Virus record (IMG/VR): IMGVR_UViG_3300034072_000758
Location: 62,001 to 126,000 of that record
Strand: one strand, 5' to 3'
DNA: 64,000 nt
Shown here: piece after piece, positions 1-64,000 of the stretch
How the letters are laid out: the number at the start of each line of letters is the position of its first letter
Position numbering within the stretch: position 1 is the first letter of the stretch
The notes under the pieces: model-generated
The model's database searches: none
What the model saw: only the letters and a program-made list of their open reading frames with translations
Told to the model about the DNA's origin: nothing
Made by a program: the position numbers and the translations under genes

Positions 1-255
1 GAGTCGGCACGTATGACCATCAATAGTAAAAAGCTCCTTAAGGAGTTAAAGAACTTTGTAGCATCAGGCGCATCATATAAGGCGAAGCCGGGTGAGCATG
101 ATGATCTGGTCATGGGGACTGTCCTGATCGCCAGAATGTTGGACTTGGTGGTCAACTATTCGTTGAACAACATGGATGATCTTAAAGAAGCTATCAACGA
201 GGACGATGAAGAAGATGCGGGCGGCGGGGATGACCTGTTGCCGGTACTGGTGTAA
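1..255 (+). CDS. terL: Terminase large subunit, C-terminal end (partial, runs off left edge)
   Basis: Frame is open from base 1. ELKNFVASGASYKAKPGEHDDLVM matches the C-terminal nuclease HDDLVM motif of T4 gp17-like terminases, followed by an acidic tail. Confidence 0.8.
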   Translation, partial: ESARMTINSKKLLKELKNFVASGASYKAKPGEHDDLVMGTVLIARMLDLVVNYSLNNMDDLKEAINEDDEEDAGGGDDLLPVLV

Positions 256-364
256 CAATGAAGCTTTCTGACTTTGAAGAGATCAACACGCATGTAAAGT
301 GGATACCACCATTCAACGGTAATACCGTGTTGTCAATAGAGACGCGGCCATGTTCCGATCTCCC

Positions 365-742
365 TTAGTTTGCGCGATTACCGAAACGCATGTCGCGGAC
401 GATACCCGAAATGATTGCGAGCTTTTGAATGTCGTCGCCCGAAGCAACCTTTTGGCCGATCTTCGTACCGCTGGCCAGTTGGACCATCCATGTGAAAAGG
501 AAGTTGTTGAACTCGTCCTTGGGGACATAGGCGGCTTCACCGCGCTCGAACAGATATTCGATGATGTCCGAATAGACGCTGATCCAGAGATTGTTTTCGG
601 TAATCTGATCGAACAGACCTTGGCGAGCATCACCCGCATTCTGAGACAGTTGAGCAATAACACGTTCCGAAACCTTCGCGGTGTCGGCTTGGAGAGTAGT
701 GATGGCGGCTTTGATGTCAGCGAGCGGGATCATAACAGTCAT
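365..742 (-). CDS. Hypothetical protein (125 aa)
   Basis: ORF with a GGAG RBS and an upstream TTGACA-N16-TACTAT promoter (802-775). Confidence 0.6.
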   Translation of the reverse strand: MTVMIPLADIKAAITTLQADTAKVSERVIAQLSQNAGDARQGLFDQITENNLWISVYSDIIEYLFERGEAAYVPKDEFNNFLFTWMVQLASGTKIGQKVASGDDIQKLAIISGIVRDMRFGNRAN

Positions 743-814
743 AAATCAATCTCCTATATTTTATTCGATGATTTATAGTAACACAGACCGATATATTGTC
801 AAGCTATCAACAAA

Positions 815-1165
815 CTATTCTGGATAAAATTCCCAAAAATCTTCTTCGCTGTCAGTTGTGGTTACGACCTTGGAGTATTTAATGTAGTATGTTGGGTATT
901 GTTCTTCATCACACCAGAATTTGATCATTTCTGGTATCTTGGCTTTACGTTCTTCTTCCGGTAAAGCTTGTAGGTGTGGCCAGCCAGTGAAATCAGCAGC
1001 TTCAAACCTAGCTTTCATGTTAGAAAGGCGCTGACGAAGCTCCGTAACCGTTTCTACTATGTATTCCTCAGCAGACTTGCGCGTCTGAAAACTACTGACG
1101 AAAATAGGGCCGCAAACATTTGAGTGATACACGTCATACTTTATAACGGTTGTTATTTCATGCAT
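815..1165 (-). CDS. Hypothetical protein (116 aa)
   Basis: ORF whose start overlaps the stop of the upstream small ORF (coupling). Confidence 0.6.
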   Translation of the reverse strand: MHEITTVIKYDVYHSNVCGPIFVSSFQTRKSAEEYIVETVTELRQRLSNMKARFEAADFTGWPHLQALPEEERKAKIPEMIKFWCDEEQYPTYYIKYSKVVTTTDSEEDFWEFYPE

Positions 1166-1326
1166 CTCAACGCAGCCTTTTTCGCTTCTTCAACGGATGA
1201 ATATATCACACCGTTGAAGCTGATACCATAGGGGGAGGACACAACTGCGCGCTGTTCAAAGGCACCGGGATGCGTATAGATGATCGCGTTGCCTTTGCGC
1301 TTTTTAGACCACTCAACTTCGGACAT
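1153..1326 (-). CDS. Small hypothetical protein (57 aa, not in ORF track)
   Basis: Translated by hand: MSEVEWSKKRKGNAIIYTHPGAFEQRAVVSSPYGISFNGVIYSSVEEAKKAALRCMK. GGAGA RBS upstream, and its stop overlaps the next start. Confidence 0.55.
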   Translation of the reverse strand: MSEVEWSKKRKGNAIIYTHPGAFEQRAVVSSPYGISFNGVIYSSVEEAKKAALRCMK

Positions 1327-1456
1327 TCATATTCTCCAAAGATGATATTCATCAAAGTGAAAAGTAAGCCCAAAAAGCACGAGGGTGATTCTGACTATAT
1401 CTATGTTGTCTTCCGGGTAAATTATTCGACTGTCGGTCAGTGAGAATAGTTTCATA

Positions 1457-1984
1457 TCACAGCCCCGGAATTTTCACCCTGTAGGTATCGGCGATATGGA
1501 TCAAGGCTTCGACATTACCCTTAGCATCATCTACCGGATCATGGGTATGCTTCGTCTTGCGGAACTTCTTCCACTTGCTTGAGGCGAACCAATCTTTCTC
1601 CAACCCAGCATAGAAGTTGCCAATACGATGGCCAGAGAACCCGAACGGATTCTTGATGTCGTACAAGGCAAAATAATAGTTGGGCCACATCCAGTCATAA
1701 GCCAGATTGTCCGAGATAAACATCGGACGACCATCGCTGGTATCTTTCAGAAAAGCTTCGAGGTCTCGGATACCGATCTCAGGATCGGGGAACGCCTCAT
1801 GTTCTTCTCTTGTGATGTTTGAAATAGCCAAAGCTTCTGGAACCCATTTATCGGAAATGGGGGCGAAATCTGCGCGGAAGGTTGTTTTCATCTGACGATC
1901 AACTCGGACCAACCCGATGGAAACCATCGAATACAATCCCGGCGCAGGACCATCACCTTCAATATCTACAACATATAAACTCAT
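1457..1984 (-). CDS. DEDDh 3'-5' exo(ribo)nuclease, Rv2179c-like
   Basis: Motifs VVDIEGDGPAPGLYSMVSIG, DNLAYDW and HTHDPVDDAKG (ExoI/II/III). Confidence 0.8.
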   Translation of the reverse strand: MSLYVVDIEGDGPAPGLYSMVSIGLVRVDRQMKTTFRADFAPISDKWVPEALAISNITREEHEAFPDPEIGIRDLEAFLKDTSDGRPMFISDNLAYDWMWPNYYFALYDIKNPFGFSGHRIGNFYAGLEKDWFASSKWKKFRKTKHTHDPVDDAKGNVEALIHIADTYRVKIPGL

Positions 1985-2019
1985 GTGCGTATCTTAGCGC
2001 AACATAATCCTACAGTCAA

Positions 2020-2304
2020 CTACATAGATGACGTTTTGAGAAGAAAGACCATCAGGTCTTCATCATTCTTGAACTCGATCCGCCAATCTTTCCCATCAAC
2101 ATTCCGTCGAATGTCGTAGTCGTGCGCCAGCATGTTGACTAAATCTGTCTTGTTAACGATGATGTCATAGACATTCGGACGGATCGCTACCATTAGATTA
2201 TTGTTACGCATGATCTTTGACGTACTGAAATACGTGTAATAATCCGGCGTTGGAGTGAGCATAACTGTCACACCATGAAAATTAAGTTTAGTAGGTTTCT
2301 TCAT
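2020..2304 (-). CDS. Hypothetical protein with C-terminal acidic/hydrophobic family motif
   Basis: ORF overlapping its neighbour by 4 nt; ends IEFKNDEDLMVFLLK. Confidence 0.6.
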   Translation of the reverse strand: MKKPTKLNFHGVTVMLTPTPDYYTYFSTSKIMRNNNLMVAIRPNVYDIIVNKTDLVNMLAHDYDIRRNVDGKDWRIEFKNDEDLMVFLLKTSSM

Positions 2305-2627
2305 GATAGCATCAATGTTAATAGCATCAGTTCATCATCATCGGCGAGAGAAAATCGAATAGGATTAAGATCACCAATGATGTGCTGGTACGCAGACGGG
2401 TATTCTTTCTTTACCACGGAATTTAAGAAGTTACCAGAGCGATCTTTCACTATACTGAAATAATTTATACTGTGGCGAACCAAGACATAACTAGCATACA
2501 TCATCCCTCGGAAATGTATACCTTCATCATGATAGTTGGGGGCTTCGATCACTAAGACTTCTTGTCCGTTCATTATTACTTTTTTGATGTCGCAATCTTT
2601 TGGCACATATGGTGTCCCATCCCACAT
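2301..2627 (-). CDS. Hypothetical protein with C-terminal acidic/hydrophobic family motif
   Basis: ORF ending RFSLADDDELMLLTLMLS. Confidence 0.6.
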   Translation of the reverse strand: MWDGTPYVPKDCDIKKVIMNGQEVLVIEAPNYHDEGIHFRGMMYASYVLVRHSINYFSIVKDRSGNFLNSVVKKEYPSAYQHIIGDLNPIRFSLADDDELMLLTLMLS

Positions 2628-2630
2628 ATA

Positions 2631-2660
2631 AAAACTCCCACTCTTTTGAATGGGAGTTTA
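2631..2660 (-). terminator. Intrinsic terminator after AAA+ gene
   Basis: ACTCCCA...TGGGAGT stem flanked by A/T runs. Confidence 0.5.
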
Positions 2661-2684
2661 AAACATTTTGTTTTTGTTTGTCAA

Positions 2685-4619
2685 TTAGAGTGATCTCGCC
2701 GCAATAGCCTTCCAGTCCTGAACCAGACGAATATCACAAACAAGCTGATACAGACGGAAATTGACTTGGCGTCTCAGTCTACCGCTAATGTGAAGCTCGC
2801 GGATATAATCAATAACCTCTTGCTTCTGTTCGTCATTCAAATTGGTATGAATGTTATCTTTGATCTTCTCGATATAGTCCAGCATTTCCATCGAAGAGAA
2901 GTTCATGTTCATGGTATAAGCGCGGGTTAAAATGGCACTGTCCCATTCATCCTGAGCCATATTCGAAATGAAAATGATACGACCCTTGAAATCGATCTTG
3001 TTTGGTAGGTGGTGAATAATAGCTTGTTGAAGCTCGTGAATGCGTCCGCTCAGATCATCGTCTTCATCGCCATCCTCAACATCAATTACGTCATCCGCAA
3101 AATCATCAACATCGTCACGCTCGACCGACTTCTTTTTCTTAGTCTTTTTCAAGAGGAAGCTAAAGCGTTCGAGATCACCTTCTTCTGGAACGTTACGTAG
3201 AATACGCGACATAGAGTCGATCATTCCATCGCGTTCTACGGTCGTCATTGTTGCCGTATTGATTGTTCCGCGAACATCATACGATATTTCACGAATGGCA
3301 TCAGTGTCCAGCGCCCCCTTGAGCATATTGACTGCATTCTTGTCTTCAACAACAGAATCACAATCGTCAAAGATGACCAAACCATCAATGCGTTCGATCA
3401 AAGTACGATACATGGCTGGGGTAGTGATACGACCCTTCTTGACCACATAGTCCTTACCTTCTTGAAGACCAAGGGCCTTGACAGCCTTCATGACTACATA
3501 TGTCTTACCCGAAGATGGCGCGCCAGTCAGCAATAGAGATTTAATCGACGCGGATTGTCCACCAGCGATCAGAGTAACCATTTTGGTCAATTCGTCATAC
3601 TGCGCTTCCATGTTGGAACGTCCATCAGCGCGTTGATTGTCGTTGAGCTTATTTTCAATCGAACGCTCTATCTGCGCCAAAACTTCTTCCATACCTTCAA
3701 CGCGGAAGAACGCGCCATTACGCTTGCGACCCATAAGGTAGAGTTTGTTGCTGGATGGTCCAGCCATCTTCTTGAGCTTCTTAACCGAAGCAAGAGTAGC
3801 AAGGTCTTGGAAGTCTTTATCGTCGGTTTCGGGTTGAGCATCGATAGTAGCCCCACCCATAGCACCTGAGAGCTTTGCGTTTGTATCTTCGGCTTCGGGA
3901 GAATCGGCGCTATCTTTACCCGTGAAATTGTATTTGAATGCACTCTTTTTATATTCCGGGGCAGTGCGGATGGCGACCGGAATCTGAACATCATTTTCTT
4001 GAGCAATACGAGTCAAATCAACGATGGAAATATCGGACAAATCTTCCCCGGACTTTTTCAAAATATCAATGAACTCGTCAGGTGAAACACGGCGGGCCAT
4101 TTCAGAAAGAACCATCATTTCGGCGATCATTGATTCCGTCACGCCTTCTGGGGCATCGAACTCAGCGATTTTACCAGACTTAGGATTGATGATCCACTTA
4201 GCTACGGCGTCCGCCATTTCATTAAAATCACCAATAGGCGGAAGCTGAATCGAATATTCTGGTTCAGAACCGAGACGATATTCTTTCCATGCGTAAATTG
4301 TTACCACACCCATTTCTGGTTGACTTTTGTTCCAAGCCAATACGAAAGCGTGACTGGTGGCATCCGTGATATACAAATAGCCTTTTTGATTTGATCCAAT
4401 GCTATATACGCGCTTCGAACCACCGATTTTTACGATCTTACCGAATTTCTTTTTCAGAACAGCAATGATGCTGGCAGGGCTGCGATTAGACTGTGGCGCA
4501 AATTCTACAAGCTTAGTGGTGCGAGCTTGGTGTGCTTCCGCAATAATGTTCTTGATTTGCTTCCCAAATTTATCATATTCGCTCATAATAATCTCACTTA
4601 ACGAAAAATAGCTAGTCAA
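2685..4619 (-). CDS. AAA+ ATPase with long N-terminal extension (probable true start 4586)
   Basis: Walker A GAPSSGKT, Walker B IFDDCD and NMLKGALD, as in T4-like phage AAA proteins. Late motif ATAAATA at 4622-4628 (-). Confidence 0.8.
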   Translation of the reverse strand: MTSYFSLSEIIMSEYDKFGKQIKNIIAEAHQARTTKLVEFAPQSNRSPASIIAVLKKKFGKIVKIGGSKRVYSIGSNQKGYLYITDATSHAFVLAWNKSQPEMGVVTIYAWKEYRLGSEPEYSIQLPPIGDFNEMADAVAKWIINPKSGKIAEFDAPEGVTESMIAEMMVLSEMARRVSPDEFIDILKKSGEDLSDISIVDLTRIAQENDVQIPVAIRTAPEYKKSAFKYNFTGKDSADSPEAEDTNAKLSGAMGGATIDAQPETDDKDFQDLATLASVKKLKKMAGPSSNKLYLMGRKRNGAFFRVEGMEEVLAQIERSIENKLNDNQRADGRSNMEAQYDELTKMVTLIAGGQSASIKSLLLTGAPSSGKTYVVMKAVKALGLQEGKDYVVKKGRITTPAMYRTLIERIDGLVIFDDCDSVVEDKNAVNMLKGALDTDAIREISYDVRGTINTATMTTVERDGMIDSMSRILRNVPEEGDLERFSFLLKKTKKKKSVERDDVDDFADDVIDVEDGDEDDDLSGRIHELQQAIIHHLPNKIDFKGRIIFISNMAQDEWDSAILTRAYTMNMNFSSMEMLDYIEKIKDNIHTNLNDEQKQEVIDYIRELHISGRLRRQVNFRLYQLVCDIRLVQDWKAIAARSL

Positions 4620-4687
4620 TGTATTTATGAGAAAAGGCGCAAACCAACCTAATGATTTGCGCCTATCTGTACTTGATTGAGATCAAT

Positions 4688-5131
4688 TTATTTGTCGAAA
4701 TTACAGGCCGGATAAAGGCTAAGGACAGCAATTATTACATTACCAGCTTTATCGTACTCATTTTGATAATACGCTGCGGCTGCGTTAGCTTTTTCGGCTG
4801 TAATTTGACCCGCTTGATATTGAGCTTTAAGGGTAGCAAACGACTGTTGGAGTTGTTCTCTATATGAAGTGGAAACAAGAAGCATGTAAACAGCGGCCCC
4901 AAGGCGACCGTTTCTCTCGTACACATCAGCCGCGTTAGCACTCAAAGGAGCATCGACCGGATTATTCAAGAGTTGATTATAGCAAGCTGATGATGGTTTA
5001 AACTCAGCGGCATAAGCCGCCCCTAATTTAACAAGCTGTTCATCGGTAGGAACATTCGATTGTGTTTGAGCAACCGATAATGTTGGTGTTAAGGCCAGAA
5101 GCGCGGCCATGATTACTGCGACGATCTTCAT
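4688..5131 (-). CDS. Exported hypothetical protein (signal peptide)
   Basis: MKIVAVIMAALLALTPTLSVA|Q is a Sec signal with an A-x-A-like site; GGGGA RBS. Confidence 0.65.
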   Translation of the reverse strand: MKIVAVIMAALLALTPTLSVAQTQSNVPTDEQLVKLGAAYAAEFKPSSACYNQLLNNPVDAPLSANAADVYERNGRLGAAVYMLLVSTSYREQLQQSFATLKAQYQAGQITAEKANAAAAYYQNEYDKAGNVIIAVLSLYPACNFDK

Positions 5132-5307
5132 TATTATTCCCCTTTAGGACTATGATTTACTCTATCATAGCCTGTGGATAAGATTCAATTTTATAATTAA
5201 TTTTTTTAGTTAATATTTAAATTGCGATTCATTTTATCCTTAGACTATGATGGAAAAATCATCTTTATTTCGGCCAATGAATACCGCTTTTAGCCGAAAA
5301 TCATAGC

Positions 5308-5314
5308 ATAAATA
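5308..5314 (+). promoter_or_regulatory. T4-like late promoter motif ATAAATA
   Basis: Same motif recurs shortly upstream of most structural genes in the window; resembles T4 late consensus TATAAATA. Confidence 0.55.
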
Positions 5315-5346
5315 CTACCCAAGTATTTAAAAGGAAGACAACGCAT

Positions 5347-6354
5347 ATGGCGATCTTAGACACTGGTTTCAATATTTCACTTCGCCCAATGAAGTACCCT
5401 CAATTTTACGAGGCTTTCGTAGAAGCCCAAGCAAACAACTGGTCCGTTCAGGAAATCTCTTTCTCCACTGACATCACCGATCTGAAACAAAAGCTCAGTC
5501 CAGAAGACAAGCACGTAGTCAGCCGCATCGTCGCCTTCTTCGCCAATGGGGATGCCATCGTAAACGACAATGCTTGTCTCGCTCTTTACAAGCATGTGAA
5601 CAACCCAGAAGCTCGCCTATATTACAGCCGTCAAATATTTGAAGAATCACTTCATATTCAATTCTACCTAACTCTTCTGGACAACTACGTTCCAGACATC
5701 AACGAACGTGAAGCCATGTTTAAGGCCATTGAAACCGTTCCTTCGGTGAAGAGAAAGGCAGAATGGGCGCTCAAGTGGTCGGATGAAATGAACTCGATTC
5801 CGGTTTTGGAAACGGACGAGCATCGCCGTACATTTTTGAAAAATCTCATTGCTTTCGCTACTTGTGTCGAAGGCTTGTTCTTCTTTGGCGCGTTTGCCTA
5901 TGTCTACTATCTGCGCGATAAGGGCCTTCTTCATGGTCTGGCTTCGGGAACCAATTGGGTATTCCGCGACGAATCCTGTCACATGAAGTTTGCGTTCTCG
6001 GTGATTGACGTAATCAAGGTCGAATACCCACATCTTTGGGATGCTCGTATGGAAAACGACATTCGTGAAATGATTGCTGAGGCTATCGAATGCGAAATGC
6101 AATTCGCCGAAGACACCCTCACCAGCAATGGTATCTTAGGTCTATCACCAAAGGATATGCGTCAATACTTGGAATGTACCGCCGATAGTCATTTCGTTCG
6201 TCTAGGTCTGCCAAAAGTTTACAATTCCAAGAACCCGTTTGATTTCATGATCAAGCAAGATGTTCAATCTCTGACCAATTTCTTCGAGAGAACAGTAGCG
6301 GAATACTCGGTTGGTATCGGTGGTGACATCGATCTCGATGCTGACGATTTCTAA
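5347..6354 (+). CDS. nrdB: Ribonucleotide reductase class I beta subunit
   Basis: Di-metal ligands and radical Tyr present: FFANGD, EESLHIQFY, VEGLFFFGAF, RDESCH. C-terminal NFFERTVAEY. Confidence 0.95.
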   Translation: MAILDTGFNISLRPMKYPQFYEAFVEAQANNWSVQEISFSTDITDLKQKLSPEDKHVVSRIVAFFANGDAIVNDNACLALYKHVNNPEARLYYSRQIFEESLHIQFYLTLLDNYVPDINEREAMFKAIETVPSVKRKAEWALKWSDEMNSIPVLETDEHRRTFLKNLIAFATCVEGLFFFGAFAYVYYLRDKGLLHGLASGTNWVFRDESCHMKFAFSVIDVIKVEYPHLWDARMENDIREMIAEAIECEMQFAEDTLTSNGILGLSPKDMRQYLECTADSHFVRLGLPKVYNSKNPFDFMIKQDVQSLTNFFERTVAEYSVGIGGDIDLDADDF

Positions 6355-6386
6355 TAAAAAAGGCGGGGATTTCCCCGCCTTTCTCT
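6355..6386. terminator. Bidirectional intrinsic terminator
   Basis: AAAAAAGGCGGGG-ATTT-CCCCGCCTTT between convergent genes. Confidence 0.8.
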
Positions 6387-7472
6387 TTAATATGGATTGT
6401 AAATGTCATCCAAATCGTTTGGAACCGTAATTGTATTTCCAGTATACTTCGCGTAATCGTAAATACGGAAATCACAGAAGCTACCATTAGCAAACTCGAT
6501 AAAGGGAACAGTCGTCGCAATATCTATGGTATTATATGGGTGCGTGGGATACACTGGCGTCGGCCCATAGCCAGCAGAGCTACCATTTATGTAAACTCTG
6601 AATTGGTCATTATTGCGAACCATAGCAATGTGGTTATATGGCCTGTGACCGTAATTACCAACGGACGTTGTAGCGTCAGCATAGAACTCTTTCGACTTCC
6701 CGGTAGTGGTATCGTAAAAATTCCTAACGGATAGCGATCTTGAACCATAATAATCCGGCTGGCTATAATAATCATGGAAAGACCAGCGTAATTGTAAGGC
6801 GTTATTTATTTGAAAAATTGGATAGTTCGCAGCAACAGGATCGTAAGGTTGACCATACGAGCTAAAGAAAAACTCAATAGTAAAGTTCGATTCTCTCATG
6901 AAAACGAACTCTGATCCAATTTGAATTTTTGTTGTTCTATTATTATTAAGATTGCGAGTTCCAGCATTTAACATTTTCTTCGTAGAAGGACCGGATAAAT
7001 CAGCCTTGGTAAATGTCTGGTATCCACCGCTACCTATATAACCTATACCAGAACCAACAGCGGGCGTTAGGTTACCGTTCAACGGAAGGCTATAAATCAG
7101 AGAGTTTGATGCTCTGGTTACAGTGATAGTGAAAGCAATCGAGCCGCGCACCCAATGACCAAACAATTCTCTATAAGCCTCAACAGTGAAATTATACGAA
7201 GCACCTTCTGGTACATCGGGAATAGTCCCAGACAGTAAACCACTAGACGACAGCGTTACACCAGACGGTAACTCGCCGGATACTACCGCATATGTTGTCG
7301 GGTTGGGTATACCTTCGTTGTTCACGCCTTGAACTTTTGTTTGAAGCTGAACAGATATAGGCTTATTTATTGAGAACTGACCAAGGTTTGCTGGTTGTAA
7401 GAACCCCAAAGTATTCTTACTTTTGATTGGTGCGGAATACGTTCTATACGATCCGCCGACTGAAACTCCCAT
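6387..7472 (-). CDS. Virion fibre/decoration protein: Ig-like repeat plus LamG/ConA-like domain
   Basis: SGELPSGVTLSSSGLLSGT (putative Ig repeat); NFTIEFFF...NHIAMVR...CDFRIYDYAKY (LamG-like). Confidence 0.7.
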   Translation of the reverse strand: MGVSVGGSYRTYSAPIKSKNTLGFLQPANLGQFSINKPISVQLQTKVQGVNNEGIPNPTTYAVVSGELPSGVTLSSSGLLSGTIPDVPEGASYNFTVEAYRELFGHWVRGSIAFTITVTRASNSLIYSLPLNGNLTPAVGSGIGYIGSGGYQTFTKADLSGPSTKKMLNAGTRNLNNNRTTKIQIGSEFVFMRESNFTIEFFFSSYGQPYDPVAANYPIFQINNALQLRWSFHDYYSQPDYYGSRSLSVRNFYDTTTGKSKEFYADATTSVGNYGHRPYNHIAMVRNNDQFRVYINGSSAGYGPTPVYPTHPYNTIDIATTVPFIEFANGSFCDFRIYDYAKYTGNTITVPNDLDDIYNPY

Positions 7473-7478
7473 CCGTTA

Positions 7479-8426
7479 TTATCCTTTTTCTACGGTTGCT
7501 ATGACAACACCATTAACGTCACCGTCGCTATAGTGGTCGCCAATTCTATGATCTTCGTTTGTAACAATGGAAATTTCGCCTGTCTTTTCATCGGCATAAA
7601 CAATTCCATTATAATTACCGTGCTTGAGGATGGATTGTTCAAGTTCCTTTACCATACCATTCACGATGCGATCCATCTTCCCTTCCCATTCTCCCAACAT
7701 ATCAAAACCATAATAGATCGAAATTTTAGCAGCAATAGCGCGAGGGAACATATATACCGACAGTTTCTTCACTGTTACACCGCCTTCTGCCGGGGCAGGA
7801 ACGTGCGTCATTTCTGTTTTGATAACAGTGCCAGTATCCGGGTCGATAATACGCCAAGTATACCACCCTTCTTGCTTCTTGAGAGTCGGGGCATCATGAA
7901 GCATATTACTCAAAGCGTTTTTGAACATAGAATGGGCGTTACGCCATTTCTTAGCGTTCTCGGAAGGCAAAAATTGAAGTTGAATACGAGCGTTCGAATT
8001 GGCTGGCGAGCGGGCTGGTTGTGATTCTGCTGGTGCAGCCTCAGTCAAGTCTTTGAATACATATCCGGCTTGTTCAAGCTTATGTTTTACTTCGGACTTG
8101 AAAATGTGGTCGGCATATTGAGACATATCTTCGCCAGAATATACCGGATCGATTTCCTTCAATTCCTTTTCTAGGAAGGCTGTGATTTCTCCAATAACTT
8201 CATCTGAATACAATTCACGATCCTCGTCTGTCAGACCTTCTTGTCCCCAAAATAGACGATCATAAAACTCAACAAAATTATCGAAATCAAAATCTTCAAC
8301 AACCTGTTGAACATAATGATCATACGTACCTTCGTCGCCGAAATCTGGATAATATTCACCACGCTCATGATCATACTGTCCGGCTTCCATAATTTTATTC
8401 ATAATTTCACGAATATCACGGCTCAT
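7479..8426 (-). CDS. Late hypothetical protein, candidate internal head protein
   Basis: ATAAATA at 8448-8454 (-), GGAG RBS, N-terminus MSRDIREIMNKIMEA with I-x-E. Confidence 0.6.
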   Translation of the reverse strand: MSRDIREIMNKIMEAGQYDHERGEYYPDFGDEGTYDHYVQQVVEDFDFDNFVEFYDRLFWGQEGLTDEDRELYSDEVIGEITAFLEKELKEIDPVYSGEDMSQYADHIFKSEVKHKLEQAGYVFKDLTEAAPAESQPARSPANSNARIQLQFLPSENAKKWRNAHSMFKNALSNMLHDAPTLKKQEGWYTWRIIDPDTGTVIKTEMTHVPAPAEGGVTVKKLSVYMFPRAIAAKISIYYGFDMLGEWEGKMDRIVNGMVKELEQSILKHGNYNGIVYADEKTGEISIVTNEDHRIGDHYSDGDVNGVVIATVEKG

Positions 8427-8460
8427 GTAAAAATCTCCAATAATTTATATTTATCTATGT

Positions 8461-8488
8461 TGACAGCATGACAAGACATGTTATAACC
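8461..8488 (+). promoter_or_regulatory. sigma70-type promoter TTGACA-N16-TATAAC
   Basis: Seen directly upstream of the RNA ligase gene. Confidence 0.65.
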
Positions 8489-8519
8489 AAAGAATATCAA
8501 GGTTTAGGAGACAAAATAT

Positions 8520-9746
8520 ATGCGCCTCACGCTAGAACAATATCGCGCCATTGTTGGTGATCGGGAATTTTTCAACTTCTATACAAAAACCGATCACAAT
8601 GGTCGAACCTATTATGTGGGGAACTATGTCTCCATCGCTTGCCGCTTCCCTCCGCTGGACGAAGACGGTATCGATGATGCTGAACGTTTCGCTCGCCGTA
8701 AGTTGCGCGATCTTCGTGGCGTGATCTTCAATGATCAAGGCGAAATCATTTCGCTACCTCTTCACAAGTTTATGAACTTGGGTGAAGGTGACGAACATCA
8801 ATCGGACAAGCTCGACTGGTCGTCGTTCACCGTTTATGACAAGCTGGATGGTTCGATGGTCCGCCCGGTCAATTTCTATGGTGATGTGCGTTGGTGTACC
8901 AAGGCCGGTATTACCCATATGTCTCCCGACATCGAAGCCTACGTGGCTCGCCGCGACAAGAAGGACACTAGCTTCTCTCTGGACGGCTGGGTGAAGGATT
9001 TGTTGGCGGCGGGGTTAACGCCCATCTTCGAATACATGGCCCCTCAGCACCGCATCGTGGTCGATTACGGTCCCGAAGAAAACATGGTGCTTCTGGCGAT
9101 CCGCGACATCGCAACCGGCGAATATTTGGACATCCATGCTAAGGATGACCTCGTACCACCGCAAGTCGAAGTCGTGCGTCAATGGGAAGTCACGGACATG
9201 GAATCCCTTCTGGACACCGTGCGGGAACTCAAGGGTGCCGAAGGCGTCATCATTAAGTTTAAGGACGGCCCGTGGGTTAAGGTCAAGAGCCTCGACTACG
9301 TGATTCTCCACAAGAACCGCGACAGTCTCGAAAAGGAACGCTATGTGATCCTGAACTCCGTTCGGGAAACCATTGACGATCTCCTGCCTCTGCTGCCTCC
9401 GCATCTGCGCGAGAAGGTGGCTGCGTATGCCAGCAGCTTTATGGGTTACTATAACAAGCGCATCACTGAAATGGCCATCAACATCAAGACGGCCTATGAT
9501 GCGGCTCAGAGCGCCGAGAATCCGCGCAAAGAGTTCGCTCTTAATTCGGGTCTGAACGGTCGTGAAAAGAGCCTGACCTTCACCTTCTGGGGGAAGATCG
9601 GTGATAATTTCGAAAGCGATCTTCGGGACTACCTGAACGATAAGGTGGCGATCTCCTGCGATCAGTCAGAATCCAACTTCCAAAGCTTCGTGGCCGAACT
9701 CTTCCCAGATCGTCCCGAATGGAATATCTGGAAGGTCGAGGAATAG
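8520..9746 (+). CDS. rnl1: RNA ligase 1 (T4 Rnl1-like)
   Basis: LRGVIF...LHKFMNLGE, adenylation motif KLDGS, IFEY, EGVII and VKVKS...YV...H. Confidence 0.85.
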   Translation: MRLTLEQYRAIVGDREFFNFYTKTDHNGRTYYVGNYVSIACRFPPLDEDGIDDAERFARRKLRDLRGVIFNDQGEIISLPLHKFMNLGEGDEHQSDKLDWSSFTVYDKLDGSMVRPVNFYGDVRWCTKAGITHMSPDIEAYVARRDKKDTSFSLDGWVKDLLAAGLTPIFEYMAPQHRIVVDYGPEENMVLLAIRDIATGEYLDIHAKDDLVPPQVEVVRQWEVTDMESLLDTVRELKGAEGVIIKFKDGPWVKVKSLDYVILHKNRDSLEKERYVILNSVRETIDDLLPLLPPHLREKVAAYASSFMGYYNKRITEMAINIKTAYDAAQSAENPRKEFALNSGLNGREKSLTFTFWGKIGDNFESDLRDYLNDKVAISCDQSESNFQSFVAELFPDRPEWNIWKVEE

Positions 9747-10192
9747 TGTTCGGTTATAACAGATACAGGGACTATGAGTTCCCCGCTCGCCCAAGGGTCG
9801 ATGCGGGGTTCTCTATCCCTTTTCCAAAGGTACTGACGTATCAAGATCGTCGGCCTTGGCCCCCTACATACCCCAAACTGGAGGGCGAAGCGTTGAGGTT
9901 TTGGAAACGCATCGATTCCATCCTACGGGAAAAAGGTATAATTACAAACCTTGGTATTTCTTCGAATTACCTAAACGAACCATTTGCCTTAACTATCGCT
10001 AACAAAGAATTTAATTGTCGGCTAAAAGGTTGGGGGATGTCTTGGATGGTATGCGAAGACATGGCCATCCTTTTTTACTATCCAAGGGGGGAAACATACC
10101 ACAACGGTCGTCATATTGTTGAGTTGTGCGCGAAAGTAGAATTTTTCGCTGACGACGAATGTGAAATTGTTAAATTTATACTTACTTTATAA
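9719..10192 (+). CDS. Hypothetical protein with C-terminal family motif (true start probably later, near 9745)
   Basis: ORF ending VEFFADDECEIVKFILTL. Confidence 0.55.
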   Translation: MEYLEGRGIVFGYNRYRDYEFPARPRVDAGFSIPFPKVLTYQDRRPWPPTYPKLEGEALRFWKRIDSILREKGIITNLGISSNYLNEPFALTIANKEFNCRLKGWGMSWMVCEDMAILFYYPRGETYHNGRHIVELCAKVEFFADDECEIVKFILTL

Positions 10193-11269
10193 AATCTTAC
10201 CAATACGCTGGTACTCGATTTCACCATTGCTTTCGTTATAGTAGTCTGTCCAAACCTGCGTCTTGGCTTCATTGCTAAGACGTATAGTTCTGGAAGACTC
10301 TATGTTCGTGAGCTTGTTGATATTGATAAGCATCGCGTGTTTTTCATCATCCGGGAGGATCATGCGGATGTCATCGCCGATTTTAGCCGAATACACTTCC
10401 AAGAATGACGCATTCAGAAACGTCAGCTTGAAGTCTGCGCCGAAGCAACAAATCATGTTGCGCTTGTCTTGAATAGCCGTGGACAGATCACGGATGGTCA
10501 GGAGTAAGGCTTCTTCTCCCTGCCACATGATTTTAGTCGATGTAAATGACGTGTCGATCATGCCGCTTTCTTCGCAAATAGCAGAGTTGGTCACGTCTTC
10601 CATTCTCTTCGACAGAAGGGTTTCGATTGGGAAGCCGAGTATGCGAGCGGCTACTGAATTAGCAGCAGCGATCTTTTGATTCTTGATCACCAAAATACCA
10701 TCTGGAAAGGTCTCAAAGATACACTTATAACCGTGAGTGCGTTGGTACTCGGTCTCGAAGTCCATAAGCTTCTTGATGACCATCAGAACGATTACAGAGC
10801 CGTCCGAACGCTCTAGTATGGTGTGGTTTACGTCAATACGGAAAGTTTTTGAACCTTTTTTACCGAAGAGTTCATGTTCCTCTTGGGCGTCTTCCATTTG
10901 CTGAAATACTTCCCAAATGTCAGCGCCAGTCTTGGTAGGATGGGTCTCGCATGATAAAAGATTGCCGAGGAAAGTGTTGGTGTGTTCTTCCTTGCTCAGA
11001 CCAAACATGCGTTCGGCGGCTGGGTTGAATGCTTGAAGATTACCATCAATATCAGTGATGATCAGAGCATCATACAATATTTTTGAAGTATTTTCGAATT
11101 GTTCGATGCTGTCATCGAGCTTATTTTTAAGCGTCGTTGTGACATAGTTTGCCATTTGCGTAGTAGATGTCGCCGCTTCGATTAGCGCCAATTGACTCGC
11201 AAGGATTCGTTCATTTTGAGTTTCTTCGTTGTTCGAACGGACAGCCGATTTTTTATTGAAGAACCACAT
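10187..11269 (-). CDS. Multi-PAS-domain protein without output domain
   Basis: DALIITDIDGNLQAFNPAAERMFG, DGILVIKNQKIAAANSVAARILG and a third degenerate PAS start (FGADFKLTFLNASF). TATAAATA at 11302-11309 (-). Confidence 0.8.
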   Translation of the reverse strand: MWFFNKKSAVRSNNEETQNERILASQLALIEAATSTTQMANYVTTTLKNKLDDSIEQFENTSKILYDALIITDIDGNLQAFNPAAERMFGLSKEEHTNTFLGNLLSCETHPTKTGADIWEVFQQMEDAQEEHELFGKKGSKTFRIDVNHTILERSDGSVIVLMVIKKLMDFETEYQRTHGYKCIFETFPDGILVIKNQKIAAANSVAARILGFPIETLLSKRMEDVTNSAICEESGMIDTSFTSTKIMWQGEEALLLTIRDLSTAIQDKRNMICCFGADFKLTFLNASFLEVYSAKIGDDIRMILPDDEKHAMLININKLTNIESSRTIRLSNEAKTQVWTDYYNESNGEIEYQRIGKIL

Positions 11270-11344
11270 ATTTTATTTCCTAAAATTAAAATGCGTAATG
11301 ATATTTATAGGTTACGTCGAAAAATAAACATACTATATTAAAAA

Positions 11345-12055
11345 TTGATAAAGCAATTTAACCATGTTAGGTTATCAAGGAAAAGGATGGTTAGTATGGG
11401 TATTCGTATAAAGCGCGCCGTAGGTTGGGGAATTACCCCAGAAGATTTTGAAAAGCATTGTCTTTTGAACCGAGAAGACGATGACGATGACAAAAGTGAA
11501 ACTTTGTGGTCGGTGACCTCCAAAATCAAAGAGTTTGAGATACCCAAAGAAGCCCGTGATGAGCTAGAAAGCATCGGAACCTTAAGCGTTTGTCACGATC
11601 TTCTCAAAGGGGTCGGATTTGGACATCAACTGATCAATCCGTATCATCAGCTTACCAGCATGAATGATTTGTACGATTGCGTCTTGAATTACGATAATAC
11701 GTTACTCTATATGTTTTATCCTTGTGCTGGATGGGTGAGGGACTATGTGCGGCGGGATGCTGGCTTGGATTACGTATTCAGCGGTATCAATACGGATGGC
11801 TCTCTCGCCAAAGATGGTGAGTGTCGCTTAGGCTTTGCGACCCAACTAAAAGCGAATCCATATCCTTATACCAATGACATTCACGACATTGGGAATAAGA
11901 TACCATCGGGTTTGGGGGCGGTTGGGCTACGGCGTAACGACAGACTTGCCCCCACACCTCCCGTGGGGCTTCAATATTGGCTGAGAGAATTGAAGATATT
12001 GGACGAAGAAGGCATATGGAAGCTTCGTCCATACGCCGCCGAATGGTGGGGATGA
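11345..12055 (+). CDS. Hypothetical protein (probable start near 11384 or 11396)
   Basis: 236-aa ORF ending at a terminator. Confidence 0.6.
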   Translation: MIKQFNHVRLSRKRMVSMGIRIKRAVGWGITPEDFEKHCLLNREDDDDDKSETLWSVTSKIKEFEIPKEARDELESIGTLSVCHDLLKGVGFGHQLINPYHQLTSMNDLYDCVLNYDNTLLYMFYPCAGWVRDYVRRDAGLDYVFSGINTDGSLAKDGECRLGFATQLKANPYPYTNDIHDIGNKIPSGLGAVGLRRNDRLAPTPPVGLQYWLRELKILDEEGIWKLRPYAAEWWG

Positions 12056-12088
12056 AAAAAGGAGGGGTCCACAAACCCCTCCTTAAAA
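12055..12088. terminator. Bidirectional intrinsic terminator
   Basis: AAAAAAGGAGGGG-TCCACAAA-CCCCTCCTT. Confidence 0.75.
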
Positions 12089-12107
12089 ATTTCGCTGATG
12101 CGGATCG

Positions 12108-12359
12108 TTATTTCAAACGACCCTTGATCTCGAACAGAACAAGTTTGAGGGAGTTCAAAGCTTCTGTCAATGTCATATTTCCCTTGAAATATTCATCAAC
12201 GATCTTTTCGATCTTTTCGTCTTTACGCTTTAATTCGTCAGTAAGTCTCTTGCGGTCATATAGAAGCGCCCCGATGATCAAGCAAAGGATCAACGGTATA
12301 ATGGATGCCGCGTTCTCTTGACCAGAGATATACTTCATTATGATGTCTAAGATTTCCAT
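12108..12359 (-). CDS. Small membrane protein (1 TM plus coiled coil), holin/antiholin-like candidate
   Basis: SIIPLILCLIIGALLY transmembrane segment then a charged heptad region. CTAAATA at 12385-12391 (-). Confidence 0.6.
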   Translation of the reverse strand: MEILDIIMKYISGQENAASIIPLILCLIIGALLYDRKRLTDELKRKDEKIEKIVDEYFKGNMTLTEALNSLKLVLFEIKGRLK

Positions 12360-12429
12360 GATTACCCCTTTTTGGTAGGCTTAATATTTAGGGGTTCGCT
12401 GAGATATTTTAAAACAGCATTAAATGCTC

Positions 12430-12882
12430 TCATTGAGCGAGTAACTTTAGATTCATAAGGAAATCAAGCATTTCATCGTCATCGTTCAACTCCATGATCG
12501 ATGTATGGGTGTTTTTTGACAAATATTCGATGGTTGGATAAGGCAGTTCTACACCGAACAATGTTATAGTTTCTTGACCGGATTTGACGTATTTACAACT
12601 CGGATATTCCGCATGACCGATCAGTTCGGTGAAGTCAAAATGAAATTTAAAAATGTAATCTTCATTTTTTATACAATCCAAACTCATTTGTACACTTACA
12701 AGATCGATTGGATAATTCTTACTACTAGAAATACTAGATTCATATCGCTCACTCAGACCAACGATCAATTCATATTCGCGCGATCTGAATATAGCGGTAT
12801 TCGTTTTACAGTTACCGTACTCTTGTGACAAAGTATGACCCCTTGTAAAACCTTTCCACATTTCGATGTCATAAATTATCAT
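12430..12882 (-). CDS. Hypothetical protein with C-terminal family motif
   Basis: Ends IMELNDDDEMLDFLMNLKL; coupled to the upstream HAD gene. Confidence 0.6.
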   Translation of the reverse strand: MIIYDIEMWKGFTRGHTLSQEYGNCKTNTAIFRSREYELIVGLSERYESSISSSKNYPIDLVSVQMSLDCIKNEDYIFKFHFDFTELIGHAEYPSCKYVKSGQETITLFGVELPYPTIEYLSKNTHTSIMELNDDDEMLDFLMNLKLLAQ

Positions 12883-13494
12883 TTAGCTCCCCCGGATTAC
12901 CAACGCAGCCTCAAGCAAATCTTTCACAATGAATGTCATTTCACCCGTGGAAACTTTTTCGGACGGAAGATTTACAGGATAATTGATCAGAACTTTCTTG
13001 ATGTCTGGATCAATACCGTGGAAATAATCGATGAAATCATCAATGAAATAGGCTGGCTTCATTTCGTTGATGATTTCAGCTTTGGGGCTGAAACCGCTAT
13101 TGGTTGAGCCGACGCACATAACCTTCGATATAGGATACCCCAAATCTTCCAGATTAGCGGTCCTCTCAGGGGCAAAACGAGGCGCACAGGCCGTAACAGC
13201 CACCAACTCATATCCGGCGTCTACGAGTATCTGACAGCCTTCCAGAGCACCTTGGATCGGCGGCATATTGCGCCAGAAATCCGAAGTTGAATAGTTCTCC
13301 AATTTCGCTAAGAGATCAGCGCGGGTCAGAAATGGAATATCCCAATAATCCCAAAGACGATAGGCATCCTTATTCTTCACCTTGGGGTGTTCACCAAACG
13401 CCTGTTCCCAGCGCTTCGCGTAAGCATTTCTGTAATTTACTAAGACGCCATCTACGTCAATTGCGATAATATTGGACATACTTATTTCTATCAC
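12883..13494 (-). CDS. HAD-superfamily hydrolase, 5'(3')-deoxyribonucleotidase-like (probable start 13479)
   Basis: Motif I IAIDVDGVL, motif II VAVTA, motif IV FIDDFID; FWRNMPPIQGA. Confidence 0.8.
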   Translation of the reverse strand: MIEISMSNIIAIDVDGVLVNYRNAYAKRWEQAFGEHPKVKNKDAYRLWDYWDIPFLTRADLLAKLENYSTSDFWRNMPPIQGALEGCQILVDAGYELVAVTACAPRFAPERTANLEDLGYPISKVMCVGSTNSGFSPKAEIINEMKPAYFIDDFIDYFHGIDPDIKKVLINYPVNLPSEKVSTGEMTFIVKDLLEAALVIRGS

Positions 13495-13529
13495 ATATTT
13501 GTTTTTTCCACAATTTTATTCTACATAGC

Positions 13530-13557
13530 TTGACTAGAAGGGTATTTGTGATATAAA
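13530..13557 (+). promoter_or_regulatory. sigma70-type promoter TTGACT-N16-TATAAA
   Basis: Seen upstream of 13590. Confidence 0.6.
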
Positions 13558-13589
13558 CAAACTATACAATATAACTTGGAGTATTCACT

Positions 13590-14273
13590 ATGGACATGGA
13601 AAAATTAGAGAAGAGGGTGGTCGCAGAACTGTCCGCACTTTTCCATGCCGGTGAGATTAAAGGCGAACGGGCCGCGCGGCTGCGCGTGTTCAAGGGTAAG
13701 GTCGTTCGTCATCATCATTGGGTAAAAGCGCGCGCTAAGCTCATTGAGCGTACCAATGACATCCACAATGGAATCCACCAAGCCGCCGCTATGCTTGAGG
13801 CTGGGAAGACCCTGACCTGTATCGATGTGGAGCGCGGCGGCTGGGATCGTAAGATTCAAGAAGTCGGTATCACCAAGCTGACCAAGGATGACATGGTTTC
13901 CACAAACTATGTCATCAAGGGAGTTGTGCGTAAACGTCAATTCAACTTTGGTGAAACGAAGTTCGTGTCTGAGGATCGTATGATTCGTATACTCGACCGC
14001 GAGCTTTTAGTGGCTGATGCCATTGTTGGTCATTCCGTGTACATCGACATCGACCACATGAAGTCCTTCGGTGTAACCTTCGCTAAGGCGTTTCCGGTGT
14101 TCGATACGGGTATGTGGGCCGACACTCTTACTCTGACGGGTAAGATCAAGGATTCCACATTGAAAGGTATGCTGAACTATTACAGCATTCCCCACACGGT
14201 CCTCCATTGCGGCGGAAACGATGCCCGCTATAATATGGAACTTCTGATCAAGATGATGGAAGACTTGAAATAG
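13590..14273 (+). CDS. DEDDh exonuclease (RNase T/DnaQ fold; Gfd2/YDR514C-like)
   Basis: TCIDVE, IVGHSVYIDI, VFDT, LHCGGNDARY motifs. Confidence 0.75.
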   Translation: MDMEKLEKRVVAELSALFHAGEIKGERAARLRVFKGKVVRHHHWVKARAKLIERTNDIHNGIHQAAAMLEAGKTLTCIDVERGGWDRKIQEVGITKLTKDDMVSTNYVIKGVVRKRQFNFGETKFVSEDRMIRILDRELLVADAIVGHSVYIDIDHMKSFGVTFAKAFPVFDTGMWADTLTLTGKIKDSTLKGMLNYYSIPHTVLHCGGNDARYNMELLIKMMEDLK

Positions 14274-14303
14274 AAAAGCCCCCATTTCTGGGGGCTTTTT
14301 TTT
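14274..14303. terminator. Bidirectional intrinsic terminator
   Basis: AAAAGCCCC...GGGGCTTTTTTTT. Confidence 0.75.
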
Positions 14304-14304
14304 G

Positions 14305-17300
14305 TTATCCAATTGGGTTTGGTTTGTTTCTAGGAACGAAGTTTGCGATATATCTGGCGACCCCGTTGGTAATACGAACGTCATCAATATAACCCCACCA
14401 GTTCCAAGACGCTGGGGTATTTTCATACCCACCGATAGACCAGCTTGTAGAGCGACCACCAATCGGTACTTGCCATACTGCGTTAGTAGATGTGGCTTCG
14501 AGCTTACCGTTCAAGAACATACGGGTTGTACCACCACTTCTTGTCAGCGCAATATGATACCAAGCATTAGGAATCAGCGTCGATGTGCCGATGATTTCAT
14601 TCAGCGTGTTGCCACAAACAAGATTGGAGCCTTTAACACCGAAGAAAATATCGCCACTACCAGCAGGAGAGATATAGTTAGTCAGAACCGCATTATAAGT
14701 TTGGAATGATGTAGCATTGATCCAAGCTTCCATAGTGAAATCACCCGACATAGCAACCGCGTTCTCTACCTTTAAGAATTGGTTGGTTCCAGAAGAAGTA
14801 ATGAAAATAGAATTGCCGAAACCATTATTTGTAACCGCGTTTGATACAACACCAGTTGTCGTGCTACCGTAGTTTCTGGTAATCAGATTACCCTTATTGT
14901 CCACCGGCAACGAACCCACCGCACCGGAGTCCCCATTTACATGAATAACAACGTTGGACCAATATGGGTCGATAGAAGCCGTCACGTTTGCTGTAACGGT
15001 TGTCGTATTGGTCTTAGCTCCGTTGGTTGCGGAAACCGTAAAGGTTCTTGTTGTACCCGGAACATCCGTAGTCACACCCGTCAAGATACCGTTGCTATTC
15101 AGCGTGGTTCCAGTCGGGATTGTTCCGCTTGTTACCGAGTGAATAACAGCATCATTAGACATCATCGAAGCACTTAAATTGTAAGTTTCTGTCGAACTTA
15201 CGTTGCTAGATACTACGATAGAGTTTGTATCAACAAATGACGGTGTTATGTCTAACGTTGGAGCACGATATTGGGTTGGGTTAAACGTTGTGTTATAGCG
15301 AGCCACCCCATTGGAAATACGAATGTCCGCCATGTAGCCCATGAACCCGTGGTTATTATTTAATCTATACGATCCAATACCCCACTCGTTTGTGCTAGAG
15401 CCAACTGTTCCAGTAAAGCTTGTGATTGGGTCAGAACCAACACCATCAACCCAAATACGAGTATTTGAACCTTCGCGGGTAAGAGCAACGTGGTGCCATT
15501 GGTTAAACGACATACCGCCAGCAGCAGTATAGATACGGACGCCACCGTTAGTAAAGATCACAGCGCGGGCCGAAGATGAACCCGATGGCGCATAAATGGA
15601 CATCGCCCAATTTTGAACAGCCACCGATCCGCCGACCGGATAACAAGCAAATATAATAGAGTTAGCTGTTGCTGCTACGCCTGTCGGATATACCCAAGCT
15701 TCCATAGTGAAATCACCCGACATTTGTACAATATTTCCAACAAACAAACCACGTCCGTTTCCAGAACCAGTGGAGTTTTGGAAATAAACAACATTTCCAT
15801 TATACAGCGAGTTCATATTCGACACGACCGCTGATCCGTTGCTTACTACTTCTTGTAAAACGGTTGAGCCTCTAGCGACTTCGATTGGAACAGTAGCATT
15901 AGCAGTATTCAGTCCTGTTATCAAAGCAGTAACATTAGCCCAATGTGGGTCAACGCTGTTTCTGATTTCAAATGTCACCGGACTGGATGTTACCACCGAG
16001 GCATTTGGTGCGTTGGTATACTTAGCATTTACAGTTCCAGTAAAGGTTCCAGCAACCGCATTTGCTTTCCCACCAACGACGCCATTAGATGTCATAGTTA
16101 TGCCATCTGGCAACACTGCCGAATTGGTCATACTATAAACAATGTTCTCACCATAAGATTGTGCGGAAAGAGTTGTATATGTCGGGTAAATATTAGACAA
16201 GTAAACTCTTGGCTGCGCTCCCCATGTTGGCGAAGCATCCTGACGTGGGTAGCTGGTTGTAGGTATACTCATTGTGGTGGAAGGATAACGATTTACCCCG
16301 TTGGTTACACGAACATCATAGATATACCCGTTGAAGCATTCGTTAGAATACGCCATACCACCGATGCCAGAGAACGTAATTGTTCCAGCCAATGTAGCCT
16401 GTGCTACGCGATTACCGTTCAAGAACATGCTCAATGTTGTGCCAGTTCTCGTGATAGCAAAATGATGCCATGTATTTACCGCAACCGTACCTGTACCGGA
16501 GGACATTATAAATGCTCCGTTATTATACATGTAGAGACCTCTTGGACCCGACGCATCATCACGAACACCAATGGTATAATCAGTGCCGGTAGCGGTTGCG
16601 GTAGTTCTATTACCCAATATAGTAGACCACGCCGCCAGTGTGGTTGGATAGAACCAAGCTTCCATAGTGAAATCACCAGTCATAGCGGTTGTATTACCAA
16701 CCAGATATGAGTTGGTCGCACTAGAGAATACCATAGTGTTCGAACCAAAGCGCTGAACCGTATTTGAGTTTACACCGACAGTTGTGCTGGCGGCTGTTTG
16801 TGTCAGACTATTCGCAGTCTTAACGTTCTTAGCAATTGATCCCACCACCGCATTTGAGTAAGTTAGATTTGTCACGTTAGCCCAGAATGGGTCATATGTG
16901 GAAACAGCGGTAAAGGTAAATGTACGATCTTGAGTAACAAAACCATTACCACCCGAAGCAGTGATGGTTGTATTCGTCACGCCAGTCGATACCGGTTGAC
17001 CGCTGATCATACCATTAGCCGCGACCGTCATACCACTAGGCAAAGCGGAACCATTCGCAATAGAATATGTTACCACACCGTTGGCTTTTGTATCAGCCAA
17101 CAACCCAATTTGGTTATCACCAGCGGTTGTTACATATTGATCAGCAGCCGTTATCCATCTAAGTGTAGTTTGTTCGGTCGGGAATGCCTTAGATGGGACT
17201 GCGAAGTTTTCACGATAGCGCGCGACTCCATTGGTCATACGGAACTCGTCAACATAGCCGATCCAACCCCAATCTGCCCCGTCGAATACAGAACCACCAA

Positions 17301-20300
17301 TAGTCCAAGCTGTTACGGTTGAACCTATCACGCCTGTCAATACAGCACTTGATCCAATCAGGCTACCATTCAACCACAGCTTCAAAATACCACTTTCTCT
17401 AGTTACGGCAATATGATGCCATGTATTGAGTGGCATAGAGTTGGCGGCACCAATAAATTGGTATCCCGAATTAAAATAGAGGAACAAAGCGTTTGAGCTA
17501 TGGATACCTAATACAAATTCGTTTGGCGAAGAGGCTGCTGAACCTGAACGGATCGATAACAAGTTACTTGATGTGCTATATACACCCGTTGGATAAACCC
17601 ATGTTTCAATCGTGAAATCACCAGACATTGTGGTGATATTACCGATGTTCAGATAATTGCTGGTTGTTGTCAAAGAAGTCAACAAAGACTTACCACCGAA
17701 TTTGGTTACCGCATTGGATACACAACCTGTTGTGGAAGATACAACACGTTGAGTAATAACCGCCGAGTTCTTGATGTCGGCTGGCGCAGTACCAATAGTC
17801 TGATCCATATTCATCAGAATAGTTACGTTAGACCACAATGGATCGGCGTCCGATTGAACAATCGAAACAGACTTAGATGAAGCTCTACCATAGCTATCTG
17901 TCATGGTTACGACCGCATTACTTGTTACTGTGGATGTATTTCCAATTCTACCCAGAGTACCAGTAATGACGCCATTAGAATTTATAACAAGACCGTTAGC
18001 TAGAGAACCACTTGTAACTCCAAAAGTTACAGGCAGATTAGTTCTGTTTACAACCCCCAAATCTTTGAAGAATACCATATCACTGGTGGTATAAGTAGTA
18101 ACGACATTCGTGGTCATTACCGGAGTAATAAATGAAGTGTCATTTTCTACAGTCGGAGCCGTAAAGTTAGCGGTATAGCGAGCTACGCCATTAGTAAAGC
18201 GAACATCATCAAAGTATAAACTTGCTGATGGGTTGCTCATAGCATCGGTACGGAAGGAACCAACCGCCCAATATGTGCTTGGGGAAATTGCGCCCGATGT
18301 CCAACCATTCTTGGTCAATTCAAGTACACCGTTAACGTAAACCTTAAATACGCCACTTTGTCTCACCAAAGCGATGTGCGACCAAGCATTCAAGTTAACT
18401 TTCGATACCCCAGCACCAAAGTTTTGAGTAAAGGAGTTGCTGTTGTCGTTACCATCAAGGTTTACGATACCAGTTTGACCAATCCACACGTACATTTTGT
18501 TAGCTACGTTAGACCCGGTTCTATTAGAGAAAACAGCAGTACCGGAGGATGGGAGAGTGGTTGGATAAACCCAAGTTTCAAGCGTGAAATCACCAACCAG
18601 ATCAGCAACGTTCGAAATTCTCAGAGCATTTGTTGAGTTCACGAACAATGATCCAGTTCCGAACTTAGATTGCGACGACGACACCGAAGCATTACTTGTG
18701 CTTGTAATAAATTGTGAAACAGGAAGACCGTTAGACAGTTCGTTTGGAACGTTAGCGGTGGCATATTCTGTATTCATATTCATCAATACAATGACATTAC
18801 TTCCGTATATATCCGAAGCGGTAACACCAAAACGGAAATCCTTATCAGAAAACTTAGTAGTAACAGTATCGGTCACACGGGTTGTGAAATTGAAGGTAGA
18901 TGTCGTATTTTCATTAATCTGACCAGAGAGCAAACCGGTGTTCGAAAGGGTCAACCCATTAGGAATAGAACCATTTGCCAAAGCATAACTCAGTGGGTTT
19001 GAAACTGGCGAAGTCGCTAACAATTGTGAATTTACCAACGCACCATTAATTCCTGAGAAGGTATTGGATGTGTTGGCCCAAACCGGGGCCGATGATAGGA
19101 TCGAGTAAACAACGTTAGTGACCGCCGAACTCATACCATCCGATCCCGTAACCGTGGCATTACTTACAGTCGTATATTCTGGGAGTCTACCAGAGATCAA
19201 ACCATTAGCCGAAAGTGCGAGGTTCGCGCTCAAACCATTAGCAGAATAAGTCAGAGAAGTGTTACCCCAACCATAACCAACCACGGTTTGAGAAACGTTA
19301 GCATACTCATAACCAGACAGCGTAACCGTCGCGTTCATCAACGGAGCTTTGAAGTTATTCCACGATGGTGTGAAATTAGCTGTATAACGGGTGTATCCAA
19401 CCCAAGTCATCATACCACGCATGTAACAAATCTTCGATTGTGTTGCTTGGTTATAACTTTGTGAAGCACCATTGAACGCTAAGAGACGACCTTCCCAGCT
19501 TGGATATGTCGCTTGCGCCGTAGAAGTTCCAACCAGAGTGCCACCAATAAACAAACTGAAAGTATTATTCGCATTTCTGGTGAGAGCAACGTGCGTCCAT
19601 TGATCTAATGGAATGATGCTATTTACAGTTATACAAACAGTACCAAAGTATGAGAAGGTAATAGTGTTATTGGTGTAATTCTGAATTATGTTCATTCTTT
19701 CACCAAGCGTCCCTGATCCGCCGCCACTAGATTGTTGGCTGAACAGATACCAAGAACCGGTTGTTGGCGAAGTCGGATCAAGCTTAACCCAGAACTCCAA
19801 AGTCGATGGACTTGTATATAAGAAGTTCGAAGAAGCTTCGTATGCGATACCTTGATTCAATCTCAAGACATTATTACCCATTTGTGGGTCGGCAACGATT
19901 GTTGCGCCAGATGCTACACCAACACCCCAAGCGGTAAACGTATCACTAATGCTCGTTGGTCGTGAAGGGCGCGAGCCGTTTTCTGCCAGAACATTAGACG
20001 ATCTGTTGTAACGATGATGTATATACAAATTCGATGCGTATGGCGTTGGAACAGTCTTAGCCGTTGGTGTAATCACGAAAGTACGATCACGAGATTTGTT
20101 GGCCAAACCATCCATTGAATAAACAGTCAAGCTCGTATTTTCGATATTTTCCAAATATCGTCCAGATACTAAACCATTTGAAGCCAGTGCTACGTTTGAA
20201 CCCAAAGTCGAGTTCGCAATATAAAGCATGGTTCCGGTGTTGTTAGAATCAACTGCCACCAGATTGTAGGTGAAAGTATTATCTTCCGTGCCGGTAAGAA

Positions 20301-23300
20301 TTGTTCCAGCAGGGGTAGTCCAATACGGAATTGTTGGAACTTCGTCAGTTGGAAGTGTGAACGCAGGAGTCGTGTAACGGGCTGCATTGGTCATACGGAG
20401 ATCGTCAATATATCCAACAACACCCGAAGCGCTGTCACCCATCACGAACGCCGAATTAATAGCGGTTCTAGTGATGAAGTATGTACCAATACGGTATCCG
20501 TCAACGTATGCCGAAACATTCGATCCTTGGATCACATAAGCAATGTGTGTCCAGTCACTAATAGCATTCGACGTAGCGAATACGGTGGAACCACCTGCGC
20601 CGAGATAATGAGAAATGAACTCCAATTGACCATCCGAGTTAACGCGCAGGGCAACATAATCGGTGTCGGTCGCGGTCTTCTTCGAGAAGATATAACCGTA
20701 GTTACCCGAAGACGGTAAATTAGAAACTTTCACCCAGCCATCAATGGTGTACCCAACGGTATTTGCCGTATTTGCGAGATTGAGATTATAGTTCGCATCA
20801 TACGCAACCGAAGCATACGAAGTCGTAGTAGGCAGCGAAAGTGAACCCGCGCCGAACTGAACTTCACTTGTTGCCAGAGAAGCAGAGCCACCGGCTGTAA
20901 TCGCTGTACCGAAGAAGTCCAGAGCGATAGTGTCATTGAATTGAGCCAAGAACACAACTTGTTGCGAATAAACGTCTGTCTTATCAGCACTCGGAAGAAC
21001 AGTCATGGTGAAAGTTCTGTCCGCGAAGTTACCATCTTCGTCCGTTACACGAACATCGATAGAAGGCGTCAACAGTGTTTCAATGTTTACCGGAATACCA
21101 GAAATCAGACCCGAAGAAGAAAGGGTGAGAGCGGCTGGAAGTGTTGTGCCATTAACTAGAGCGTAAGTGAGTACATCATTATCTGCATCTGTAGCCGACA
21201 ACTGAACCGAAACGTTTGCGCTGTCTTGGAATGTCCCAATGTCGCCAGCGGGAGTGACCCACACCGGTCCTACGTTCTTCTTAACATCCAAGCTGAATGA
21301 TCTGGTAGACTTGTAACGACCATCCGATGCGTCTACATCGAATGTATAAACCGTGTCTACTGATACATCTGGTAACGCACCAATCAAGTAACCGTTAGCC
21401 AAGAGACCCAACGAGGATGGGAATGGGTTGTTAACAATGTTAGCCGAGTAAGCAACTGAGCTACCTTGGAGGTCTGTTGCCGACAAATGATAGGAGAATG
21501 GCTTGTTCTCTGTGCCTGTACCGATGATGCCCGCGTTCGTATTCCATACCGGAGCGCTATCATATCGGTTCAAGAAGGTGAAGGTTCTGTTGACTTGGAT
21601 CGAGCCATCGAAAGCACCAACTGACAACGAGTAGGTGGTATTAGCACCAACAACCGGCATAGTTCCAGAGATCACCCCGGTGTTAGGGTTAAACGTGATG
21701 CTTGATGGGAAACTATTGCTCATTTCCACGAGTGTCAGAGCATCACCATCCGGGTCAGTAGCAGAGATTGTTGCCGTGAATGGATAATCCATTAATGATG
21801 ATACCAGAAGACCCGCTGGTTGATTCCATACAGGTGCTCTATTCAGAGCGATAGTATAAGAGAACTCGCGGTCGGTATACTTGGTAGTGAGAGTATCTGT
21901 GGCGCGGGCTGAGAAATTGTAGGTAGTATCTTGGGTAATAACTGGTGTAGTACCAGTGATCAAACCATTAGCATTCAATGTCAAGCCTACAGGTAAAGCC
22001 CCGTTAGCTATAGTATATTCAATAGGATCACCATTGGCCACAGCCGTTAACTGAATAGATACTGATTTTTCTTGGCCCTCTGTTCCGAGACTACCGGCTG
22101 GGGTTACCCAAGACGGTGCTGAGTTAAACAGTGTCGTACCACGAAGGAGAACCGAATTGGTGTTGACCGAAAACTCACCCGGCTGATCCTTGACTGAAAC
22201 GTAGAACGAGTAGTCAGTATCTTCCAGAACTGGCAACAGTGTACCGGTAATCAAACCAGAGGTCGAAATAGACAACCCGGCTGGCAGTGTCCCATAGAAA
22301 TAAACACTATCTTCCGACTCTGGATCATAAGCATCCACTTGATATGAAACTGAACGGCCTTCGAAATCATTAAAGACTACAGTGTTAGCAACCGTATTGA
22401 ATACAGCCGGTTCATTTTTTAATACTGTAAAGTAGAAAGCTTTATCTTCATACGTATTACCATCTGACGCTCGGAATGTGACGTGATAATCGGTGTCTTC
22501 ATCCAATGGCGGTGACTTCGGTAATGTGCTTTGTGGGATGGTTTCAACAGTTTTTGAACCCGGTAGAATACGCATCCACCCCGGAATATCCGTAGAAATT
22601 ACAGAGTAGGTCATGGTCGAGTCGGGATCGTAAGCTGTTGGTGTAAACGAACCCGGATAACCTGAACGGAACGAACCCATATAAGCGTTTGATGTCCATA
22701 CAGGAGAAACGTTGTGCTTTACTTCAAAATCGAAAGTTTTTTGAACAGTCTCAAAACCGTCCGTAACCGATGCTACAAGCGTATAAACGTTCGATGTAGG
22801 TTCAGCGCCCAATGTACCGGAAACAAGGCGTGTAGCTGGGTTAAAAGTAATACCTGCCGGGAATGTGTTAGATATTTCGGCGTAGGTAAGCGTATCCAAA
22901 TCAAGGTCCGTGGCCGCAGGAATTACATAATTAATTGTGGTGTTTTCTTGATACGAACCCAAAGAGTTTGAAACGTTCCAAACTGGACCGGTGTTCTTGA
23001 TGAACGATACTTCGAACTCACGCATGATAGGCGGATTGACTTCATCCGATACCGTTACGTTGAAATAATAAGTAGCATTGGATTCGGATGGGGCAAACTG
23101 GCCGGAAATGATACCATTCGCCAAAGTGATAGTATTCGGTAAGTTCGTGTCAATTGTATCGAACTTGAGGACGGACTCTTCATTATCATCCGCAACTAAC
23201 TGTACAGAGAATGGGTGATTAGCGCGATACGCACCTATGCTGCCAGCCGGAATGATCCAGTATGGTGGTGTATTCTCTTCAACTTCAATGCTAAATTGAC

Positions 23301-25581
23301 GTGTAGAAGACTTAATACCATTATATGCTTCAACCGTGAACAGTTCGGTTCCAAATACGGTAGGTGTGCCATGAATTAGACCATTACCTTCCATAACCAA
23401 ACCAGTTGGGAGTTCACCCGAAACAACCGAGTACGCGATGTTTCCTGTGTTAGTACCAGTAGCAACAATCTGAGCGGTGTATGGTTTATCTACCAGAACG
23501 CTAGGTAGCGTAGTAGTGACGAATACTGGCGGCGAGTCATACTTAGATTCGATGGTAAAATCACGATAGACCGGTATCGGGTTGTCCTTATTATCCATCG
23601 CGGTCAAACGGAAAGAATATACGTAATCGTCCGTCCCCGGAACTGGTGGGAGATAACCTGTCAGAGCACCGGTGTTAGCATTCAAAGAAATACCAACCGG
23701 AAGGCTAAAGGATTGAGCAACGCCGTAACGCACAGTGTCACCATCTGGGTCTGTGGCCGAAACATTAGCGGTGAAGTATGTTTGTTCAACGCCCTGTCCG
23801 AGGCTTCCAGCAGGAGTTTGCCATTCAGGTAGATTGTTACCAAGGATGGTCATAGAGAACGTTCTGTTCACATTATTGACGCCATCCGAAGCACGGAATG
23901 TGACCGTGTATGTGGTATCATCTTCAATATGCGAAGGTGTGCCGCTAATACGAATACCAGATGGTTCATAAGCATAAACCAGACCCGGAACCAGATCACC
24001 AGATACATATGCGTATGTCATTGGGCGGTTGTTTGGGTCAGTCGCCGTCAGATTAATATCAGTGATGGCATTCGAGGCAGGGAAGGAACCAAGAGAACCC
24101 GCGTTGGAAACCCAAACTGGCGGAATATCGTCAAGAACTGTGAAATTGAAAAGTTTAGAAATCGATCCGGCTGGATTCGATGCTGTTACGGTAAAGTTAT
24201 ATACCAAATCACTTATGACCGGCAAAGCCGTACCTGTCATCAAACCAGTCGAAGACAAACTAAAACCGTCTGGCATATCATCGGATGAATAAGTAATCGA
24301 ATCGCTCGGATTAGCGGTGTCCGCAACAAACTGGAACGAGAACTCGGTGCCTTCCAGAGCGGAACCAATATTTGAGTTGGAAATCCAAGTTGGCACATCA
24401 ACGAATTGAATACGGATCGCCAATGTACGGGTCGCAACTAATCCGCTCTCGTCGGTAGCTGTAAAGGTTACGTTCTGAGTGCTGGTCGATGTCACTGGCG
24501 GGAGTGTGCCAGTGATCAAGCCGGAAGATGACAAAGAAAGACCTTCTGGCAGAGGCGTCGTGTTACCAAAGGTTACTGTCTCATACTCGTCTGTGGCGAC
24601 CAACTGGAAATTAACCGAAGTACCAGCATCGGCGTCGATGATACGACCTGTTGTAACCCATACCGGAGGAATATTCTTCACGGTGGTCATGGAGAATGTA
24701 GCCGAACGCGACTTCAAGCCATCCGAAGCTGTAACTTGGAAGCTATAGTTGTCGTTGTAGTTTTTGTTCAGAGCCAGTGTACCACTCAGGTGGCCATTAT
24801 CGAAGACCAATTCTGGTGGCAGAACGCCGGACGTGTGGGTAAAAGTAATCGTATCACCATTACCATCAGTAGCCTCGATATTGAGGTCAACCACCGCATT
24901 TTCTTGGTAACGACCCAAGTAGCTATCTGTTGTGAATACCGGAGCTTTGTTCGATGTTACCGAGAAGTTGAAGGATCGGTTGACCGACAGAGCGCCATCG
25001 GTGGCACGAAGAGTGAAAAAGTAGGTGAAATCATCATTCACGGGAGCCAGACGCCCCGACAGAAGACCGGTATTCGAAAGCGTCAGACCAGCAGGAAGAG
25101 TACCTGTTACTAAAGAGAAACGAACTGTTTCACCATCCGGGTCGGTGGCGACCAGTTGGACACTTACGTCAGTGCCGTCATATTGCATTCCGAGGCTACC
25201 GGCTGGGGTAACCCAAATCGGGGCTTGGTTTGCGCCAAGGTGGGCCGAGAAGCTTCTTTCGACAAATTGCTGACCACTTTCAGCACGGATCGTCCACACA
25301 GCATCTTCGGTGACGTTATCGATAGTACCGGTCATGGCTCCGGTATTAGCATTGATCGAAAGACCTGTTGGGAGAGCACCGGAAACCACCGAGAAAGATG
25401 GTGCTGGACCATTAGTGACACGAACGTAAACTGGAATATCCACGACTTGTCCACCAAGGAAGTTACCAATATCACCAGCGGGCGGAGCGATCCACTCTAT
25501 CGATGGTGCGGAAGTATTGTAATTCTTTGTGTGAACGATCTTTTTAATATGACCATCGTATTTGATACCCATGAGTGTCAA
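14305..25581 (-). CDS. Giant virion fibre/adhesin (3,758 aa; probable start 25572): tandem Ig-like repeats plus 7 LamG/ConA-like domains
   Basis: Repeated P-x-W-x-T-x-A-G-x-L-G / SG-x-LP-x-GL-x-L-x-x-x-G-x-I-x-G units, and seven (D)FT-x-E-x-W...W-x-H-x-A...D-x-R-x-T-x-G-V-A-R-Y modules. ATAAATA at 25605-25611 (-). Confidence 0.85.
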   Translation of the reverse strand: MTLMGIKYDGHIKKIVHTKNYNTSAPSIEWIAPPAGDIGNFLGGQVVDIPVYVRVTNGPAPSFSVVSGALPTGLSINANTGAMTGTIDNVTEDAVWTIRAESGQQFVERSFSAHLGANQAPIWVTPAGSLGMQYDGTDVSVQLVATDPDGETVRFSLVTGTLPAGLTLSNTGLLSGRLAPVNDDFTYFFTLRATDGALSVNRSFNFSVTSNKAPVFTTDSYLGRYQENAVVDLNIEATDGNGDTITFTHTSGVLPPELVFDNGHLSGTLALNKNYNDNYSFQVTASDGLKSRSATFSMTTVKNIPPVWVTTGRIIDADAGTSVNFQLVATDEYETVTFGNTTPLPEGLSLSSSGLITGTLPPVTSTSTQNVTFTATDESGLVATRTLAIRIQFVDVPTWISNSNIGSALEGTEFSFQFVADTANPSDSITYSSDDMPDGFSLSSTGLMTGTALPVISDLVYNFTVTASNPAGSISKLFNFTVLDDIPPVWVSNAGSLGSFPASNAITDINLTATDPNNRPMTYAYVSGDLVPGLVYAYEPSGIRISGTPSHIEDDTTYTVTFRASDGVNNVNRTFSMTILGNNLPEWQTPAGSLGQGVEQTYFTANVSATDPDGDTVRYGVAQSFSLPVGISLNANTGALTGYLPPVPGTDDYVYSFRLTAMDNKDNPIPVYRDFTIESKYDSPPVFVTTTLPSVLVDKPYTAQIVATGTNTGNIAYSVVSGELPTGLVMEGNGLIHGTPTVFGTELFTVEAYNGIKSSTRQFSIEVEENTPPYWIIPAGSIGAYRANHPFSVQLVADDNEESVLKFDTIDTNLPNTITLANGIISGQFAPSESNATYYFNVTVSDEVNPPIMREFEVSFIKNTGPVWNVSNSLGSYQENTTINYVIPAATDLDLDTLTYAEISNTFPAGITFNPATRLVSGTLGAEPTSNVYTLVASVTDGFETVQKTFDFEVKHNVSPVWTSNAYMGSFRSGYPGSFTPTAYDPDSTMTYSVISTDIPGWMRILPGSKTVETIPQSTLPKSPPLDEDTDYHVTFRASDGNTYEDKAFYFTVLKNEPAVFNTVANTVVFNDFEGRSVSYQVDAYDPESEDSVYFYGTLPAGLSISTSGLITGTLLPVLEDTDYSFYVSVKDQPGEFSVNTNSVLLRGTTLFNSAPSWVTPAGSLGTEGQEKSVSIQLTAVANGDPIEYTIANGALPVGLTLNANGLITGTTPVITQDTTYNFSARATDTLTTKYTDREFSYTIALNRAPVWNQPAGLLVSSLMDYPFTATISATDPDGDALTLVEMSNSFPSSITFNPNTGVISGTMPVVGANTTYSLSVGAFDGSIQVNRTFTFLNRYDSAPVWNTNAGIIGTGTENKPFSYHLSATDLQGSSVAYSANIVNNPFPSSLGLLANGYLIGALPDVSVDTVYTFDVDASDGRYKSTRSFSLDVKKNVGPVWVTPAGDIGTFQDSANVSVQLSATDADNDVLTYALVNGTTLPAALTLSSSGLISGIPVNIETLLTPSIDVRVTDEDGNFADRTFTMTVLPSADKTDVYSQQVVFLAQFNDTIALDFFGTAITAGGSASLATSEVQFGAGSLSLPTTTSYASVAYDANYNLNLANTANTVGYTIDGWVKVSNLPSSGNYGYIFSKKTATDTDYVALRVNSDGQLEFISHYLGAGGSTVFATSNAISDWTHIAYVIQGSNVSAYVDGYRIGTYFITRTAINSAFVMGDSASGVVGYIDDLRMTNAARYTTPAFTLPTDEVPTIPYWTTPAGTILTGTEDNTFTYNLVAVDSNNTGTMLYIANSTLGSNVALASNGLVSGRYLENIENTSLTVYSMDGLANKSRDRTFVITPTAKTVPTPYASNLYIHHRYNRSSNVLAENGSRPSRPTSISDTFTAWGVGVASGATIVADPQMGNNVLRLNQGIAYEASSNFLYTSPSTLEFWVKLDPTSPTTGSWYLFSQQSSGGGSGTLGERMNIIQNYTNNTITFSYFGTVCITVNSIIPLDQWTHVALTRNANNTFSLFIGGTLVGTSTAQATYPSWEGRLLAFNGASQSYNQATQSKICYMRGMMTWVGYTRYTANFTPSWNNFKAPLMNATVTLSGYEYANVSQTVVGYGWGNTSLTYSANGLSANLALSANGLISGRLPEYTTVSNATVTGSDGMSSAVTNVVYSILSSAPVWANTSNTFSGINGALVNSQLLATSPVSNPLSYALANGSIPNGLTLSNTGLLSGQINENTTSTFNFTTRVTDTVTTKFSDKDFRFGVTASDIYGSNVIVLMNMNTEYATANVPNELSNGLPVSQFITSTSNASVSSSQSKFGTGSLFVNSTNALRISNVADLVGDFTLETWVYPTTLPSSGTAVFSNRTGSNVANKMYVWIGQTGIVNLDGNDNSNSFTQNFGAGVSKVNLNAWSHIALVRQSGVFKVYVNGVLELTKNGWTSGAISPSTYWAVGSFRTDAMSNPSASLYFDDVRFTNGVARYTANFTAPTVENDTSFITPVMTTNVVTTYTTSDMVFFKDLGVVNRTNLPVTFGVTSGSLANGLVINSNGVITGTLGRIGNTSTVTSNAVVTMTDSYGRASSKSVSIVQSDADPLWSNVTILMNMDQTIGTAPADIKNSAVITQRVVSSTTGCVSNAVTKFGGKSLLTSLTTTSNYLNIGNITTMSGDFTIETWVYPTGVYSTSSNLLSIRSGSAASSPNEFVLGIHSSNALFLYFNSGYQFIGAANSMPLNTWHHIAVTRESGILKLWLNGSLIGSSAVLTGVIGSTVTAWTIGGSVFDGADWGWIGYVDEFRMTNGVARYRENFAVPSKAFPTEQTTLRWITAADQYVTTAGDNQIGLLADTKANGVVTYSIANGSALPSGMTVAANGMISGQPVSTGVTNTTITASGGNGFVTQDRTFTFTAVSTYDPFWANVTNLTYSNAVVGSIAKNVKTANSLTQTAASTTVGVNSNTVQRFGSNTMVFSSATNSYLVGNTTAMTGDFTMEAWFYPTTLAAWSTILGNRTTATATGTDYTIGVRDDASGPRGLYMYNNGAFIMSSGTGTVAVNTWHHFAITRTGTTLSMFLNGNRVAQATLAGTITFSGIGGMAYSNECFNGYIYDVRVTNGVNRYPSTTMSIPTTSYPRQDASPTWGAQPRVYLSNIYPTYTTLSAQSYGENIVYSMTNSAVLPDGITMTSNGVVGGKANAVAGTFTGTVNAKYTNAPNASVVTSSPVTFEIRNSVDPHWANVTALITGLNTANATVPIEVARGSTVLQEVVSNGSAVVSNMNSLYNGNVVYFQNSTGSGNGRGLFVGNIVQMSGDFTMEAWVYPTGVAATANSIIFACYPVGGSVAVQNWAMSIYAPSGSSSARAVIFTNGGVRIYTAAGGMSFNQWHHVALTREGSNTRIWVDGVGSDPITSFTGTVGSSTNEWGIGSYRLNNNHGFMGYMADIRISNGVARYNTTFNPTQYRAPTLDITPSFVDTNSIVVSSNVSSTETYNLSASMMSNDAVIHSVTSGTIPTGTTLNSNGILTGVTTDVPGTTRTFTVSATNGAKTNTTTVTANVTASIDPYWSNVVIHVNGDSGAVGSLPVDNKGNLITRNYGSTTTGVVSNAVTNNGFGNSIFITSSGTNQFLKVENAVAMSGDFTMEAWINATSFQTYNAVLTNYISPAGSGDIFFGVKGSNLVCGNTLNEIIGTSTLIPNAWYHIALTRSGGTTRMFLNGKLEATSTNAVWQVPIGGRSTSWSIGGYENTPASWNWWGYIDDVRITNGVARYIANFVPRNKPNPIG

Positions 25582-25698
25582 CCTTTATTAAAATATGAAC
25601 CAAGTATTTATCTTAGACTTATACCCGATTTTAACTTATATTAACTATGTTTTCAATTTTTTAGTTGACTCTGAATCTATAAATGTTACGAATTAGCA

Positions 25699-26070
25699 AT
25701 GAAAAGAATCAATATAACACCCATAGTTGAACACTTCATGTTCACTATCGCACTCAATCCTAAAAATTGGAATGGGACGTTATTGACGTGGGAATTACCC
25801 ACAGGTGAAATGAGGGCTTCCCTCAACGCCTTCGATATTATTGCGTCCATCCAAAATGTTGATGGGCTTCTTTGGCGAATTGTTCCAAAGAAAAAGACGG
25901 ATCGAGACGGTAATCGTATTTACACGTTGTCTGGGGCCGAACATATCGCGGAAGAACAAATAGCAATGGCCTTGCTGTTAGCAAAGCCATTGGGAAAGAA
26001 CCCGCCATTCCAACATATATTGGAGTATGATCCCGCGAAGCTTACGCGCTTGTACGGTCCTACCCGGTAA
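25699..26070 (+). CDS. Hypothetical protein
   Basis: 123-aa ORF; TTGACT upstream. Confidence 0.5.
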   Translation: MKRINITPIVEHFMFTIALNPKNWNGTLLTWELPTGEMRASLNAFDIIASIQNVDGLLWRIVPKKKTDRDGNRIYTLSGAEHIAEEQIAMALLLAKPLGKNPPFQHILEYDPAKLTRLYGPTR

Positions 26071-26428
26071 ACGGATAAAGCCGGACAGGAATGTTCAGCT
26101 TTTTCTCGTATCCGAGATCAGCAATGACTTTATTACTGTGAACGGGCTTCGCCCCAGCTTCACGGTCAATAGACCATGTGATGTGGTAGATACCTCCATC
26201 GGGGCGATGCTCAGACCCATCGATCTGAACGACCAGTGCTTGAACCTTGTCAGACTGGACCACATCAATGATCTTCCCTTCGGTGGGTTGTAGATCAAAA
26301 TCTGCCAGCACTTCACCCTTCGCCAGCATCTTGTACGTGACGTGGTGAGCCACTACGTCTGGGAACGTAGGTTCGATCTCTTGGAGAAGTTCATCCCGAT
26401 TTAAAGCCAGCCAGCCGATGTAAGCCAT
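26060..26428 (-). CDS. 2H-phosphoesterase-like protein
   Basis: Two H-x-T motifs (AHHVTY, YHITWS) about 60 aa apart. Start corrected to the ATG after the GGGA RBS. Confidence 0.6.
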   Translation of the reverse strand: MAYIGWLALNRDELLQEIEPTFPDVVAHHVTYKMLAKGEVLADFDLQPTEGKIIDVVQSDKVQALVVQIDGSEHRPDGGIYHITWSIDREAGAKPVHSNKVIADLGYEKKLNIPVRLYPFTG

Positions 26429-26482
26429 TTTAATATTCCCTTTTTCGTATAGTATAAAAATTGGTAAGGTTAAAAGCAAGAA

Positions 26483-26511
26483 AAAACGGGCCATCGCTGA
26501 CCCGTTTTTCC
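26483..26511 (-). terminator. Intrinsic terminator after mucR
   Basis: AAAAAACGGG-CCATCGCTGA-CCCGTTTTT. Confidence 0.65.
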
Positions 26512-26530
26512 AATCGCCGAAATTGTAGAA

Positions 26531-26992
26531 TTAAGCCGCTGCGGTTTCGGTCTTGGCCTTGCGCGAAACTTGGCGACCGCCTTGGCCGAGGCCCATTTGC
26601 TTGGCCAGTTCCGAACGGGCCTTGGCGTAAGCCGGGGCGACCATCGGGTAGTCGGCGGGCAGACCCCACTTGGCGCGATATTCGTCCGGCGTCATGCCGA
26701 GCTTGGCGAGGTGGCGCTTGAGCGACTTGAGCTTGCGACCGTCATCCAGACAGATCAGGAAGTCATTGGTGATCGACTTCTTGACCGAGACGGCGGGTTC
26801 AGCCGGGGTCGAGGGCGTGACGGCGACGGCGGGGGAGATAGCGCTGACGAGAGCTTGGTGAACCGAGGAAATCAGGGCCGGGAGTTCGGCGGACGGCAGG
26901 GTGTTATTACCGACATAGGCAGCGACGATGCGCGAGGCGTGATCGGCGACGGATGCGGTATTCGAGGGAGCGGTTTGGGTTTCGGTAGTCAT
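26531..26992 (-). CDS. mucR: Ros/MucR family transcriptional regulator
   Basis: ASRIVAAYVGNN..., PAVSVKKSITNDFLICLDDGRKLKSLKRHL, MTPDEYRAKWGLPADYPMVAPAYA...RSELAKQMGLGQ is the hallmark MucR sequence; GGAGA RBS. Confidence 0.95.
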   Translation of the reverse strand: MTTETQTAPSNTASVADHASRIVAAYVGNNTLPSAELPALISSVHQALVSAISPAVAVTPSTPAEPAVSVKKSITNDFLICLDDGRKLKSLKRHLAKLGMTPDEYRAKWGLPADYPMVAPAYAKARSELAKQMGLGQGGRQVSRKAKTETAAA

Positions 26993-27122
26993 GGTTTGGT
27001 AGTCTCCTAAAAGTGCTGGAACGATCAGCTTGGGATAGTCACCCTAATATTGGGTAGTTCGTTTCGTCTCCGAACTAATGACTTGAGAATACTACAAGAA
27101 AAAATGCTGTCAACTAGATTTC

Positions 27123-27476
27123 TCAAAAAAATTTCGATTTTCTTAGATCACTTACCAAAATCCCTTGAACCGAAAAGGTTTCTTCAAACAAAACTACGTC
27201 TTCCAATGTCTCAAATAGCAAGAAAACGTCCTTTTTGTTAGGGTCAAATGGCATGATTTCAGGATAGGTACTGTAGGGCCATTCGTTCCCCATATACCAT
27301 TTTCCTTCGGTCGTATCGAATAACCAGTCGGTTACTTCTTTCTGGAAGTTAACCATGTCTATACCACGAACACAATCACCTTGGATTCGGTAGCAATAAT
27401 GCTCCGCTTCAAATCCGTAGTAATTAATGATCGGTGACATGAAATTTTTATCTCCAAAGATTCGTATCAGAATCAA
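27123..27476 (-). CDS. Hypothetical protein
   Basis: 117-aa ORF with a family-like FLLFETLEDVVLF motif. Confidence 0.5.
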   Translation of the reverse strand: MILIRIFGDKNFMSPIINYYGFEAEHYCYRIQGDCVRGIDMVNFQKEVTDWLFDTTEGKWYMGNEWPYSTYPEIMPFDPNKKDVFLLFETLEDVVLFEETFSVQGILVSDLRKSKFF

Positions 27477-27580
27477 ATACTACCACTGAATATAAAAAAA
27501 GTATAGTCATTTGAGTCAATTAAAATTGACTCTCGTAAAAATGATTCATTACACTGTCGCTTAATGGCCTCTAAATAGAA

Positions 27581-28258
27581 GTCATTCGGTAACTCGTGAT
27601 GGAGTTGCTGGCATAGTGATCAGATGTATACTAGCCTCTAACATCAGGCTAAAACGGCGTCCGGGGAACATGACCCGGCCTATGAGACAGGTCAGTCGAA
27701 CGGAAATGAATAGTCAGGAACGCTCCCCCGCCTGATAAAAGTTAAACCGCATATCCTTTCAAGGGATATGAAACCGTCTAAAAGGAATCCTACAAAACCT
27801 TGAAAATTAGGAATGTAGGTGTCACCTTCCACATGTATAACGCATTGTGGGAGTGGCGCTGACGCCGCGAAAGCGGTAGTCTAACCGATGTCTGATTACA
27901 AATATCATTATGAGATATTCGGCCTGTTTGATCCGCGAGGAACCTACAGGAGTGTGGCGAATAAACTAAGGGATCGATGATCCTAGTCAATGTTCTATGC
28001 CCCGTATCTCCCCTTTAACCGGCCAAATTAGGGCGTGGCACAATGTATGTAATTATGGGATGACCGTAGAGAGGGTAAGGAATACGCATCCGCCTTACCA
28101 TGTTCGGAAACATCAATCCGAACTTCGCGGCTCGTTATCAATGTGGAAATATTGCTTCATCCCCCGTGAGATAATTTTTTACTACGCCCATAGTGTAATG
28201 GGGTAAAAATATTTGTCTCGCGGGGGGAGATAAAGCTTCTATGGTAATACGGAATGAA
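27581..28258 (+). ncRNA. Candidate large structured ncRNA (~680 nt), family unassigned
   Basis: No convincing ORF. CTAAATA late motif at 27571-27577. 5' TCATTCGGTA (27582-27591) pairs with 3' TACGGAATGA (28248-28257) at 9 of 10 positions. Many internal hairpins. Confidence 0.6.
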
Positions 28259-28263
28259 TTATG

Positions 28264-28905
28264 TCATTCGTCATTATCGTGTTCATATAGAATAATGTCT
28301 TTTAGTATTGTGTTTTTCATATCAGCAAATACTTCGTCATCGCTTCCATATCCATCCCATATATCTGTTAATAATGAGTATAGTTCTCTGGCTATTGGGC
28401 TTTTTGGTGATCTCTGTAAAAAATACTTAAGTCCATTCATAGACCACAATATATTCCTTTCTGGTATTTCTACGGCATAAACAATAATTATACTTTTCAA
28501 GTCCTCTAATAGTGTTGAGCCATCATGAATGAAGTCATTTACGTCATGTACCATGTAGTGTAATTGACCTCTAATAAAATTATGAACATTATCTATGTCT
28601 GTTGTGAAACCTTGAAGACCAGTCATATCAAATCGAGAATGTTCTTTTAAATGCTTATATAATTCCGATACCGTCTGATAATTATTTTTATCTTCATCGG
28701 TGATCTCGTGAAATATCCCACGATAGTAGATACTATGGCCTTTTGTCTCTTCATATCCATGATCTCTAATTACTCTGGCTACATCATTCATATCGCCTTC
28801 GTAATTATTATCCCTTATATAATGAACCAAAATTTCTAGGGCCTCATCCAAAGACATACCAGTATGTTCTTTTAAAAGAACCTTATATTTTTTAAACCAA
28901 TCCAT
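28264..28905 (-). CDS. Putative ADP-ribosyltransferase-fold protein (R-S-E type)
   Basis: IYYRGI...QGFTTDID...YAVEIP...SDDEVF spacing resembles the ART R/STS/ExE motifs. TATAAATA at 28911-28918 (-). Confidence 0.5.
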   Translation of the reverse strand: MDWFKKYKVLLKEHTGMSLDEALEILVHYIRDNNYEGDMNDVARVIRDHGYEETKGHSIYYRGIFHEITDEDKNNYQTVSELYKHLKEHSRFDMTGLQGFTTDIDNVHNFIRGQLHYMVHDVNDFIHDGSTLLEDLKSIIIVYAVEIPERNILWSMNGLKYFLQRSPKSPIARELYSLLTDIWDGYGSDDEVFADMKNTILKDIILYEHDNDE

Positions 28906-28986
28906 AATTTTATTTATAAAAAGCCTCGGTGAAAGTGGGGGACTATCATGCTAATATTCTAGTGATCAGATCACATAAATATGGGT

Positions 28987-29565
28987 ATGCGTTATTTTGA
29001 GTTATTCGAATCCGAACTCCCTATGGATCAAGAGTCTCGTATGGCTAGAGCCAAGCAGATGGGATTCAACACGAGAGCTTATCATGGAACTAATTCTGAC
29101 ATAGACGAGTTCTCTCTTGATAAAACCAAAACCAATATCATGACAGGTCATGGTTTCCATTTCGCGGATAACTCTAAAGAAGCAAGTGGATATGCCAAGC
29201 AGCTTAAAGGCGCAGGGCGCAATGTTCTTCCTGTCTTACTGAGAATCAGAAAAGCATTTGTCGTAGGTATAGACGCACAGAATTACGATAATTATAAATG
29301 GATAAACAATACCTATGAGGAATTGGGTAAATCTGCTAATTTATCGGGAAGCATCTGGGATCAGAACAATCAGAAGATCATTTGGAAAATGGTTTACGAT
29401 AAGCTAGAGGGGATGGGGTACGATTGCATTTATTGGGAGAAAACCCCCGCCGATTTTATGAAGGGGCATTATAATAAGATCGTTATGTTCAACCCAAAAA
29501 ATATTCGTTCGATTTTTGCTAAGTTCGACCCATCTAAGAGTAATTCCGCGAATATCAATGATTAA
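28987..29565 (+). CDS. ART-PolyVal-like ADP-ribosyltransferase domain protein
   Basis: MDQESRMARAKQMGF, AYHGT, GHGFHFADNSKEASGY, NVLPVLL, IVMFNPKNIRSIFAKFDP. ATAAATA at 28975-28981, so the start is moved to the second ATG. Confidence 0.75.
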   Translation: MRYFELFESELPMDQESRMARAKQMGFNTRAYHGTNSDIDEFSLDKTKTNIMTGHGFHFADNSKEASGYAKQLKGAGRNVLPVLLRIRKAFVVGIDAQNYDNYKWINNTYEELGKSANLSGSIWDQNNQKIIWKMVYDKLEGMGYDCIYWEKTPADFMKGHYNKIVMFNPKNIRSIFAKFDPSKSNSANIND

Positions 29566-29596
29566 AAAAAGCCCCGGTTTTCCGGGGCTTTTTGTT
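29564..29596. terminator. Bidirectional intrinsic terminator
   Basis: AAAAAAAGCCCCGG-TTTT-CCGGGGCTTTTT. Confidence 0.85.
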
Positions 29597-30044
29597 AGGC
29601 GACCTTGGTATTGAGGGCGACTATATAGGCTTCGAGAGCCTTAACATCATCGGGCTTGAGCTTTTTGGGTTCATGGAACCCGGTGATCATGTATTCGGTA
29701 TTGTAGGTCGTTTCGGGGATCACTCCACCATTTTCCACGACTTCGACCGTAAAGTCTGCGAAGGACTTGCGTTCCATCATTCCTTCGAGGTCCGATTGAT
29801 AGGTGTCGAAGTACAGATTTACCAGATCGAGACCACCGAAGATACTGCCGCGCGCGAACTTCTGCTTTGTGGTCAGGCCGATCTTGTAGCCTTCCTGAGC
29901 CTTGTATCGGCGTTCATCGATCACACACTCGACGGAGAAATCGATCTTTGCGCCATGACAGAAGAATTGGATAGGAACCATGAAGCGAAGATTCTTGGTT
30001 CCGTGTTCCTTAGCCAGAGCGGCGAGTTTGATGCGATCAGTCAT
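29595..30044 (-). CDS. Hypothetical protein
   Basis: GGAGA RBS; promoter TTGACA-N16-TAGGAT at 30104-30077. Confidence 0.65.
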   Translation of the reverse strand: MTDRIKLAALAKEHGTKNLRFMVPIQFFCHGAKIDFSVECVIDERRYKAQEGYKIGLTTKQKFARGSIFGGLDLVNLYFDTYQSDLEGMMERKSFADFTVEVVENGGVIPETTYNTEYMITGFHEPKKLKPDDVKALEAYIVALNTKVA

Positions 30045-30168
30045 ATTGTATCTCCGTTTAAATTAAAATGTAGATCATCCTACCACATACTTGGTTCCTG
30101 TCAAGTATATTAAAATTGAAATGTGGTTAATAAAATGATAGACTGCCTTCAATAGTGCGAGTTGTGTA

Positions 30169-30666
30169 ATGAAAGTTCTGGTTTTAGACATCGAAGGGGA
30201 TGGGCTGTATCCGTCCGAAATCCATATGCTAGGCGTATTGGATTATGTCACCGATGAATTTACCAACTATAATGGTGACGCAATAGCAGATGGTCTTTGT
30301 GAAATAGATGAATGCGATATTCTGCTGGTTTACAATAAAGACTACGACATTAAGCACATAAAACGTCTGACTGAAAATGTTGTCTCGTTCAAAGAAGTTG
30401 TCATTATTGACGTTCTTGAACTCAGCCGCAAATATGTAAAATTTTTACCTAATAACAAGTTAAAGACTTGGGGTGATTATTTTGATTTTCCTAAAGGTGA
30501 TCATAATGACTGGTCAAAATACTCTCCCGAAATGGGAGTATATTGCGAGCGTGATTGTAGATTAACCAAAAAAGTATTTGACTTCATTTGCGAAATGCTG
30601 CTACCGTCCAAAGACATTTTGTTAGAGGCAATTGAAGATGCTCAGAGAAAACGCCAAATTCTATGA
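30169..30666 (+). CDS. Stand-alone DEDDy 3'-5' exonuclease (PolA/T7 gp5 proofreading-domain-like)
   Basis: LVLDIEGDGL, VYNKDYDI, IIDVLELSR, LKTWG, YCERDCRLT. Confidence 0.75.
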   Translation: MKVLVLDIEGDGLYPSEIHMLGVLDYVTDEFTNYNGDAIADGLCEIDECDILLVYNKDYDIKHIKRLTENVVSFKEVVIIDVLELSRKYVKFLPNNKLKTWGDYFDFPKGDHNDWSKYSPEMGVYCERDCRLTKKVFDFICEMLLPSKDILLEAIEDAQRKRQIL

Positions 30667-31723
30667 TTACGATGATGTGTTGATTCTTCCAAAGAAATCA
30701 AGTTTCACGTCACGTAAAGATGCTGTCGTTACCCGAAAGTTTAAAACAAAACATTCGGGTGTTACTTTCTCCGGTGTCCCAATCATCGCCGCAAATATGG
30801 ACACGACTGGCACTCTTGGGATTGCCGCCGCGCTCCAAAAAGAAAAAATGTTCACGGCACTCCACAAATATTACACCGCAGACGAAATTATCAATGCTGC
30901 TACCAAGGGTGTATCTTGGAGTTTCGATGAAGGTTATCATGGCGACAAGCTCAACAAAGACTACATTTTCTTATCCATCGGCTTTTCCGAGGACGAGTTC
31001 GATAAGATCGAAAAGGTTCAACAAACCTTGGGTTATCATCCGCACATTTGCGTCGATGTTGCCAATGGTTATACCGAAGCATATATCGAGTTCCTGACCA
31101 AGGTTCGTGAGAAGTTTTATAACTCGGTCATTATGGCTGGGAACGTTGCTACCCCCGATATTATCCCAGATTATGATGCGGCTGGGGTTGACATTATTAA
31201 GATCGGCATCGGGCCGGGAAACTTCTGTCGCACCCGCACGACTGCTGGGGTCGGTGTACCTCAATTGACAGCGGTTATGGAAACCGCCGCCAAAGCCGAT
31301 CTTCATGGGATCATGATCTGTGCTGATGGTGGGGTAAACGAATATTGCGACTTTGCTAAAGCACTGATTGGTGGTGCTGATATGGTCATGGCTGGAAGCA
31401 TGTTCGCCGCGCATGATGAGTCTGGTGGTGATGTGATTGAAGAAAATGGCGTCCGCAAAGTGCTGACATACGGAATGTCATCCGAACACGCCATGAAGAA
31501 GTACGCCGGGGAAGTGAATGCTTATCGCGCGTCCGAGGGTCGTACTGTCGCGGTTCCCCACAAAGGCCCTGTAGCCAACACAGTGCGGAACATCTTGGGT
31601 AGCTTGAGAAGCACTATGACTTACACCAACAGCCACAAAATAACTGATCTTCCACAAGCCGAAATGATCGTTGTTAATCGCACGATCAATAAGGCGCATG
31701 TCCAGAACACGGTTGGAATCTAA
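30632..31723 (+). CDS. guaC: GMP reductase (probable start ATG 30640)
   Basis: YDDVLILPK, PIIAANMDT, ICVDVANGY, MAGNVAT, KIGIGPG..C.TR, CADGG, YGMSS, YRASEGRTV. Confidence 0.92.
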   Translation: MKMLRENAKFYDYDDVLILPKKSSFTSRKDAVVTRKFKTKHSGVTFSGVPIIAANMDTTGTLGIAAALQKEKMFTALHKYYTADEIINAATKGVSWSFDEGYHGDKLNKDYIFLSIGFSEDEFDKIEKVQQTLGYHPHICVDVANGYTEAYIEFLTKVREKFYNSVIMAGNVATPDIIPDYDAAGVDIIKIGIGPGNFCRTRTTAGVGVPQLTAVMETAAKADLHGIMICADGGVNEYCDFAKALIGGADMVMAGSMFAAHDESGGDVIEENGVRKVLTYGMSSEHAMKKYAGEVNAYRASEGRTVAVPHKGPVANTVRNILGSLRSTMTYTNSHKITDLPQAEMIVVNRTINKAHVQNTVGI

Positions 31724-31989
31724 TGAAATCCAAATTCATTTCGGTTTGTAAGAACGTCATCGGAACAAACAATAAGACGATCCGAGAAGGTCTGGATCGC
31801 CCAATTATCCCGCCCATTCGTATTCAAAATGGAAAGTCGGGTGATAAGGTGACCTGTAACACCGCTGTATTGCGTGATTCTCATGGTGAGATCATTGGGA
31901 AGATACACTATCAGCCGGACAAAGCGATCATCAATTCTGGGGCCAAAGTCGTCATCGAATATTTCGGTGATATTGAGGTAGTAGATTAA
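31723..31989 (+). CDS. Hypothetical phage protein
   Basis: 88-aa ORF coupled to guaC (TAATG overlap). Confidence 0.6.
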   Translation: MKSKFISVCKNVIGTNNKTIREGLDRPIIPPIRIQNGKSGDKVTCNTAVLRDSHGEIIGKIHYQPDKAIINSGAKVVIEYFGDIEVVD

Positions 31990-32528
31990 GCTTCTGGGTT
32001 TTCTTTAGCGGCTTTTCTCGCAGCCATTTCGGCTCGCACCTCGATTTTTGATCTCATACCCAATCTCTTTCGAATCACTTCTTCATCTTGAAGCTGAATA
32101 TATGGTTGTGGATCATAACCCCATTCTTCGAGAGAATCGCCGTCCGTGTATATGTCTCTAGCAAAAACTTGCTTAGATATAATGCGGAAATTGTTATTCA
32201 AATGTGCTTCGCCATGCTCTTTGGCGTATGCTTTTGAAATAGTCACCCAATCGCCTTTATTAATAGGCGCTTTTATATCTTTGGGAATGGCGCGATAAAT
32301 TCTGATCATCTTATTCGGACGGCCTTTACAATCCATTACTAAAGAAAAAGCCCCAGCCGCGTCCTGACCATAATAGCGGTATCCGTTTGAACTATAAACA
32401 TCCGCTGGATACGTGCCGTTAGCCGTCAAATCATATAACGGTGAACCACTTATTTTGTCAGCGGCTCCATGCTCTCCACGATAATCTTCTTGGGAATTTT
32501 CGAGAATTATATTGATAATGTCACGCAT
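31986..32528 (-). CDS. Putative ADP-ribosyltransferase-fold protein (polyvalent-protein type domain)
   Basis: IRIYRAIP...INKGDWVTISKAYAKEHG...DGDSLEEWGY. ATAAATA at 32534-32540 (-). N-terminus MRDIINIILE. Confidence 0.6.
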   Translation of the reverse strand: MRDIINIILENSQEDYRGEHGAADKISGSPLYDLTANGTYPADVYSSNGYRYYGQDAAGAFSLVMDCKGRPNKMIRIYRAIPKDIKAPINKGDWVTISKAYAKEHGEAHLNNNFRIISKQVFARDIYTDGDSLEEWGYDPQPYIQLQDEEVIRKRLGMRSKIEVRAEMAARKAAKENPEA

Positions 32529-32589
32529 GATTATATTTATTGCGATTGACCATTATATCTGATAACGTTCTCCGAAATGGAGACACTTT

Positions 32590-32838
32590 ATGATCGAATT
32601 TCTCGATAAGTCTGGTGAATGGCAGGAGCTTTATGGTCACGGTTGTAAGACCGTTGATGACGCTCATCAGTATGTCAGTCTGTTGGGAAGAGACGGTCGT
32701 ATGCGTGTTAAGGGCGAGCAAGCCCCGTTCCCGCTCGTAGAGGCCGTAGTGCCACCGCTGTTGTCTACGGAGGCAACCCCTGAACAAAAAGCGCTCGCGC
32801 AACAATTCCTTAAAGATGTGTTGAAGGACATGAAATGA
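32590..32838 (+). CDS. Hypothetical protein
   Basis: GGAGA RBS; overlaps the next gene by 4 nt. Confidence 0.6.
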   Translation: MIEFLDKSGEWQELYGHGCKTVDDAHQYVSLLGRDGRMRVKGEQAPFPLVEAVVPPLLSTEATPEQKALAQQFLKDVLKDMK

Positions 32839-33104
32839 CTGTCGCGCATATCTACGAATATGACTCGTCTAAAACCAACCTGTCTATTAAGGTCGGTGAT
32901 CTGGAACGATTTCATTTTCACGTACTGCCCCGCGCGAATGAGGTCATTTATCTCAGGGATGATATGCGGTACTTGGTACTGGAAGTTATTCACACCGGCA
33001 TCAATGATTATCAAGAGGGTGTAACCCCACCCGACGCCTCAGTTGTTCTACTGATTTGCCGTAAGGTGGGGAGTTCTCCGCATTACGTATCGATTGGGTT
33101 TTAA
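32835..33104 (+). CDS. Hypothetical protein
   Basis: ATGA overlap with the previous gene. Confidence 0.55.
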   Translation: MTVAHIYEYDSSKTNLSIKVGDLERFHFHVLPRANEVIYLRDDMRYLVLEVIHTGINDYQEGVTPPDASVVLLICRKVGSSPHYVSIGF

Positions 33105-36022
33105 CCTAATCTGCGCTTGAGGTCTTCGACTTCTGCCTTAAGATCAAGCACGATGTCTTTCAACTCCTTGATCGCTTCGATAGTCAAACCGTTCATCTGG
33201 CCATAGTTGACGGCCTTTAGACCCGAAGGTGTGGTGATAACCAATTCTGGCGCTACAAGTTCAACATCTTGAGCTATTACGCCCAACTGACGTGGTTCAT
33301 TCGGAAGATCGATTCTGGTGTAAGTATAACCAGTGATCGCCGACACTTTATCCAAAGCATTTGAGATACGTTCCAGATCAGACTTGATCCGCATATCCGA
33401 CGCTTCGGTCAAAGTTCCTTTGATCCATACGTTACCGGTATCTGCTTCGATTTTAGTTACGTAGGAAGTTGAATTACCAACATAAACAGCAACGTTAGTT
33501 CTGGTATATTCATCCTGAAAACGATTAGCCATGTTTCCAGACCAACCCGGATTCAAATATAAATCCGATGCCGGTTCAATGGCAACCATGTCGGATACGC
33601 TAGTCATATCTTCGAGAAGCATGGAAACGCTATTTTGATAATAGCGAGCGTCATTGGTGGAACCGATACGCAGACATGACCATTCGTGTTGTGAAGATAA
33701 CACGGAATTTGCTTGAGCCGCTACTACGGAATAATTTGCCAAAATAGCTTGGAATGATGGAGCGTGAAGGGGCGCATAGTGGAAATTGTTGGTGTCATAG
33801 GTAATGAAACCCGCGTCACCAAAACCGTTCGCTTGGTTCGCTGGAAGCTGTTCAAAGATCAAGCTATGATTGGCGTCGATACGCATATCCGAGTTCGGAA
33901 GATTGAACGAACCACCATGAAGGTTGAAGTCACCATAGAAGTGAGCATCGCCCTGAACGCCGATATTACCCTTGGTGTCGATGTCGCCGGTCGCAGCATG
34001 GATTGTTACCACGTTTTCGATGGCATTACCTATGATGACGCGAGCATTTGCTTTAGCCGCAATTCTGGTTACCGGGTTTACTTGCTCCTGTCCGCCCCCA
34101 GAATGCCCCGGATTGAGATAGAGGCTCGCCGCTGGTTCCAAAGCCATCGAGTCGTTATTAACGCCATTTTCCGGGTCATTGGTAACGAAGATACGCAACA
34201 AACCAAATTCGATGTTTCCGAGGTTAGACGCGGCCCAAGACGTGTAGCTGTTTGCCATATGTGCTGCGTTTGCCGAAACTCTCTTACGAGCTTGAGACGG
34301 CGTGAGAGCACCGTTCGCACTCATTTCTTCGGTAATCGCATTATTAACGGCAGCATACAGAGTCGCATTCAGGAACGCATAGTCGAGATTTGTGCTTTCA
34401 AATACGATCCCGGCTCCATCATACCCACCGACTTGATTTGGAATGCCTTGGAATAGCAAGAAGTGATCAGCGTCAACAATCACGTTCGAATCTGGGAAGC
34501 GAACGATAGTGTTGGACATGTCGAAGAACCCATCCACCGTAGTTAGAATACGTGTATTAGCAAGAGAACCAAGTGTATCCAGATCGAGGAATGCTCCCTT
34601 ACCGGAAGTATTTGAAATGAACGCTATGCTGTTACCAACAGTTTGAATGCGCCAATCCCAATCCTCATTAGAAGCGTTCTTGAAATCAATAAATGGTCCT
34701 TCTACCGGATCATCGCTATAGAGATCGATACCACCAGCATTGAGGTATGTTGTTTTTCCAACACCATTGATAACCAGCCCCCCGGTCATCGTATCGCCCG
34801 CGCGCAGAATATACGCGGAACCATCCATACCAGCAAATGTTACCGACTCGAAATCACCGAGAACATCATTATAGGCATTGAACACAACGGCGTTTGGTAT
34901 AGTAGTATCCAACCAAATAGACCCGTTAGACAAGCGGATGCCATTTGATGAATCCTCAACCGGCTCGGATGGAGATATGAATGTTCTTGTATAAGTGTTA
35001 TCGATGTAATTGATGCGTAAATCTTGGCTATCAACACGTCCGGTCAACAATGAAACATTGCTCTCAGTCGCCCCAAGTCGATTATTAATCGCTATCAACG
35101 TGGCGTTCATGTAATTATCAACATTTTGGCGAGTATTTGCTTCGGCAGCAATAGCATTTGCCAGAAGCGAATAGTTCGTAACGGTCGAATTGATCTGAGC
35201 TTGAAGAATAGCATCATTCGCAATTCTTTGTGAACGCTCAGTTACCAAATCACTTGAAATGTTATTTACTGTATCGCCTAAAATGTTTACTGAGTTCTGG
35301 ACGTTCGTGATATTGATGTTCAACGCCGCATCACCGAGGACACGCGCATTAGTCTCTGCAATCAATTCGTTTGATAGGTTATTAATCGCATTCTGATAAT
35401 CAGGCCCACCGGTCGCATTAGACACCGCGTTTGACAGATCATTGATTTGAAGTTGAAGATTATTATCCCCTGAAATACGAGCTTGAACCTCAGTGTCTAA
35501 ATCAGTATCAAGTTGATTTACTGTGTTTGTAAGCGAGTTGATTTGAGTTTGAACGTTAGAGTTTACTGTGCTCAAACGAGAGTTCAGATATTCAAGATTG
35601 ACAACATCAGTATTCGCTACTGGAAGTGTAGCAACTGTAAGTTTGTTGCTTACATACAAATCCGTGAGATTAACAGAACCGTTAGCGTTATAAGATACAA
35701 CGCCTCTCCAACCAGTATTGTAATATTCAAGATTGCTGGTGGCGGAGTTGTAACGAATTAATCCAGCCCCGGTCGCAGTCGTGTTGACAGGCAGCTTGAA
35801 GCTGTTGTTTATGAACGATGTGGTAAGTTGAATCTGACCAGTAGACAGCACAGCGCTCTGGATAGACAATATAGAACTGTTACCCGTGGCAGCGACTTGT
35901 AAATTCTCAATAGCAGTCTTAATAATCGAGAAGTTGTCTCTGAATTTTTGAGACGACTGCTTGATATTAGCTACCGGATAATTCTTGTCGTAAGAGAGGC
36001 TTGAACCTGTATCAATACTCAT
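33101..36022 (-). CDS. Tail fibre protein with C-terminal intramolecular chaperone (peptidase S74)
   Basis: Coiled-coil N-half; C-terminal SDMRIKSD...ALDKV..ITGYTY...GVIAQDVE.VAPELV...VNYG...IEAIKEL. ATAAATA at 36047-36053 (-). Confidence 0.85.
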   Translation of the reverse strand: MSIDTGSSLSYDKNYPVANIKQSSQKFRDNFSIIKTAIENLQVAATGNSSILSIQSAVLSTGQIQLTTSFINNSFKLPVNTTATGAGLIRYNSATSNLEYYNTGWRGVVSYNANGSVNLTDLYVSNKLTVATLPVANTDVVNLEYLNSRLSTVNSNVQTQINSLTNTVNQLDTDLDTEVQARISGDNNLQLQINDLSNAVSNATGGPDYQNAINNLSNELIAETNARVLGDAALNINITNVQNSVNILGDTVNNISSDLVTERSQRIANDAILQAQINSTVTNYSLLANAIAAEANTRQNVDNYMNATLIAINNRLGATESNVSLLTGRVDSQDLRINYIDNTYTRTFISPSEPVEDSSNGIRLSNGSIWLDTTIPNAVVFNAYNDVLGDFESVTFAGMDGSAYILRAGDTMTGGLVINGVGKTTYLNAGGIDLYSDDPVEGPFIDFKNASNEDWDWRIQTVGNSIAFISNTSGKGAFLDLDTLGSLANTRILTTVDGFFDMSNTIVRFPDSNVIVDADHFLLFQGIPNQVGGYDGAGIVFESTNLDYAFLNATLYAAVNNAITEEMSANGALTPSQARKRVSANAAHMANSYTSWAASNLGNIEFGLLRIFVTNDPENGVNNDSMALEPAASLYLNPGHSGGGQEQVNPVTRIAAKANARVIIGNAIENVVTIHAATGDIDTKGNIGVQGDAHFYGDFNLHGGSFNLPNSDMRIDANHSLIFEQLPANQANGFGDAGFITYDTNNFHYAPLHAPSFQAILANYSVVAAQANSVLSSQHEWSCLRIGSTNDARYYQNSVSMLLEDMTSVSDMVAIEPASDLYLNPGWSGNMANRFQDEYTRTNVAVYVGNSTSYVTKIEADTGNVWIKGTLTEASDMRIKSDLERISNALDKVSAITGYTYTRIDLPNEPRQLGVIAQDVELVAPELVITTPSGLKAVNYGQMNGLTIEAIKELKDIVLDLKAEVEDLKRRLG

Positions 36023-36041
36023 GTGTGTCCCTTTTATCGTA

Positions 36042-37985
36042 TTAATTATTTATGAATATTGTAAACCCGTTATAATACTCAATTTCGTCAAAAATGGTTT
36101 CAACTCCACCCGATTGATCATCAAATGTGGTGTCTTCATCGAACGTTGTAGCCGCCGATACTTCTTGAACTTCCAAGATGAAATTATAGGCATCAAACGA
36201 GAAGCCTCTTGATCTTGGGTTTTCATGATATGGGTCTTCCGTCGAATATGTAATATTATTGAGGACCAAATTGCCTTTATTTGGATGATAGTACCCCAGA
36301 ACGATGGCATAAGTCATCGCACCTTTGCTTCGCATCCATTGTGGAAGATTTTCGATCCCAGCTACGCCTTGAAGATATTTCAGGGACGCGGTGTCTGTTG
36401 GGAAGCCAAAATTGCGAATGGTTTCATATCGAATGTTGTTCAACGAAGTCTGATAAACACGCTGTCCATTGAAAACATTAGTAACCGCCGCTTCGCTCGG
36501 AACATCACCAATGACCGTATAACCACCGGCATCTTTATTTGGATCGATAACTTCGCGGTAAAGCACATCATAGACGTACACACCATTATGGTATACCTTT
36601 TCAACTTTATAGTCACCCAATAACAGTTTTATTGGAGCCTTATAGTTGGACGATTTTATTGTTGGGAGGAAGTTCGGACTTGGTGTCAAACCACCGACGA
36701 CATAGATATTCAAATCTTGTCTAAGGCCGAAATTACGGTCCCCCGGACGATACACATAATCAGACGGAGACAACCCAGCGATATAAGACGTAATTTTGGA
36801 AGCCGCCGACTTTAACAGAGGTACATGGAGAGACAACAGAGACGACGTGTTGTATCTTGTGATGACCGTAATTGAGAAATCTTTGTCAAGATAGCTATCT
36901 TCATTGACCAAAGCTCGAACAGTGAAGACCGTTGTTTGCGTCACACCATTGTGTGCGGCCAGTCCACGGATTTCCCCGGTGAGTTCATCTAATTCCAAAC
37001 CGGCAGGGAGAACGGAACCGTAGATCAATCTATAGCGCAGCGGTGTTCCGGTCGAGCTTGAGGCTGACAGGGAGAATGGTGATGGTTCATTTTCATTCAG
37101 GTTTCCAAGCTCACTCTGAGTATTCCAAGTGATTAGAACCAATGGAGCCAGTAGATCATCTGGTGGGCTAATTGTTATTCTAAAAATACGAACGTTATCT
37201 CCACCCACGTCATTACCGTTATAATCAAGAATGCGAAGCTTGAAATAGTAATCGCCTTTGACGTTGGTAGTTTCCACATACCCTGTCAAATTTTTACCCG
37301 ATATGACGATACCTTCTGGGAGATTGTTGAACGGAGGATCGGTATCCAAGAATGGAACAAGTTCGAGTTGAGCACTCAAACCGCTTGATTGGAAAATATC
37401 GATCTCTTTTTCATAAGGTACGCCGCGAGTAGTCTTACCCAGATCAACATACGAAAAAGAAACCGACCCATCGTTATAAATCTTTTGAGAATAATTACCC
37501 CAAGTTGGTGGCGTGACCGTTGTTGGGATAGGATTTACTTTTATTTGGAAACGACGATCTCTCGACTTCTTACCATTGCTTACGCGGACTGTAAAATCAT
37601 TCAGTAAAACGGTTGTGTTAAGATTCAACACTCGCCCACTAATTAAACCAGTGTTTGACAAACTCAAACCATTCGGGAGCACGTCATGAAGCATGGTGAA
37701 GTTCAGCGAATTGTTACTGGTCATATAGACCGCATCGTTGGCCTGAATAACGCTTTGCGCAGTTACGATACCATTGTTAACCAAGAAGGATGAGGTCTGA
37801 CCATTAATTTCTAAGCTCGCCACATTTGCGGCTTCATCAAACGGGAAGTAGGTAGAATTATCCACGCCCGTAAAAGACACGTCATCGATTGCCGTGAGTT
37901 GAATCGACACGACATCGTTTTCAGTAACGTTTGCGATTTGCCCCGCTGGGGTAATCCATTTTGGGGAGAAAAACACGGAATCCAT
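36042..37985 (-). CDS. Virion structural protein with Ig-like repeats (baseplate/fibre-associated)
   Basis: PKWITPAGQI, LPNGLSLSNTGLISG, LPAGLELDELTGEIRG repeats. CTAAATA at 37991-37997 (-); start corrected accordingly. Confidence 0.7.
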   Translation of the reverse strand: MDSVFFSPKWITPAGQIANVTENDVVSIQLTAIDDVSFTGVDNSTYFPFDEAANVASLEINGQTSSFLVNNGIVTAQSVIQANDAVYMTSNNSLNFTMLHDVLPNGLSLSNTGLISGRVLNLNTTVLLNDFTVRVSNGKKSRDRRFQIKVNPIPTTVTPPTWGNYSQKIYNDGSVSFSYVDLGKTTRGVPYEKEIDIFQSSGLSAQLELVPFLDTDPPFNNLPEGIVISGKNLTGYVETTNVKGDYYFKLRILDYNGNDVGGDNVRIFRITISPPDDLLAPLVLITWNTQSELGNLNENEPSPFSLSASSSTGTPLRYRLIYGSVLPAGLELDELTGEIRGLAAHNGVTQTTVFTVRALVNEDSYLDKDFSITVITRYNTSSLLSLHVPLLKSAASKITSYIAGLSPSDYVYRPGDRNFGLRQDLNIYVVGGLTPSPNFLPTIKSSNYKAPIKLLLGDYKVEKVYHNGVYVYDVLYREVIDPNKDAGGYTVIGDVPSEAAVTNVFNGQRVYQTSLNNIRYETIRNFGFPTDTASLKYLQGVAGIENLPQWMRSKGAMTYAIVLGYYHPNKGNLVLNNITYSTEDPYHENPRSRGFSFDAYNFILEVQEVSAATTFDEDTTFDDQSGGVETIFDEIEYYNGFTIFINN

Positions 37986-38013
37986 AGGAATATTTAGGCA
38001 GATAAATAACTCT

Positions 38014-38700
38014 ATGAAATTCCGTGAAATCATATCAGAAGTAGACCGTGGCGGCGAAGTCGATGATGGGATGCTGTATGACTATAAAGAAAAAGAAGCA
38101 CCTAATAAGCAATTAGATTTGTTTCCAGACATTCCGTCTCTGGAACCAGATAACATGCCTAAAAATTTTCAAATAATTGGGCGCATAGGCGAATATACAA
38201 TAGTTGAAGATCATAATGAACATAAAGCCAACCCTCATTGGGAAAGACAGCATTACAATACAGTAAAAATAACTAAACAACATGCGTATGTATTATATTT
38301 TAAAACAGAGGTTGTTGGATATGTAGTCGGATATGACTGCTTTTTCCATGACAGTGCTATAGCACATAGATATGCTCATAATGGTTTTCAAATCAGCACT
38401 GTAAATATTCATGAAGATCATCGCGGAAAGAAACTAACTCTTCAACTATACCTTTGGCTCTTGAATAAAAAATATGATTATATATTACCGGATGAAACCC
38501 ATACTCACGATGGTGTGAAGCTCTGGGCTAAACTCAATAGCTCTCCGGTATTTGATTGTGTTATTTGGAATACAGAAAAATATGACTACAGTAAGAAAAA
38601 AGGTAAATTTTTCAATCAAGTATACGAAAAATATGGCTTAATTCCAGTTCTCACATTGAACGGAAAATCCCACAAATTGTTCTCGGAAGATGGGGAATAA
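38014..38700 (+). CDS. GNAT-fold acetyltransferase-like late protein
   Basis: FQISTVNIHEDHRGKKLTLQLY (acetyl-CoA motif A-like) and PDETHTHDGVKLWAKL. ATAAATA at 38002-38008. N-terminus MKFREIISE. Confidence 0.6.
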   Translation: MKFREIISEVDRGGEVDDGMLYDYKEKEAPNKQLDLFPDIPSLEPDNMPKNFQIIGRIGEYTIVEDHNEHKANPHWERQHYNTVKITKQHAYVLYFKTEVVGYVVGYDCFFHDSAIAHRYAHNGFQISTVNIHEDHRGKKLTLQLYLWLLNKKYDYILPDETHTHDGVKLWAKLNSSPVFDCVIWNTEKYDYSKKKGKFFNQVYEKYGLIPVLTLNGKSHKLFSEDGE

Positions 38701-38708
38701 ATAATAGC

Positions 38709-39956
38709 ATGGGATACGTTGTATATTTAACTGATGGAAATCCGCTTAGTAATGATCTGGTTCTGGATGTTTCGGAAGCTGGGGATGGTAGTGTAGTAGA
38801 TAATTCTAAGGCACCATTTGCTTTGCTGCGCAGAGGTGCGCGCAATTATGCTGACGATATGTCAACGGCATTGGTTCGTATCACTGAAAATTTTAGAAAT
38901 TCAACGCCCCCGGCACATCCTCTCGAAGGACAGCTTTGGTTTAATACAGGAAGCGGGGGTGAATTAAGACTTTACCAGCCCGGTTACCAACCCGATCCTT
39001 GGCGTCAGGTCGCATTTGCTGATCAACTAGGCCAAGGTCTTCCACCAGCCGCAACGGTGACCCTGACTGGCCACGTCACCGGATCGGGTAATTTTAACAA
39101 TGGTAGCTTGACGCTTAATACCACACTTCAAACAGTTTTGGCGGGTGCTAATCCCAACCAAACATTTACCAACCCAACTATTTCGGTTGATGAGTATGGG
39201 CGTGTCCGTTCTATTGTAGCCGGTGGGGGAACGAGCGCACAAACTATCATTAATGCTTTGGGCTATACACCATTGAGAAATGATTCGGACAACATGTCTG
39301 GATCGCTGGGTGTAGCTGGGAACCTGAATGTTGGTGGAAAGGTCATGGAGGGTGGTTACGCCCTATTGCCAGCCGGTGCGATCATTATGTGGTCTGGCGC
39401 TACAAATAATATCCCCGGTGGTTGGGCGCTTTGTAATGGTCAACCCGGAACACCAAACCTAACAGATAAATTCATCATGGGGGCTGGAAGTGTACCGACA
39501 CATACTGTGGGCGGAAATAGCTTCCTATCAACTACGGGCTTCGGTGGAACTATAACCGTTTCTGCTGCTGGTGCTCACAGCCACAACATTTCGATGGGTT
39601 CGGCTGGTGGACATAGCCACGGTGGTAGCACGGGTTATCATTCGCTCTCGATAAACGAAATTCCTCCACACCAACATGCCACCGCGTTTGGTGAAAGTCC
39701 GGGTCGCGGTTATGCTGGTCGATATGGTAACACTGGAACAACTAATAATGCGGGATCGAATGGGGGTATTGACTACGACAACTACGATTTTCTCACCAGT
39801 TCCGTTGGTCTTGGATATGGTCACGCACATTCAATCAACTTAGACGGTGATCACACACACTCATTATCATTGAGTGACGCGGGTTCGCATTCTCACGATT
39901 TCTCTTTTGACAATCGCCCAGCCTTTTACGCTCTCGCCTTTATCATAAAGCTATAA
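38709..39956 (+). CDS. Short tail fibre/baseplate protein with tail collar domain
   Basis: ENFRNSTPPAHPLEGQLWF N-terminus; LPAGAIIMWSG...PGGWALCNG...TPNLTDKFIMGAG collar; H-x-H repeats; RPAFYALAFIIKL end. Confidence 0.8.
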   Translation: MGYVVYLTDGNPLSNDLVLDVSEAGDGSVVDNSKAPFALLRRGARNYADDMSTALVRITENFRNSTPPAHPLEGQLWFNTGSGGELRLYQPGYQPDPWRQVAFADQLGQGLPPAATVTLTGHVTGSGNFNNGSLTLNTTLQTVLAGANPNQTFTNPTISVDEYGRVRSIVAGGGTSAQTIINALGYTPLRNDSDNMSGSLGVAGNLNVGGKVMEGGYALLPAGAIIMWSGATNNIPGGWALCNGQPGTPNLTDKFIMGAGSVPTHTVGGNSFLSTTGFGGTITVSAAGAHSHNISMGSAGGHSHGGSTGYHSLSINEIPPHQHATAFGESPGRGYAGRYGNTGTTNNAGSNGGIDYDNYDFLTSSVGLGYGHAHSINLDGDHTHSLSLSDAGSHSHDFSFDNRPAFYALAFIIKL

Positions 39957-40017
39957 GTTTCAAATTGACAACGCATACATAAACAAGGTAAAACAATAAA
40001 ATAAGAAGAGAATCGGT

Positions 40018-40404
40018 ATGCGTGAAGCTGTTTGTGCGTTAATTTACTGTAATACAACTGGTCGTTTACTTTCAGTAAAAAGAAAAGATAGCGGTAAATT
40101 CTCCTTCCCCGGTGGAAAAATCGATCCCGGTGAGGGTTATAAAGAAGCACTATCCCGCGAAGTTTTAGAAGAAACTGGTCGGGTTATTGTGGTAGAGAAC
40201 AATATTGGTCAATATACTGGTATTGATGATAGTGGTTATTCTGTAACCGCATTCCTATTCATTGTTAATGCCGAAAACGAACCCACTCACCCGTTTGAAG
40301 AAAACTTGTATCCGGCATGGATTTCGATGGAAGAATTTAAAAAAGGCATGGCTTTCATCGACTACAATTCCGAAGTATTTAAACTTCTGGAAGGTAGCTT
40401 GTGA
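40018..40404 (+). CDS. NUDIX hydrolase
   Basis: Nudix box FPGGKIDPGEGYKEALSREVLEETG. Confidence 0.9.
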   Translation: MREAVCALIYCNTTGRLLSVKRKDSGKFSFPGGKIDPGEGYKEALSREVLEETGRVIVVENNIGQYTGIDDSGYSVTAFLFIVNAENEPTHPFEENLYPAWISMEEFKKGMAFIDYNSEVFKLLEGSL

Positions 40405-40610
40405 TGAATGATTTTTTGCGATCTTTTTTATTTTTAGGCTTCATCGGCCCGTTGTTGATTTATGGGCTAATCAAAGATTTAACCAAATGGCAATTTTTAA
40501 TTGATAACCAATTGAATGTTCTTCGTTGGTGGTTCTTTGTGTGGATCACCGCACTTATTAGTGCTATTGTATACAAATGGATTAAATCGCTGGGTGGTAA
40601 GAAAGACTAA
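40401..40610 (+). CDS. Small two-TM membrane protein
   Basis: Two hydrophobic segments, GTGA overlap with the NUDIX gene, basic C-terminus. Confidence 0.55.
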   Translation: MMNDFLRSFLFLGFIGPLLIYGLIKDLTKWQFLIDNQLNVLRWWFFVWITALISAIVYKWIKSLGGKKD

Positions 40611-40635
40611 TCCAATAAAGTGTGTTTTAATACAG

Positions 40636-40643
40636 TATAAATA
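40636..40643 (+). promoter_or_regulatory. T4 late promoter consensus TATAAATA
   Basis: Exact match 5 nt before the gp25-like ATG. Confidence 0.75.
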
Positions 40644-40648
40644 TATGT

Positions 40649-41014
40649 ATGAGCGCCACCTTTATTGGTATGAACAGTTCAAACTACTTGTCTAAGAACT
40701 GGACAGCCTACGACATTGAATTAATCAAGATTGATTTACTCAACCACTTCAATACAAGAGTGGGTGAAAGAGTAATGCGCCCTGATTATGGAAACAAAAT
40801 CTGGGATTATTTGATGGAACCAAATATTGAAGGTAATCGTAAGCTCATATATAATGAAGCGTTGAGAATTTGCGAATCTGATAGTCGAGTAGAAGTACAA
40901 GATATACAACTATTCTATCAAGGTAATGGCATTCGTATTACTTGCCAGTTGCTATACAAACCATTCAATGTAGTAGATAGCTTTTATATCGATTTCACAA
41001 ATAGACAGATTTAA
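40649..41014 (+). CDS. Baseplate wedge subunit, gp25-like
   Basis: IKIDLLNHFNTRVGERVMRPDYG..IWDYLMEP...SDSRVEV. Confidence 0.85.
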   Translation: MSATFIGMNSSNYLSKNWTAYDIELIKIDLLNHFNTRVGERVMRPDYGNKIWDYLMEPNIEGNRKLIYNEALRICESDSRVEVQDIQLFYQGNGIRITCQLLYKPFNVVDSFYIDFTNRQI

Positions 41015-41022
41015 GGATAGAC

Positions 41023-44000
41023 ATGAGCCAAAGTATTAGACAATCTGAATTATTCGCAGGATCGGACTGGAAAGTTCTCTATCAAGCCTTCACGCAAGTC
41101 AATTTCAATGCGTCCGACCCCCCATCGATAGCCGCTGCGATGCGCGAATATCTGCGCACCTACTATCCTGAAAATTTCAACGACTGGATTGAATCGTCTG
41201 AGTTTATCGCCGTGCTCGAACTACTGGCTTGGCTCGGCGGCACACTGGCTTTTAAAACCGACCTTAATGCTCGTGAAAGCTTCTTGGAGACGGCTGAGAC
41301 CCGTCAATCTATCCTGCGTCTCGCTCGCTTCCTGTCGTACAACCCAACCCGTAATAACTGTGCGCAGGGTATATTAAAGCTCGTTGAAATCATGACTGAC
41401 GATGATGTCTACGATGCTTACGGTAATAACCTGATCAATACAAACATTCGCTGGGATGATGCGGACGATGTAGACTGGTTCGACAAGTTCACCTTGATCC
41501 TTAATAGCGCTTTTATATCTGCCAACAATTTCGGTGTACCGTTGAAGTCTGGAACCGTGGGTGATGTCAAGACACAGCTATATCGTTTCAATAACCTCAT
41601 GAGTGAACAGTCGCTTAACTTCACTACGTCCGTGGGTGGCTCATCCATGTTGTTCGATGTTGTGAACGTGGACTTCGATGACAATGGTGGGTTCTATGAA
41701 CGTGAACCATTACCGACTAATGCGCTCCACACAATCTATCGTAATGATGGAGCCGGAAATTCGTCAGCCGATACCGGCTTTTTCTTCATGTTCAAGCAGG
41801 GAACGCTTCAAAGCACTGTGGTGAACATTGCCACACCGCAGGAAAACCAAGTCATTGATATAGCCGCTCAGAACGTCAACGAAACAGATGTTTGGGTTCA
41901 GACGGTCACTGATGGCGGGGCCTTGTCATTCTCGTGGAGTAAAGTCCCAGCAATATTCAATCAAAACATCACTTACAACGATTATAGCCAAGACATCCGA
42001 AACATTTATTCGGTTATCACGAGAGACAATGATGCTATCAGTGTTCGTTTCTCGGATGGGCGTTTTGGTTCGGTTCCGGTTGGAAACATCCGCATATATT
42101 ATCGCGTATCAAATGGCCTTCAATACCAGATCAAGCCTACTGAAATTTCCCGCAAGAAGATTTCTGTCCCTTACTACAATCGACGCGGTGTACGAAAGAC
42201 CCTGACACTCACTCTGTCTCTTCAAAATTCGGTATCGAACTCCACTCCGAGAGAAACAGACGAACAAATTCAAGCCCGCGCCCCATCGGTTTACGCTACT
42301 CAAAATCGAATGGTTTCTGGTGAAGATTATAACGTCTTCCCGCTTCAAAGTAATTTGGCCGTCAAGCTCAAGGCCGTCAATCGCGTGTATTCGGGGCACT
42401 CCCGCTTTATTGACTTGAATGATCCTACCGGAACATATCAAGATGTAAACGTGTTCTCAGAAGACGGCTCGATATTTAAAGAAAAGTACAATCTACAAAC
42501 TGAAATTCCATTGTATTCTAATATTTCAGATGCCGAAATAGTTTCTAATTATATTCAACCATTGATCAATAAAGAAGAAGTATTGAGCTATCAACGTAGC
42601 CAACTTCTGAATCGTATGATTAACGTTTCGGGTGTTGCTTGGAAAAGATCAACAAATTCCAACTATTCTTCGACTGGATACTTTACGGCTTCAAATCAAT
42701 ATATTGCCGTAGGTGCTACTCTCCTATTCAATAATGGAGCGTGGGCGACAATTGTTTCGATTGATGGCGATCCGTATGCTGAAACGGTATCTGGTGAAAA
42801 AGGCACGGTAACTCTGTCGTATAACATCCCAGACAACGCAACCGTATCTAAAATCATTCCACCATTCCTACCATCGATCAGTACAGAATCGAGTGACGAA
42901 CTGGTTGCGGCTTTTGCGGCCAAGAACTCGTTCTCGCTCCATTATGATTACGCTGCTTTCAAGTGGACAACGACCGCTACCCAAACCACATTCAAGGTTT
43001 TGGATATTGTTTATTATGCCGGTTCTATGTGGTCGATCTCAGCCAACGGTGAACGTATGGTTTTCGAGTCCGAAAAGAATGTTCAATGGTACAATGACGG
43101 AAAGAAAGCATTCGATAGCGAAACTGGAAATTCCAAACGCGACATCATTAAGGTTTTGAAAACCAATGAAGACCTGAAAGGTGGTCAAGGACGCGGTTTC
43201 AGCACCGATCAAGTCTTTGACATAAATCGTTTGTATCTCAACCGTGACGGCACTGCTAATCCCCGCCGCGTCACCATTACGATGGCGGATGACAATTTGA
43301 ACGGATACCCGGATAACCCAGATGCTTTCAATAATGTTGCCAATATCGGGAACATTCCTTCGAACTATCTGTTCTGGGGTTATGACTCGACTTATGGCAC
43401 AGCTCCGCTGGCAAATTCGGTAATTCTGTTCCAGAACCAAGCTGATCGTGAAACTCTATCTAACGCGGTAGCCGATGGTTCGGTCACATTCCAGATCAAT
43501 GGTACGACCGCACAATACAACAACACCTTCTGGGTGAAAGATGGCTCGACTTGGAAACTTCAACGAGGTTTATACTCCTATGGTATCGGGCGTGGGACGA
43601 ATACAGCGGCTTCGTGGGTATCGACTGGAAGTTCGACATTCACAACAATCGCACCACAACAGGCGTTGTCCTTCCAGTGGAAACACTATGCGCCAACCTC
43701 CCACCGCATCGATCCATCCAAAACAAACATCATCGACATGTTTGTTCTTACGGCTCAATACGATTTCTTGATCAGACAATGGATCGCGGAAGGCGCTGAT
43801 GTGAATACACTCCCGACTCCAATTTCTGAACTTGATCTTCGTCTGACGTTCTCGGAATACGAAGATTATAAAATGTTCTCGGACTCTATCGTATGGAGAC
43901 CAGTCAAATACAAATTCCTTTTTGGTAATGGTGCTAACGAAGAATTGAAGGGTAAGTTCAAAGTTGTAAAGACACAGAGCACAACTCTATCCGATGGTGA

Positions 44001-44280
44001 AATCGCTTCTCGGTTGATAAAGGCCGTCAACAATTATTTCGATGTAACGGTTTGGGATTTCGGCGAAACATTCTATTTCACGGAGTTGTCGGCCTACATA
44101 CACCAACAACTCGCCAACATTGTTTCCTCCGTGGTATTCGTTCCAACTTCGGAAAGCTCAAATTTTGGTGATGGATATGAAGTGCGTTCAAGATCGGATG
44201 AAATTTTCATTTCCACCGCTCAAGTAGCAGATGTGATTATTATCAACTCGAATACGCCATCGGCTTTGAGAATTAGATAA
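41023..44280 (+). CDS. Baseplate wedge subunit, T4 gp6-like
   Basis: ENFNDWIESSEFIAVLELLAWLG...RESFLETAETRQSILRLARFLSYNP; TQNRMVSGEDY; WDFGETFYFTELSAYIH. Confidence 0.85.
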   Translation: MSQSIRQSELFAGSDWKVLYQAFTQVNFNASDPPSIAAAMREYLRTYYPENFNDWIESSEFIAVLELLAWLGGTLAFKTDLNARESFLETAETRQSILRLARFLSYNPTRNNCAQGILKLVEIMTDDDVYDAYGNNLINTNIRWDDADDVDWFDKFTLILNSAFISANNFGVPLKSGTVGDVKTQLYRFNNLMSEQSLNFTTSVGGSSMLFDVVNVDFDDNGGFYEREPLPTNALHTIYRNDGAGNSSADTGFFFMFKQGTLQSTVVNIATPQENQVIDIAAQNVNETDVWVQTVTDGGALSFSWSKVPAIFNQNITYNDYSQDIRNIYSVITRDNDAISVRFSDGRFGSVPVGNIRIYYRVSNGLQYQIKPTEISRKKISVPYYNRRGVRKTLTLTLSLQNSVSNSTPRETDEQIQARAPSVYATQNRMVSGEDYNVFPLQSNLAVKLKAVNRVYSGHSRFIDLNDPTGTYQDVNVFSEDGSIFKEKYNLQTEIPLYSNISDAEIVSNYIQPLINKEEVLSYQRSQLLNRMINVSGVAWKRSTNSNYSSTGYFTASNQYIAVGATLLFNNGAWATIVSIDGDPYAETVSGEKGTVTLSYNIPDNATVSKIIPPFLPSISTESSDELVAAFAAKNSFSLHYDYAAFKWTTTATQTTFKVLDIVYYAGSMWSISANGERMVFESEKNVQWYNDGKKAFDSETGNSKRDIIKVLKTNEDLKGGQGRGFSTDQVFDINRLYLNRDGTANPRRVTITMADDNLNGYPDNPDAFNNVANIGNIPSNYLFWGYDSTYGTAPLANSVILFQNQADRETLSNAVADGSVTFQINGTTAQYNNTFWVKDGSTWKLQRGLYSYGIGRGTNTAASWVSTGSSTFTTIAPQQALSFQWKHYAPTSHRIDPSKTNIIDMFVLTAQYDFLIRQWIAEGADVNTLPTPISELDLRLTFSEYEDYKMFSDSIVWRPVKYKFLFGNGANEELKGKFKVVKTQSTTLSDGEIASRLIKAVNNYFDVTVWDFGETFYFTELSAYIHQQLANIVSSVVFVPTSESSNFGDGYEVRSRSDEIFISTAQVADVIIINSNTPSALRIR

Positions 44281-45629
44281 TGGCGACATATACGGTCTTT
44301 CACGGAACGGATGGTTTGTTCCGTGATTTTTCGAATAAGAGTTTGGGGTCCGCCAACGGCACGGCCCCAATCAACATGGTTGGGTTCAATTTTACGGACT
44401 CGATTGATGTTGCTCGCACGTTCGGAAAGCGTATCATTCAAGCTCAAGTGACGATAGATAGACCTTTGGTAATCAACGCTAAGAGCGCATCGTATAGTGA
44501 TTTCAAGCATGTATTGAACGCCAAATTAAGTCGTGTCAGTAAAACAAAGTACGATGGCGTGATAATAAAAAATTATCTTGATGCTGGTAAATATGGTGAT
44601 GATTATATTAAAAGTAATCATTACATTCCATTTGATCTTTCTCAAATAAAAGTAACCGATAGTCTTCTTGAAGGTCTTATTAAGACGCCAACGGTCGAAG
44701 TAGACGACATCATGAAATACACAATGAAAGTTCTTTTAGGATTCTTTTATTGCGCTTTTCTTTATGAAACTGATGTCGAACAAGAAAAAAGAAACCAATT
44801 CTTATCAACTATTTTGCGCTATGGTAGCAAGTATAGTATCTACGAGGATGAATTAAAGCACATCACTAAAGATATTTCGGCTGAGGATTATATTCATCGT
44901 CGGGTAAATCGTATGCTCCAATCCAGATCATACAAAATGAAGACCGATAAAGGTGATGTTACTTATTTTGCTAAGATTACTGCTGGTGGGTTACAACCAC
45001 ACTATAATGTTATGGATCAACAAATATTAATTGATGTTATGTGGGCGCTGGAACAGCAAACCGATCCAGACTATGTATGGCGTGATAAAGACGTTCGGTT
45101 TTGCTATTTCCGCTCGCAAGAGATAAATGAACTCATTGTCATATTGAAATCGACAATACGTCATGAAATGATGCATTGTGTTCAGCACTTGACATTCGGT
45201 AGTAAAGACAGTCGCCAAGTTTCTATGGGGAATGGCTATAGCGACAAAGAAGATAAATCTGGATACTATACAAGTAATGTTGAGTTTTATCCTCAAATCG
45301 AAACATCTTTAGCCAAGTTTGAGACATATGTTTCTGATGCTTTGCTTTATCAACTATCCTTAAACGATCCCAAGACCCTACGTGACATGATTGAGTTCTT
45401 CGTGTCTGATAAGGATGGAGAAATGGTGAAGTCATTCAATACGAGTATGGGTAAAATAAACATTACGCGAAATGCGTTCTTCAATCATCAGAAACGCGCT
45501 TTCCTTTCACAAAAGGATACGAAGAAGCGCAATCTGGCTCAGTTTACATATCAACGCGCCATTCGTGAATTTTACAAAGAGATCATGGCTAAAATTCAAA
45601 AGGTAAAATCACGAAACGCTTTACAATAA
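44280..45629 (+). CDS. ART-PolyVal-like domain fused to a zincin-like metallopeptidase domain
   Basis: N-terminal VFHGT...VGFNFTDSIDVARTF...YDGVIIKN...IPFDLSQIK; C-terminal IRHEMMHCVQH (HExxH) with downstream VEFYPQ. Coupled to the baseplate gene by a TAATG overlap. Confidence 0.7.
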   Translation: MATYTVFHGTDGLFRDFSNKSLGSANGTAPINMVGFNFTDSIDVARTFGKRIIQAQVTIDRPLVINAKSASYSDFKHVLNAKLSRVSKTKYDGVIIKNYLDAGKYGDDYIKSNHYIPFDLSQIKVTDSLLEGLIKTPTVEVDDIMKYTMKVLLGFFYCAFLYETDVEQEKRNQFLSTILRYGSKYSIYEDELKHITKDISAEDYIHRRVNRMLQSRSYKMKTDKGDVTYFAKITAGGLQPHYNVMDQQILIDVMWALEQQTDPDYVWRDKDVRFCYFRSQEINELIVILKSTIRHEMMHCVQHLTFGSKDSRQVSMGNGYSDKEDKSGYYTSNVEFYPQIETSLAKFETYVSDALLYQLSLNDPKTLRDMIEFFVSDKDGEMVKSFNTSMGKINITRNAFFNHQKRAFLSQKDTKKRNLAQFTYQRAIREFYKEIMAKIQKVKSRNALQ

Positions 45630-45655
45630 ACCGGTCATTTGTGTAAGCTTATGGA

Positions 45656-46042
45656 ATGAGCATTACACATACCTATTCACCCGATCAAAACCTCCATCGG
45701 TTTCATATAAATTGGCAAAGCGGTCTTAAGAATGAAGATCGTTATATTCAATTTTACGATGAACTCGATGAGATCGGCGTAAGTCATTATTACCCCAATC
45801 CTACAGCGGATATTCGCGTAGCAAAAGATAACGATGAAGTTTTATCTCTGATCATAAAGTATTCAGACATAATACAGCGTCAACCGAACTGTGGTATTTG
45901 TTTGCTTAATCATATTGATTTGGGAAATTTCAGAGGCGTTCGTGAATTTAATAAATTTATTCAAGATACTTTCGCGGCAACATTACAACAGGAAATAGAC
46001 AAAGAAGTTATCGCATCGCTTAACACCGTCGCGGGTAAATAA
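45656..46042 (+). CDS. Hypothetical protein
   Basis: 128-aa ORF; C-terminus LQQEIDKEVIASL. Confidence 0.55.
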   Translation: MSITHTYSPDQNLHRFHINWQSGLKNEDRYIQFYDELDEIGVSHYYPNPTADIRVAKDNDEVLSLIIKYSDIIQRQPNCGICLLNHIDLGNFRGVREFNKFIQDTFAATLQQEIDKEVIASLNTVAGK

Positions 46043-46104
46043 AAAGTTGACAGGGTGTAGACCTTTTGATAATGTTAAATCCTGTCTTTAACAGGGTATC
46101 ATCA

Positions 46105-46244
46105 ATGTCCTTCTTCAAAAATCTGTTTGGCGCTCACGGCAAGAAAATCATCCGCGAAGTGACCGATCAAGTCGTCGCCCCGCGCTGGCCAAGGTCACTG
46201 ATCAGCCCACCAAATCGGCGGCTGACCGTATCGCTTCTCTGTAA
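46105..46244 (+). pseudogene. Frameshifted/internally deleted remnant, possibly PspA/YjfJ-like
   Basis: Frame 1 reads MSFFKNLFGAHGKKIIREVTDQVV. A shifted frame from 46182 reads ALAKVTDQPTKSAADRIASL* with phage-like codons. Lies directly upstream of the DUF1190 and Gsp-synthase genes. Confidence 0.4.
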
Positions 46245-46260
46245 GGGACATACACGCCAA

Positions 46261-46860
46261 ATGGCAAGAAAATCCAATAGCATCAGGTTGGTCGCGGCGG
46301 TTTCATCGCTGTCCGTGATCATGGCGGGTTGTTCCGACCCATCCTCCACTCCCGCCGCCGCGCAGGAGACGCCCAAGAATGACGCGCTTTTGGCCTGTGT
46401 ATCTAATCCGAAGAACACTGTACAAGAGTGCGAGAAGTATTTCGGTGAGAATGCCAAGAAGTCGGCCTTCTCAGCGAAAAGCCAGTGTGAAGCGGAATAC
46501 GGCGTCGGTAACTGCGAAAGCCGCAAAGCTGACGATGGTAGCGATGTCTTCATGCCTCTGGTTGTCGGCTACATGCTCGGCAACATGATGTCTGGTGGTG
46601 GCAACTACAATCGTTATGCGCCGCCGCCATCCGGCTACTACAACGATGATGACTACTATAACCGTAAACGCGAGCGCGAACGCCGCGAATATGGCACCGT
46701 AGGCGGATCGTCTTCCGGCTATAAGTCGAATACCCGAAACTATAATTCGGATACTTCGAGCTACAAGTCATCTTCGTACTCAAAGCCGTCTTCAACCACC
46801 AGCTACAAGTCTGGCGGATTCGGAGCCTCGGCGGGTTCCAAGGGTTCCTGCTGCTCGTAA
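46261..46860 (+). CDS. DUF1190 (YgiB/YjfM-like) lipoprotein
   Basis: Lipobox MAGC; FSAKSQCEAEYGVGNCE, DVFMPLVVGYMLGNMM; low-complexity Ser/Gly tail ending GGFGASA. Confidence 0.8.
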   Translation: MARKSNSIRLVAAVSSLSVIMAGCSDPSSTPAAAQETPKNDALLACVSNPKNTVQECEKYFGENAKKSAFSAKSQCEAEYGVGNCESRKADDGSDVFMPLVVGYMLGNMMSGGGNYNRYAPPPSGYYNDDDYYNRKRERERREYGTVGGSSSGYKSNTRNYNSDTSSYKSSSYSKPSSTTSYKSGGFGASAGSKGSCCS

Positions 46861-46915
46861 TATACAGTCCCCAACCTTGAAATACAGGTTGGGGATTACC
46901 CATTAGGAGAAATAA

Positions 46916-48115
46916 ATGGCCATTCGTGTCAAATCGGAACCACGTCCCGACTACAAGGCAAAGCTGGAAGAACAAGGCTTGACTTGGCACACAACGGAAA
47001 CAGGTGTTCCGTATTGGGATGAAACCGCTCATTGGGTCTTCACTTCCGATGAAATTGATCGCCTCGAACAGGCAACGAACGATGCCTACGCGATGGTTCT
47101 GGATGCTGTCGGTCACGTGATCGACAATAAGCTTCTTCAACTGTTTGGCTATGACGATCTGGCTATCAAGCTGATCGAAAAAAGCTGGAAGGACGAGAAG
47201 AACTTCACCATGTATGGTCGTTTCGATCTGGCCTATTCGAATGGTCAGATCAAGGTTCTTGAGTTCAACGGTAACACCCCAACCTCGTTGCTGGAAGCAT
47301 CGGTGAACCAATGGTTCTGGCTGGAAGAAATGTTCCCAGAAGGTGATCAATTCAACAGCATTCACGACCGTCTTGTCAATGTGATGCGTAAGATCAACTT
47401 CGCCCAGCGCTCCAAGGTTCGCAACGGCCACAATTACAACAGTGATCTTCACCTGACCTGTGTGGTTCCGAACGACGAAGATCAAGGCACGGTCGCTTAT
47501 TTCGAATCGGTCATCCGCGAAGCGGATGCCAATCCAAAATTCATTCCTATTACCGACATCACGGTCAAAGAAGAACACTATAATGGTGTCTCACAAGGTC
47601 AAGTGTTCATCGATCAGGACCGTCAACCCATCCAAACGCTTCTAGCGCTATACCCGTGGGAATGGCTACTGGCCGACGATTTCGGTACTAAGCTGGCTCA
47701 GGATGTTCTCGCCAACCGTGTATCCGTCATGGAACCGGCATGGAAGATGGTTGCCTCCAACAAGCGCCTTCTGGCTACGCTGTGGGAACTATATCCGTAT
47801 AACCCGCTCCTTCTTCCAACCTTCACTACCCCGGACGAACTGACCGGCGACTATGTGAAGAAGCCTATCTTCGGTCGTGAAGGTCAGAACGTTACCATCG
47901 TGGAAAATGGTAAGACTGCTGAGTCGTCCACTGGCTTCTACGACGACGATCCGTTCGTCTTCCAAGAGAAGACTGAACTTCTTCAAGCGGACGGCAACTT
48001 CGCAGTCATCGGTAGCTGGATCGTTGAAGGCGAATCGGCTGGGATGGGTATCCGCGAGTGTAACAAGCTGATCACCGACAATACCGCCCGCTTTGTTCCT
48101 CACAGGTTTGAATAA
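46916..48115 (+). CDS. Glutathionylspermidine synthase family ATP-grasp protein (YgiC/YjfC-like)
   Basis: YWDETAHW, YGRFDLAY, KVLEFNGNTPTSLLEAS, LYPWEW, EPAWKMVASNK, YVKKPIFGREG.NV, IGIRE...ITDNTARFVPH-type C-terminus. Confidence 0.92.
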   Translation: MAIRVKSEPRPDYKAKLEEQGLTWHTTETGVPYWDETAHWVFTSDEIDRLEQATNDAYAMVLDAVGHVIDNKLLQLFGYDDLAIKLIEKSWKDEKNFTMYGRFDLAYSNGQIKVLEFNGNTPTSLLEASVNQWFWLEEMFPEGDQFNSIHDRLVNVMRKINFAQRSKVRNGHNYNSDLHLTCVVPNDEDQGTVAYFESVIREADANPKFIPITDITVKEEHYNGVSQGQVFIDQDRQPIQTLLALYPWEWLLADDFGTKLAQDVLANRVSVMEPAWKMVASNKRLLATLWELYPYNPLLLPTFTTPDELTGDYVKKPIFGREGQNVTIVENGKTAESSTGFYDDDPFVFQEKTELLQADGNFAVIGSWIVEGESAGMGIRECNKLITDNTARFVPHRFE

Positions 48116-48377
48116 CATGACCAGCAAAACTGAGTACATTGTCATCGTTTCGGTCGATAGCGATGATAGTAGCGATTCCTTTGGGATCATCACTAAGAAA
48201 AACTACGACCTCTGGAACACTGGCGAGCTTGATGCTGAATCTGATCATGATGATTTGTTCGGCGTCAAAGTTGGTTCGCCCTACGTTACCAATGTGAACG
48301 GGTGGGCCAATGTTACCAAATTCCTCGAAGAAAATAATGGCGTGATCGCAAACGTCGAAGCCTGTATCGGTTATTAA
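48093..48377 (+). CDS. Hypothetical protein (probable start ATG 48118)
   Basis: Short acidic ORF directly after the Gsp synthase gene. Confidence 0.5.
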   Translation: MFLTGLNNMTSKTEYIVIVSVDSDDSSDSFGIITKKNYDLWNTGELDAESDHDDLFGVKVGSPYVTNVNGWANVTKFLEENNGVIANVEACIGY

Positions 48378-48498
48378 GGCAGTGGAAAGAAATGGCTTCC
48401 ATTTCCACTCGGACAGATTTTCCATTGGAAAACACTTTGGTTCTGGAAGTTGCTGTGGGTTTAGATAGACTTATCGCTGTCGAAGAAGCCAATCTATA

Positions 48499-48530
48499 AA
48501 AGAAAAGTCCGCTTCGGCGGACTTTTTTTA
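48499..48530 (+). terminator. Intrinsic terminator
   Basis: AAAAGTCCGC-TTCG-GCGGACTTTTTTT. Confidence 0.85.
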
Positions 48531-48625
48531 TTGTTTACCATATTATTTACATTGACAAAGTAAATTCAAACTATATTTTGTCATTATTCCGAAAGTTTCG
48601 GAACATCATCCAATGGAGAAAAAAC

Positions 48626-49468
48626 TTGAGTAAACGAATTTTTGGTCTGGCTGGCGCTGCCGTCCTCGTACTGGTCGCCCTCGGCTCCCTCGTATCGTGT
48701 GGTCAAACCGTTCAACCCGGCAATGTCGGCGTGAAGATCAAGACCCTCGGCCCATCGGCGGGTGTGGACAAGACACCTCTCACGTCTGGCTGGCACTTCA
48801 ATCTCCCCGGCGAACGCATCGTGGAATTTCCGTCGATCCAGCGCACCTACACCTATACCCGCGAAGTCGATGAACGCGGCGGCGAGAACGAAGAAATCAA
48901 TTTCTCGGACAACAACGCCCTGCCGATGACGGCGGATGTCCAGTTGGTCATGAAGATCAATCCGGCCAAGGCCCCGGCCATCTATACCAAGTATCGTCTG
49001 ACCTTCGACCAACTTTTCGAAGGCCCGATCCGCAATGACGTTCGTTCGGCGGTTGCTGCTGAAACCGAACTGGTCAGCGTCGAATATCTATACACTGGCG
49101 GTCGCCAACAAGTGATCCAACGTGCTCTGGCCCGCGTCAACAAGAAGTGGTCGCAAGAAGGCGTCGAAATCGGTCAACTCGACTGGATCGGCACCATTCG
49201 TTACCCACAAGTGATCCTCGACTCGATCCAAGCCAAGACCAAGGCCGACGCCGATGCCGCCGCCGCTCAGGCACAAGTCGCGGTCGCCAAGGCCCAAGCC
49301 GCTGCCAAGATCGAAGAAGCCCGTGGTCAGGCGGAATCGAACCGTCTGCTGGCCGAATCCATCGCCTCAACGCCCCAAGTCGTCCAACTCAAGGCCATCG
49401 AAAAGTGGGACGGTAAGCTCCCCGACACCGTGGCTGGTACGGCTATGCCGTTCGTCAACTTGAAGTAA
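48626..49468 (+). CDS. SPFH/band-7 (prohibitin-like) membrane lipoprotein
   Basis: Hydrophobic N-terminus with SC lipobox, VQPGNVGVKI, SPFH core, AQAQVAVAKAQAAAK coiled coil, IEKWDGKLP. TTG start after GGAGA. Confidence 0.85.
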   Translation: MSKRIFGLAGAAVLVLVALGSLVSCGQTVQPGNVGVKIKTLGPSAGVDKTPLTSGWHFNLPGERIVEFPSIQRTYTYTREVDERGGENEEINFSDNNALPMTADVQLVMKINPAKAPAIYTKYRLTFDQLFEGPIRNDVRSAVAAETELVSVEYLYTGGRQQVIQRALARVNKKWSQEGVEIGQLDWIGTIRYPQVILDSIQAKTKADADAAAAQAQVAVAKAQAAAKIEEARGQAESNRLLAESIASTPQVVQLKAIEKWDGKLPDTVAGTAMPFVNLK

Positions 49469-49487
49469 CCCTTCAAGACAATAAAAC

Positions 49488-49519
49488 GAAAAGGGAGCCA
49501 GTAATGGCTCCCTTTTTTG
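49488..49519 (+). terminator. Intrinsic terminator
   Basis: AAAAGGGAGCCA-GTAA-TGGCTCCCTTTTTT. Confidence 0.85.
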
Positions 49520-49527
49520 TTGATAGC

Positions 49528-49555
49528 TTGACAATATAAACTTTTGTGCTACACT
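49528..49555 (+). promoter_or_regulatory. sigma70-type promoter TTGACA-N16-TACACT
   Basis: Seen upstream of 49588. Confidence 0.65.
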
Positions 49556-49587
49556 CTCTATATATCGAATATATCAGGAGATAAAAT

Positions 49588-49875
49588 ATGTCCGACCTTC
49601 GTACCCTTTCTGTTACTGTTCAAGACCTCAAGCGCAAACTTGAGCAAGCCCAACAGGTGCGTTGGGATGCCGTTGTGGGGGCGGACATCAATGAAATGGA
49701 GCGACAGATCGCCATCCTGACCAATCAGCTTTTTGATGCCGTGGGCGATCTTCACGACTTCATCAAGGCTGAAACCGGCATTTCAGCCAATCAGTTTTAC
49801 AACAACTTCCATTCGTCCGGTTATGTGTCGCGCGGCGATGTCGAGCTTCCGAAGCGCATTCAAGCCCATATGTAA
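49588..49875 (+). CDS. Hypothetical protein (coiled coil)
   Basis: AGGAGA RBS and its own promoter. Confidence 0.7.
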   Translation: MSDLRTLSVTVQDLKRKLEQAQQVRWDAVVGADINEMERQIAILTNQLFDAVGDLHDFIKAETGISANQFYNNFHSSGYVSRGDVELPKRIQAHM

Positions 49876-49891
49876 GGAGCCGAAAGGTTCC

Positions 49892-50353
49892 TTATTTCCA
49901 TTGGGTCTTACGATAACGTTTCCAATTCTTGTGGTCGTGAACCGAGATAGGAAGATCGTCGTAGCTTGAAGGAAGAAAACGAGTGATGTGTTTGATGCGG
50001 TAATCATCAAACTCGTCTGTAGCCTCCATATAAGCCTTGTAGCGACGTTCCGCCAGTGTGCGAGGGTAGCGGTAGTAATGCCCGCCAGAACGTCTCCCCG
50101 TGCCGGATACAGGCCCTTGACGATAAACGTAAGGCTTGGATTTGCGGCGAATGATGTAGCGATTGGGGAGATTGTCGTAGACTTGCTTGACAACAGTGCG
50201 GTCGATGTATAGATCGAGATCGTCTCGCACGTTAATAAATTCACCATAGCGTCGGCCATAGCAAAAACGCGCCGCATCCGCGAGCGTATGGAACTGTGCC
50301 TTATCGACGTAAAGATGGTCGCGCCCATAGGACAGAAATTCAACTGTGAACAT
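49892..50353 (-). CDS. Hypothetical basic protein
   Basis: GGAG RBS; Arg/Tyr-rich C-terminal half. Confidence 0.6.
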   Translation of the reverse strand: MFTVEFLSYGRDHLYVDKAQFHTLADAARFCYGRRYGEFINVRDDLDLYIDRTVVKQVYDNLPNRYIIRRKSKPYVYRQGPVSGTGRRSGGHYYRYPRTLAERRYKAYMEATDEFDDYRIKHITRFLPSSYDDLPISVHDHKNWKRYRKTQWK

Positions 50354-50501
50354 TGTTAACTCCGTTAAGTGAAAATCACCTAACGAAATTCATAATCACG
50401 GCTCATGGCCAGACCTCCCATTGAAGTTTCCATAGAAACATATTTATAAGTTACCTGTCAATTAAATTGCCATTCCCCAATCTTTTTGTTAATGTATACG
50501 C

Positions 50502-51731
50502 ATGGAATTAGTATTCTCAGATCAGCCGTTTCCAAAGTCTATTCGCCAATCTATTTTCTTGGCAGGACCGTCGCCTCGTAACAATTGGGACGATAGTTGG
50601 CGTTATGAAGCGATCCGAATTTTGGAAGACCGTGGGTTTGACGGGACGGTGTTTATTCCCGTTCCGTTTGATAAATGGAATGAGCATTCTACGGATGAAG
50701 AGAAGATCACCGCAGCGCTGGTGAATGACAGCCCACCCTTCAATTATGATCATCAAATTTGGTGGGAACTCCAAGGCCGACGAATGGCCGATGTTATTCT
50801 GTTTTGGGTCGATAGAGACGTAAGCGCGGGAAGACTGGCGCTGACCACGAATATCGAGTTCGGCGAAGACCTGTCATCCGGTAAAATGATCTACGGTCGC
50901 CCAAAAGAAGCAAAGCATTGTCGCTACATGGATTTGCGGTATATGAACGCAACAGGACATCCGTTGACCGACGATCTTGGTGACCTGATCGAACAAGCGA
51001 TGTTTTATTCGTCGTCTCCGACCGGCAAGCGTCAAGATGCTCAACGTACTGGTGGCGAAGTTTACGTTCCGGTTATGATATGGGCCAGTCCTCAGTTTCA
51101 GTCTTGGTATAAGGCTCAACTTGCCGTGGGTAATCGACTGGAAGATGCTGATGTGAAATATGTTCACCACACGAGAAATCATGGTGATCTGTTCGCCTTT
51201 ATTATTCAAGTATCGGTCTACGTTGCTGCTGAGGATCGCATTAAAGACAACGAGTTCGTGTTCTCTCGTAAGGACATTAGTTCGATAATTCCGTATTATC
51301 AAACCAATACCGGCGAAACATTCGTCGTATTGGTGAAGGAGTTCCGTAGCCCGGTTCGAAATGCGTCTGGTTATGTCTATGAGTTAGCCGGTGGATCGAG
51401 CGTTGATCCAGTCGGTGCTAAAGAGAACGCCGCGCTCGAACTAAAGGAAGAACTTGGTATAACCATCGATGATCATGATCGTTTTGAATTTGTTTCGGAG
51501 CGACAACTATGTGCGACATTATGCTCGCACACTTCGTCGGTATACGCCATTCGGCTTGATTGGAAAGAGTACACATCCATCATTCAATCGGCTTATGAAA
51601 AGAAATCGTTTGGTATCCAAGATGACAGCGAGATTACTTACGCTGAAATAATCGAACTCAAGGATATTACTAAACTTGATCTCGACTATTCTATGCTTGG
51701 GATGATCTTAAGCTATTTTCACAACAAATAG
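50502..51731 (+). CDS. Nucleoside 2-deoxyribosyltransferase-like domain fused to a NUDIX domain
   Basis: SIFLAGP..R..WR..A...VFIP...QI.WE...ADVILFW...TTNIEFG; C-terminal FRSPVRN...YELAGGS...AALELKEELG. Confidence 0.75.
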   Translation: MELVFSDQPFPKSIRQSIFLAGPSPRNNWDDSWRYEAIRILEDRGFDGTVFIPVPFDKWNEHSTDEEKITAALVNDSPPFNYDHQIWWELQGRRMADVILFWVDRDVSAGRLALTTNIEFGEDLSSGKMIYGRPKEAKHCRYMDLRYMNATGHPLTDDLGDLIEQAMFYSSSPTGKRQDAQRTGGEVYVPVMIWASPQFQSWYKAQLAVGNRLEDADVKYVHHTRNHGDLFAFIIQVSVYVAAEDRIKDNEFVFSRKDISSIIPYYQTNTGETFVVLVKEFRSPVRNASGYVYELAGGSSVDPVGAKENAALELKEELGITIDDHDRFEFVSERQLCATLCSHTSSVYAIRLDWKEYTSIIQSAYEKKSFGIQDDSEITYAEIIELKDITKLDLDYSMLGMILSYFHNK

Positions 51732-51732
51732 G

Positions 51733-51760
51733 TTGACAGCCCCACAACATATGCTATGAT
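51733..51760 (+). promoter_or_regulatory. sigma70-type promoter TTGACA-N16-TATGAT
   Basis: Seen upstream of 51793. Confidence 0.7.
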
Positions 51761-51792
51761 CTCTGTATTGAATATCAATCAGGAGATAAAAT

Positions 51793-52119
51793 ATGTCGGT
51801 CGCAGATACCATTCTTCAACAACTCGGTGGCAAGCGCTTCGTGGCTATGACCGGAGCAAAGAATCTCGTTGGTGGCGACAACTATCTCCGGTTCGGTCTT
51901 CCCGGTAATGCTAAGGACGGCATCAATATGGTCAAGATCACGTTGAACGGCAATGATCTGTATGACGTGTCGTTCATGAAGATGCCTCGCCTGACCCAAA
52001 AGGCTTTGATGGCCGAAACCCTCCCGTCACCCAAGGTTGTCACTTCGTCGGAAGATGTGTTCTGTGACATGCTTCAAGAAGTCTTCACGCGCCATACCGG
52101 CCTCTATACCCGCTTATAA
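51793..52119 (+). CDS. Conserved hypothetical phage protein
   Basis: AGGAGA RBS; VADTILQQLGG..F.AMTGAK motif. Confidence 0.7.
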   Translation: MSVADTILQQLGGKRFVAMTGAKNLVGGDNYLRFGLPGNAKDGINMVKITLNGNDLYDVSFMKMPRLTQKALMAETLPSPKVVTSSEDVFCDMLQEVFTRHTGLYTRL

Positions 52120-52172
52120 TTCATTATAACCGTATATAACTAGCCTAAATATCTCAGATATTGAGGTGTAGT

Positions 52173-52877
52173 ATGAGAGTTGCGGTCGTTCTTACGGGCC
52201 ATATGCGGGATTGGCAAACGGTCTTCCCTAATTTTAAAGAGAAGGTGATCGACCGTTATTCCCCGGATATTTTTATCCATACATGGGATGATGTTGGATA
52301 CTGGATCAATAGCGGTACGGTAAGCGTACATCCTGAATCGCCTAAGTTGGATGTGACCGGGGTGACCACGGCATACAAGCCTAAGATGATCGCTGTCGAA
52401 GCTCAAAGCAAATACTCCGATATTTTTCAGGCCAGAGCCTCTAAGTTCGAGGTCGTGAAACATAAGCCTCAGAACATCGTTTCCATGTATTTCTCCCTTT
52501 ATAGTGGGGTGAACTTGGTTGAGAGATATTCTACTTTGTTTGGTGTGAAATACGATCTGGTCATTCGCTTACGCCCCGATATGATCCTACATCAGGATTT
52601 ACCTGATCTTTCCCCACACAAATTTTATACGATCTATCATCCGAGTGGATATGGTAAAGGAACTGGTGACATGTTCCACGCGGGTTCTCAGGAAAATATG
52701 TCGCGCTTCGCCAAAGCCGGTCAAATGCTAGAGGAAGTATATGCGGACGTGGGTGAGCTATGTCCGCACATAGTAGGTCAGGTGGTCATCCAGAAGCTTG
52801 GCTTGGATCATGAAGAACTACACATAGCCAAGACTTTACAGCATACACCCAGCGGACAGTATCAAGACTGGAAATAA
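52173..52877 (+). CDS. Putative glycosyltransferase-like protein
   Basis: VAVVLTGHMR, DIFIHTWD, YDLVIRLRPDM. CTAAATA at 52145-52151; GAGG RBS before ATG 52173. Confidence 0.5.
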   Translation: MRVAVVLTGHMRDWQTVFPNFKEKVIDRYSPDIFIHTWDDVGYWINSGTVSVHPESPKLDVTGVTTAYKPKMIAVEAQSKYSDIFQARASKFEVVKHKPQNIVSMYFSLYSGVNLVERYSTLFGVKYDLVIRLRPDMILHQDLPDLSPHKFYTIYHPSGYGKGTGDMFHAGSQENMSRFAKAGQMLEEVYADVGELCPHIVGQVVIQKLGLDHEELHIAKTLQHTPSGQYQDWK

Positions 52878-52923
52878 ATAAATTGCGTCTACGAACGCAT
52901 CCTGCTATTACTATCTCTTGTAT

Positions 52924-52995
52924 GGGCCGTTAGCTCAACGGTAGAGCGTCAAACTCATAATTTGGGGGTTACTGGTTCGAATCCAGTACGGCCTA
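52924..52995 (+). tRNA. tRNA with CAT anticodon, Ile2-like (or Met); CCA not encoded
   Basis: Full cloverleaf: GGGCCGT/ACGGCCT acceptor, GCTC/GAGC D-stem, loop CT-CAT-AA, TTCGAAT T-loop. C4-G69 and C5-G68 pairs are the known TilS determinants. Confidence 0.9.
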
Positions 52996-53009
52996 CAGCG
53001 GATAGTAAC

Positions 53010-53312
53010 ATGTTCCATTTCTCTCTTGGTGTCCGAAATCCTTTTCGATTGAAGAAATTCAACGAGACCTTGTTCCAAAAATATGGAAAATTGCCTATTA
53101 AAAACAAGGCTTGGGAAACTGAACTTAAGCTCGATACGGCAACCAAGATTTTTGACATTTATTTCGATTGGTCAATTAAGCAATCTCATGCGGGAATATA
53201 TTTTTCCGTATCAGTTCTTTGGCTCGATTTTAGTATCGAACTTTATGATATTCGACATTGGGATTATGACGCAGACCGTTGGGCGGACGATGATGCCAAA
53301 AGTCCTCAATAA
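53010..53312 (+). CDS. Hypothetical protein
   Basis: ORF-track 52962 start overlaps the tRNA; the ATG at 53010 is more plausible. Confidence 0.5.
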   Translation: MFHFSLGVRNPFRLKKFNETLFQKYGKLPIKNKAWETELKLDTATKIFDIYFDWSIKQSHAGIYFSVSVLWLDFSIELYDIRHWDYDADRWADDDAKSPQ

Positions 53313-53604
53313 ATACACTGACAAGGTTATCATCACTTCGGACGATGTTTATTGCGGTCGCCCTTCAAAGTGGGGTAATCCATTCGTTATTGGGAAAGAT
53401 GGTAGCCGTGATGATGTATGTGAAAAATTCGAAGATTGGTTCATCCAACAACGTCATTTATTGCGCGCCCTCCCCGAAATCCGTGGAAAGAACCTTATTT
53501 GTTTCTGTGCTCCCCAGCGCTGCCATTGTCATACGCTGATTAAATACGCGAACCTCCCACAGTACGAGTTCGATGAGTTGATGAGTGCTTTAGATGTTGC
53601 TTAG
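53293..53604 (+). CDS. DUF4326 domain protein
   Basis: VYCGRPSKWGNPF, LRGK-type EIRGKNLICFCAPQRCH. Confidence 0.85.
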   Translation: MPKVLNKYTDKVIITSDDVYCGRPSKWGNPFVIGKDGSRDDVCEKFEDWFIQQRHLLRALPEIRGKNLICFCAPQRCHCHTLIKYANLPQYEFDELMSALDVA

Positions 53605-54088
53605 TGATTACGCTGAATATCAAAAACTCAAGAATGCCTACGAAATATTATTTCGAGAACACACTGAAAGGGGTCAATATTATACATTTATATCGTTTGA
53701 TCTATGGTCTAAATCTAAAAAACGCAATAACGTGTCTTTAAAACTTGTTATAAAATTGTTTAGTTCTTTGCGGTATGAAAATAATACCGACGAAACAAAT
53801 AATGTTTGGCATGGTCAGAATACGGAGTACGGTTTTTCAATTTTGACTCATAACGTCGAATTTGTGTCAAAACCACCACCCCGTCCCATCGTTTCTTCAC
53901 ATATAACAAATGGTATATTAGGCATCATCGGAGATACTTGGACCGTTTCTTTCAGCGCCTATATTGTTAATAGCGTAATAAATTTGGGACACAGTGATGT
54001 TACAATTTATGACGAATGCGTTTTCGTATCTGGCGATTATGAAAAGTTCGAAAACGACCTGACACATTTGGTCGTGGCATTATCTTGA
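53594..54088 (+). CDS. Hypothetical protein
   Basis: 164-aa ORF overlapping the previous stop. Confidence 0.55.
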   Translation: MLLSDYAEYQKLKNAYEILFREHTERGQYYTFISFDLWSKSKKRNNVSLKLVIKLFSSLRYENNTDETNNVWHGQNTEYGFSILTHNVEFVSKPPPRPIVSSHITNGILGIIGDTWTVSFSAYIVNSVINLGHSDVTIYDECVFVSGDYEKFENDLTHLVVALS

Positions 54089-54142
54089 CAACTTGTCAAT
54101 ATATGATATGCTGATCCTCCATAAAATATTTTAGGAGATCGT

Positions 54143-54352
54143 ATGTCTGAGGATATGAAGGCACTTCTTAAAAACTTCTACCTCAATGACATGCTGTCAC
54201 TTAGGGTAGAGACGGAGTTTGTCATGAACAATTTTGAAATGTTTATGGCAGCGCTCAAGGATCATTACATCTTTCTGGTCAAGGAAGAAGGCGAGCGATC
54301 CTACTATCGCCTGACACCACAAGGCACAAAGCGCATCCACGAGATCATGTAA
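54143..54352 (+). CDS. Small hypothetical protein (possible winged helix)
   Basis: AGGAGA RBS; promoter TTGACA-N16-TATGCT at 54085-54112; YYRLTPQG motif. Confidence 0.65.
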   Translation: MSEDMKALLKNFYLNDMLSLRVETEFVMNNFEMFMAALKDHYIFLVKEEGERSYYRLTPQGTKRIHEIM

Positions 54353-54393
54353 AAAGAGGCGGGAACATTCCCGCCTTAGTTCTCCCGTCAACC

Positions 54394-54720
54394 TCAGCCA
54401 CGAGCGGCTTGAGGTTCCTCTTCGTCATCATCGACTTCAATGTCCGATGCGACGGTTCGATCCACGGTTTCGGTATTCGACCGCGAGATTTGTTCAGTGG
54501 TGATACGTTGGTTGAAAGCGGTGAGAGCGTTCAGATCGCTCTCTTGGTCGGGCTGTTCGCTGATGCTCGTGATCTCTTGGATTTTCTCGTCAATCTCTTC
54601 ATGGAGATTTTCAAGCGTTTCGTCCGAGAGATATTGGAGGGCGATGTCGGTGGAGTCGGTTTCGATGTCGGTCATTGAAGTTTCCTGAATGATCCCTGCC
54701 CGATGGTTAACGTACTCCAA
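54394..54720 (-). CDS. Acidic hypothetical protein (probable start 54675)
   Basis: Asp/Glu-rich ORF between terminator-like hairpins. Confidence 0.55.
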   Translation of the reverse strand: MEYVNHRAGIIQETSMTDIETDSTDIALQYLSDETLENLHEEIDEKIQEITSISEQPDQESDLNALTAFNQRITTEQISRSNTETVDRTVASDIEVDDDEEEPQAARG

Positions 54721-54805
54721 CCCGGTCGCCTGTCAAGCACCCAACAAAAAAGGCGAGGACTTATCCCCGCCTTTTCATTAACCAAGGGCTAATCCCGGTC
54801 GTGAG

Positions 54806-55108
54806 TTAGAGGCCCTTTACGACTGTTGCGTTCGCAAATTCTGCCGAAGCTGTGATAGCATTCTGGAAGAACGAAGCTGGCAGATTGTGGTCCGCACCGA
54901 ACTTAACAACAGTGTTGCTGATCTTGTTCAAAACAACTGGTTGAGCGGCATTGTTGATCAAAGTCACAACGCGGTCATACGAAGTTGTCAGGTTGCTGTC
55001 AACTGTCGCATTCGAGAAGTTAACAGTGTTAGCAACAGTTACGGTATAGAATGTCATACCGCCTAGAGTCGCCGAAGAAGCAGCGTGAGTATTATTTGGT
55101 AAAGCCAT
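54806..55108 (-). CDS. Small late structural protein candidate
   Basis: GGAGG RBS; late motifs at 55144-55150 and 55157-55163 (-); Ala/Thr/Asn/Val-rich. Confidence 0.65.
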   Translation of the reverse strand: MALPNNTHAASSATLGGMTFYTVTVANTVNFSNATVDSNLTTSYDRVVTLINNAAQPVVLNKISNTVVKFGADHNLPASFFQNAITASAEFANATVVKGL

Positions 55109-55222
55109 GTGGATACACCTCCCTATTTTGTTGTATCTAATAATATTTAGACGTTGTATTTATTCATTTTGTCCTGTTATTACGAAATAATAGATTTTTT
55201 GAAAAAAAGTTCAAATTAGCTA

Positions 55223-55251
55223 TTGCGTTCGAAAAAGAGTGCCACTATAGT
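55223..55251 (+). promoter_or_regulatory. sigma70-type promoter TTGCGT-N17-TATAGT with upstream A/T tract
   Basis: Directly upstream of the tRNA/hairpin array. Confidence 0.7.
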
Positions 55252-55256
55252 ATGTA

Positions 55257-55289
55257 TATCGGAAGGCGGTAACGCTTCTTCGATAGCTA
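55257..55289 (+). ncRNA. Degenerate minihelix-like hairpin 0 (GTAA loop, 3' GCTA)
   Basis: TATCGGAAGGCG-GTAA-CGCTTCTTCGATA: 12 pairs with one bulge, followed by GCTA instead of NCCA. Confidence 0.45.
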
Positions 55290-55290
55290 A

Positions 55291-64000: not shown

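What the first reader, a model, noticed from the sequence alone, without database searches (positions are those of the whole stretch)
27571..28260. Unannotated ~680-nt structured late RNA
Seen: an ~790-bp gap without a credible ORF in a genome that is otherwise wall-to-wall genes. The late motif CTAAATA (27571-27577) sits 3 nt before a segment whose 5' end (TCATTCGGTA) pairs with its 3' end (TACGGAATGA), closing the whole region. Internal hairpins include CATATCCT/AGGGATATG (27750-27770), CCGC-GAAA-GCGG (27865-27876), AATATC/GATATT, CCTACA/TGTAGG, CCTGT/ACAGG, GGTAAGG/CCTTACC (28074-28099), TTCGGA/TCCGAA (28103-28122) and TTTTTAC..CCCA/TGGGGTAAAAA. A TTGACT-N18-TACACT promoter-like site also lies at 27526-27555. 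Established: large phage ncRNAs of this size class exist (GOLLD, ROOL). Inference: a member of such a class or a new one, possibly virion-associated given the late promoter.
Basis: partly seen in the sequence, partly recalled or inferred. Interest (0 to 1): 0.78.

Follow-up and report, generated by a model that had tools for sequence, protein, structure and literature searches.

The report
New large structured phage RNA family
The gene-free gap encodes a roughly 690-nt, intricately folded non-coding RNA with its own promoter, one of four diverged copies in a 517-kb jumbo phage, and it matches no known RNA family, so it looks like a new class of large phage RNA whose function is unknown.

Summary
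The gap (27477-28263) is real and non-coding. It holds an RNA gene at about 27562-28249 (+).

The 516,805-bp phage genome carries four diverged paralogues, A to D, of about 580-690 nt. All four share:
- a TTGACT-N18-TAnnnT promoter;
- a 5' three-way junction with a pseudoknot;
- a row of hairpins;
- a clamped 3' domain.

At least 16 helices keep their position while their sequences differ. In the 5' domain 94% of cells pair, 7 pairs change on both sides, and 0 of 500 shuffles reach this. Substitutions show no codon periodicity.

No homologue turned up in Rfam 15, GenBank phages, or the pattern scans of IMG/VR, JGI metagenomes and GTDB. Model searches of 25 relatives, Atu_ph07 and Phosso also found none.

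- "late": CTAAATA is not enriched;
- "virion-associated": no evidence;
- the 5'/3' closing helix: not conserved;
- GOLLD/ROOL membership: not met.

Two leads are unresolved. In copy B, and in a relative's version of copy A, the RNA abuts an ART-PolyVal ADP-ribosyltransferase gene. The four copies are also evenly spaced and tend to sit at strand and GC-skew switches, which suggests origin RNAs. There are no expression data.

The parts
27526..27555 (+). Sigma-70-type promoter: -35 TTGACT (27526-27531), 18-nt spacer holding GATTCA, -10 TACACT (27550-27555). The predicted start is about 27562.
   Evidence: The same TTGACT-N18-TAnnnT precedes copies B, C and D. Promoter use itself is inferred.
27562..28249 (+). 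RNA gene, copy A, about 688 nt from the predicted start to the end of the last conserved helix strand.
   Evidence: Fold z = -8.0. Four paralogues. Homology with the relative in run X7 ends at 28249. No codon signal.
27562..27588 (+). 5' leader found only in copy A. It contains CTAAATA and an AAUAGAAG stretch complementary to 28235-28242.
   Evidence: Absent from B, C and D. The pairing appears in the fold.
27589..27608 (+). H1 hairpin (GUAACUC/GAGUUGC).
   Evidence: A hairpin sits at the same place in all four copies with unrelated sequences.
27617..27694 (+). 5' core domain. H2 closes a three-way junction (27617-27621 with 27690-27694). It encloses pseudoknot PK1 (27623-27627 with 27641-27645), H3 (27632-27636 with 27647-27651) and H4 (27661-27666 with 27674-27678, loop AACAUGA).
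   Evidence: 94% of cells paired, 7 pairs with changes on both sides, 0 of 500 shuffles as high, and slid controls at 23-47% paired.
27695..27703 (+). Conserved joining segment GUCGAACGG. Its CGG can pair with the CCG just 5' of H6; copy D has AGG/CCU.
27714..27876 (+). Row of five hairpins: H5 27714-27735, H6 27750-27770, H7 27789-27819, H8 27825-27853, H9 27865-27876.
   Evidence: All five recur in B, C and D at homologous positions with different sequences.
27837..27842 (+). Apical loop of H8 (AUAACG), complementary to 28133-28138 (CGUUAU). This is the candidate long-range pseudoknot PK2.
   Evidence: (repeat I2). The pairing is kept in all four copies with double-sided changes at both ends. 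It cannot form at the same time as P-alpha.
27882..27894 (+). Conserved motif UAACCGAUGUCUG. In the whole genome it occurs only in the four copies.
27895..28073 (+).
   Evidence: The alignment among copies is uncertain here.
28074..28123 (+). H11 (GGUAAGG/CCUUACC, loop holding the conserved AUCCGC) and H12 (GUUCGGA/UCCGAAC).
28133..28249 (+). 3' domain. It holds the GUUAY segment (28133-28138), P-beta (28143-28148 with 28237-28242), the long P-gamma stem (28160-28171 with 28216-28228), the conserved GGGGGGAGAUAAAG (28222-28235) and the 3' strand GGUAAUA (28243-28249; candidate P-alpha).
   Evidence: P-gamma keeps 11-12 paired positions with unrelated sequences in B, C and D.
28250..28272 (+). 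Short AU-rich hairpin just after the RNA, with no U-tract.
   Evidence: an analogous hairpin follows all four copies. The terminator scan found none on this strand.
28264..28905 (-). 213-aa ORF of unknown function, convergent with the RNA. It is absent from the relative in run X7.
   Evidence: joint 28249 to 28970. No Pfam or PHROG family.
28981..29565 (+). ART-PolyVal ADP-ribosyltransferase gene (194 aa). In the X7 relative it starts 33 nt after the RNA's 3' end.
   Evidence: (PF18760, E = 5.6e-17).

Best explanation
Window 27562-28249 (+) is a free-standing gene for a non-coding RNA of about 690 nt. It is one of four diverged paralogues in a 517-kb jumbo phage of the Atu_ph07 and Phosso kind.

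Shown:
- Each copy has the same sigma-70-type promoter.
- All copies keep one fold while their sequences diverge. The fold has a 5' hairpin, a three-way junction with an H-type pseudoknot, five hairpins in a row, a variable middle, and a 3' domain of nested helices ending at the last conserved base.

Inferred:
- Host RNA polymerase transcribes the RNA early.
- It acts in trans through its folded shape, as a scaffold or assembly that binds protein or RNA. That is the same kind of thing as the ornate phage RNAs ROOL and GOLLD. It is not a messenger leader, an intron or a riboswitch.
- The diverged peripheral hairpins give the four copies different partners. ART-PolyVal effectors are the best candidates for those partners.
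For: Non-coding:
- The gap holds only ORFs of 69 aa or less.
- Each reading frame of each copy has at least 7 stops.
- 14 of 17 indels between B and C are not multiples of 3, and mismatches show no period of 3.

Present as a family and on this strand:
- Four copies were found by BLAST, nhmmer and covariance model. Copy D scored E = 3.7e-5 in a whole-genome search.
- Fold z is -8.0 on the + strand and -4.4 on the minus strand.
- Many G.U pairs work only on the transcribed strand.

Structure:
- Covariation is strong in the 5' domain.
- At least 16 helices are kept with different sequences.

Free-standing gene:
- The promoter is conserved in all four copies.
- The flanking genes are on the opposite strand at A. 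The downstream gene is convergent at D and probably at C, where the calls overlap.

New family:
- No Rfam family matches.

Precedent:
- ROOL and GOLLD are large phage-encoded RNAs that act as RNA-only assemblies (PMC12286853).
Against: - There is no transcript evidence. No RNA run holds the region, so the start, the end and the timing are all predicted.
- There is no recognisable terminator.
- Covariation rests on only four paralogues from one genome. The one relative could not be retrieved as sequence.
- In copy B, and in the relative's version of A, the RNA ends about 30 nt before an ART gene. That fits a co-transcribed leader or partner as well as it fits a trans-acting RNA.
- The even spacing and the skew switches point to a DNA-replication role.
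- The central alignment, and the choice between P-alpha and PK2, are unresolved.
Confidence: 0.6

Rival explanations
1. The RNA is the first part of a two-gene module with an ART-PolyVal ADP-ribosyltransferase. It is co-transcribed upstream of the enzyme gene and serves as its regulator, antidote, substrate or cofactor. The layout resembles a type III toxin-antitoxin operon, or the RNA could be one that an ART attaches to proteins, as T4 ModB does. Copies C and D would have lost or never gained the enzyme gene.
For: - Copy B ends about 30 nt before a 312-aa ART gene on the same strand.
- In the X7 relative, copy A ends 33 nt before the ART start, too short a gap for a separate promoter.
- Three of the genome's seven ART genes lie within 2 kb of A or B, and those three are each other's closest paralogues.
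- A short hairpin sits between the RNA and the ART gene.
- An A is available at each predicted start, as NAD capping needs (sequence).
- RNAylation by a phage ART is established (PMC10468400).
Against: - Copies C and D have no ART gene within several kb, and their downstream genes appear convergent.
- In this genome a minus-strand gene separates A from its ART gene.
- The RNA has no tandem repeats of the type III antitoxin kind.
- With seven ART genes, some proximity is expected. The estimate is roughly 4% per copy within 1.5 kb.
Confidence: 0.17
2. The four RNAs are origin transcripts. Like ColE1 RNA II or the R-loop RNAs of T4 oriF and oriG, each folded transcript forms a hybrid with the DNA and primes replication. 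This would give the 517-kb genome four spaced origins.
For: - The gaps between copies on the circular map are 131, 137, 154 and 95 kb. P(smallest gap this large) = 0.019 and P(largest gap this small) = 0.007.
- C and D sit in the top 1-3% of minus-to-plus GC-skew switches. The mean score of the four has P of about 0.007.
- All four lie where gene orientation turns from minus to plus at the 20-kb scale (P = 0.003).
- The size, about 600 nt, is close to RNA II (from memory).
- Copy D lies next to a clamp-loader-like AAA+ gene.
Against: - The tests were chosen after seeing the data, and several window sizes were tried.
- A and B are not at skew switches.
- Skew here follows gene orientation, which is very patchy.
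- No antisense promoter of the RNA I kind was found.
- Known phage origin transcripts need no elaborate conserved fold.
Confidence: 0.12
3. It is a catalytic or mobile-element RNA: a new self-processing ribozyme, a degenerate group I or II intron, or the RNA of a retroelement or RNA-guided transposon.
For: - Multiple diverged copies with a conserved core and variable periphery are typical of introns and mobile RNAs.
- The 3' end lacks a terminator, so processing is possible.
- An EcoRV-like endonuclease gene sits just upstream of copy B.
Against: - No group I, group II, HEARO or small-ribozyme model matches, even at E up to 10.
- The element has its own promoter and is not inserted in a same-strand gene.
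- No reverse transcriptase, TnpB, IscB or recombinase gene is adjacent.
- The copies are far too diverged for recent mobility.
Confidence: 0.06
4. It is a diverged member of GOLLD or ROOL.
For: It is phage-encoded, 580-690 nt long and has an ornate fold.
Against: - No match to any Rfam 15 model in any of the four copies, even at E up to 5-10.
- No tRNA gene lies in the four loci.
- It is shorter than GOLLD.
Confidence: 0.02
5. It is not an RNA at all, but a decayed gene or a DNA-level element such as a protein-binding array.
For: The gap is flanked by low-GC ORFs of unknown function. The palindrome AATTGACTC/GAGTCAATT lies at the promoter.
Against: - Compensatory changes keep the helices.
- Folding and G.U pairs are strand-asymmetric.
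- There is no frame or codon signal and there are no tandem repeats.
Confidence: 0.02

Closest known systems
ROOL RNA (rumen-originating, ornate, large)
   Same: - Encoded by phages.
- About 600 nt.
- Many helices and pseudoknots.
- No known protein partner.
- Free-standing gene (PMC12286853).
   Different: - No match to the Rfam model.
- Not near tRNA genes.
- Four diverged paralogues in one genome.
- Known from one phage lineage only.
- Oligomer formation not tested.
GOLLD RNA
   Same: - A large ornate RNA of phages and prophages.
- One half of the RNA is better conserved than the rest.
   Different: - GOLLD often exceeds 800 nt, its conserved half is the 3' one, and it lies by tRNA genes.
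- Here the best-conserved part is the 5' domain.
- There is no model match and no tRNA nearby.
ColE1 RNA II and T4 oriF/oriG origin transcripts
   Same: - A transcript with its own sigma-70-type promoter.
- Size of several hundred nt.
- Position at skew or strand switches for some copies.
   Different: - No antisense RNA I promoter.
- No evidence of an RNA-DNA hybrid or an RNase H site.
- The comparison rests on memory of those systems, not on a test.
Type III toxin-antitoxin antitoxin RNAs (ToxI)
   Same: In copy B and in the relative of copy A, an RNA gene sits directly upstream of an enzyme gene on the same strand, with a hairpin between them.
   Different: - ToxI is a tandem array of short repeats cut by its toxin. 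Here there are no repeats.
- The RNA is one large fold.
- The enzyme is an ART, not an RNase.
- Two copies have no enzyme gene.

Membership tests
GOLLD (Rfam) | Match to the family's covariance model at or near its gathering score | tested here: not met
   No match in copy A at E up to 10, nor in copies B, C and D at E up to 5.
GOLLD (Rfam) | Usually beside or around tRNA genes; many members longer than 800 nt (PMC12286853) | tested here: not met
   ARAGORN finds no tRNA in the four loci. The copies are about 580-690 nt.
ROOL (Rfam) | Match to the family's covariance model | tested here: not met
   no match.
ROOL (Rfam) | Homo-oligomeric RNA-only cage | not testable with these tools
   Needs cryo-EM or native gels of the transcript.
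Group I or group II intron | Match to an intron model, and insertion within a gene on the same strand with joinable exons | tested here: not met
   No model match. The element has its own promoter. Flanking ORFs are on the opposite strand at A and convergent downstream at D. EcoRV and ART are complete on either side of B.
Riboswitch or cis-acting leader | Always directly upstream of a regulated gene on the same strand | tested here: not met
   True for B and for the relative of A. Not true for A in this genome or for D, and doubtful for C, where the downstream calls overlap.
Type III antitoxin RNA | Tandem direct repeats upstream of the toxin gene | tested here: not met
   Tandem Repeats Finder finds no array.
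ColE1-type primer RNA (RNA II) | Antisense RNA I promoter inside the 5' region; RNA-DNA hybrid and RNase H cut at the origin | tested here: inconclusive
   The consensus scan finds no minus-strand promoter in 27560-27800. Hybrid formation is not testable here.
New family (this report) | TTGACT-N18-TAnnnT promoter; UGAYCAGAUG...AUGACCC 5' core; UAACCGAYNUCUG; GGGGGAUAAAG-type 3' motif (GGGGGGAGAUAAAG in copy A) | tested here: met
   All four copies carry all of these. The middle motif occurs nowhere else in the genome.

The most novel reading that the evidence does not exclude
The RNA is the dedicated nucleic-acid partner of ART-PolyVal ADP-ribosyltransferases, forming a two-part RNA-plus-ART module. 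The large folded RNA would be a substrate joined to host proteins, a guide, or an antidote for the enzyme encoded just downstream. The paralogues would be matched to different enzymes.
Probability: 0.15. Interest if true: 0.85.

Novelty: new variant of a known kind. Interest (0 to 1): 0.72.

Why it matters
Large, intricately folded non-coding RNAs are rare. Each known class (OLE, GOLLD, ROOL, HEARO, raiA) has opened new biology, most recently RNA-only cages.

This one would be the first such class from the giant rhizobiophage lineage. It is unusual in having four diverged paralogues in one genome.

It comes with two hypotheses that can be tested directly:
- partnership with ADP-ribosyltransferase effectors;
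- a role at evenly spaced replication origins in a half-megabase phage genome.

Its weakness is that it is known from one phage and a close relative only, and nothing yet shows that it is expressed.

Tried and rejected
Family and similarity searches that found nothing:
- Rfam at gathering and at permissive E-values on all four copies gave only chance snoRNA or sRNA hits.
- blastn of copies A, B and D against GenBank phages gave no match.
- Exact-pattern scans of IMG/VR gave no true hit. The 118 matches to the 14-mer were chance: none of the 118 fetched loci matched the full model significantly, and the best, L008 at 24 bits, owes its score to that 14-mer.
- The JGI metagenome scan gave one chance hit, inside an ORF and with no model match.
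- The GTDB genome scan gave five chance hits.

Model searches in relatives:
- Models R1 and R2 were run on 25 contigs related by terminase, plus Atu_ph07 and Phosso. The only weak hits (15-17 bits) lie inside coding sequences.

Searches through neighbouring genes:
- Flanking-protein routes gave no relatives.
- ART homologues lie on contigs too short to help, or share only a C-terminal domain.
- Exact-protein look-ups returned only the source sample.

Expression:
- No RNA run holds the RNA. The one metatranscriptome covers only the flanks.

Methods that failed:
- MAFFT alignment of the 3' domain was too poor for tool-based pair counts, so those helices were checked by script.
- A structure-aware alignment script left the central region uncertain.

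Ideas rejected:
- DGR template repeat. The differences among copies are not adenine-specific, and they are compensatory.
- tRNA-like element.
- Tandem-repeat antitoxin.

Full report
**1. The observation**

The window is bases 62001-126000 of a 516,805-bp IMG/VR virus record. The record's 127-bp terminal overlap marks a circular assembly.

The ORF at 27123-27476 and the ORF at 28264-28905 both lie on the minus strand. Between them is a 787-bp stretch with no ORF longer than 69 aa. JGI's own gene calls also leave it empty.

- CTAAATA at 27571-27577;
- TCATTCGGTA at 27582-27591;
- TACGGAATGA at 28248-28257;
- TTGACT-N18-TACACT at 27526-27555;
- the listed hairpins.

The + strand of 27562-28249 folds to -236.6 kcal/mol with z = -8.0. 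The minus strand gives z = -4.4.

**2. It is one of four paralogues**

BLAST, nhmmer and a covariance model of the 5' part find four copies in the genome:

| Copy | Genome position | Strand | Approx. length |
|---|---|---|---|
| A | 89.6 kb (this window) | + | 688 nt |
| B | 221.4 kb | - | 581 nt |
| D | 358.7 kb | - | 629 nt |
| C | 511.8 kb | + | 615 nt |

A, B and C share about 78% identity over a 5' core of roughly 95 nt. Elsewhere they share only short blocks. D is more distant still (34.6 bits, E = 3.7e-5 genome-wide).

The conserved blocks are:
- UGAYCAGAUG;
- GGGGAACAUGACCC;
- AUGAGAC;
- GUCGAACGG;
- UAACCGAYNUCUG, which occurs in the genome only in these four places;
- AUCCGCYU;
- GGGGGAUAAAGAC (GGGGGGAGAUAAAGC in copy A);
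- CAUGGUAAUA.

**3. It is RNA, not protein or a DNA element**

- Every frame of every copy has at least 7 stops.
- 14 of 17 indels between B and C are not multiples of three.
- Their mismatches are spread evenly over the three codon positions (P = 0.47).
- There are no tandem repeats.

In the 5' core, four helices (one of them a pseudoknot) were counted on the four sequences:
- 94% of cells are standard pairs;
- 7 of 22 pairs change on both sides;
- none of 500 shuffles reaches these values;
- sliding the partners by 1-3 columns drops pairing to 23-47%.

A script check shows further helices at homologous places that stay fully paired although their sequences are unrelated. These are H1, H5, H6, H7, H9, H11, H12 and the 11-12-bp inner part of P-gamma. 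H8 also recurs in all four copies, perfectly paired in B and C and with bulges in A and D.

The apical loop of H8 is complementary to the GUUAY segment of the 3' domain in all four copies, with double-sided changes at both ends:

| Copy | H8 loop | GUUAY segment |
|---|---|---|
| A | AUAACG | CGUUAU |
| B | AUAACAA | UUGUUAU |
| C | AUAGCAA | UUGUUAU |
| D | GUAACA | UGUUAC |

This is a probable long-range pseudoknot, PK2. It competes with pairing of the same segment to the 3' terminal GGUAAUA (P-alpha). I cannot say which forms, or whether both do in turn.

Many helices contain G.U pairs that would be A.C on the other strand. This agrees with the fold asymmetry and with the direction of the promoter.

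**4. Transcription signals**

All four copies are preceded by AAA(A/T)TTGACT, an 18-nt spacer (with GATTCA or GAATCA in three of them), and TA(C/T)(A/C)(A/C)T. The genome has many other TTGACA-type promoters.

Jumbo phages of this kind lack their own RNA polymerase and are thought to retarget the host enzyme with ARTs (PMC7824862). I therefore infer transcription by host polymerase, probably early.

CTAAATA is not enriched: 5 occurrences against 9.0 expected. It lies in a 27-nt leader that only copy A has. The "late" label has no support.

No intrinsic terminator follows any copy. Each copy is followed at once by a short AU-rich hairpin. The proposed 5'/3' closing helix therefore has a better local alternative. 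It is also absent from B, C and D, and it lies beyond the point where homology with a relative ends.

**5. Context**

At A the flanking genes are on the opposite strand. At D the downstream gene is convergent, and at C probably so, though the ORF calls there overlap. The RNA is thus a free-standing gene, not an intron or an obligatory leader.

The ART lead:
- Copy B ends about 30 nt before a 312-aa ART-PolyVal gene on the same strand. An EcoRV-like endonuclease gene and a second ART gene lie upstream of B.
- A relative about 88% identical is present in public run X7. In it, copy A ends at 28249 and joins, after 22 other letters, to 28970, which is 11 nt before the start of the ART-PolyVal gene at 28981.
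- That relative therefore lacks the minus-strand ORF 28264-28905, and its RNA abuts the ART gene.
- The genome has seven ART-PolyVal genes. The three near A and B are each other's closest paralogues.
- C and D have no ART gene nearby.

**6. Position in the genome**

The four copies are unusually evenly spaced on the circular map, with gaps of 131, 137, 154 and 95 kb. P = 0.019 for so large a smallest gap and P = 0.007 for so small a largest gap.

C and D lie at sharp minus-to-plus GC-skew switches (top 1-3%). A and B do not. All four lie where gene orientation turns from minus to plus at the 20-kb scale (P = 0.003).

These tests were thought of after looking at the data, and gene orientation in this genome is patchy. 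I treat this as a lead for an origin-transcript role, not as a finding.

**7. Relatives and known families**

The terminase is 52% identical to those of Agrobacterium phage Atu_ph07 (490 kb) and Sinorhizobium phage Phosso (469 kb). A Ros/MucR gene with bacterial-like GC content next to the RNA also points to an alphaproteobacterial host.

No Rfam 15 family matches any copy, and no tRNA is nearby. The following found no true homologue:
- blastn against GenBank phages;
- pattern scans of IMG/VR, JGI metagenomes and GTDB genomes;
- model searches of 25 related contigs, Atu_ph07 and Phosso.

The family is therefore known only from this phage, near-identical strains in a few runs, and the X7 relative. 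The large collections could be scanned only with exact patterns, so distant members may have been missed.

**8. Interpretation**

What is shown is a new family of large structured RNA genes. How it works is inferred.

My estimates are:
- about 0.6 that it is a trans-acting folded RNA of the ROOL/GOLLD kind, with the ARTs as the best candidate partners;
- 0.17 that it is a co-transcribed partner or regulator of ART-PolyVal genes;
- 0.12 that it is an origin transcript;
- 0.06 that it is a ribozyme or the RNA of a mobile element.

GOLLD or ROOL membership, and the decayed-gene reading, are each about 0.02.

No expression data exist for this phage.

Noticed in passing
window 26531-26992 (-): A Ros/MucR regulator gene (PF05443, E = 1.4e-45) has GC of 0.62-0.65 amid flanks of about 0.40. 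Many unrelated bacterial contigs in public runs match it. It looks like a gene taken from an alphaproteobacterial host, which gives a clue to the host.
   Followed up: partly
window 28264-28905 (-): A 213-aa ORF with no Pfam or PHROG family is missing from the relative in run X7. The breakpoint is exactly the RNA's 3' end (joint 28249 to 28970 with 22 other letters).
   Followed up: partly
window 28962-28974: The palindrome GTGATCAGATCAC lies 7 nt before the ART start codon. It resembles the RNA's conserved TGATCAGATG.
   Followed up: no
genome 89.6, 221.4, 358.7 and 511.8 kb: The four RNA genes are evenly spaced on the circular map. Two of them, C and D, sit at sharp GC-skew switches.
   Followed up: partly
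window 14305-25581 (-): A 3758-aa protein is made of 15 He_PIG Ig-like repeats and 7 LamG-like repeats. It is probably a fibre or whisker adhesin.
   Followed up: partly
window 44280-45629 (+) and six other genome sites: The genome has seven ART-PolyVal paralogues. This one is the N-terminal domain of a 449-aa protein.
   Followed up: partly
L002 1625-2350 (-) = genome 221456-222181: A complete EcoRV-family restriction endonuclease gene (PF09233, E = 2e-50) lies directly upstream of RNA copy B, between two ART genes. No methylase was looked for.
   Followed up: no
L002 57-995 (-), residues about 160-312: The C-terminal half of the ART next to copy B recurs in metagenomic proteins whose other part is a cell-wall hydrolase, chitinase or NUDIX domain. 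It looks like a shared carrier or targeting domain. It has no paralogue in this genome.
   Followed up: partly
window 802 (-), 49528 (+) and at least 6 other genome sites: There is a second, very uniform promoter class, GATAGCTTGACAATATA...TGTGATACTCT. It differs from the RNA genes' promoter.
   Followed up: no
L162 989-3180 (Atu_ph07, record 79548-81739): The large terminase of Atu_ph07 is annotated as two adjacent coding sequences, and the match comes in two pieces.
   Followed up: no
window 27837-27842, 28133-28138 and 28244-28248: The GUUAY segment can pair either with the H8 loop or with the 3' terminal strand, in all four copies. This could be a folding switch.
   Followed up: partly
window 30632-31723 (+) and 50502-51731 (+): Two nucleotide-metabolism genes are present: an IMPDH/GMP-reductase gene and a nucleoside 2-deoxyribosyltransferase-like gene.
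   Followed up: no

Follow-up and report, generated by a model that had tools for sequence, protein, structure and literature searches.

That ADP-ribosyltransferases (ARTs) are packaged in the virions of myoviruses and jumbo phages is an expectation already in the literature (PMC5512222, PMC9503650), and one multi-ART jumbo phage, Bacillus phage G, has no fewer than 10 of these enzymes (Iyer et al. 2022, PMC9503650). In the T4 record, Alt is annotated as a capsid protein that enters along with the DNA; it is a 682 aa protein of the Alt/VIP2 R-S-E clade, and its gene has the late promoter TATAAATA and a Shine–Dalgarno leader. T4-type capsid-targeted internal proteins are unrelated small proteins, expressed late, whose N-termini bear a short tag that ends in [L/I]-x-E, and T4 possesses a gp21-type protease. 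The documented T4 capsid-targeting sequence (CTS) is MKTYQEFIAE (PMC8442874), and the N-terminus of Alt is MELITELFDE. For the ART-PolyVal/Tox-ART-HYD2 family, injection with the DNA has been predicted (Iyer et al. 2017, PMC5512222). The active-site configuration of this family is H-Y-D, and polyvalent proteins are giants of 2–15 domains (PMC5512222), whose delivery would rely on fusion to MuF, portal, or other virion proteins.

The locus considered here lies in a window of 64,000 nucleotides (the whole stretch of DNA that was analysed) from the complete genome of a T4-superfamily megaphage, a virus record of 516,805 bp (~517 kb) with terminal repeats. This phage is known solely from metagenomes; its nearest cultured relatives are Agrobacterium phage Atu_ph07 and Sinorhizobium phage Phosso. 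The preliminary description of the window claimed four ORFs with ART-like motifs. All four are present (P0001–P0004, Table 1), every quoted motif was located, and the resemblance goes beyond chance, as indicated by Pfam, invariant residues, and structure matches. There are four late ART-fold genes in the window and at least 10 across the genome. Seven proteins genome-wide match the ART-PolyVal profile PF18760 (P0002, P0004, and five encoded outside the window), a Tpt1/KptA (176 bits) is encoded outside the window, the genome also encodes a Macro protein, and no PF03496-type ART was found in it. Like the multi-ART jumbo phages, this phage is a large myovirus with about 10 ART-superfamily genes as well as Macro and Nudix, and with predicted packaging; unlike the phage G-type jumbo phages, it represents the Atu_ph07/Phosso-like T4 lineage and has a different mix of families. 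The packaging of ARTs in jumbo phages is already an established idea, and the present case would be a known strategy on a larger scale. What is new is the capsid-targeting-like leader on P0001–P0003 and five of the seven ART-PolyVal paralogues, an explicit sequence tag which, unlike in other multi-ART jumbo phages, would explain the packaging.

Table 1. Features of the window discussed in the text (arrows mark motifs read on the minus strand).
Feature	Coordinates	Strand	Description
P0001	28264..28905	-	213 aa, predicted R-S-E-like ART-fold protein, rare unannotated family
Divergent intergenic region	28906..28986	.	two back-to-back late-type promoter motifs
TATAAATA	28918->28911	-	late-type promoter of P0001
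CATAAATA	28974-28981	+	late-type promoter of P0002
P0002	28987..29565	+	192 aa, stand-alone ART-PolyVal (Tox-ART-HYD2 type) domain, leader MRYFELFESE
P0003	31986..32528	-	180 aa, predicted ART fold, leader MRDIINIILEN
TAAATA late motif of P0003	32539->32534	-	starts at -11 from ATG
Viral GNAT acetyltransferase	38014..38700	+	leader MKFREIISE (rank 1 in genome), exact -11 motif
Late promoter motif TATAAATA	40636-40643	+	before gp25-like gene, TAAATA at -11
gp25-like baseplate wedge gene	40649-41014	+	PF04965 GPW_gp25, phrog_43; first gene of the operon ending with P0004
gp6-like baseplate wedge subunit	41023..44280	+	1085 aa, phrog_10646, 1094 bits
P0004	44280..45629	+	449 aa, N-terminal ART-PolyVal (residues 5-125) and C-terminal region

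The four ORFs are assigned to three unrelated families of ART-fold proteins, not to one: P0001 to an R-S-E-like family, P0003 to an R-x-E family, and P0002, together with the N-terminal part of P0004, to the ART-PolyVal domains of the H-Y-D type. The earlier view that polyvalent-type domains occur here as stand-alone genes therefore stands for P0002 and P0004, which are small genes with PF18760 matches, and falls for P0001 and P0003, which represent other ART-fold families. Since three families are involved, the suggestion that the ARTs have different targets is plausible. None of the proteins has the architecture of a polyvalent giant: P0001–P0003 are single-domain proteins of 180–213 aa, P0002 being a stand-alone ART-PolyVal, and P0004 has two modules at most. 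P0001–P0003 are also much shorter than T4 Alt and come from other families.

With a Pfam gathering cut-off of 31.2 bits, PF18760 is matched by P0002 at 63.3 bits (E 5.6e-17) and by P0004 at 37.0 bits. P0002, for which an alternative in-frame ATG at 28981 would give 194 aa, contains the motifs YHGT (34–37) and GFHF (58–61), and P0004 contains FHGT (7–10) and GFNF (35–38). Both share with the ART-PolyVal of polyvalent proteins the strand-1 His of the HGT motif, near-invariant across the paralogue alignment (putative active-site H35 of P0002 in the 194-aa numbering, H8 of P0004), and a YDG-motif Asp, the candidate for the strand-5 active-site residue. This motif is conserved as Y/F-D-G/C/S (D148 in the YDC motif of P0002, D92 of P0004) and lies ahead of the last two predicted strands. 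Unlike in the polyvalent proteins, the strand-2 Tyr is replaced, judging from the motif alignment, by His in P0002 and by Asn in P0004. At this position, Tyr is found in paralogues a, f, and g and Phe in b; paralogue d has no strand-2 motif at all.

P0001 and P0003 do not match PF18760 even at E ≤ 10. For P0001, no match was found in Pfam, PHROG, or PDB sequences, and a word search returned only the protein itself; an exhaustive search revealed 29 relatives, in which G50, Y51, E53, R62, and E191 are invariant. The protein contains YRG (61–63), FTTD (99–102), and DDE (189–191). In its model (pLDDT 90.3), R62 is located in strand 1 (59–67), FTT 99–101 in strand 2 (97–101), followed by helix 104–117, and E191 opens strand 5 (191–195). 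The top VIA matches are EcPltA (Z 6.0), MbcT (5.4), iota-like CPILE-a (5.3), pertussis toxin (5.3), and Scabin (5.3); in the ESM Atlas, Pertussis_S1/Scabin-like clusters and ADPrib_exo_Tox clusters from phages are among its neighbours (TM 0.46–0.56).

P0003 matches phrog_2579 (E 1.9e-38), a family annotated as ‘ParB C-terminal domain’, and has no match in Pfam or among PDB sequences. It contains YRAIP (78–82), WVTIS (94–98), and EEWGY (134–138). In the family (91 homologues), R79, W94, and E135 are invariant, and Y16, H20, Y101, and H105 are conserved too. In the model (pLDDT 93.7), R79 lies in strand 74–82, WVT 94–96 is followed by helix 99–109, and E135 is just ahead of strand 136–138. Of the 37 VIA matches with Z ≥ 2, at least 29 carry the name of an ART-superfamily protein. 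The highest-scoring match, the RNA 2′-phosphotransferase KptA/Tpt1 (9ld3, Z 5.2, rmsd 2.8 Å over 72 residues), is weak and partial; unlike that enzyme, P0003 has no PF01885 match, and the true Tpt1 sits elsewhere in the genome. The domain is shared, at 33–37% identity (tblastn), with phrog_2579 proteins of cluster E mycobacteriophages (Phaux, Porky), where it makes up the C-terminal part of ParB-like siphovirus proteins of ~470 aa, whereas P0003 is a stand-alone protein with a leader. In the cluster E mycobacteriophage records examined, the domain is not called ART.

The R-S-E layout (strand-1 Arg, Ser/Thr-rich strand 2 with a helix, strand-5 Glu) can be recognised in both P0001 and P0003, while the first Glu/Gln of the ExE motif is conserved in neither. 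All Foldseek E-values for the two models are above 0.01, and the VIA Z scores (at most 6.0 for P0001 and 5.2 for P0003) are under the tool's own safe level, with hit lists dominated by ARTs. Predicted structures had been proposed earlier as a check, and the two models indeed retrieve ART-fold proteins almost exclusively. Because the hit lists are coherent and the motifs well placed, we assign both proteins to the ART fold on the strength of their models: P0001 is an R-S-E-like ART-fold protein, and P0003 represents an R-x-E ART-fold family so far labelled only by the ParB annotation.

The late promoter motifs attributed earlier to three of the genes were confirmed: in P0001, P0002 (ATG 28987), and P0003, the first base of TAAATA lies precisely 11 nt upstream of the start codon. 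Upstream of genes, this hexamer was observed 104 times against 13 expected; 29 genes have it at exactly -11, where 0.24 would be expected for any one position, and the carriers include the genes of the terminase large subunit, four virion structural proteins, tail fibres, and gp25. The genome encodes a gp55-type late sigma (phrog_12791, E 6e-76), and the P0001 promoter motif is identical to that of T4 alt. Late control is supported for all four ART-like genes. Since TAAATA ends 5 nt before the ATG, RNA polymerase with the gp55-like sigma would start transcription at or beside the ATG, so that P0001–P0003 would be made late, alongside head and tail proteins, probably from leaderless mRNAs, unlike the T4 alt transcript. 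An inverted repeat, GTGATC-A-GATCAC, lies between the promoter motifs of P0001 and P0002.

A leader of the MRYxEILxE type resembling the T4 CTS starts P0002, P0003, and five of the seven ART-PolyVal paralogues; it is a weak match in P0001 and is absent from P0004. A leader HMM was built from P0001- and P0003-family N-termini taken exclusively from foreign members. Among the 777 ORFs of the genome, it ranked P0003 2nd and the ART-PolyVal paralogues 8th, 9th, 16th (P0002), 20th, and 24th (hypergeometric p = 3.7e-7 for the enrichment of paralogues). The P0001 leader (MDWFKKYKVLLKE) ranked 140th of 777; most of the P0001 relatives start with MRxFIxIVE. Two classes of leader can be distinguished, MRYxEILxE and MSNWYRNLINLLE. 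With this HMM, the T4 CTS itself scored only 6.0 bits and the Alt N-terminus, which is of the same type, only 4.4 bits. The exact -11 motif precedes 11 of the 30 top leaders against 46 of the 777 genes overall (p = 2e-7), whereas the structural genes with the -11 promoter lack the leader. The synonymous codons of the leaders vary, which suggests selection at the protein level, and most of the leaders sit on proteins that are not homologous to one another. The leader type also recurs on homologues from unrelated phages. In T4-like Vibrio phage phi-ST2, the P0003 homologue starts with MKTYTEFLSE.

The first-ranked leader belongs to a viral GNAT acetyltransferase gene, which has a weak Pfam Acetyltransf_1 match and resembles viral GNAT clusters (Atlas feature score 0.96, TM 0.57–0.69); it is predicted to be of the same cargo class as the leader-tagged ARTs. 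The anti-CBASS Acb1 also has the leader. Altogether, the leader-tagged late set may comprise about 25–30 candidate genes, including the ARTs with five further ART-PolyVal paralogues, GNAT, and Acb1. As in the T4-type internal proteins, a short tag ending in [L/I]-x-E is found on unrelated small proteins, and the phage encodes a gp21-type prohead protease (Peptidase_S77, 75 bits); unlike them, the candidate cargo is enzymatic and far more numerous.

At the level of sequence, the leader supports head packaging of P0001–P0003, and the leader-bearing ARTs are probably injected with the phage DNA. For P0001–P0003, the T4-CTS-like leader, the gp21-type protease, and the gp55-type late promoters lend injection indirect sequence support, which does not extend to P0004. 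The amphipathic leader (M-R/K-x-aromatic-x-E-I/L-I/L-x-E) would act like the CTS of the T4 internal proteins and bring P0001–P0003 into the prohead scaffolding core, where the gp21-like protease would cut it off after the [L/I]-x-E site. When the virion next infects a cell, the mature ARTs would leave it along with the DNA and use NAD+ to modify host macromolecules. Delivery would then rely on a T4-type leader, unlike that of the polyvalent proteins. We consider this explanation as a whole, late ART-fold genes with leader-tagged P0001–P0003 packaged in the head and injected, the best one and somewhat favoured.

Not all observations fit head packaging: the cluster E relatives of P0003, fused to ParB in siphoviruses, cannot use a T4-type CTS. 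It is conceivable, though rather unlikely, that the ART-fold proteins are made late but never packaged, acting inside the producing cell in host shut-off, abortive-infection defence shut-off, modification of nucleic acids of the phage or the host, or Tpt1-like RNA repair, and that the shared N-terminal helix serves stability, oligomerisation, or leaderless-mRNA translation. T4 has two ARTs, ModA and ModB, that do not enter by injection (PMC5512222), P0003 finds its closest structural counterpart in an RNA 2′-phosphotransferase, and the phi-ST2 homologue is flanked by regA and the DNA polymerase gene, in a replication-gene neighbourhood and not among late genes. The position of the leader directly at a predicted leaderless start could affect translation. 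Against the explanation without packaging, the synonymous variation of the leader points to the protein level, late structural genes with the same predicted leaderless starts lack it, and it occurs on homologues from unrelated phages in a form close to an experimentally proven packaging tag. A canonical Tpt1 is, moreover, already present in the genome. Very improbable is the explanation that these are toxin-type modules for superinfection exclusion or selfish toxin–antitoxin elements and not entry effectors: although the structural neighbours include the toxins MbcT, ParT, RES, and DarT, and P0001 and P0003 have small unannotated ORFs on their flanks, none of the four is paired with a gene that can be recognised as an antitoxin or immunity gene, and toxin–antitoxin modules are not characterised by late-promoter control or a capsid-targeting-like leader.

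Some of the four, above all P0002 and P0004, might be catalytically dead ART folds. They would then bind NAD+/ADP-ribose, act as decoys or sponges that counter defence signalling based on NAD+, or serve as structural adaptors. The loss of the strand-2 Tyr in both, the missing strand-2 motif of paralogue d, and the divergence of seven paralogues, which suggests sub- or neofunctionalisation, are consistent with this. We regard it as improbable, given the retained strand-1 His and YDG-motif Asp. Moreover, other active ART clades tolerate a non-Tyr residue at the strand-2 position (the H-H-h clade, e.g., KptA), and five relatives of P0004 (56–60% identity) keep its GFNF form, which is hence under selection.

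P0004 differs from the other three. The claimed coupling to the baseplate operon is borne out by the overlap of its ATG with the stop codon of the gp6-like gene (TAATG), whose product is 41–43% identical to the wedge proteins of Phosso and Atu_ph07. P0004 would be expressed late, translationally coupled to the gp25–gp6 wedge genes, and be either baseplate-associated or cytoplasmic. Its N-terminus ranked 652nd of 777 ORFs with the leader HMM, with no capsid-targeting-like leader. The homologues share the ART module only (56–60% identity), and their C-termini differ. The C-terminal region contains an HExxH motif (HEMMH, 295–299), gives weak structural leads to zinc metallopeptidases, and matches phrog_38692 and phrog_22033, annotated as ‘virion structural protein’. 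The overlap with the gp6-like gene, the absent leader, and these features of the C-terminal region are compatible with a baseplate- or tail-associated two-domain effector or morphogenetic protease in place of a head-packaged ART, which we propose only tentatively. The genes downstream of P0004 are metabolic, not structural, and the C-terminus has no Pfam match, leaving the peptidase call without the support of any Pfam family. P0004 also shows no similarity to the giant virion structural protein (4449–4555 aa) of Atu_ph07 and Phosso; still, it is this protein that fills the slot after gp6 in both relatives. As a baseplate or tail protein, P0004 would be synthesised in coordination with the gp6-like wedge protein, and its delivery, if any, would proceed via the tail tip.

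The virus record, 516,805 bp in length, has direct terminal repeats and is rated complete; the window covers its positions 62001-126000. A near-identity DNA search of positions 28000-46000 against phage records returned no match, and no near-identical relative was found among the deposited phages. The gp6-like baseplate wedge protein shows 41-43% identity to the proteins of the Sinorhizobium phage Phosso (469 kb) and the Agrobacterium phage Atu_ph07 (490 kb), and about 40% identity to those of Rak2-like jumbo phages; because of these identities, the phage is considered a very large member of the T4 superfamily. In a sequencing-run search, the phage DNA was found in subsurface and soil metagenomes, and the sole RNA dataset containing the phage showed a 0.06 share, on contigs only, a form that does not reveal transcript starts.

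The preliminary description of this region proposed four late genes similar to ADP-ribosyltransferases (ARTs), encoding the P0001-P0004 proteins, which would form an arsenal of injected effectors and carry polyvalent-type domains as stand-alone genes. All four ORFs exist as described, and every quoted motif was found in their translations. The observation is confirmed, and the interpretation is partly supported: the polyvalent-type domain was recognized in P0002 and P0004. Both exceed the Pfam gathering score of the ART-PolyVal profile PF18760 (63.3 bits for P0002 and 37.0 bits for residues 5-125 of P0004), with DUF3990 as a weaker co-match; both profiles belong to the Pfam ART clan (PMC7955679). 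In the polyvalent ART family as defined by Iyer et al. 2017 (PMC5512222), strand 1 carries an active His, strand 2 a Tyr, and strand 5 an Asp. P0002 and P0004 retain the His (HGT) and the Asp, the latter in a conserved Y-D-G/C motif; the strand-2 Tyr position is occupied by His in P0002 (GFHF) and by Asn in P0004 (GFNF). Among the other ART-PolyVal paralogues of the genome, Tyr occupies this position in three proteins and Phe in one, and the Asn form of P0004 is kept in five relatives at 56-60% identity. Judging by the profile, P0002 and P0004 are ART-PolyVal members with a non-canonical putative active site.

The P0001 protein has no Pfam, PHROG, or PDB sequence match, and tblastn against phage records found nothing similar to it. 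Since a word search returned P0001 alone, an exhaustive profile search was needed, which revealed 29 relatives. The G50, Y51, E53, R62, and E191 residues are invariant in the family alignment. In the AlphaFold model built on this alignment (pLDDT 90.3), R62 lies within strand 59-67, FTT 99-101 lies within strand 97-101, followed by helix 104-117, and E191 starts strand 191-195, which is the classical R-S-E layout. In a 547-kb relative, an ORF of 213 aa close to the P0003 homologue was considered as a possible counterpart of P0001 and proved not to be homologous to it.

The P0003 protein matches phrog_2579, annotated as 'ParB C-terminal domain' (E 1.9e-38). It has 91 homologues, none with a Pfam domain, and Y16, H20, R79, W94, Y101, H105, and E135 are invariant among them. 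About 180 deposited phage genomes contain the family; most of them belong to cluster E mycobacteriophages, in which the domain forms a fusion with ParB. The pLDDT of the predicted model is 93.7. By the structure search tool's own warning, no single Z-score is safe for either protein, be it that of EcPltA (Z 6.0) for P0001 or that of KptA/Tpt1 (Z 5.2) for P0003. The other neighbours of P0001 are MbcT, iota-like and C2/VIP2 toxins, pertussis toxin, Scabin, C3, and cholera toxin, and its ESM Atlas neighbours include Pertussis_S1/Scabin-like and phage ADPrib_exo_Tox clusters. For P0003, just 37 PDB representatives were found at Z >= 2, of which at least 29 are named members of the ART superfamily (besides KptA/Tpt1, these are TreX, TreTu, diphtheria toxin, Arr, Vis, pertussis toxin, RES toxins, PARPs, SidE, and ParT). 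The predicted ART assignment of P0001 and P0003 rests jointly on the coherent lists of hits, the position of invariant residues on the right strands, and conservation.

Searches of PDB sequences gave nothing meaningful for any of the four proteins. Comparing the profiles of the three families with one another revealed no link (probabilities of at most 1.4%), with best local alignments that did match the equivalent strand-1 and strand-2 motifs across families. The 'four ARTs' therefore represent three independent acquisitions or very old divergences.

The TAAATA hexamer was found within 60 nt 5' of ORFs 104 times against 13.1 expected, an eight-fold enrichment. It starts 11 nt before the ATG (-11) of 29 genes and at -10 of nine, with 0.24 expected per position; if alternative in-frame starts are allowed, the -11 genes number 46. 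The full octamer TATAAATA is not enriched genome-wide (34 found, 33.7 expected), and the signal of the late motif is the positional one, the TAAATA hexamer at -11. Morphogenesis genes share it: its carriers include the large terminase subunit, four virion-structural PHROG matches, tail fibres, a tail-collar fibre, and gp25. A late sigma factor of the gp55 type (phrog_12791, E 6e-76) is among the other products of the genome. The late promoter motifs originally attributed to P0001, P0002, and P0003 lie exactly at -11, and the position before ATG 28987 therefore favours the start of P0002 chosen in the preliminary description. P0001 and P0002 are divergently transcribed from an 81-bp spacer containing an inverted repeat, which could be an operator or a chance palindrome.

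The genes with [A/C/T]TAAATA at -11 have no Shine-Dalgarno sequence. In T4, the late element TATAAATA occupies positions -13 to -6 relative to the transcription start. If this spacing is applied here, transcription would start on the A of the ATG, and a large class of late mRNAs in this T4-superfamily megaphage would be leaderless. The T4 alt gene has a leader with a Shine-Dalgarno sequence, whereas the late mRNAs of the megaphage are predicted to lack one.

On many unrelated contigs, the proteins of the P0001 and P0003 families have similar first residues (such as MRNFIDIVE, MRKFIDIVE, MKTFRQYIKE, and MKSFREYIEE), and these N-termini resemble the T4 capsid-targeting sequence MKTYQEFIAE. The latter directs T4 internal proteins, as well as whatever protein it is fused to, into the prohead, after which it is removed (PMC8442874; PMC3012670). 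The P0003 homologue of the T4-like Vibrio phage phi-ST2 begins with MKTYTEFLSE, and the N-terminus of T4 Alt is MELITELFDE. A leader HMM based only on the first 14 residues of 66 foreign members of the P0001 and P0003 families was scanned over 777 ORFs. The highest scores belong to a class of genes starting with MRY[F/H/R/E]E[I/L][L/I]xE. P0003 ranks 2nd, and ART-PolyVal paralogues, which were absent from the training set, rank 8th, 9th, 16th (P0002), 20th, and 24th; thus, five of the seven are among the top 24 leaders (hypergeometric p = 3.7e-7). The exact -11 motif at the same start accompanies 11 of the 30 top leaders versus 46 among all 777 genes (p = 2e-7). A second class of leader (MSNWYRNLINLLE / MTHWYRNIINLIE) stands at the start of five genes with the late motif, including one ART-PolyVal paralogue, and four of the five are clustered at 255-263 kb. 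The P0001 start, MDWFKKYKVLLKE, is nearer to the second class than to the first and has a low score (rank 140).

Coordinates of the genes and motifs (G000:C1, whole genome; window, positions in the window)
Feature	Location	Strand	Remarks
P0001	window 28264-28905	-	213 aa
P0002	window 28981/28987-29565	+	194/192 aa
P0003	window 31986-32528	-	180 aa
P0004	window 44280-45629	+	449 aa
Late motif	window 28911-28918	-	
Late motif	window 28974-28981	+	
Late motif	window 32534-32539	-	
Late motif	window 38003-38008	+	
Late motif	window 38698-38703	+	
Late motif	window 40636-40643	+	
Inverted repeat GTGATC-A-GATCAC	window 28945-28975	+	divergent P0001/P0002 promoter spacer
IMPDH/GMP-reductase family protein	window 30632-31723	+	223 bits; auxiliary metabolic gene among late genes
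Viral GNAT acetyltransferase	window 38014-38700	+	leader MKFREIISE, best score in the genome; late motif; between tail-fibre genes
NUDIX hydrolase	window 40018-40404	+	PF00293, 60 bits; directly 5' of the gp25-gp6-P0004 baseplate operon
Glutathionylspermidine synthase homologue	window 46916-48115	+	phrog_6215, E 9e-107; auxiliary metabolic gene among late genes
Acb1 anti-CBASS phosphodiesterase homologue	G000:C1:10734-11306	+	PF23474, 82 bits; leader MKFRELLEP; -11 late motif
Second-class leader gene	G000:C1:141152-141619		
Second-class leader gene	G000:C1:255156-255539		
Second-class leader gene	G000:C1:258993-259802		
Second-class leader gene	G000:C1:261857-262249		
Second-class leader gene	G000:C1:262252-262878		
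Tpt1/KptA	G000:C1:195078-195593	-	176 bits
Macro-domain protein	G000:C1:298338-298685	-	35 bits
P0003 homologue in L020	3985-4512		
ART-PolyVal gene in L020	10001-10549		

The similarity of the N-termini might be explained by the adjacent promoter forcing the first codons. This explanation is rejected, since the N-termini of the late structural genes that carry this promoter are quite different and the codons of the leaders vary synonymously; the leader is therefore a signal at the protein level, and the proteins behind it are mostly unrelated. The genome encodes a gp21-type prohead protease (Peptidase_S77, 75 bits). The leader-tagged genes would be transcribed late as leaderless mRNAs; the leader would bring their products into the scaffolding core and be cut off after [L/I]-x-E, and the proteins would be ejected together with the DNA and modify host targets in an NAD+-dependent manner. 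GNAT and Acb1 belong to enzyme classes predicted by Iyer et al. to be virion-delivered (PMC9503650, PMC5512222), and the Acb1 homologue, judging by its leader and late motif, may be an anti-defence nuclease delivered with the virion. Taken as a whole, we consider it possible, though somewhat doubtful, that the T4-type leader and the phased leaderless-type late promoter mark a cargo of about 25-30 proteins of this megaphage (eight ART-fold enzymes of three families, GNAT, Acb1, and many unknown proteins), so that the injected repertoire of giant T4-superfamily phages would be readable from sequence, and that two of the families, that of P0001 and that of P0003 ('ParB C-terminal domain'), are ART clades unrecognized before. 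Should the leader have no packaging role, what remains is an ordinary, though large, jumbo-phage collection of ART genes, of a kind already documented.

Head-packaged enzymes act ahead of any phage gene expression and thereby shape the first minutes of infection and its outcome against host defences; recognizing them from sequence is difficult, T4 Alt and the internal proteins excepted. Should the leader function as a capsid-targeting tag, a simple rule would suffice to list the injected proteins of giant T4-related phages, most of which are uncultured. Three ART families, GNAT, and the anti-CBASS nuclease would then also be marked as entry-phase effectors, and two widespread unannotated families would gain a testable biochemical assignment. 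A head-packaged ART is established in the case of T4 Alt. Among myoviruses and jumbo phages, a wide distribution of packaged ARTs is predicted, and at least ten ARTs are encoded by Bacillus phage G (PMC9503650). For both reasons, the idea of packaged ARTs is not new. The megaphage differs from the known systems in that polyvalent-type domains and two other ART families are present as small stand-alone genes, and in that unrelated folds carry a common T4-like leader on an unusually large scale. Predicted late leaderless expression and the model-based ART assignment of the two unannotated families, those of P0001 and P0003, are further differences.

The fourth protein, P0004, is the one whose location and role are least certain. 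Its reported coupling to the baseplate operon holds: its ATG overlaps the gp6-like stop codon (TAATG), and TATAAATA stands at the head of the operon, at -11 of gp25. P0004 closes the gp25-gp6 operon, and metabolic genes come after it. It has no capsid-targeting-like leader (leader HMM rank 652 of 777 ORFs), and tblastn against phage records found no match to it. In Atu_ph07 and Phosso, the slot after gp6 is occupied by a virion structural protein of 4449-4555 aa; P0004 shows no similarity to this giant protein and was rejected as its fragment. A single 3758-aa ORF (window 14305-25581, minus strand) may be the relocated counterpart of the giant protein. The relatives of P0004 have only the ART module in common and differ in their C-termini. 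The C-terminal two-thirds of P0004 contain HEMMH at 295-299, have PHROG matches annotated as unknown or 'virion structural', and weakly resemble zinc metallopeptidases in structure. Since Pfam gave nothing for this region even at E <= 10, a metallopeptidase is suggested only by the HExxH motif and these weak structural leads.

Altogether, the genome contains ten ART-superfamily genes. The PF18760 profile matched seven genes, five of them over the cut-off, and the P0001 and P0003 families are represented by one copy each. Neither an ART of the PF03496 (Alt/exotoxin) type nor an ADP-ribosylglycohydrolase was found in the genome. A canonical Tpt1/KptA RNA 2'-phosphotransferase and a Macro-domain protein encoded elsewhere enlarge its NAD+/ADP-ribose toolkit. 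A NUDIX hydrolase gene adjoins the baseplate operon; Nudix proteins are among the NAD+/ADP-ribose enzymes said to be often virion-packaged (PMC9503650). In a second megaphage, L020 (GCA_040384165.1, a contig of 547,053 bp), a P0003 homologue with 49% identity is located about 6 kb from a stand-alone ART-PolyVal gene, so the pairing of the two families recurs. The product of G000:C1:219888-220826 (minus strand) and the P0124 protein combine an ART-PolyVal module with a C-terminal region containing ParB-like motifs (GHEGRNR; DGWHR), and Pfam called no ParB in either. These fusions echo the mycobacteriophages, where the P0003-type domain is fused to ParB.
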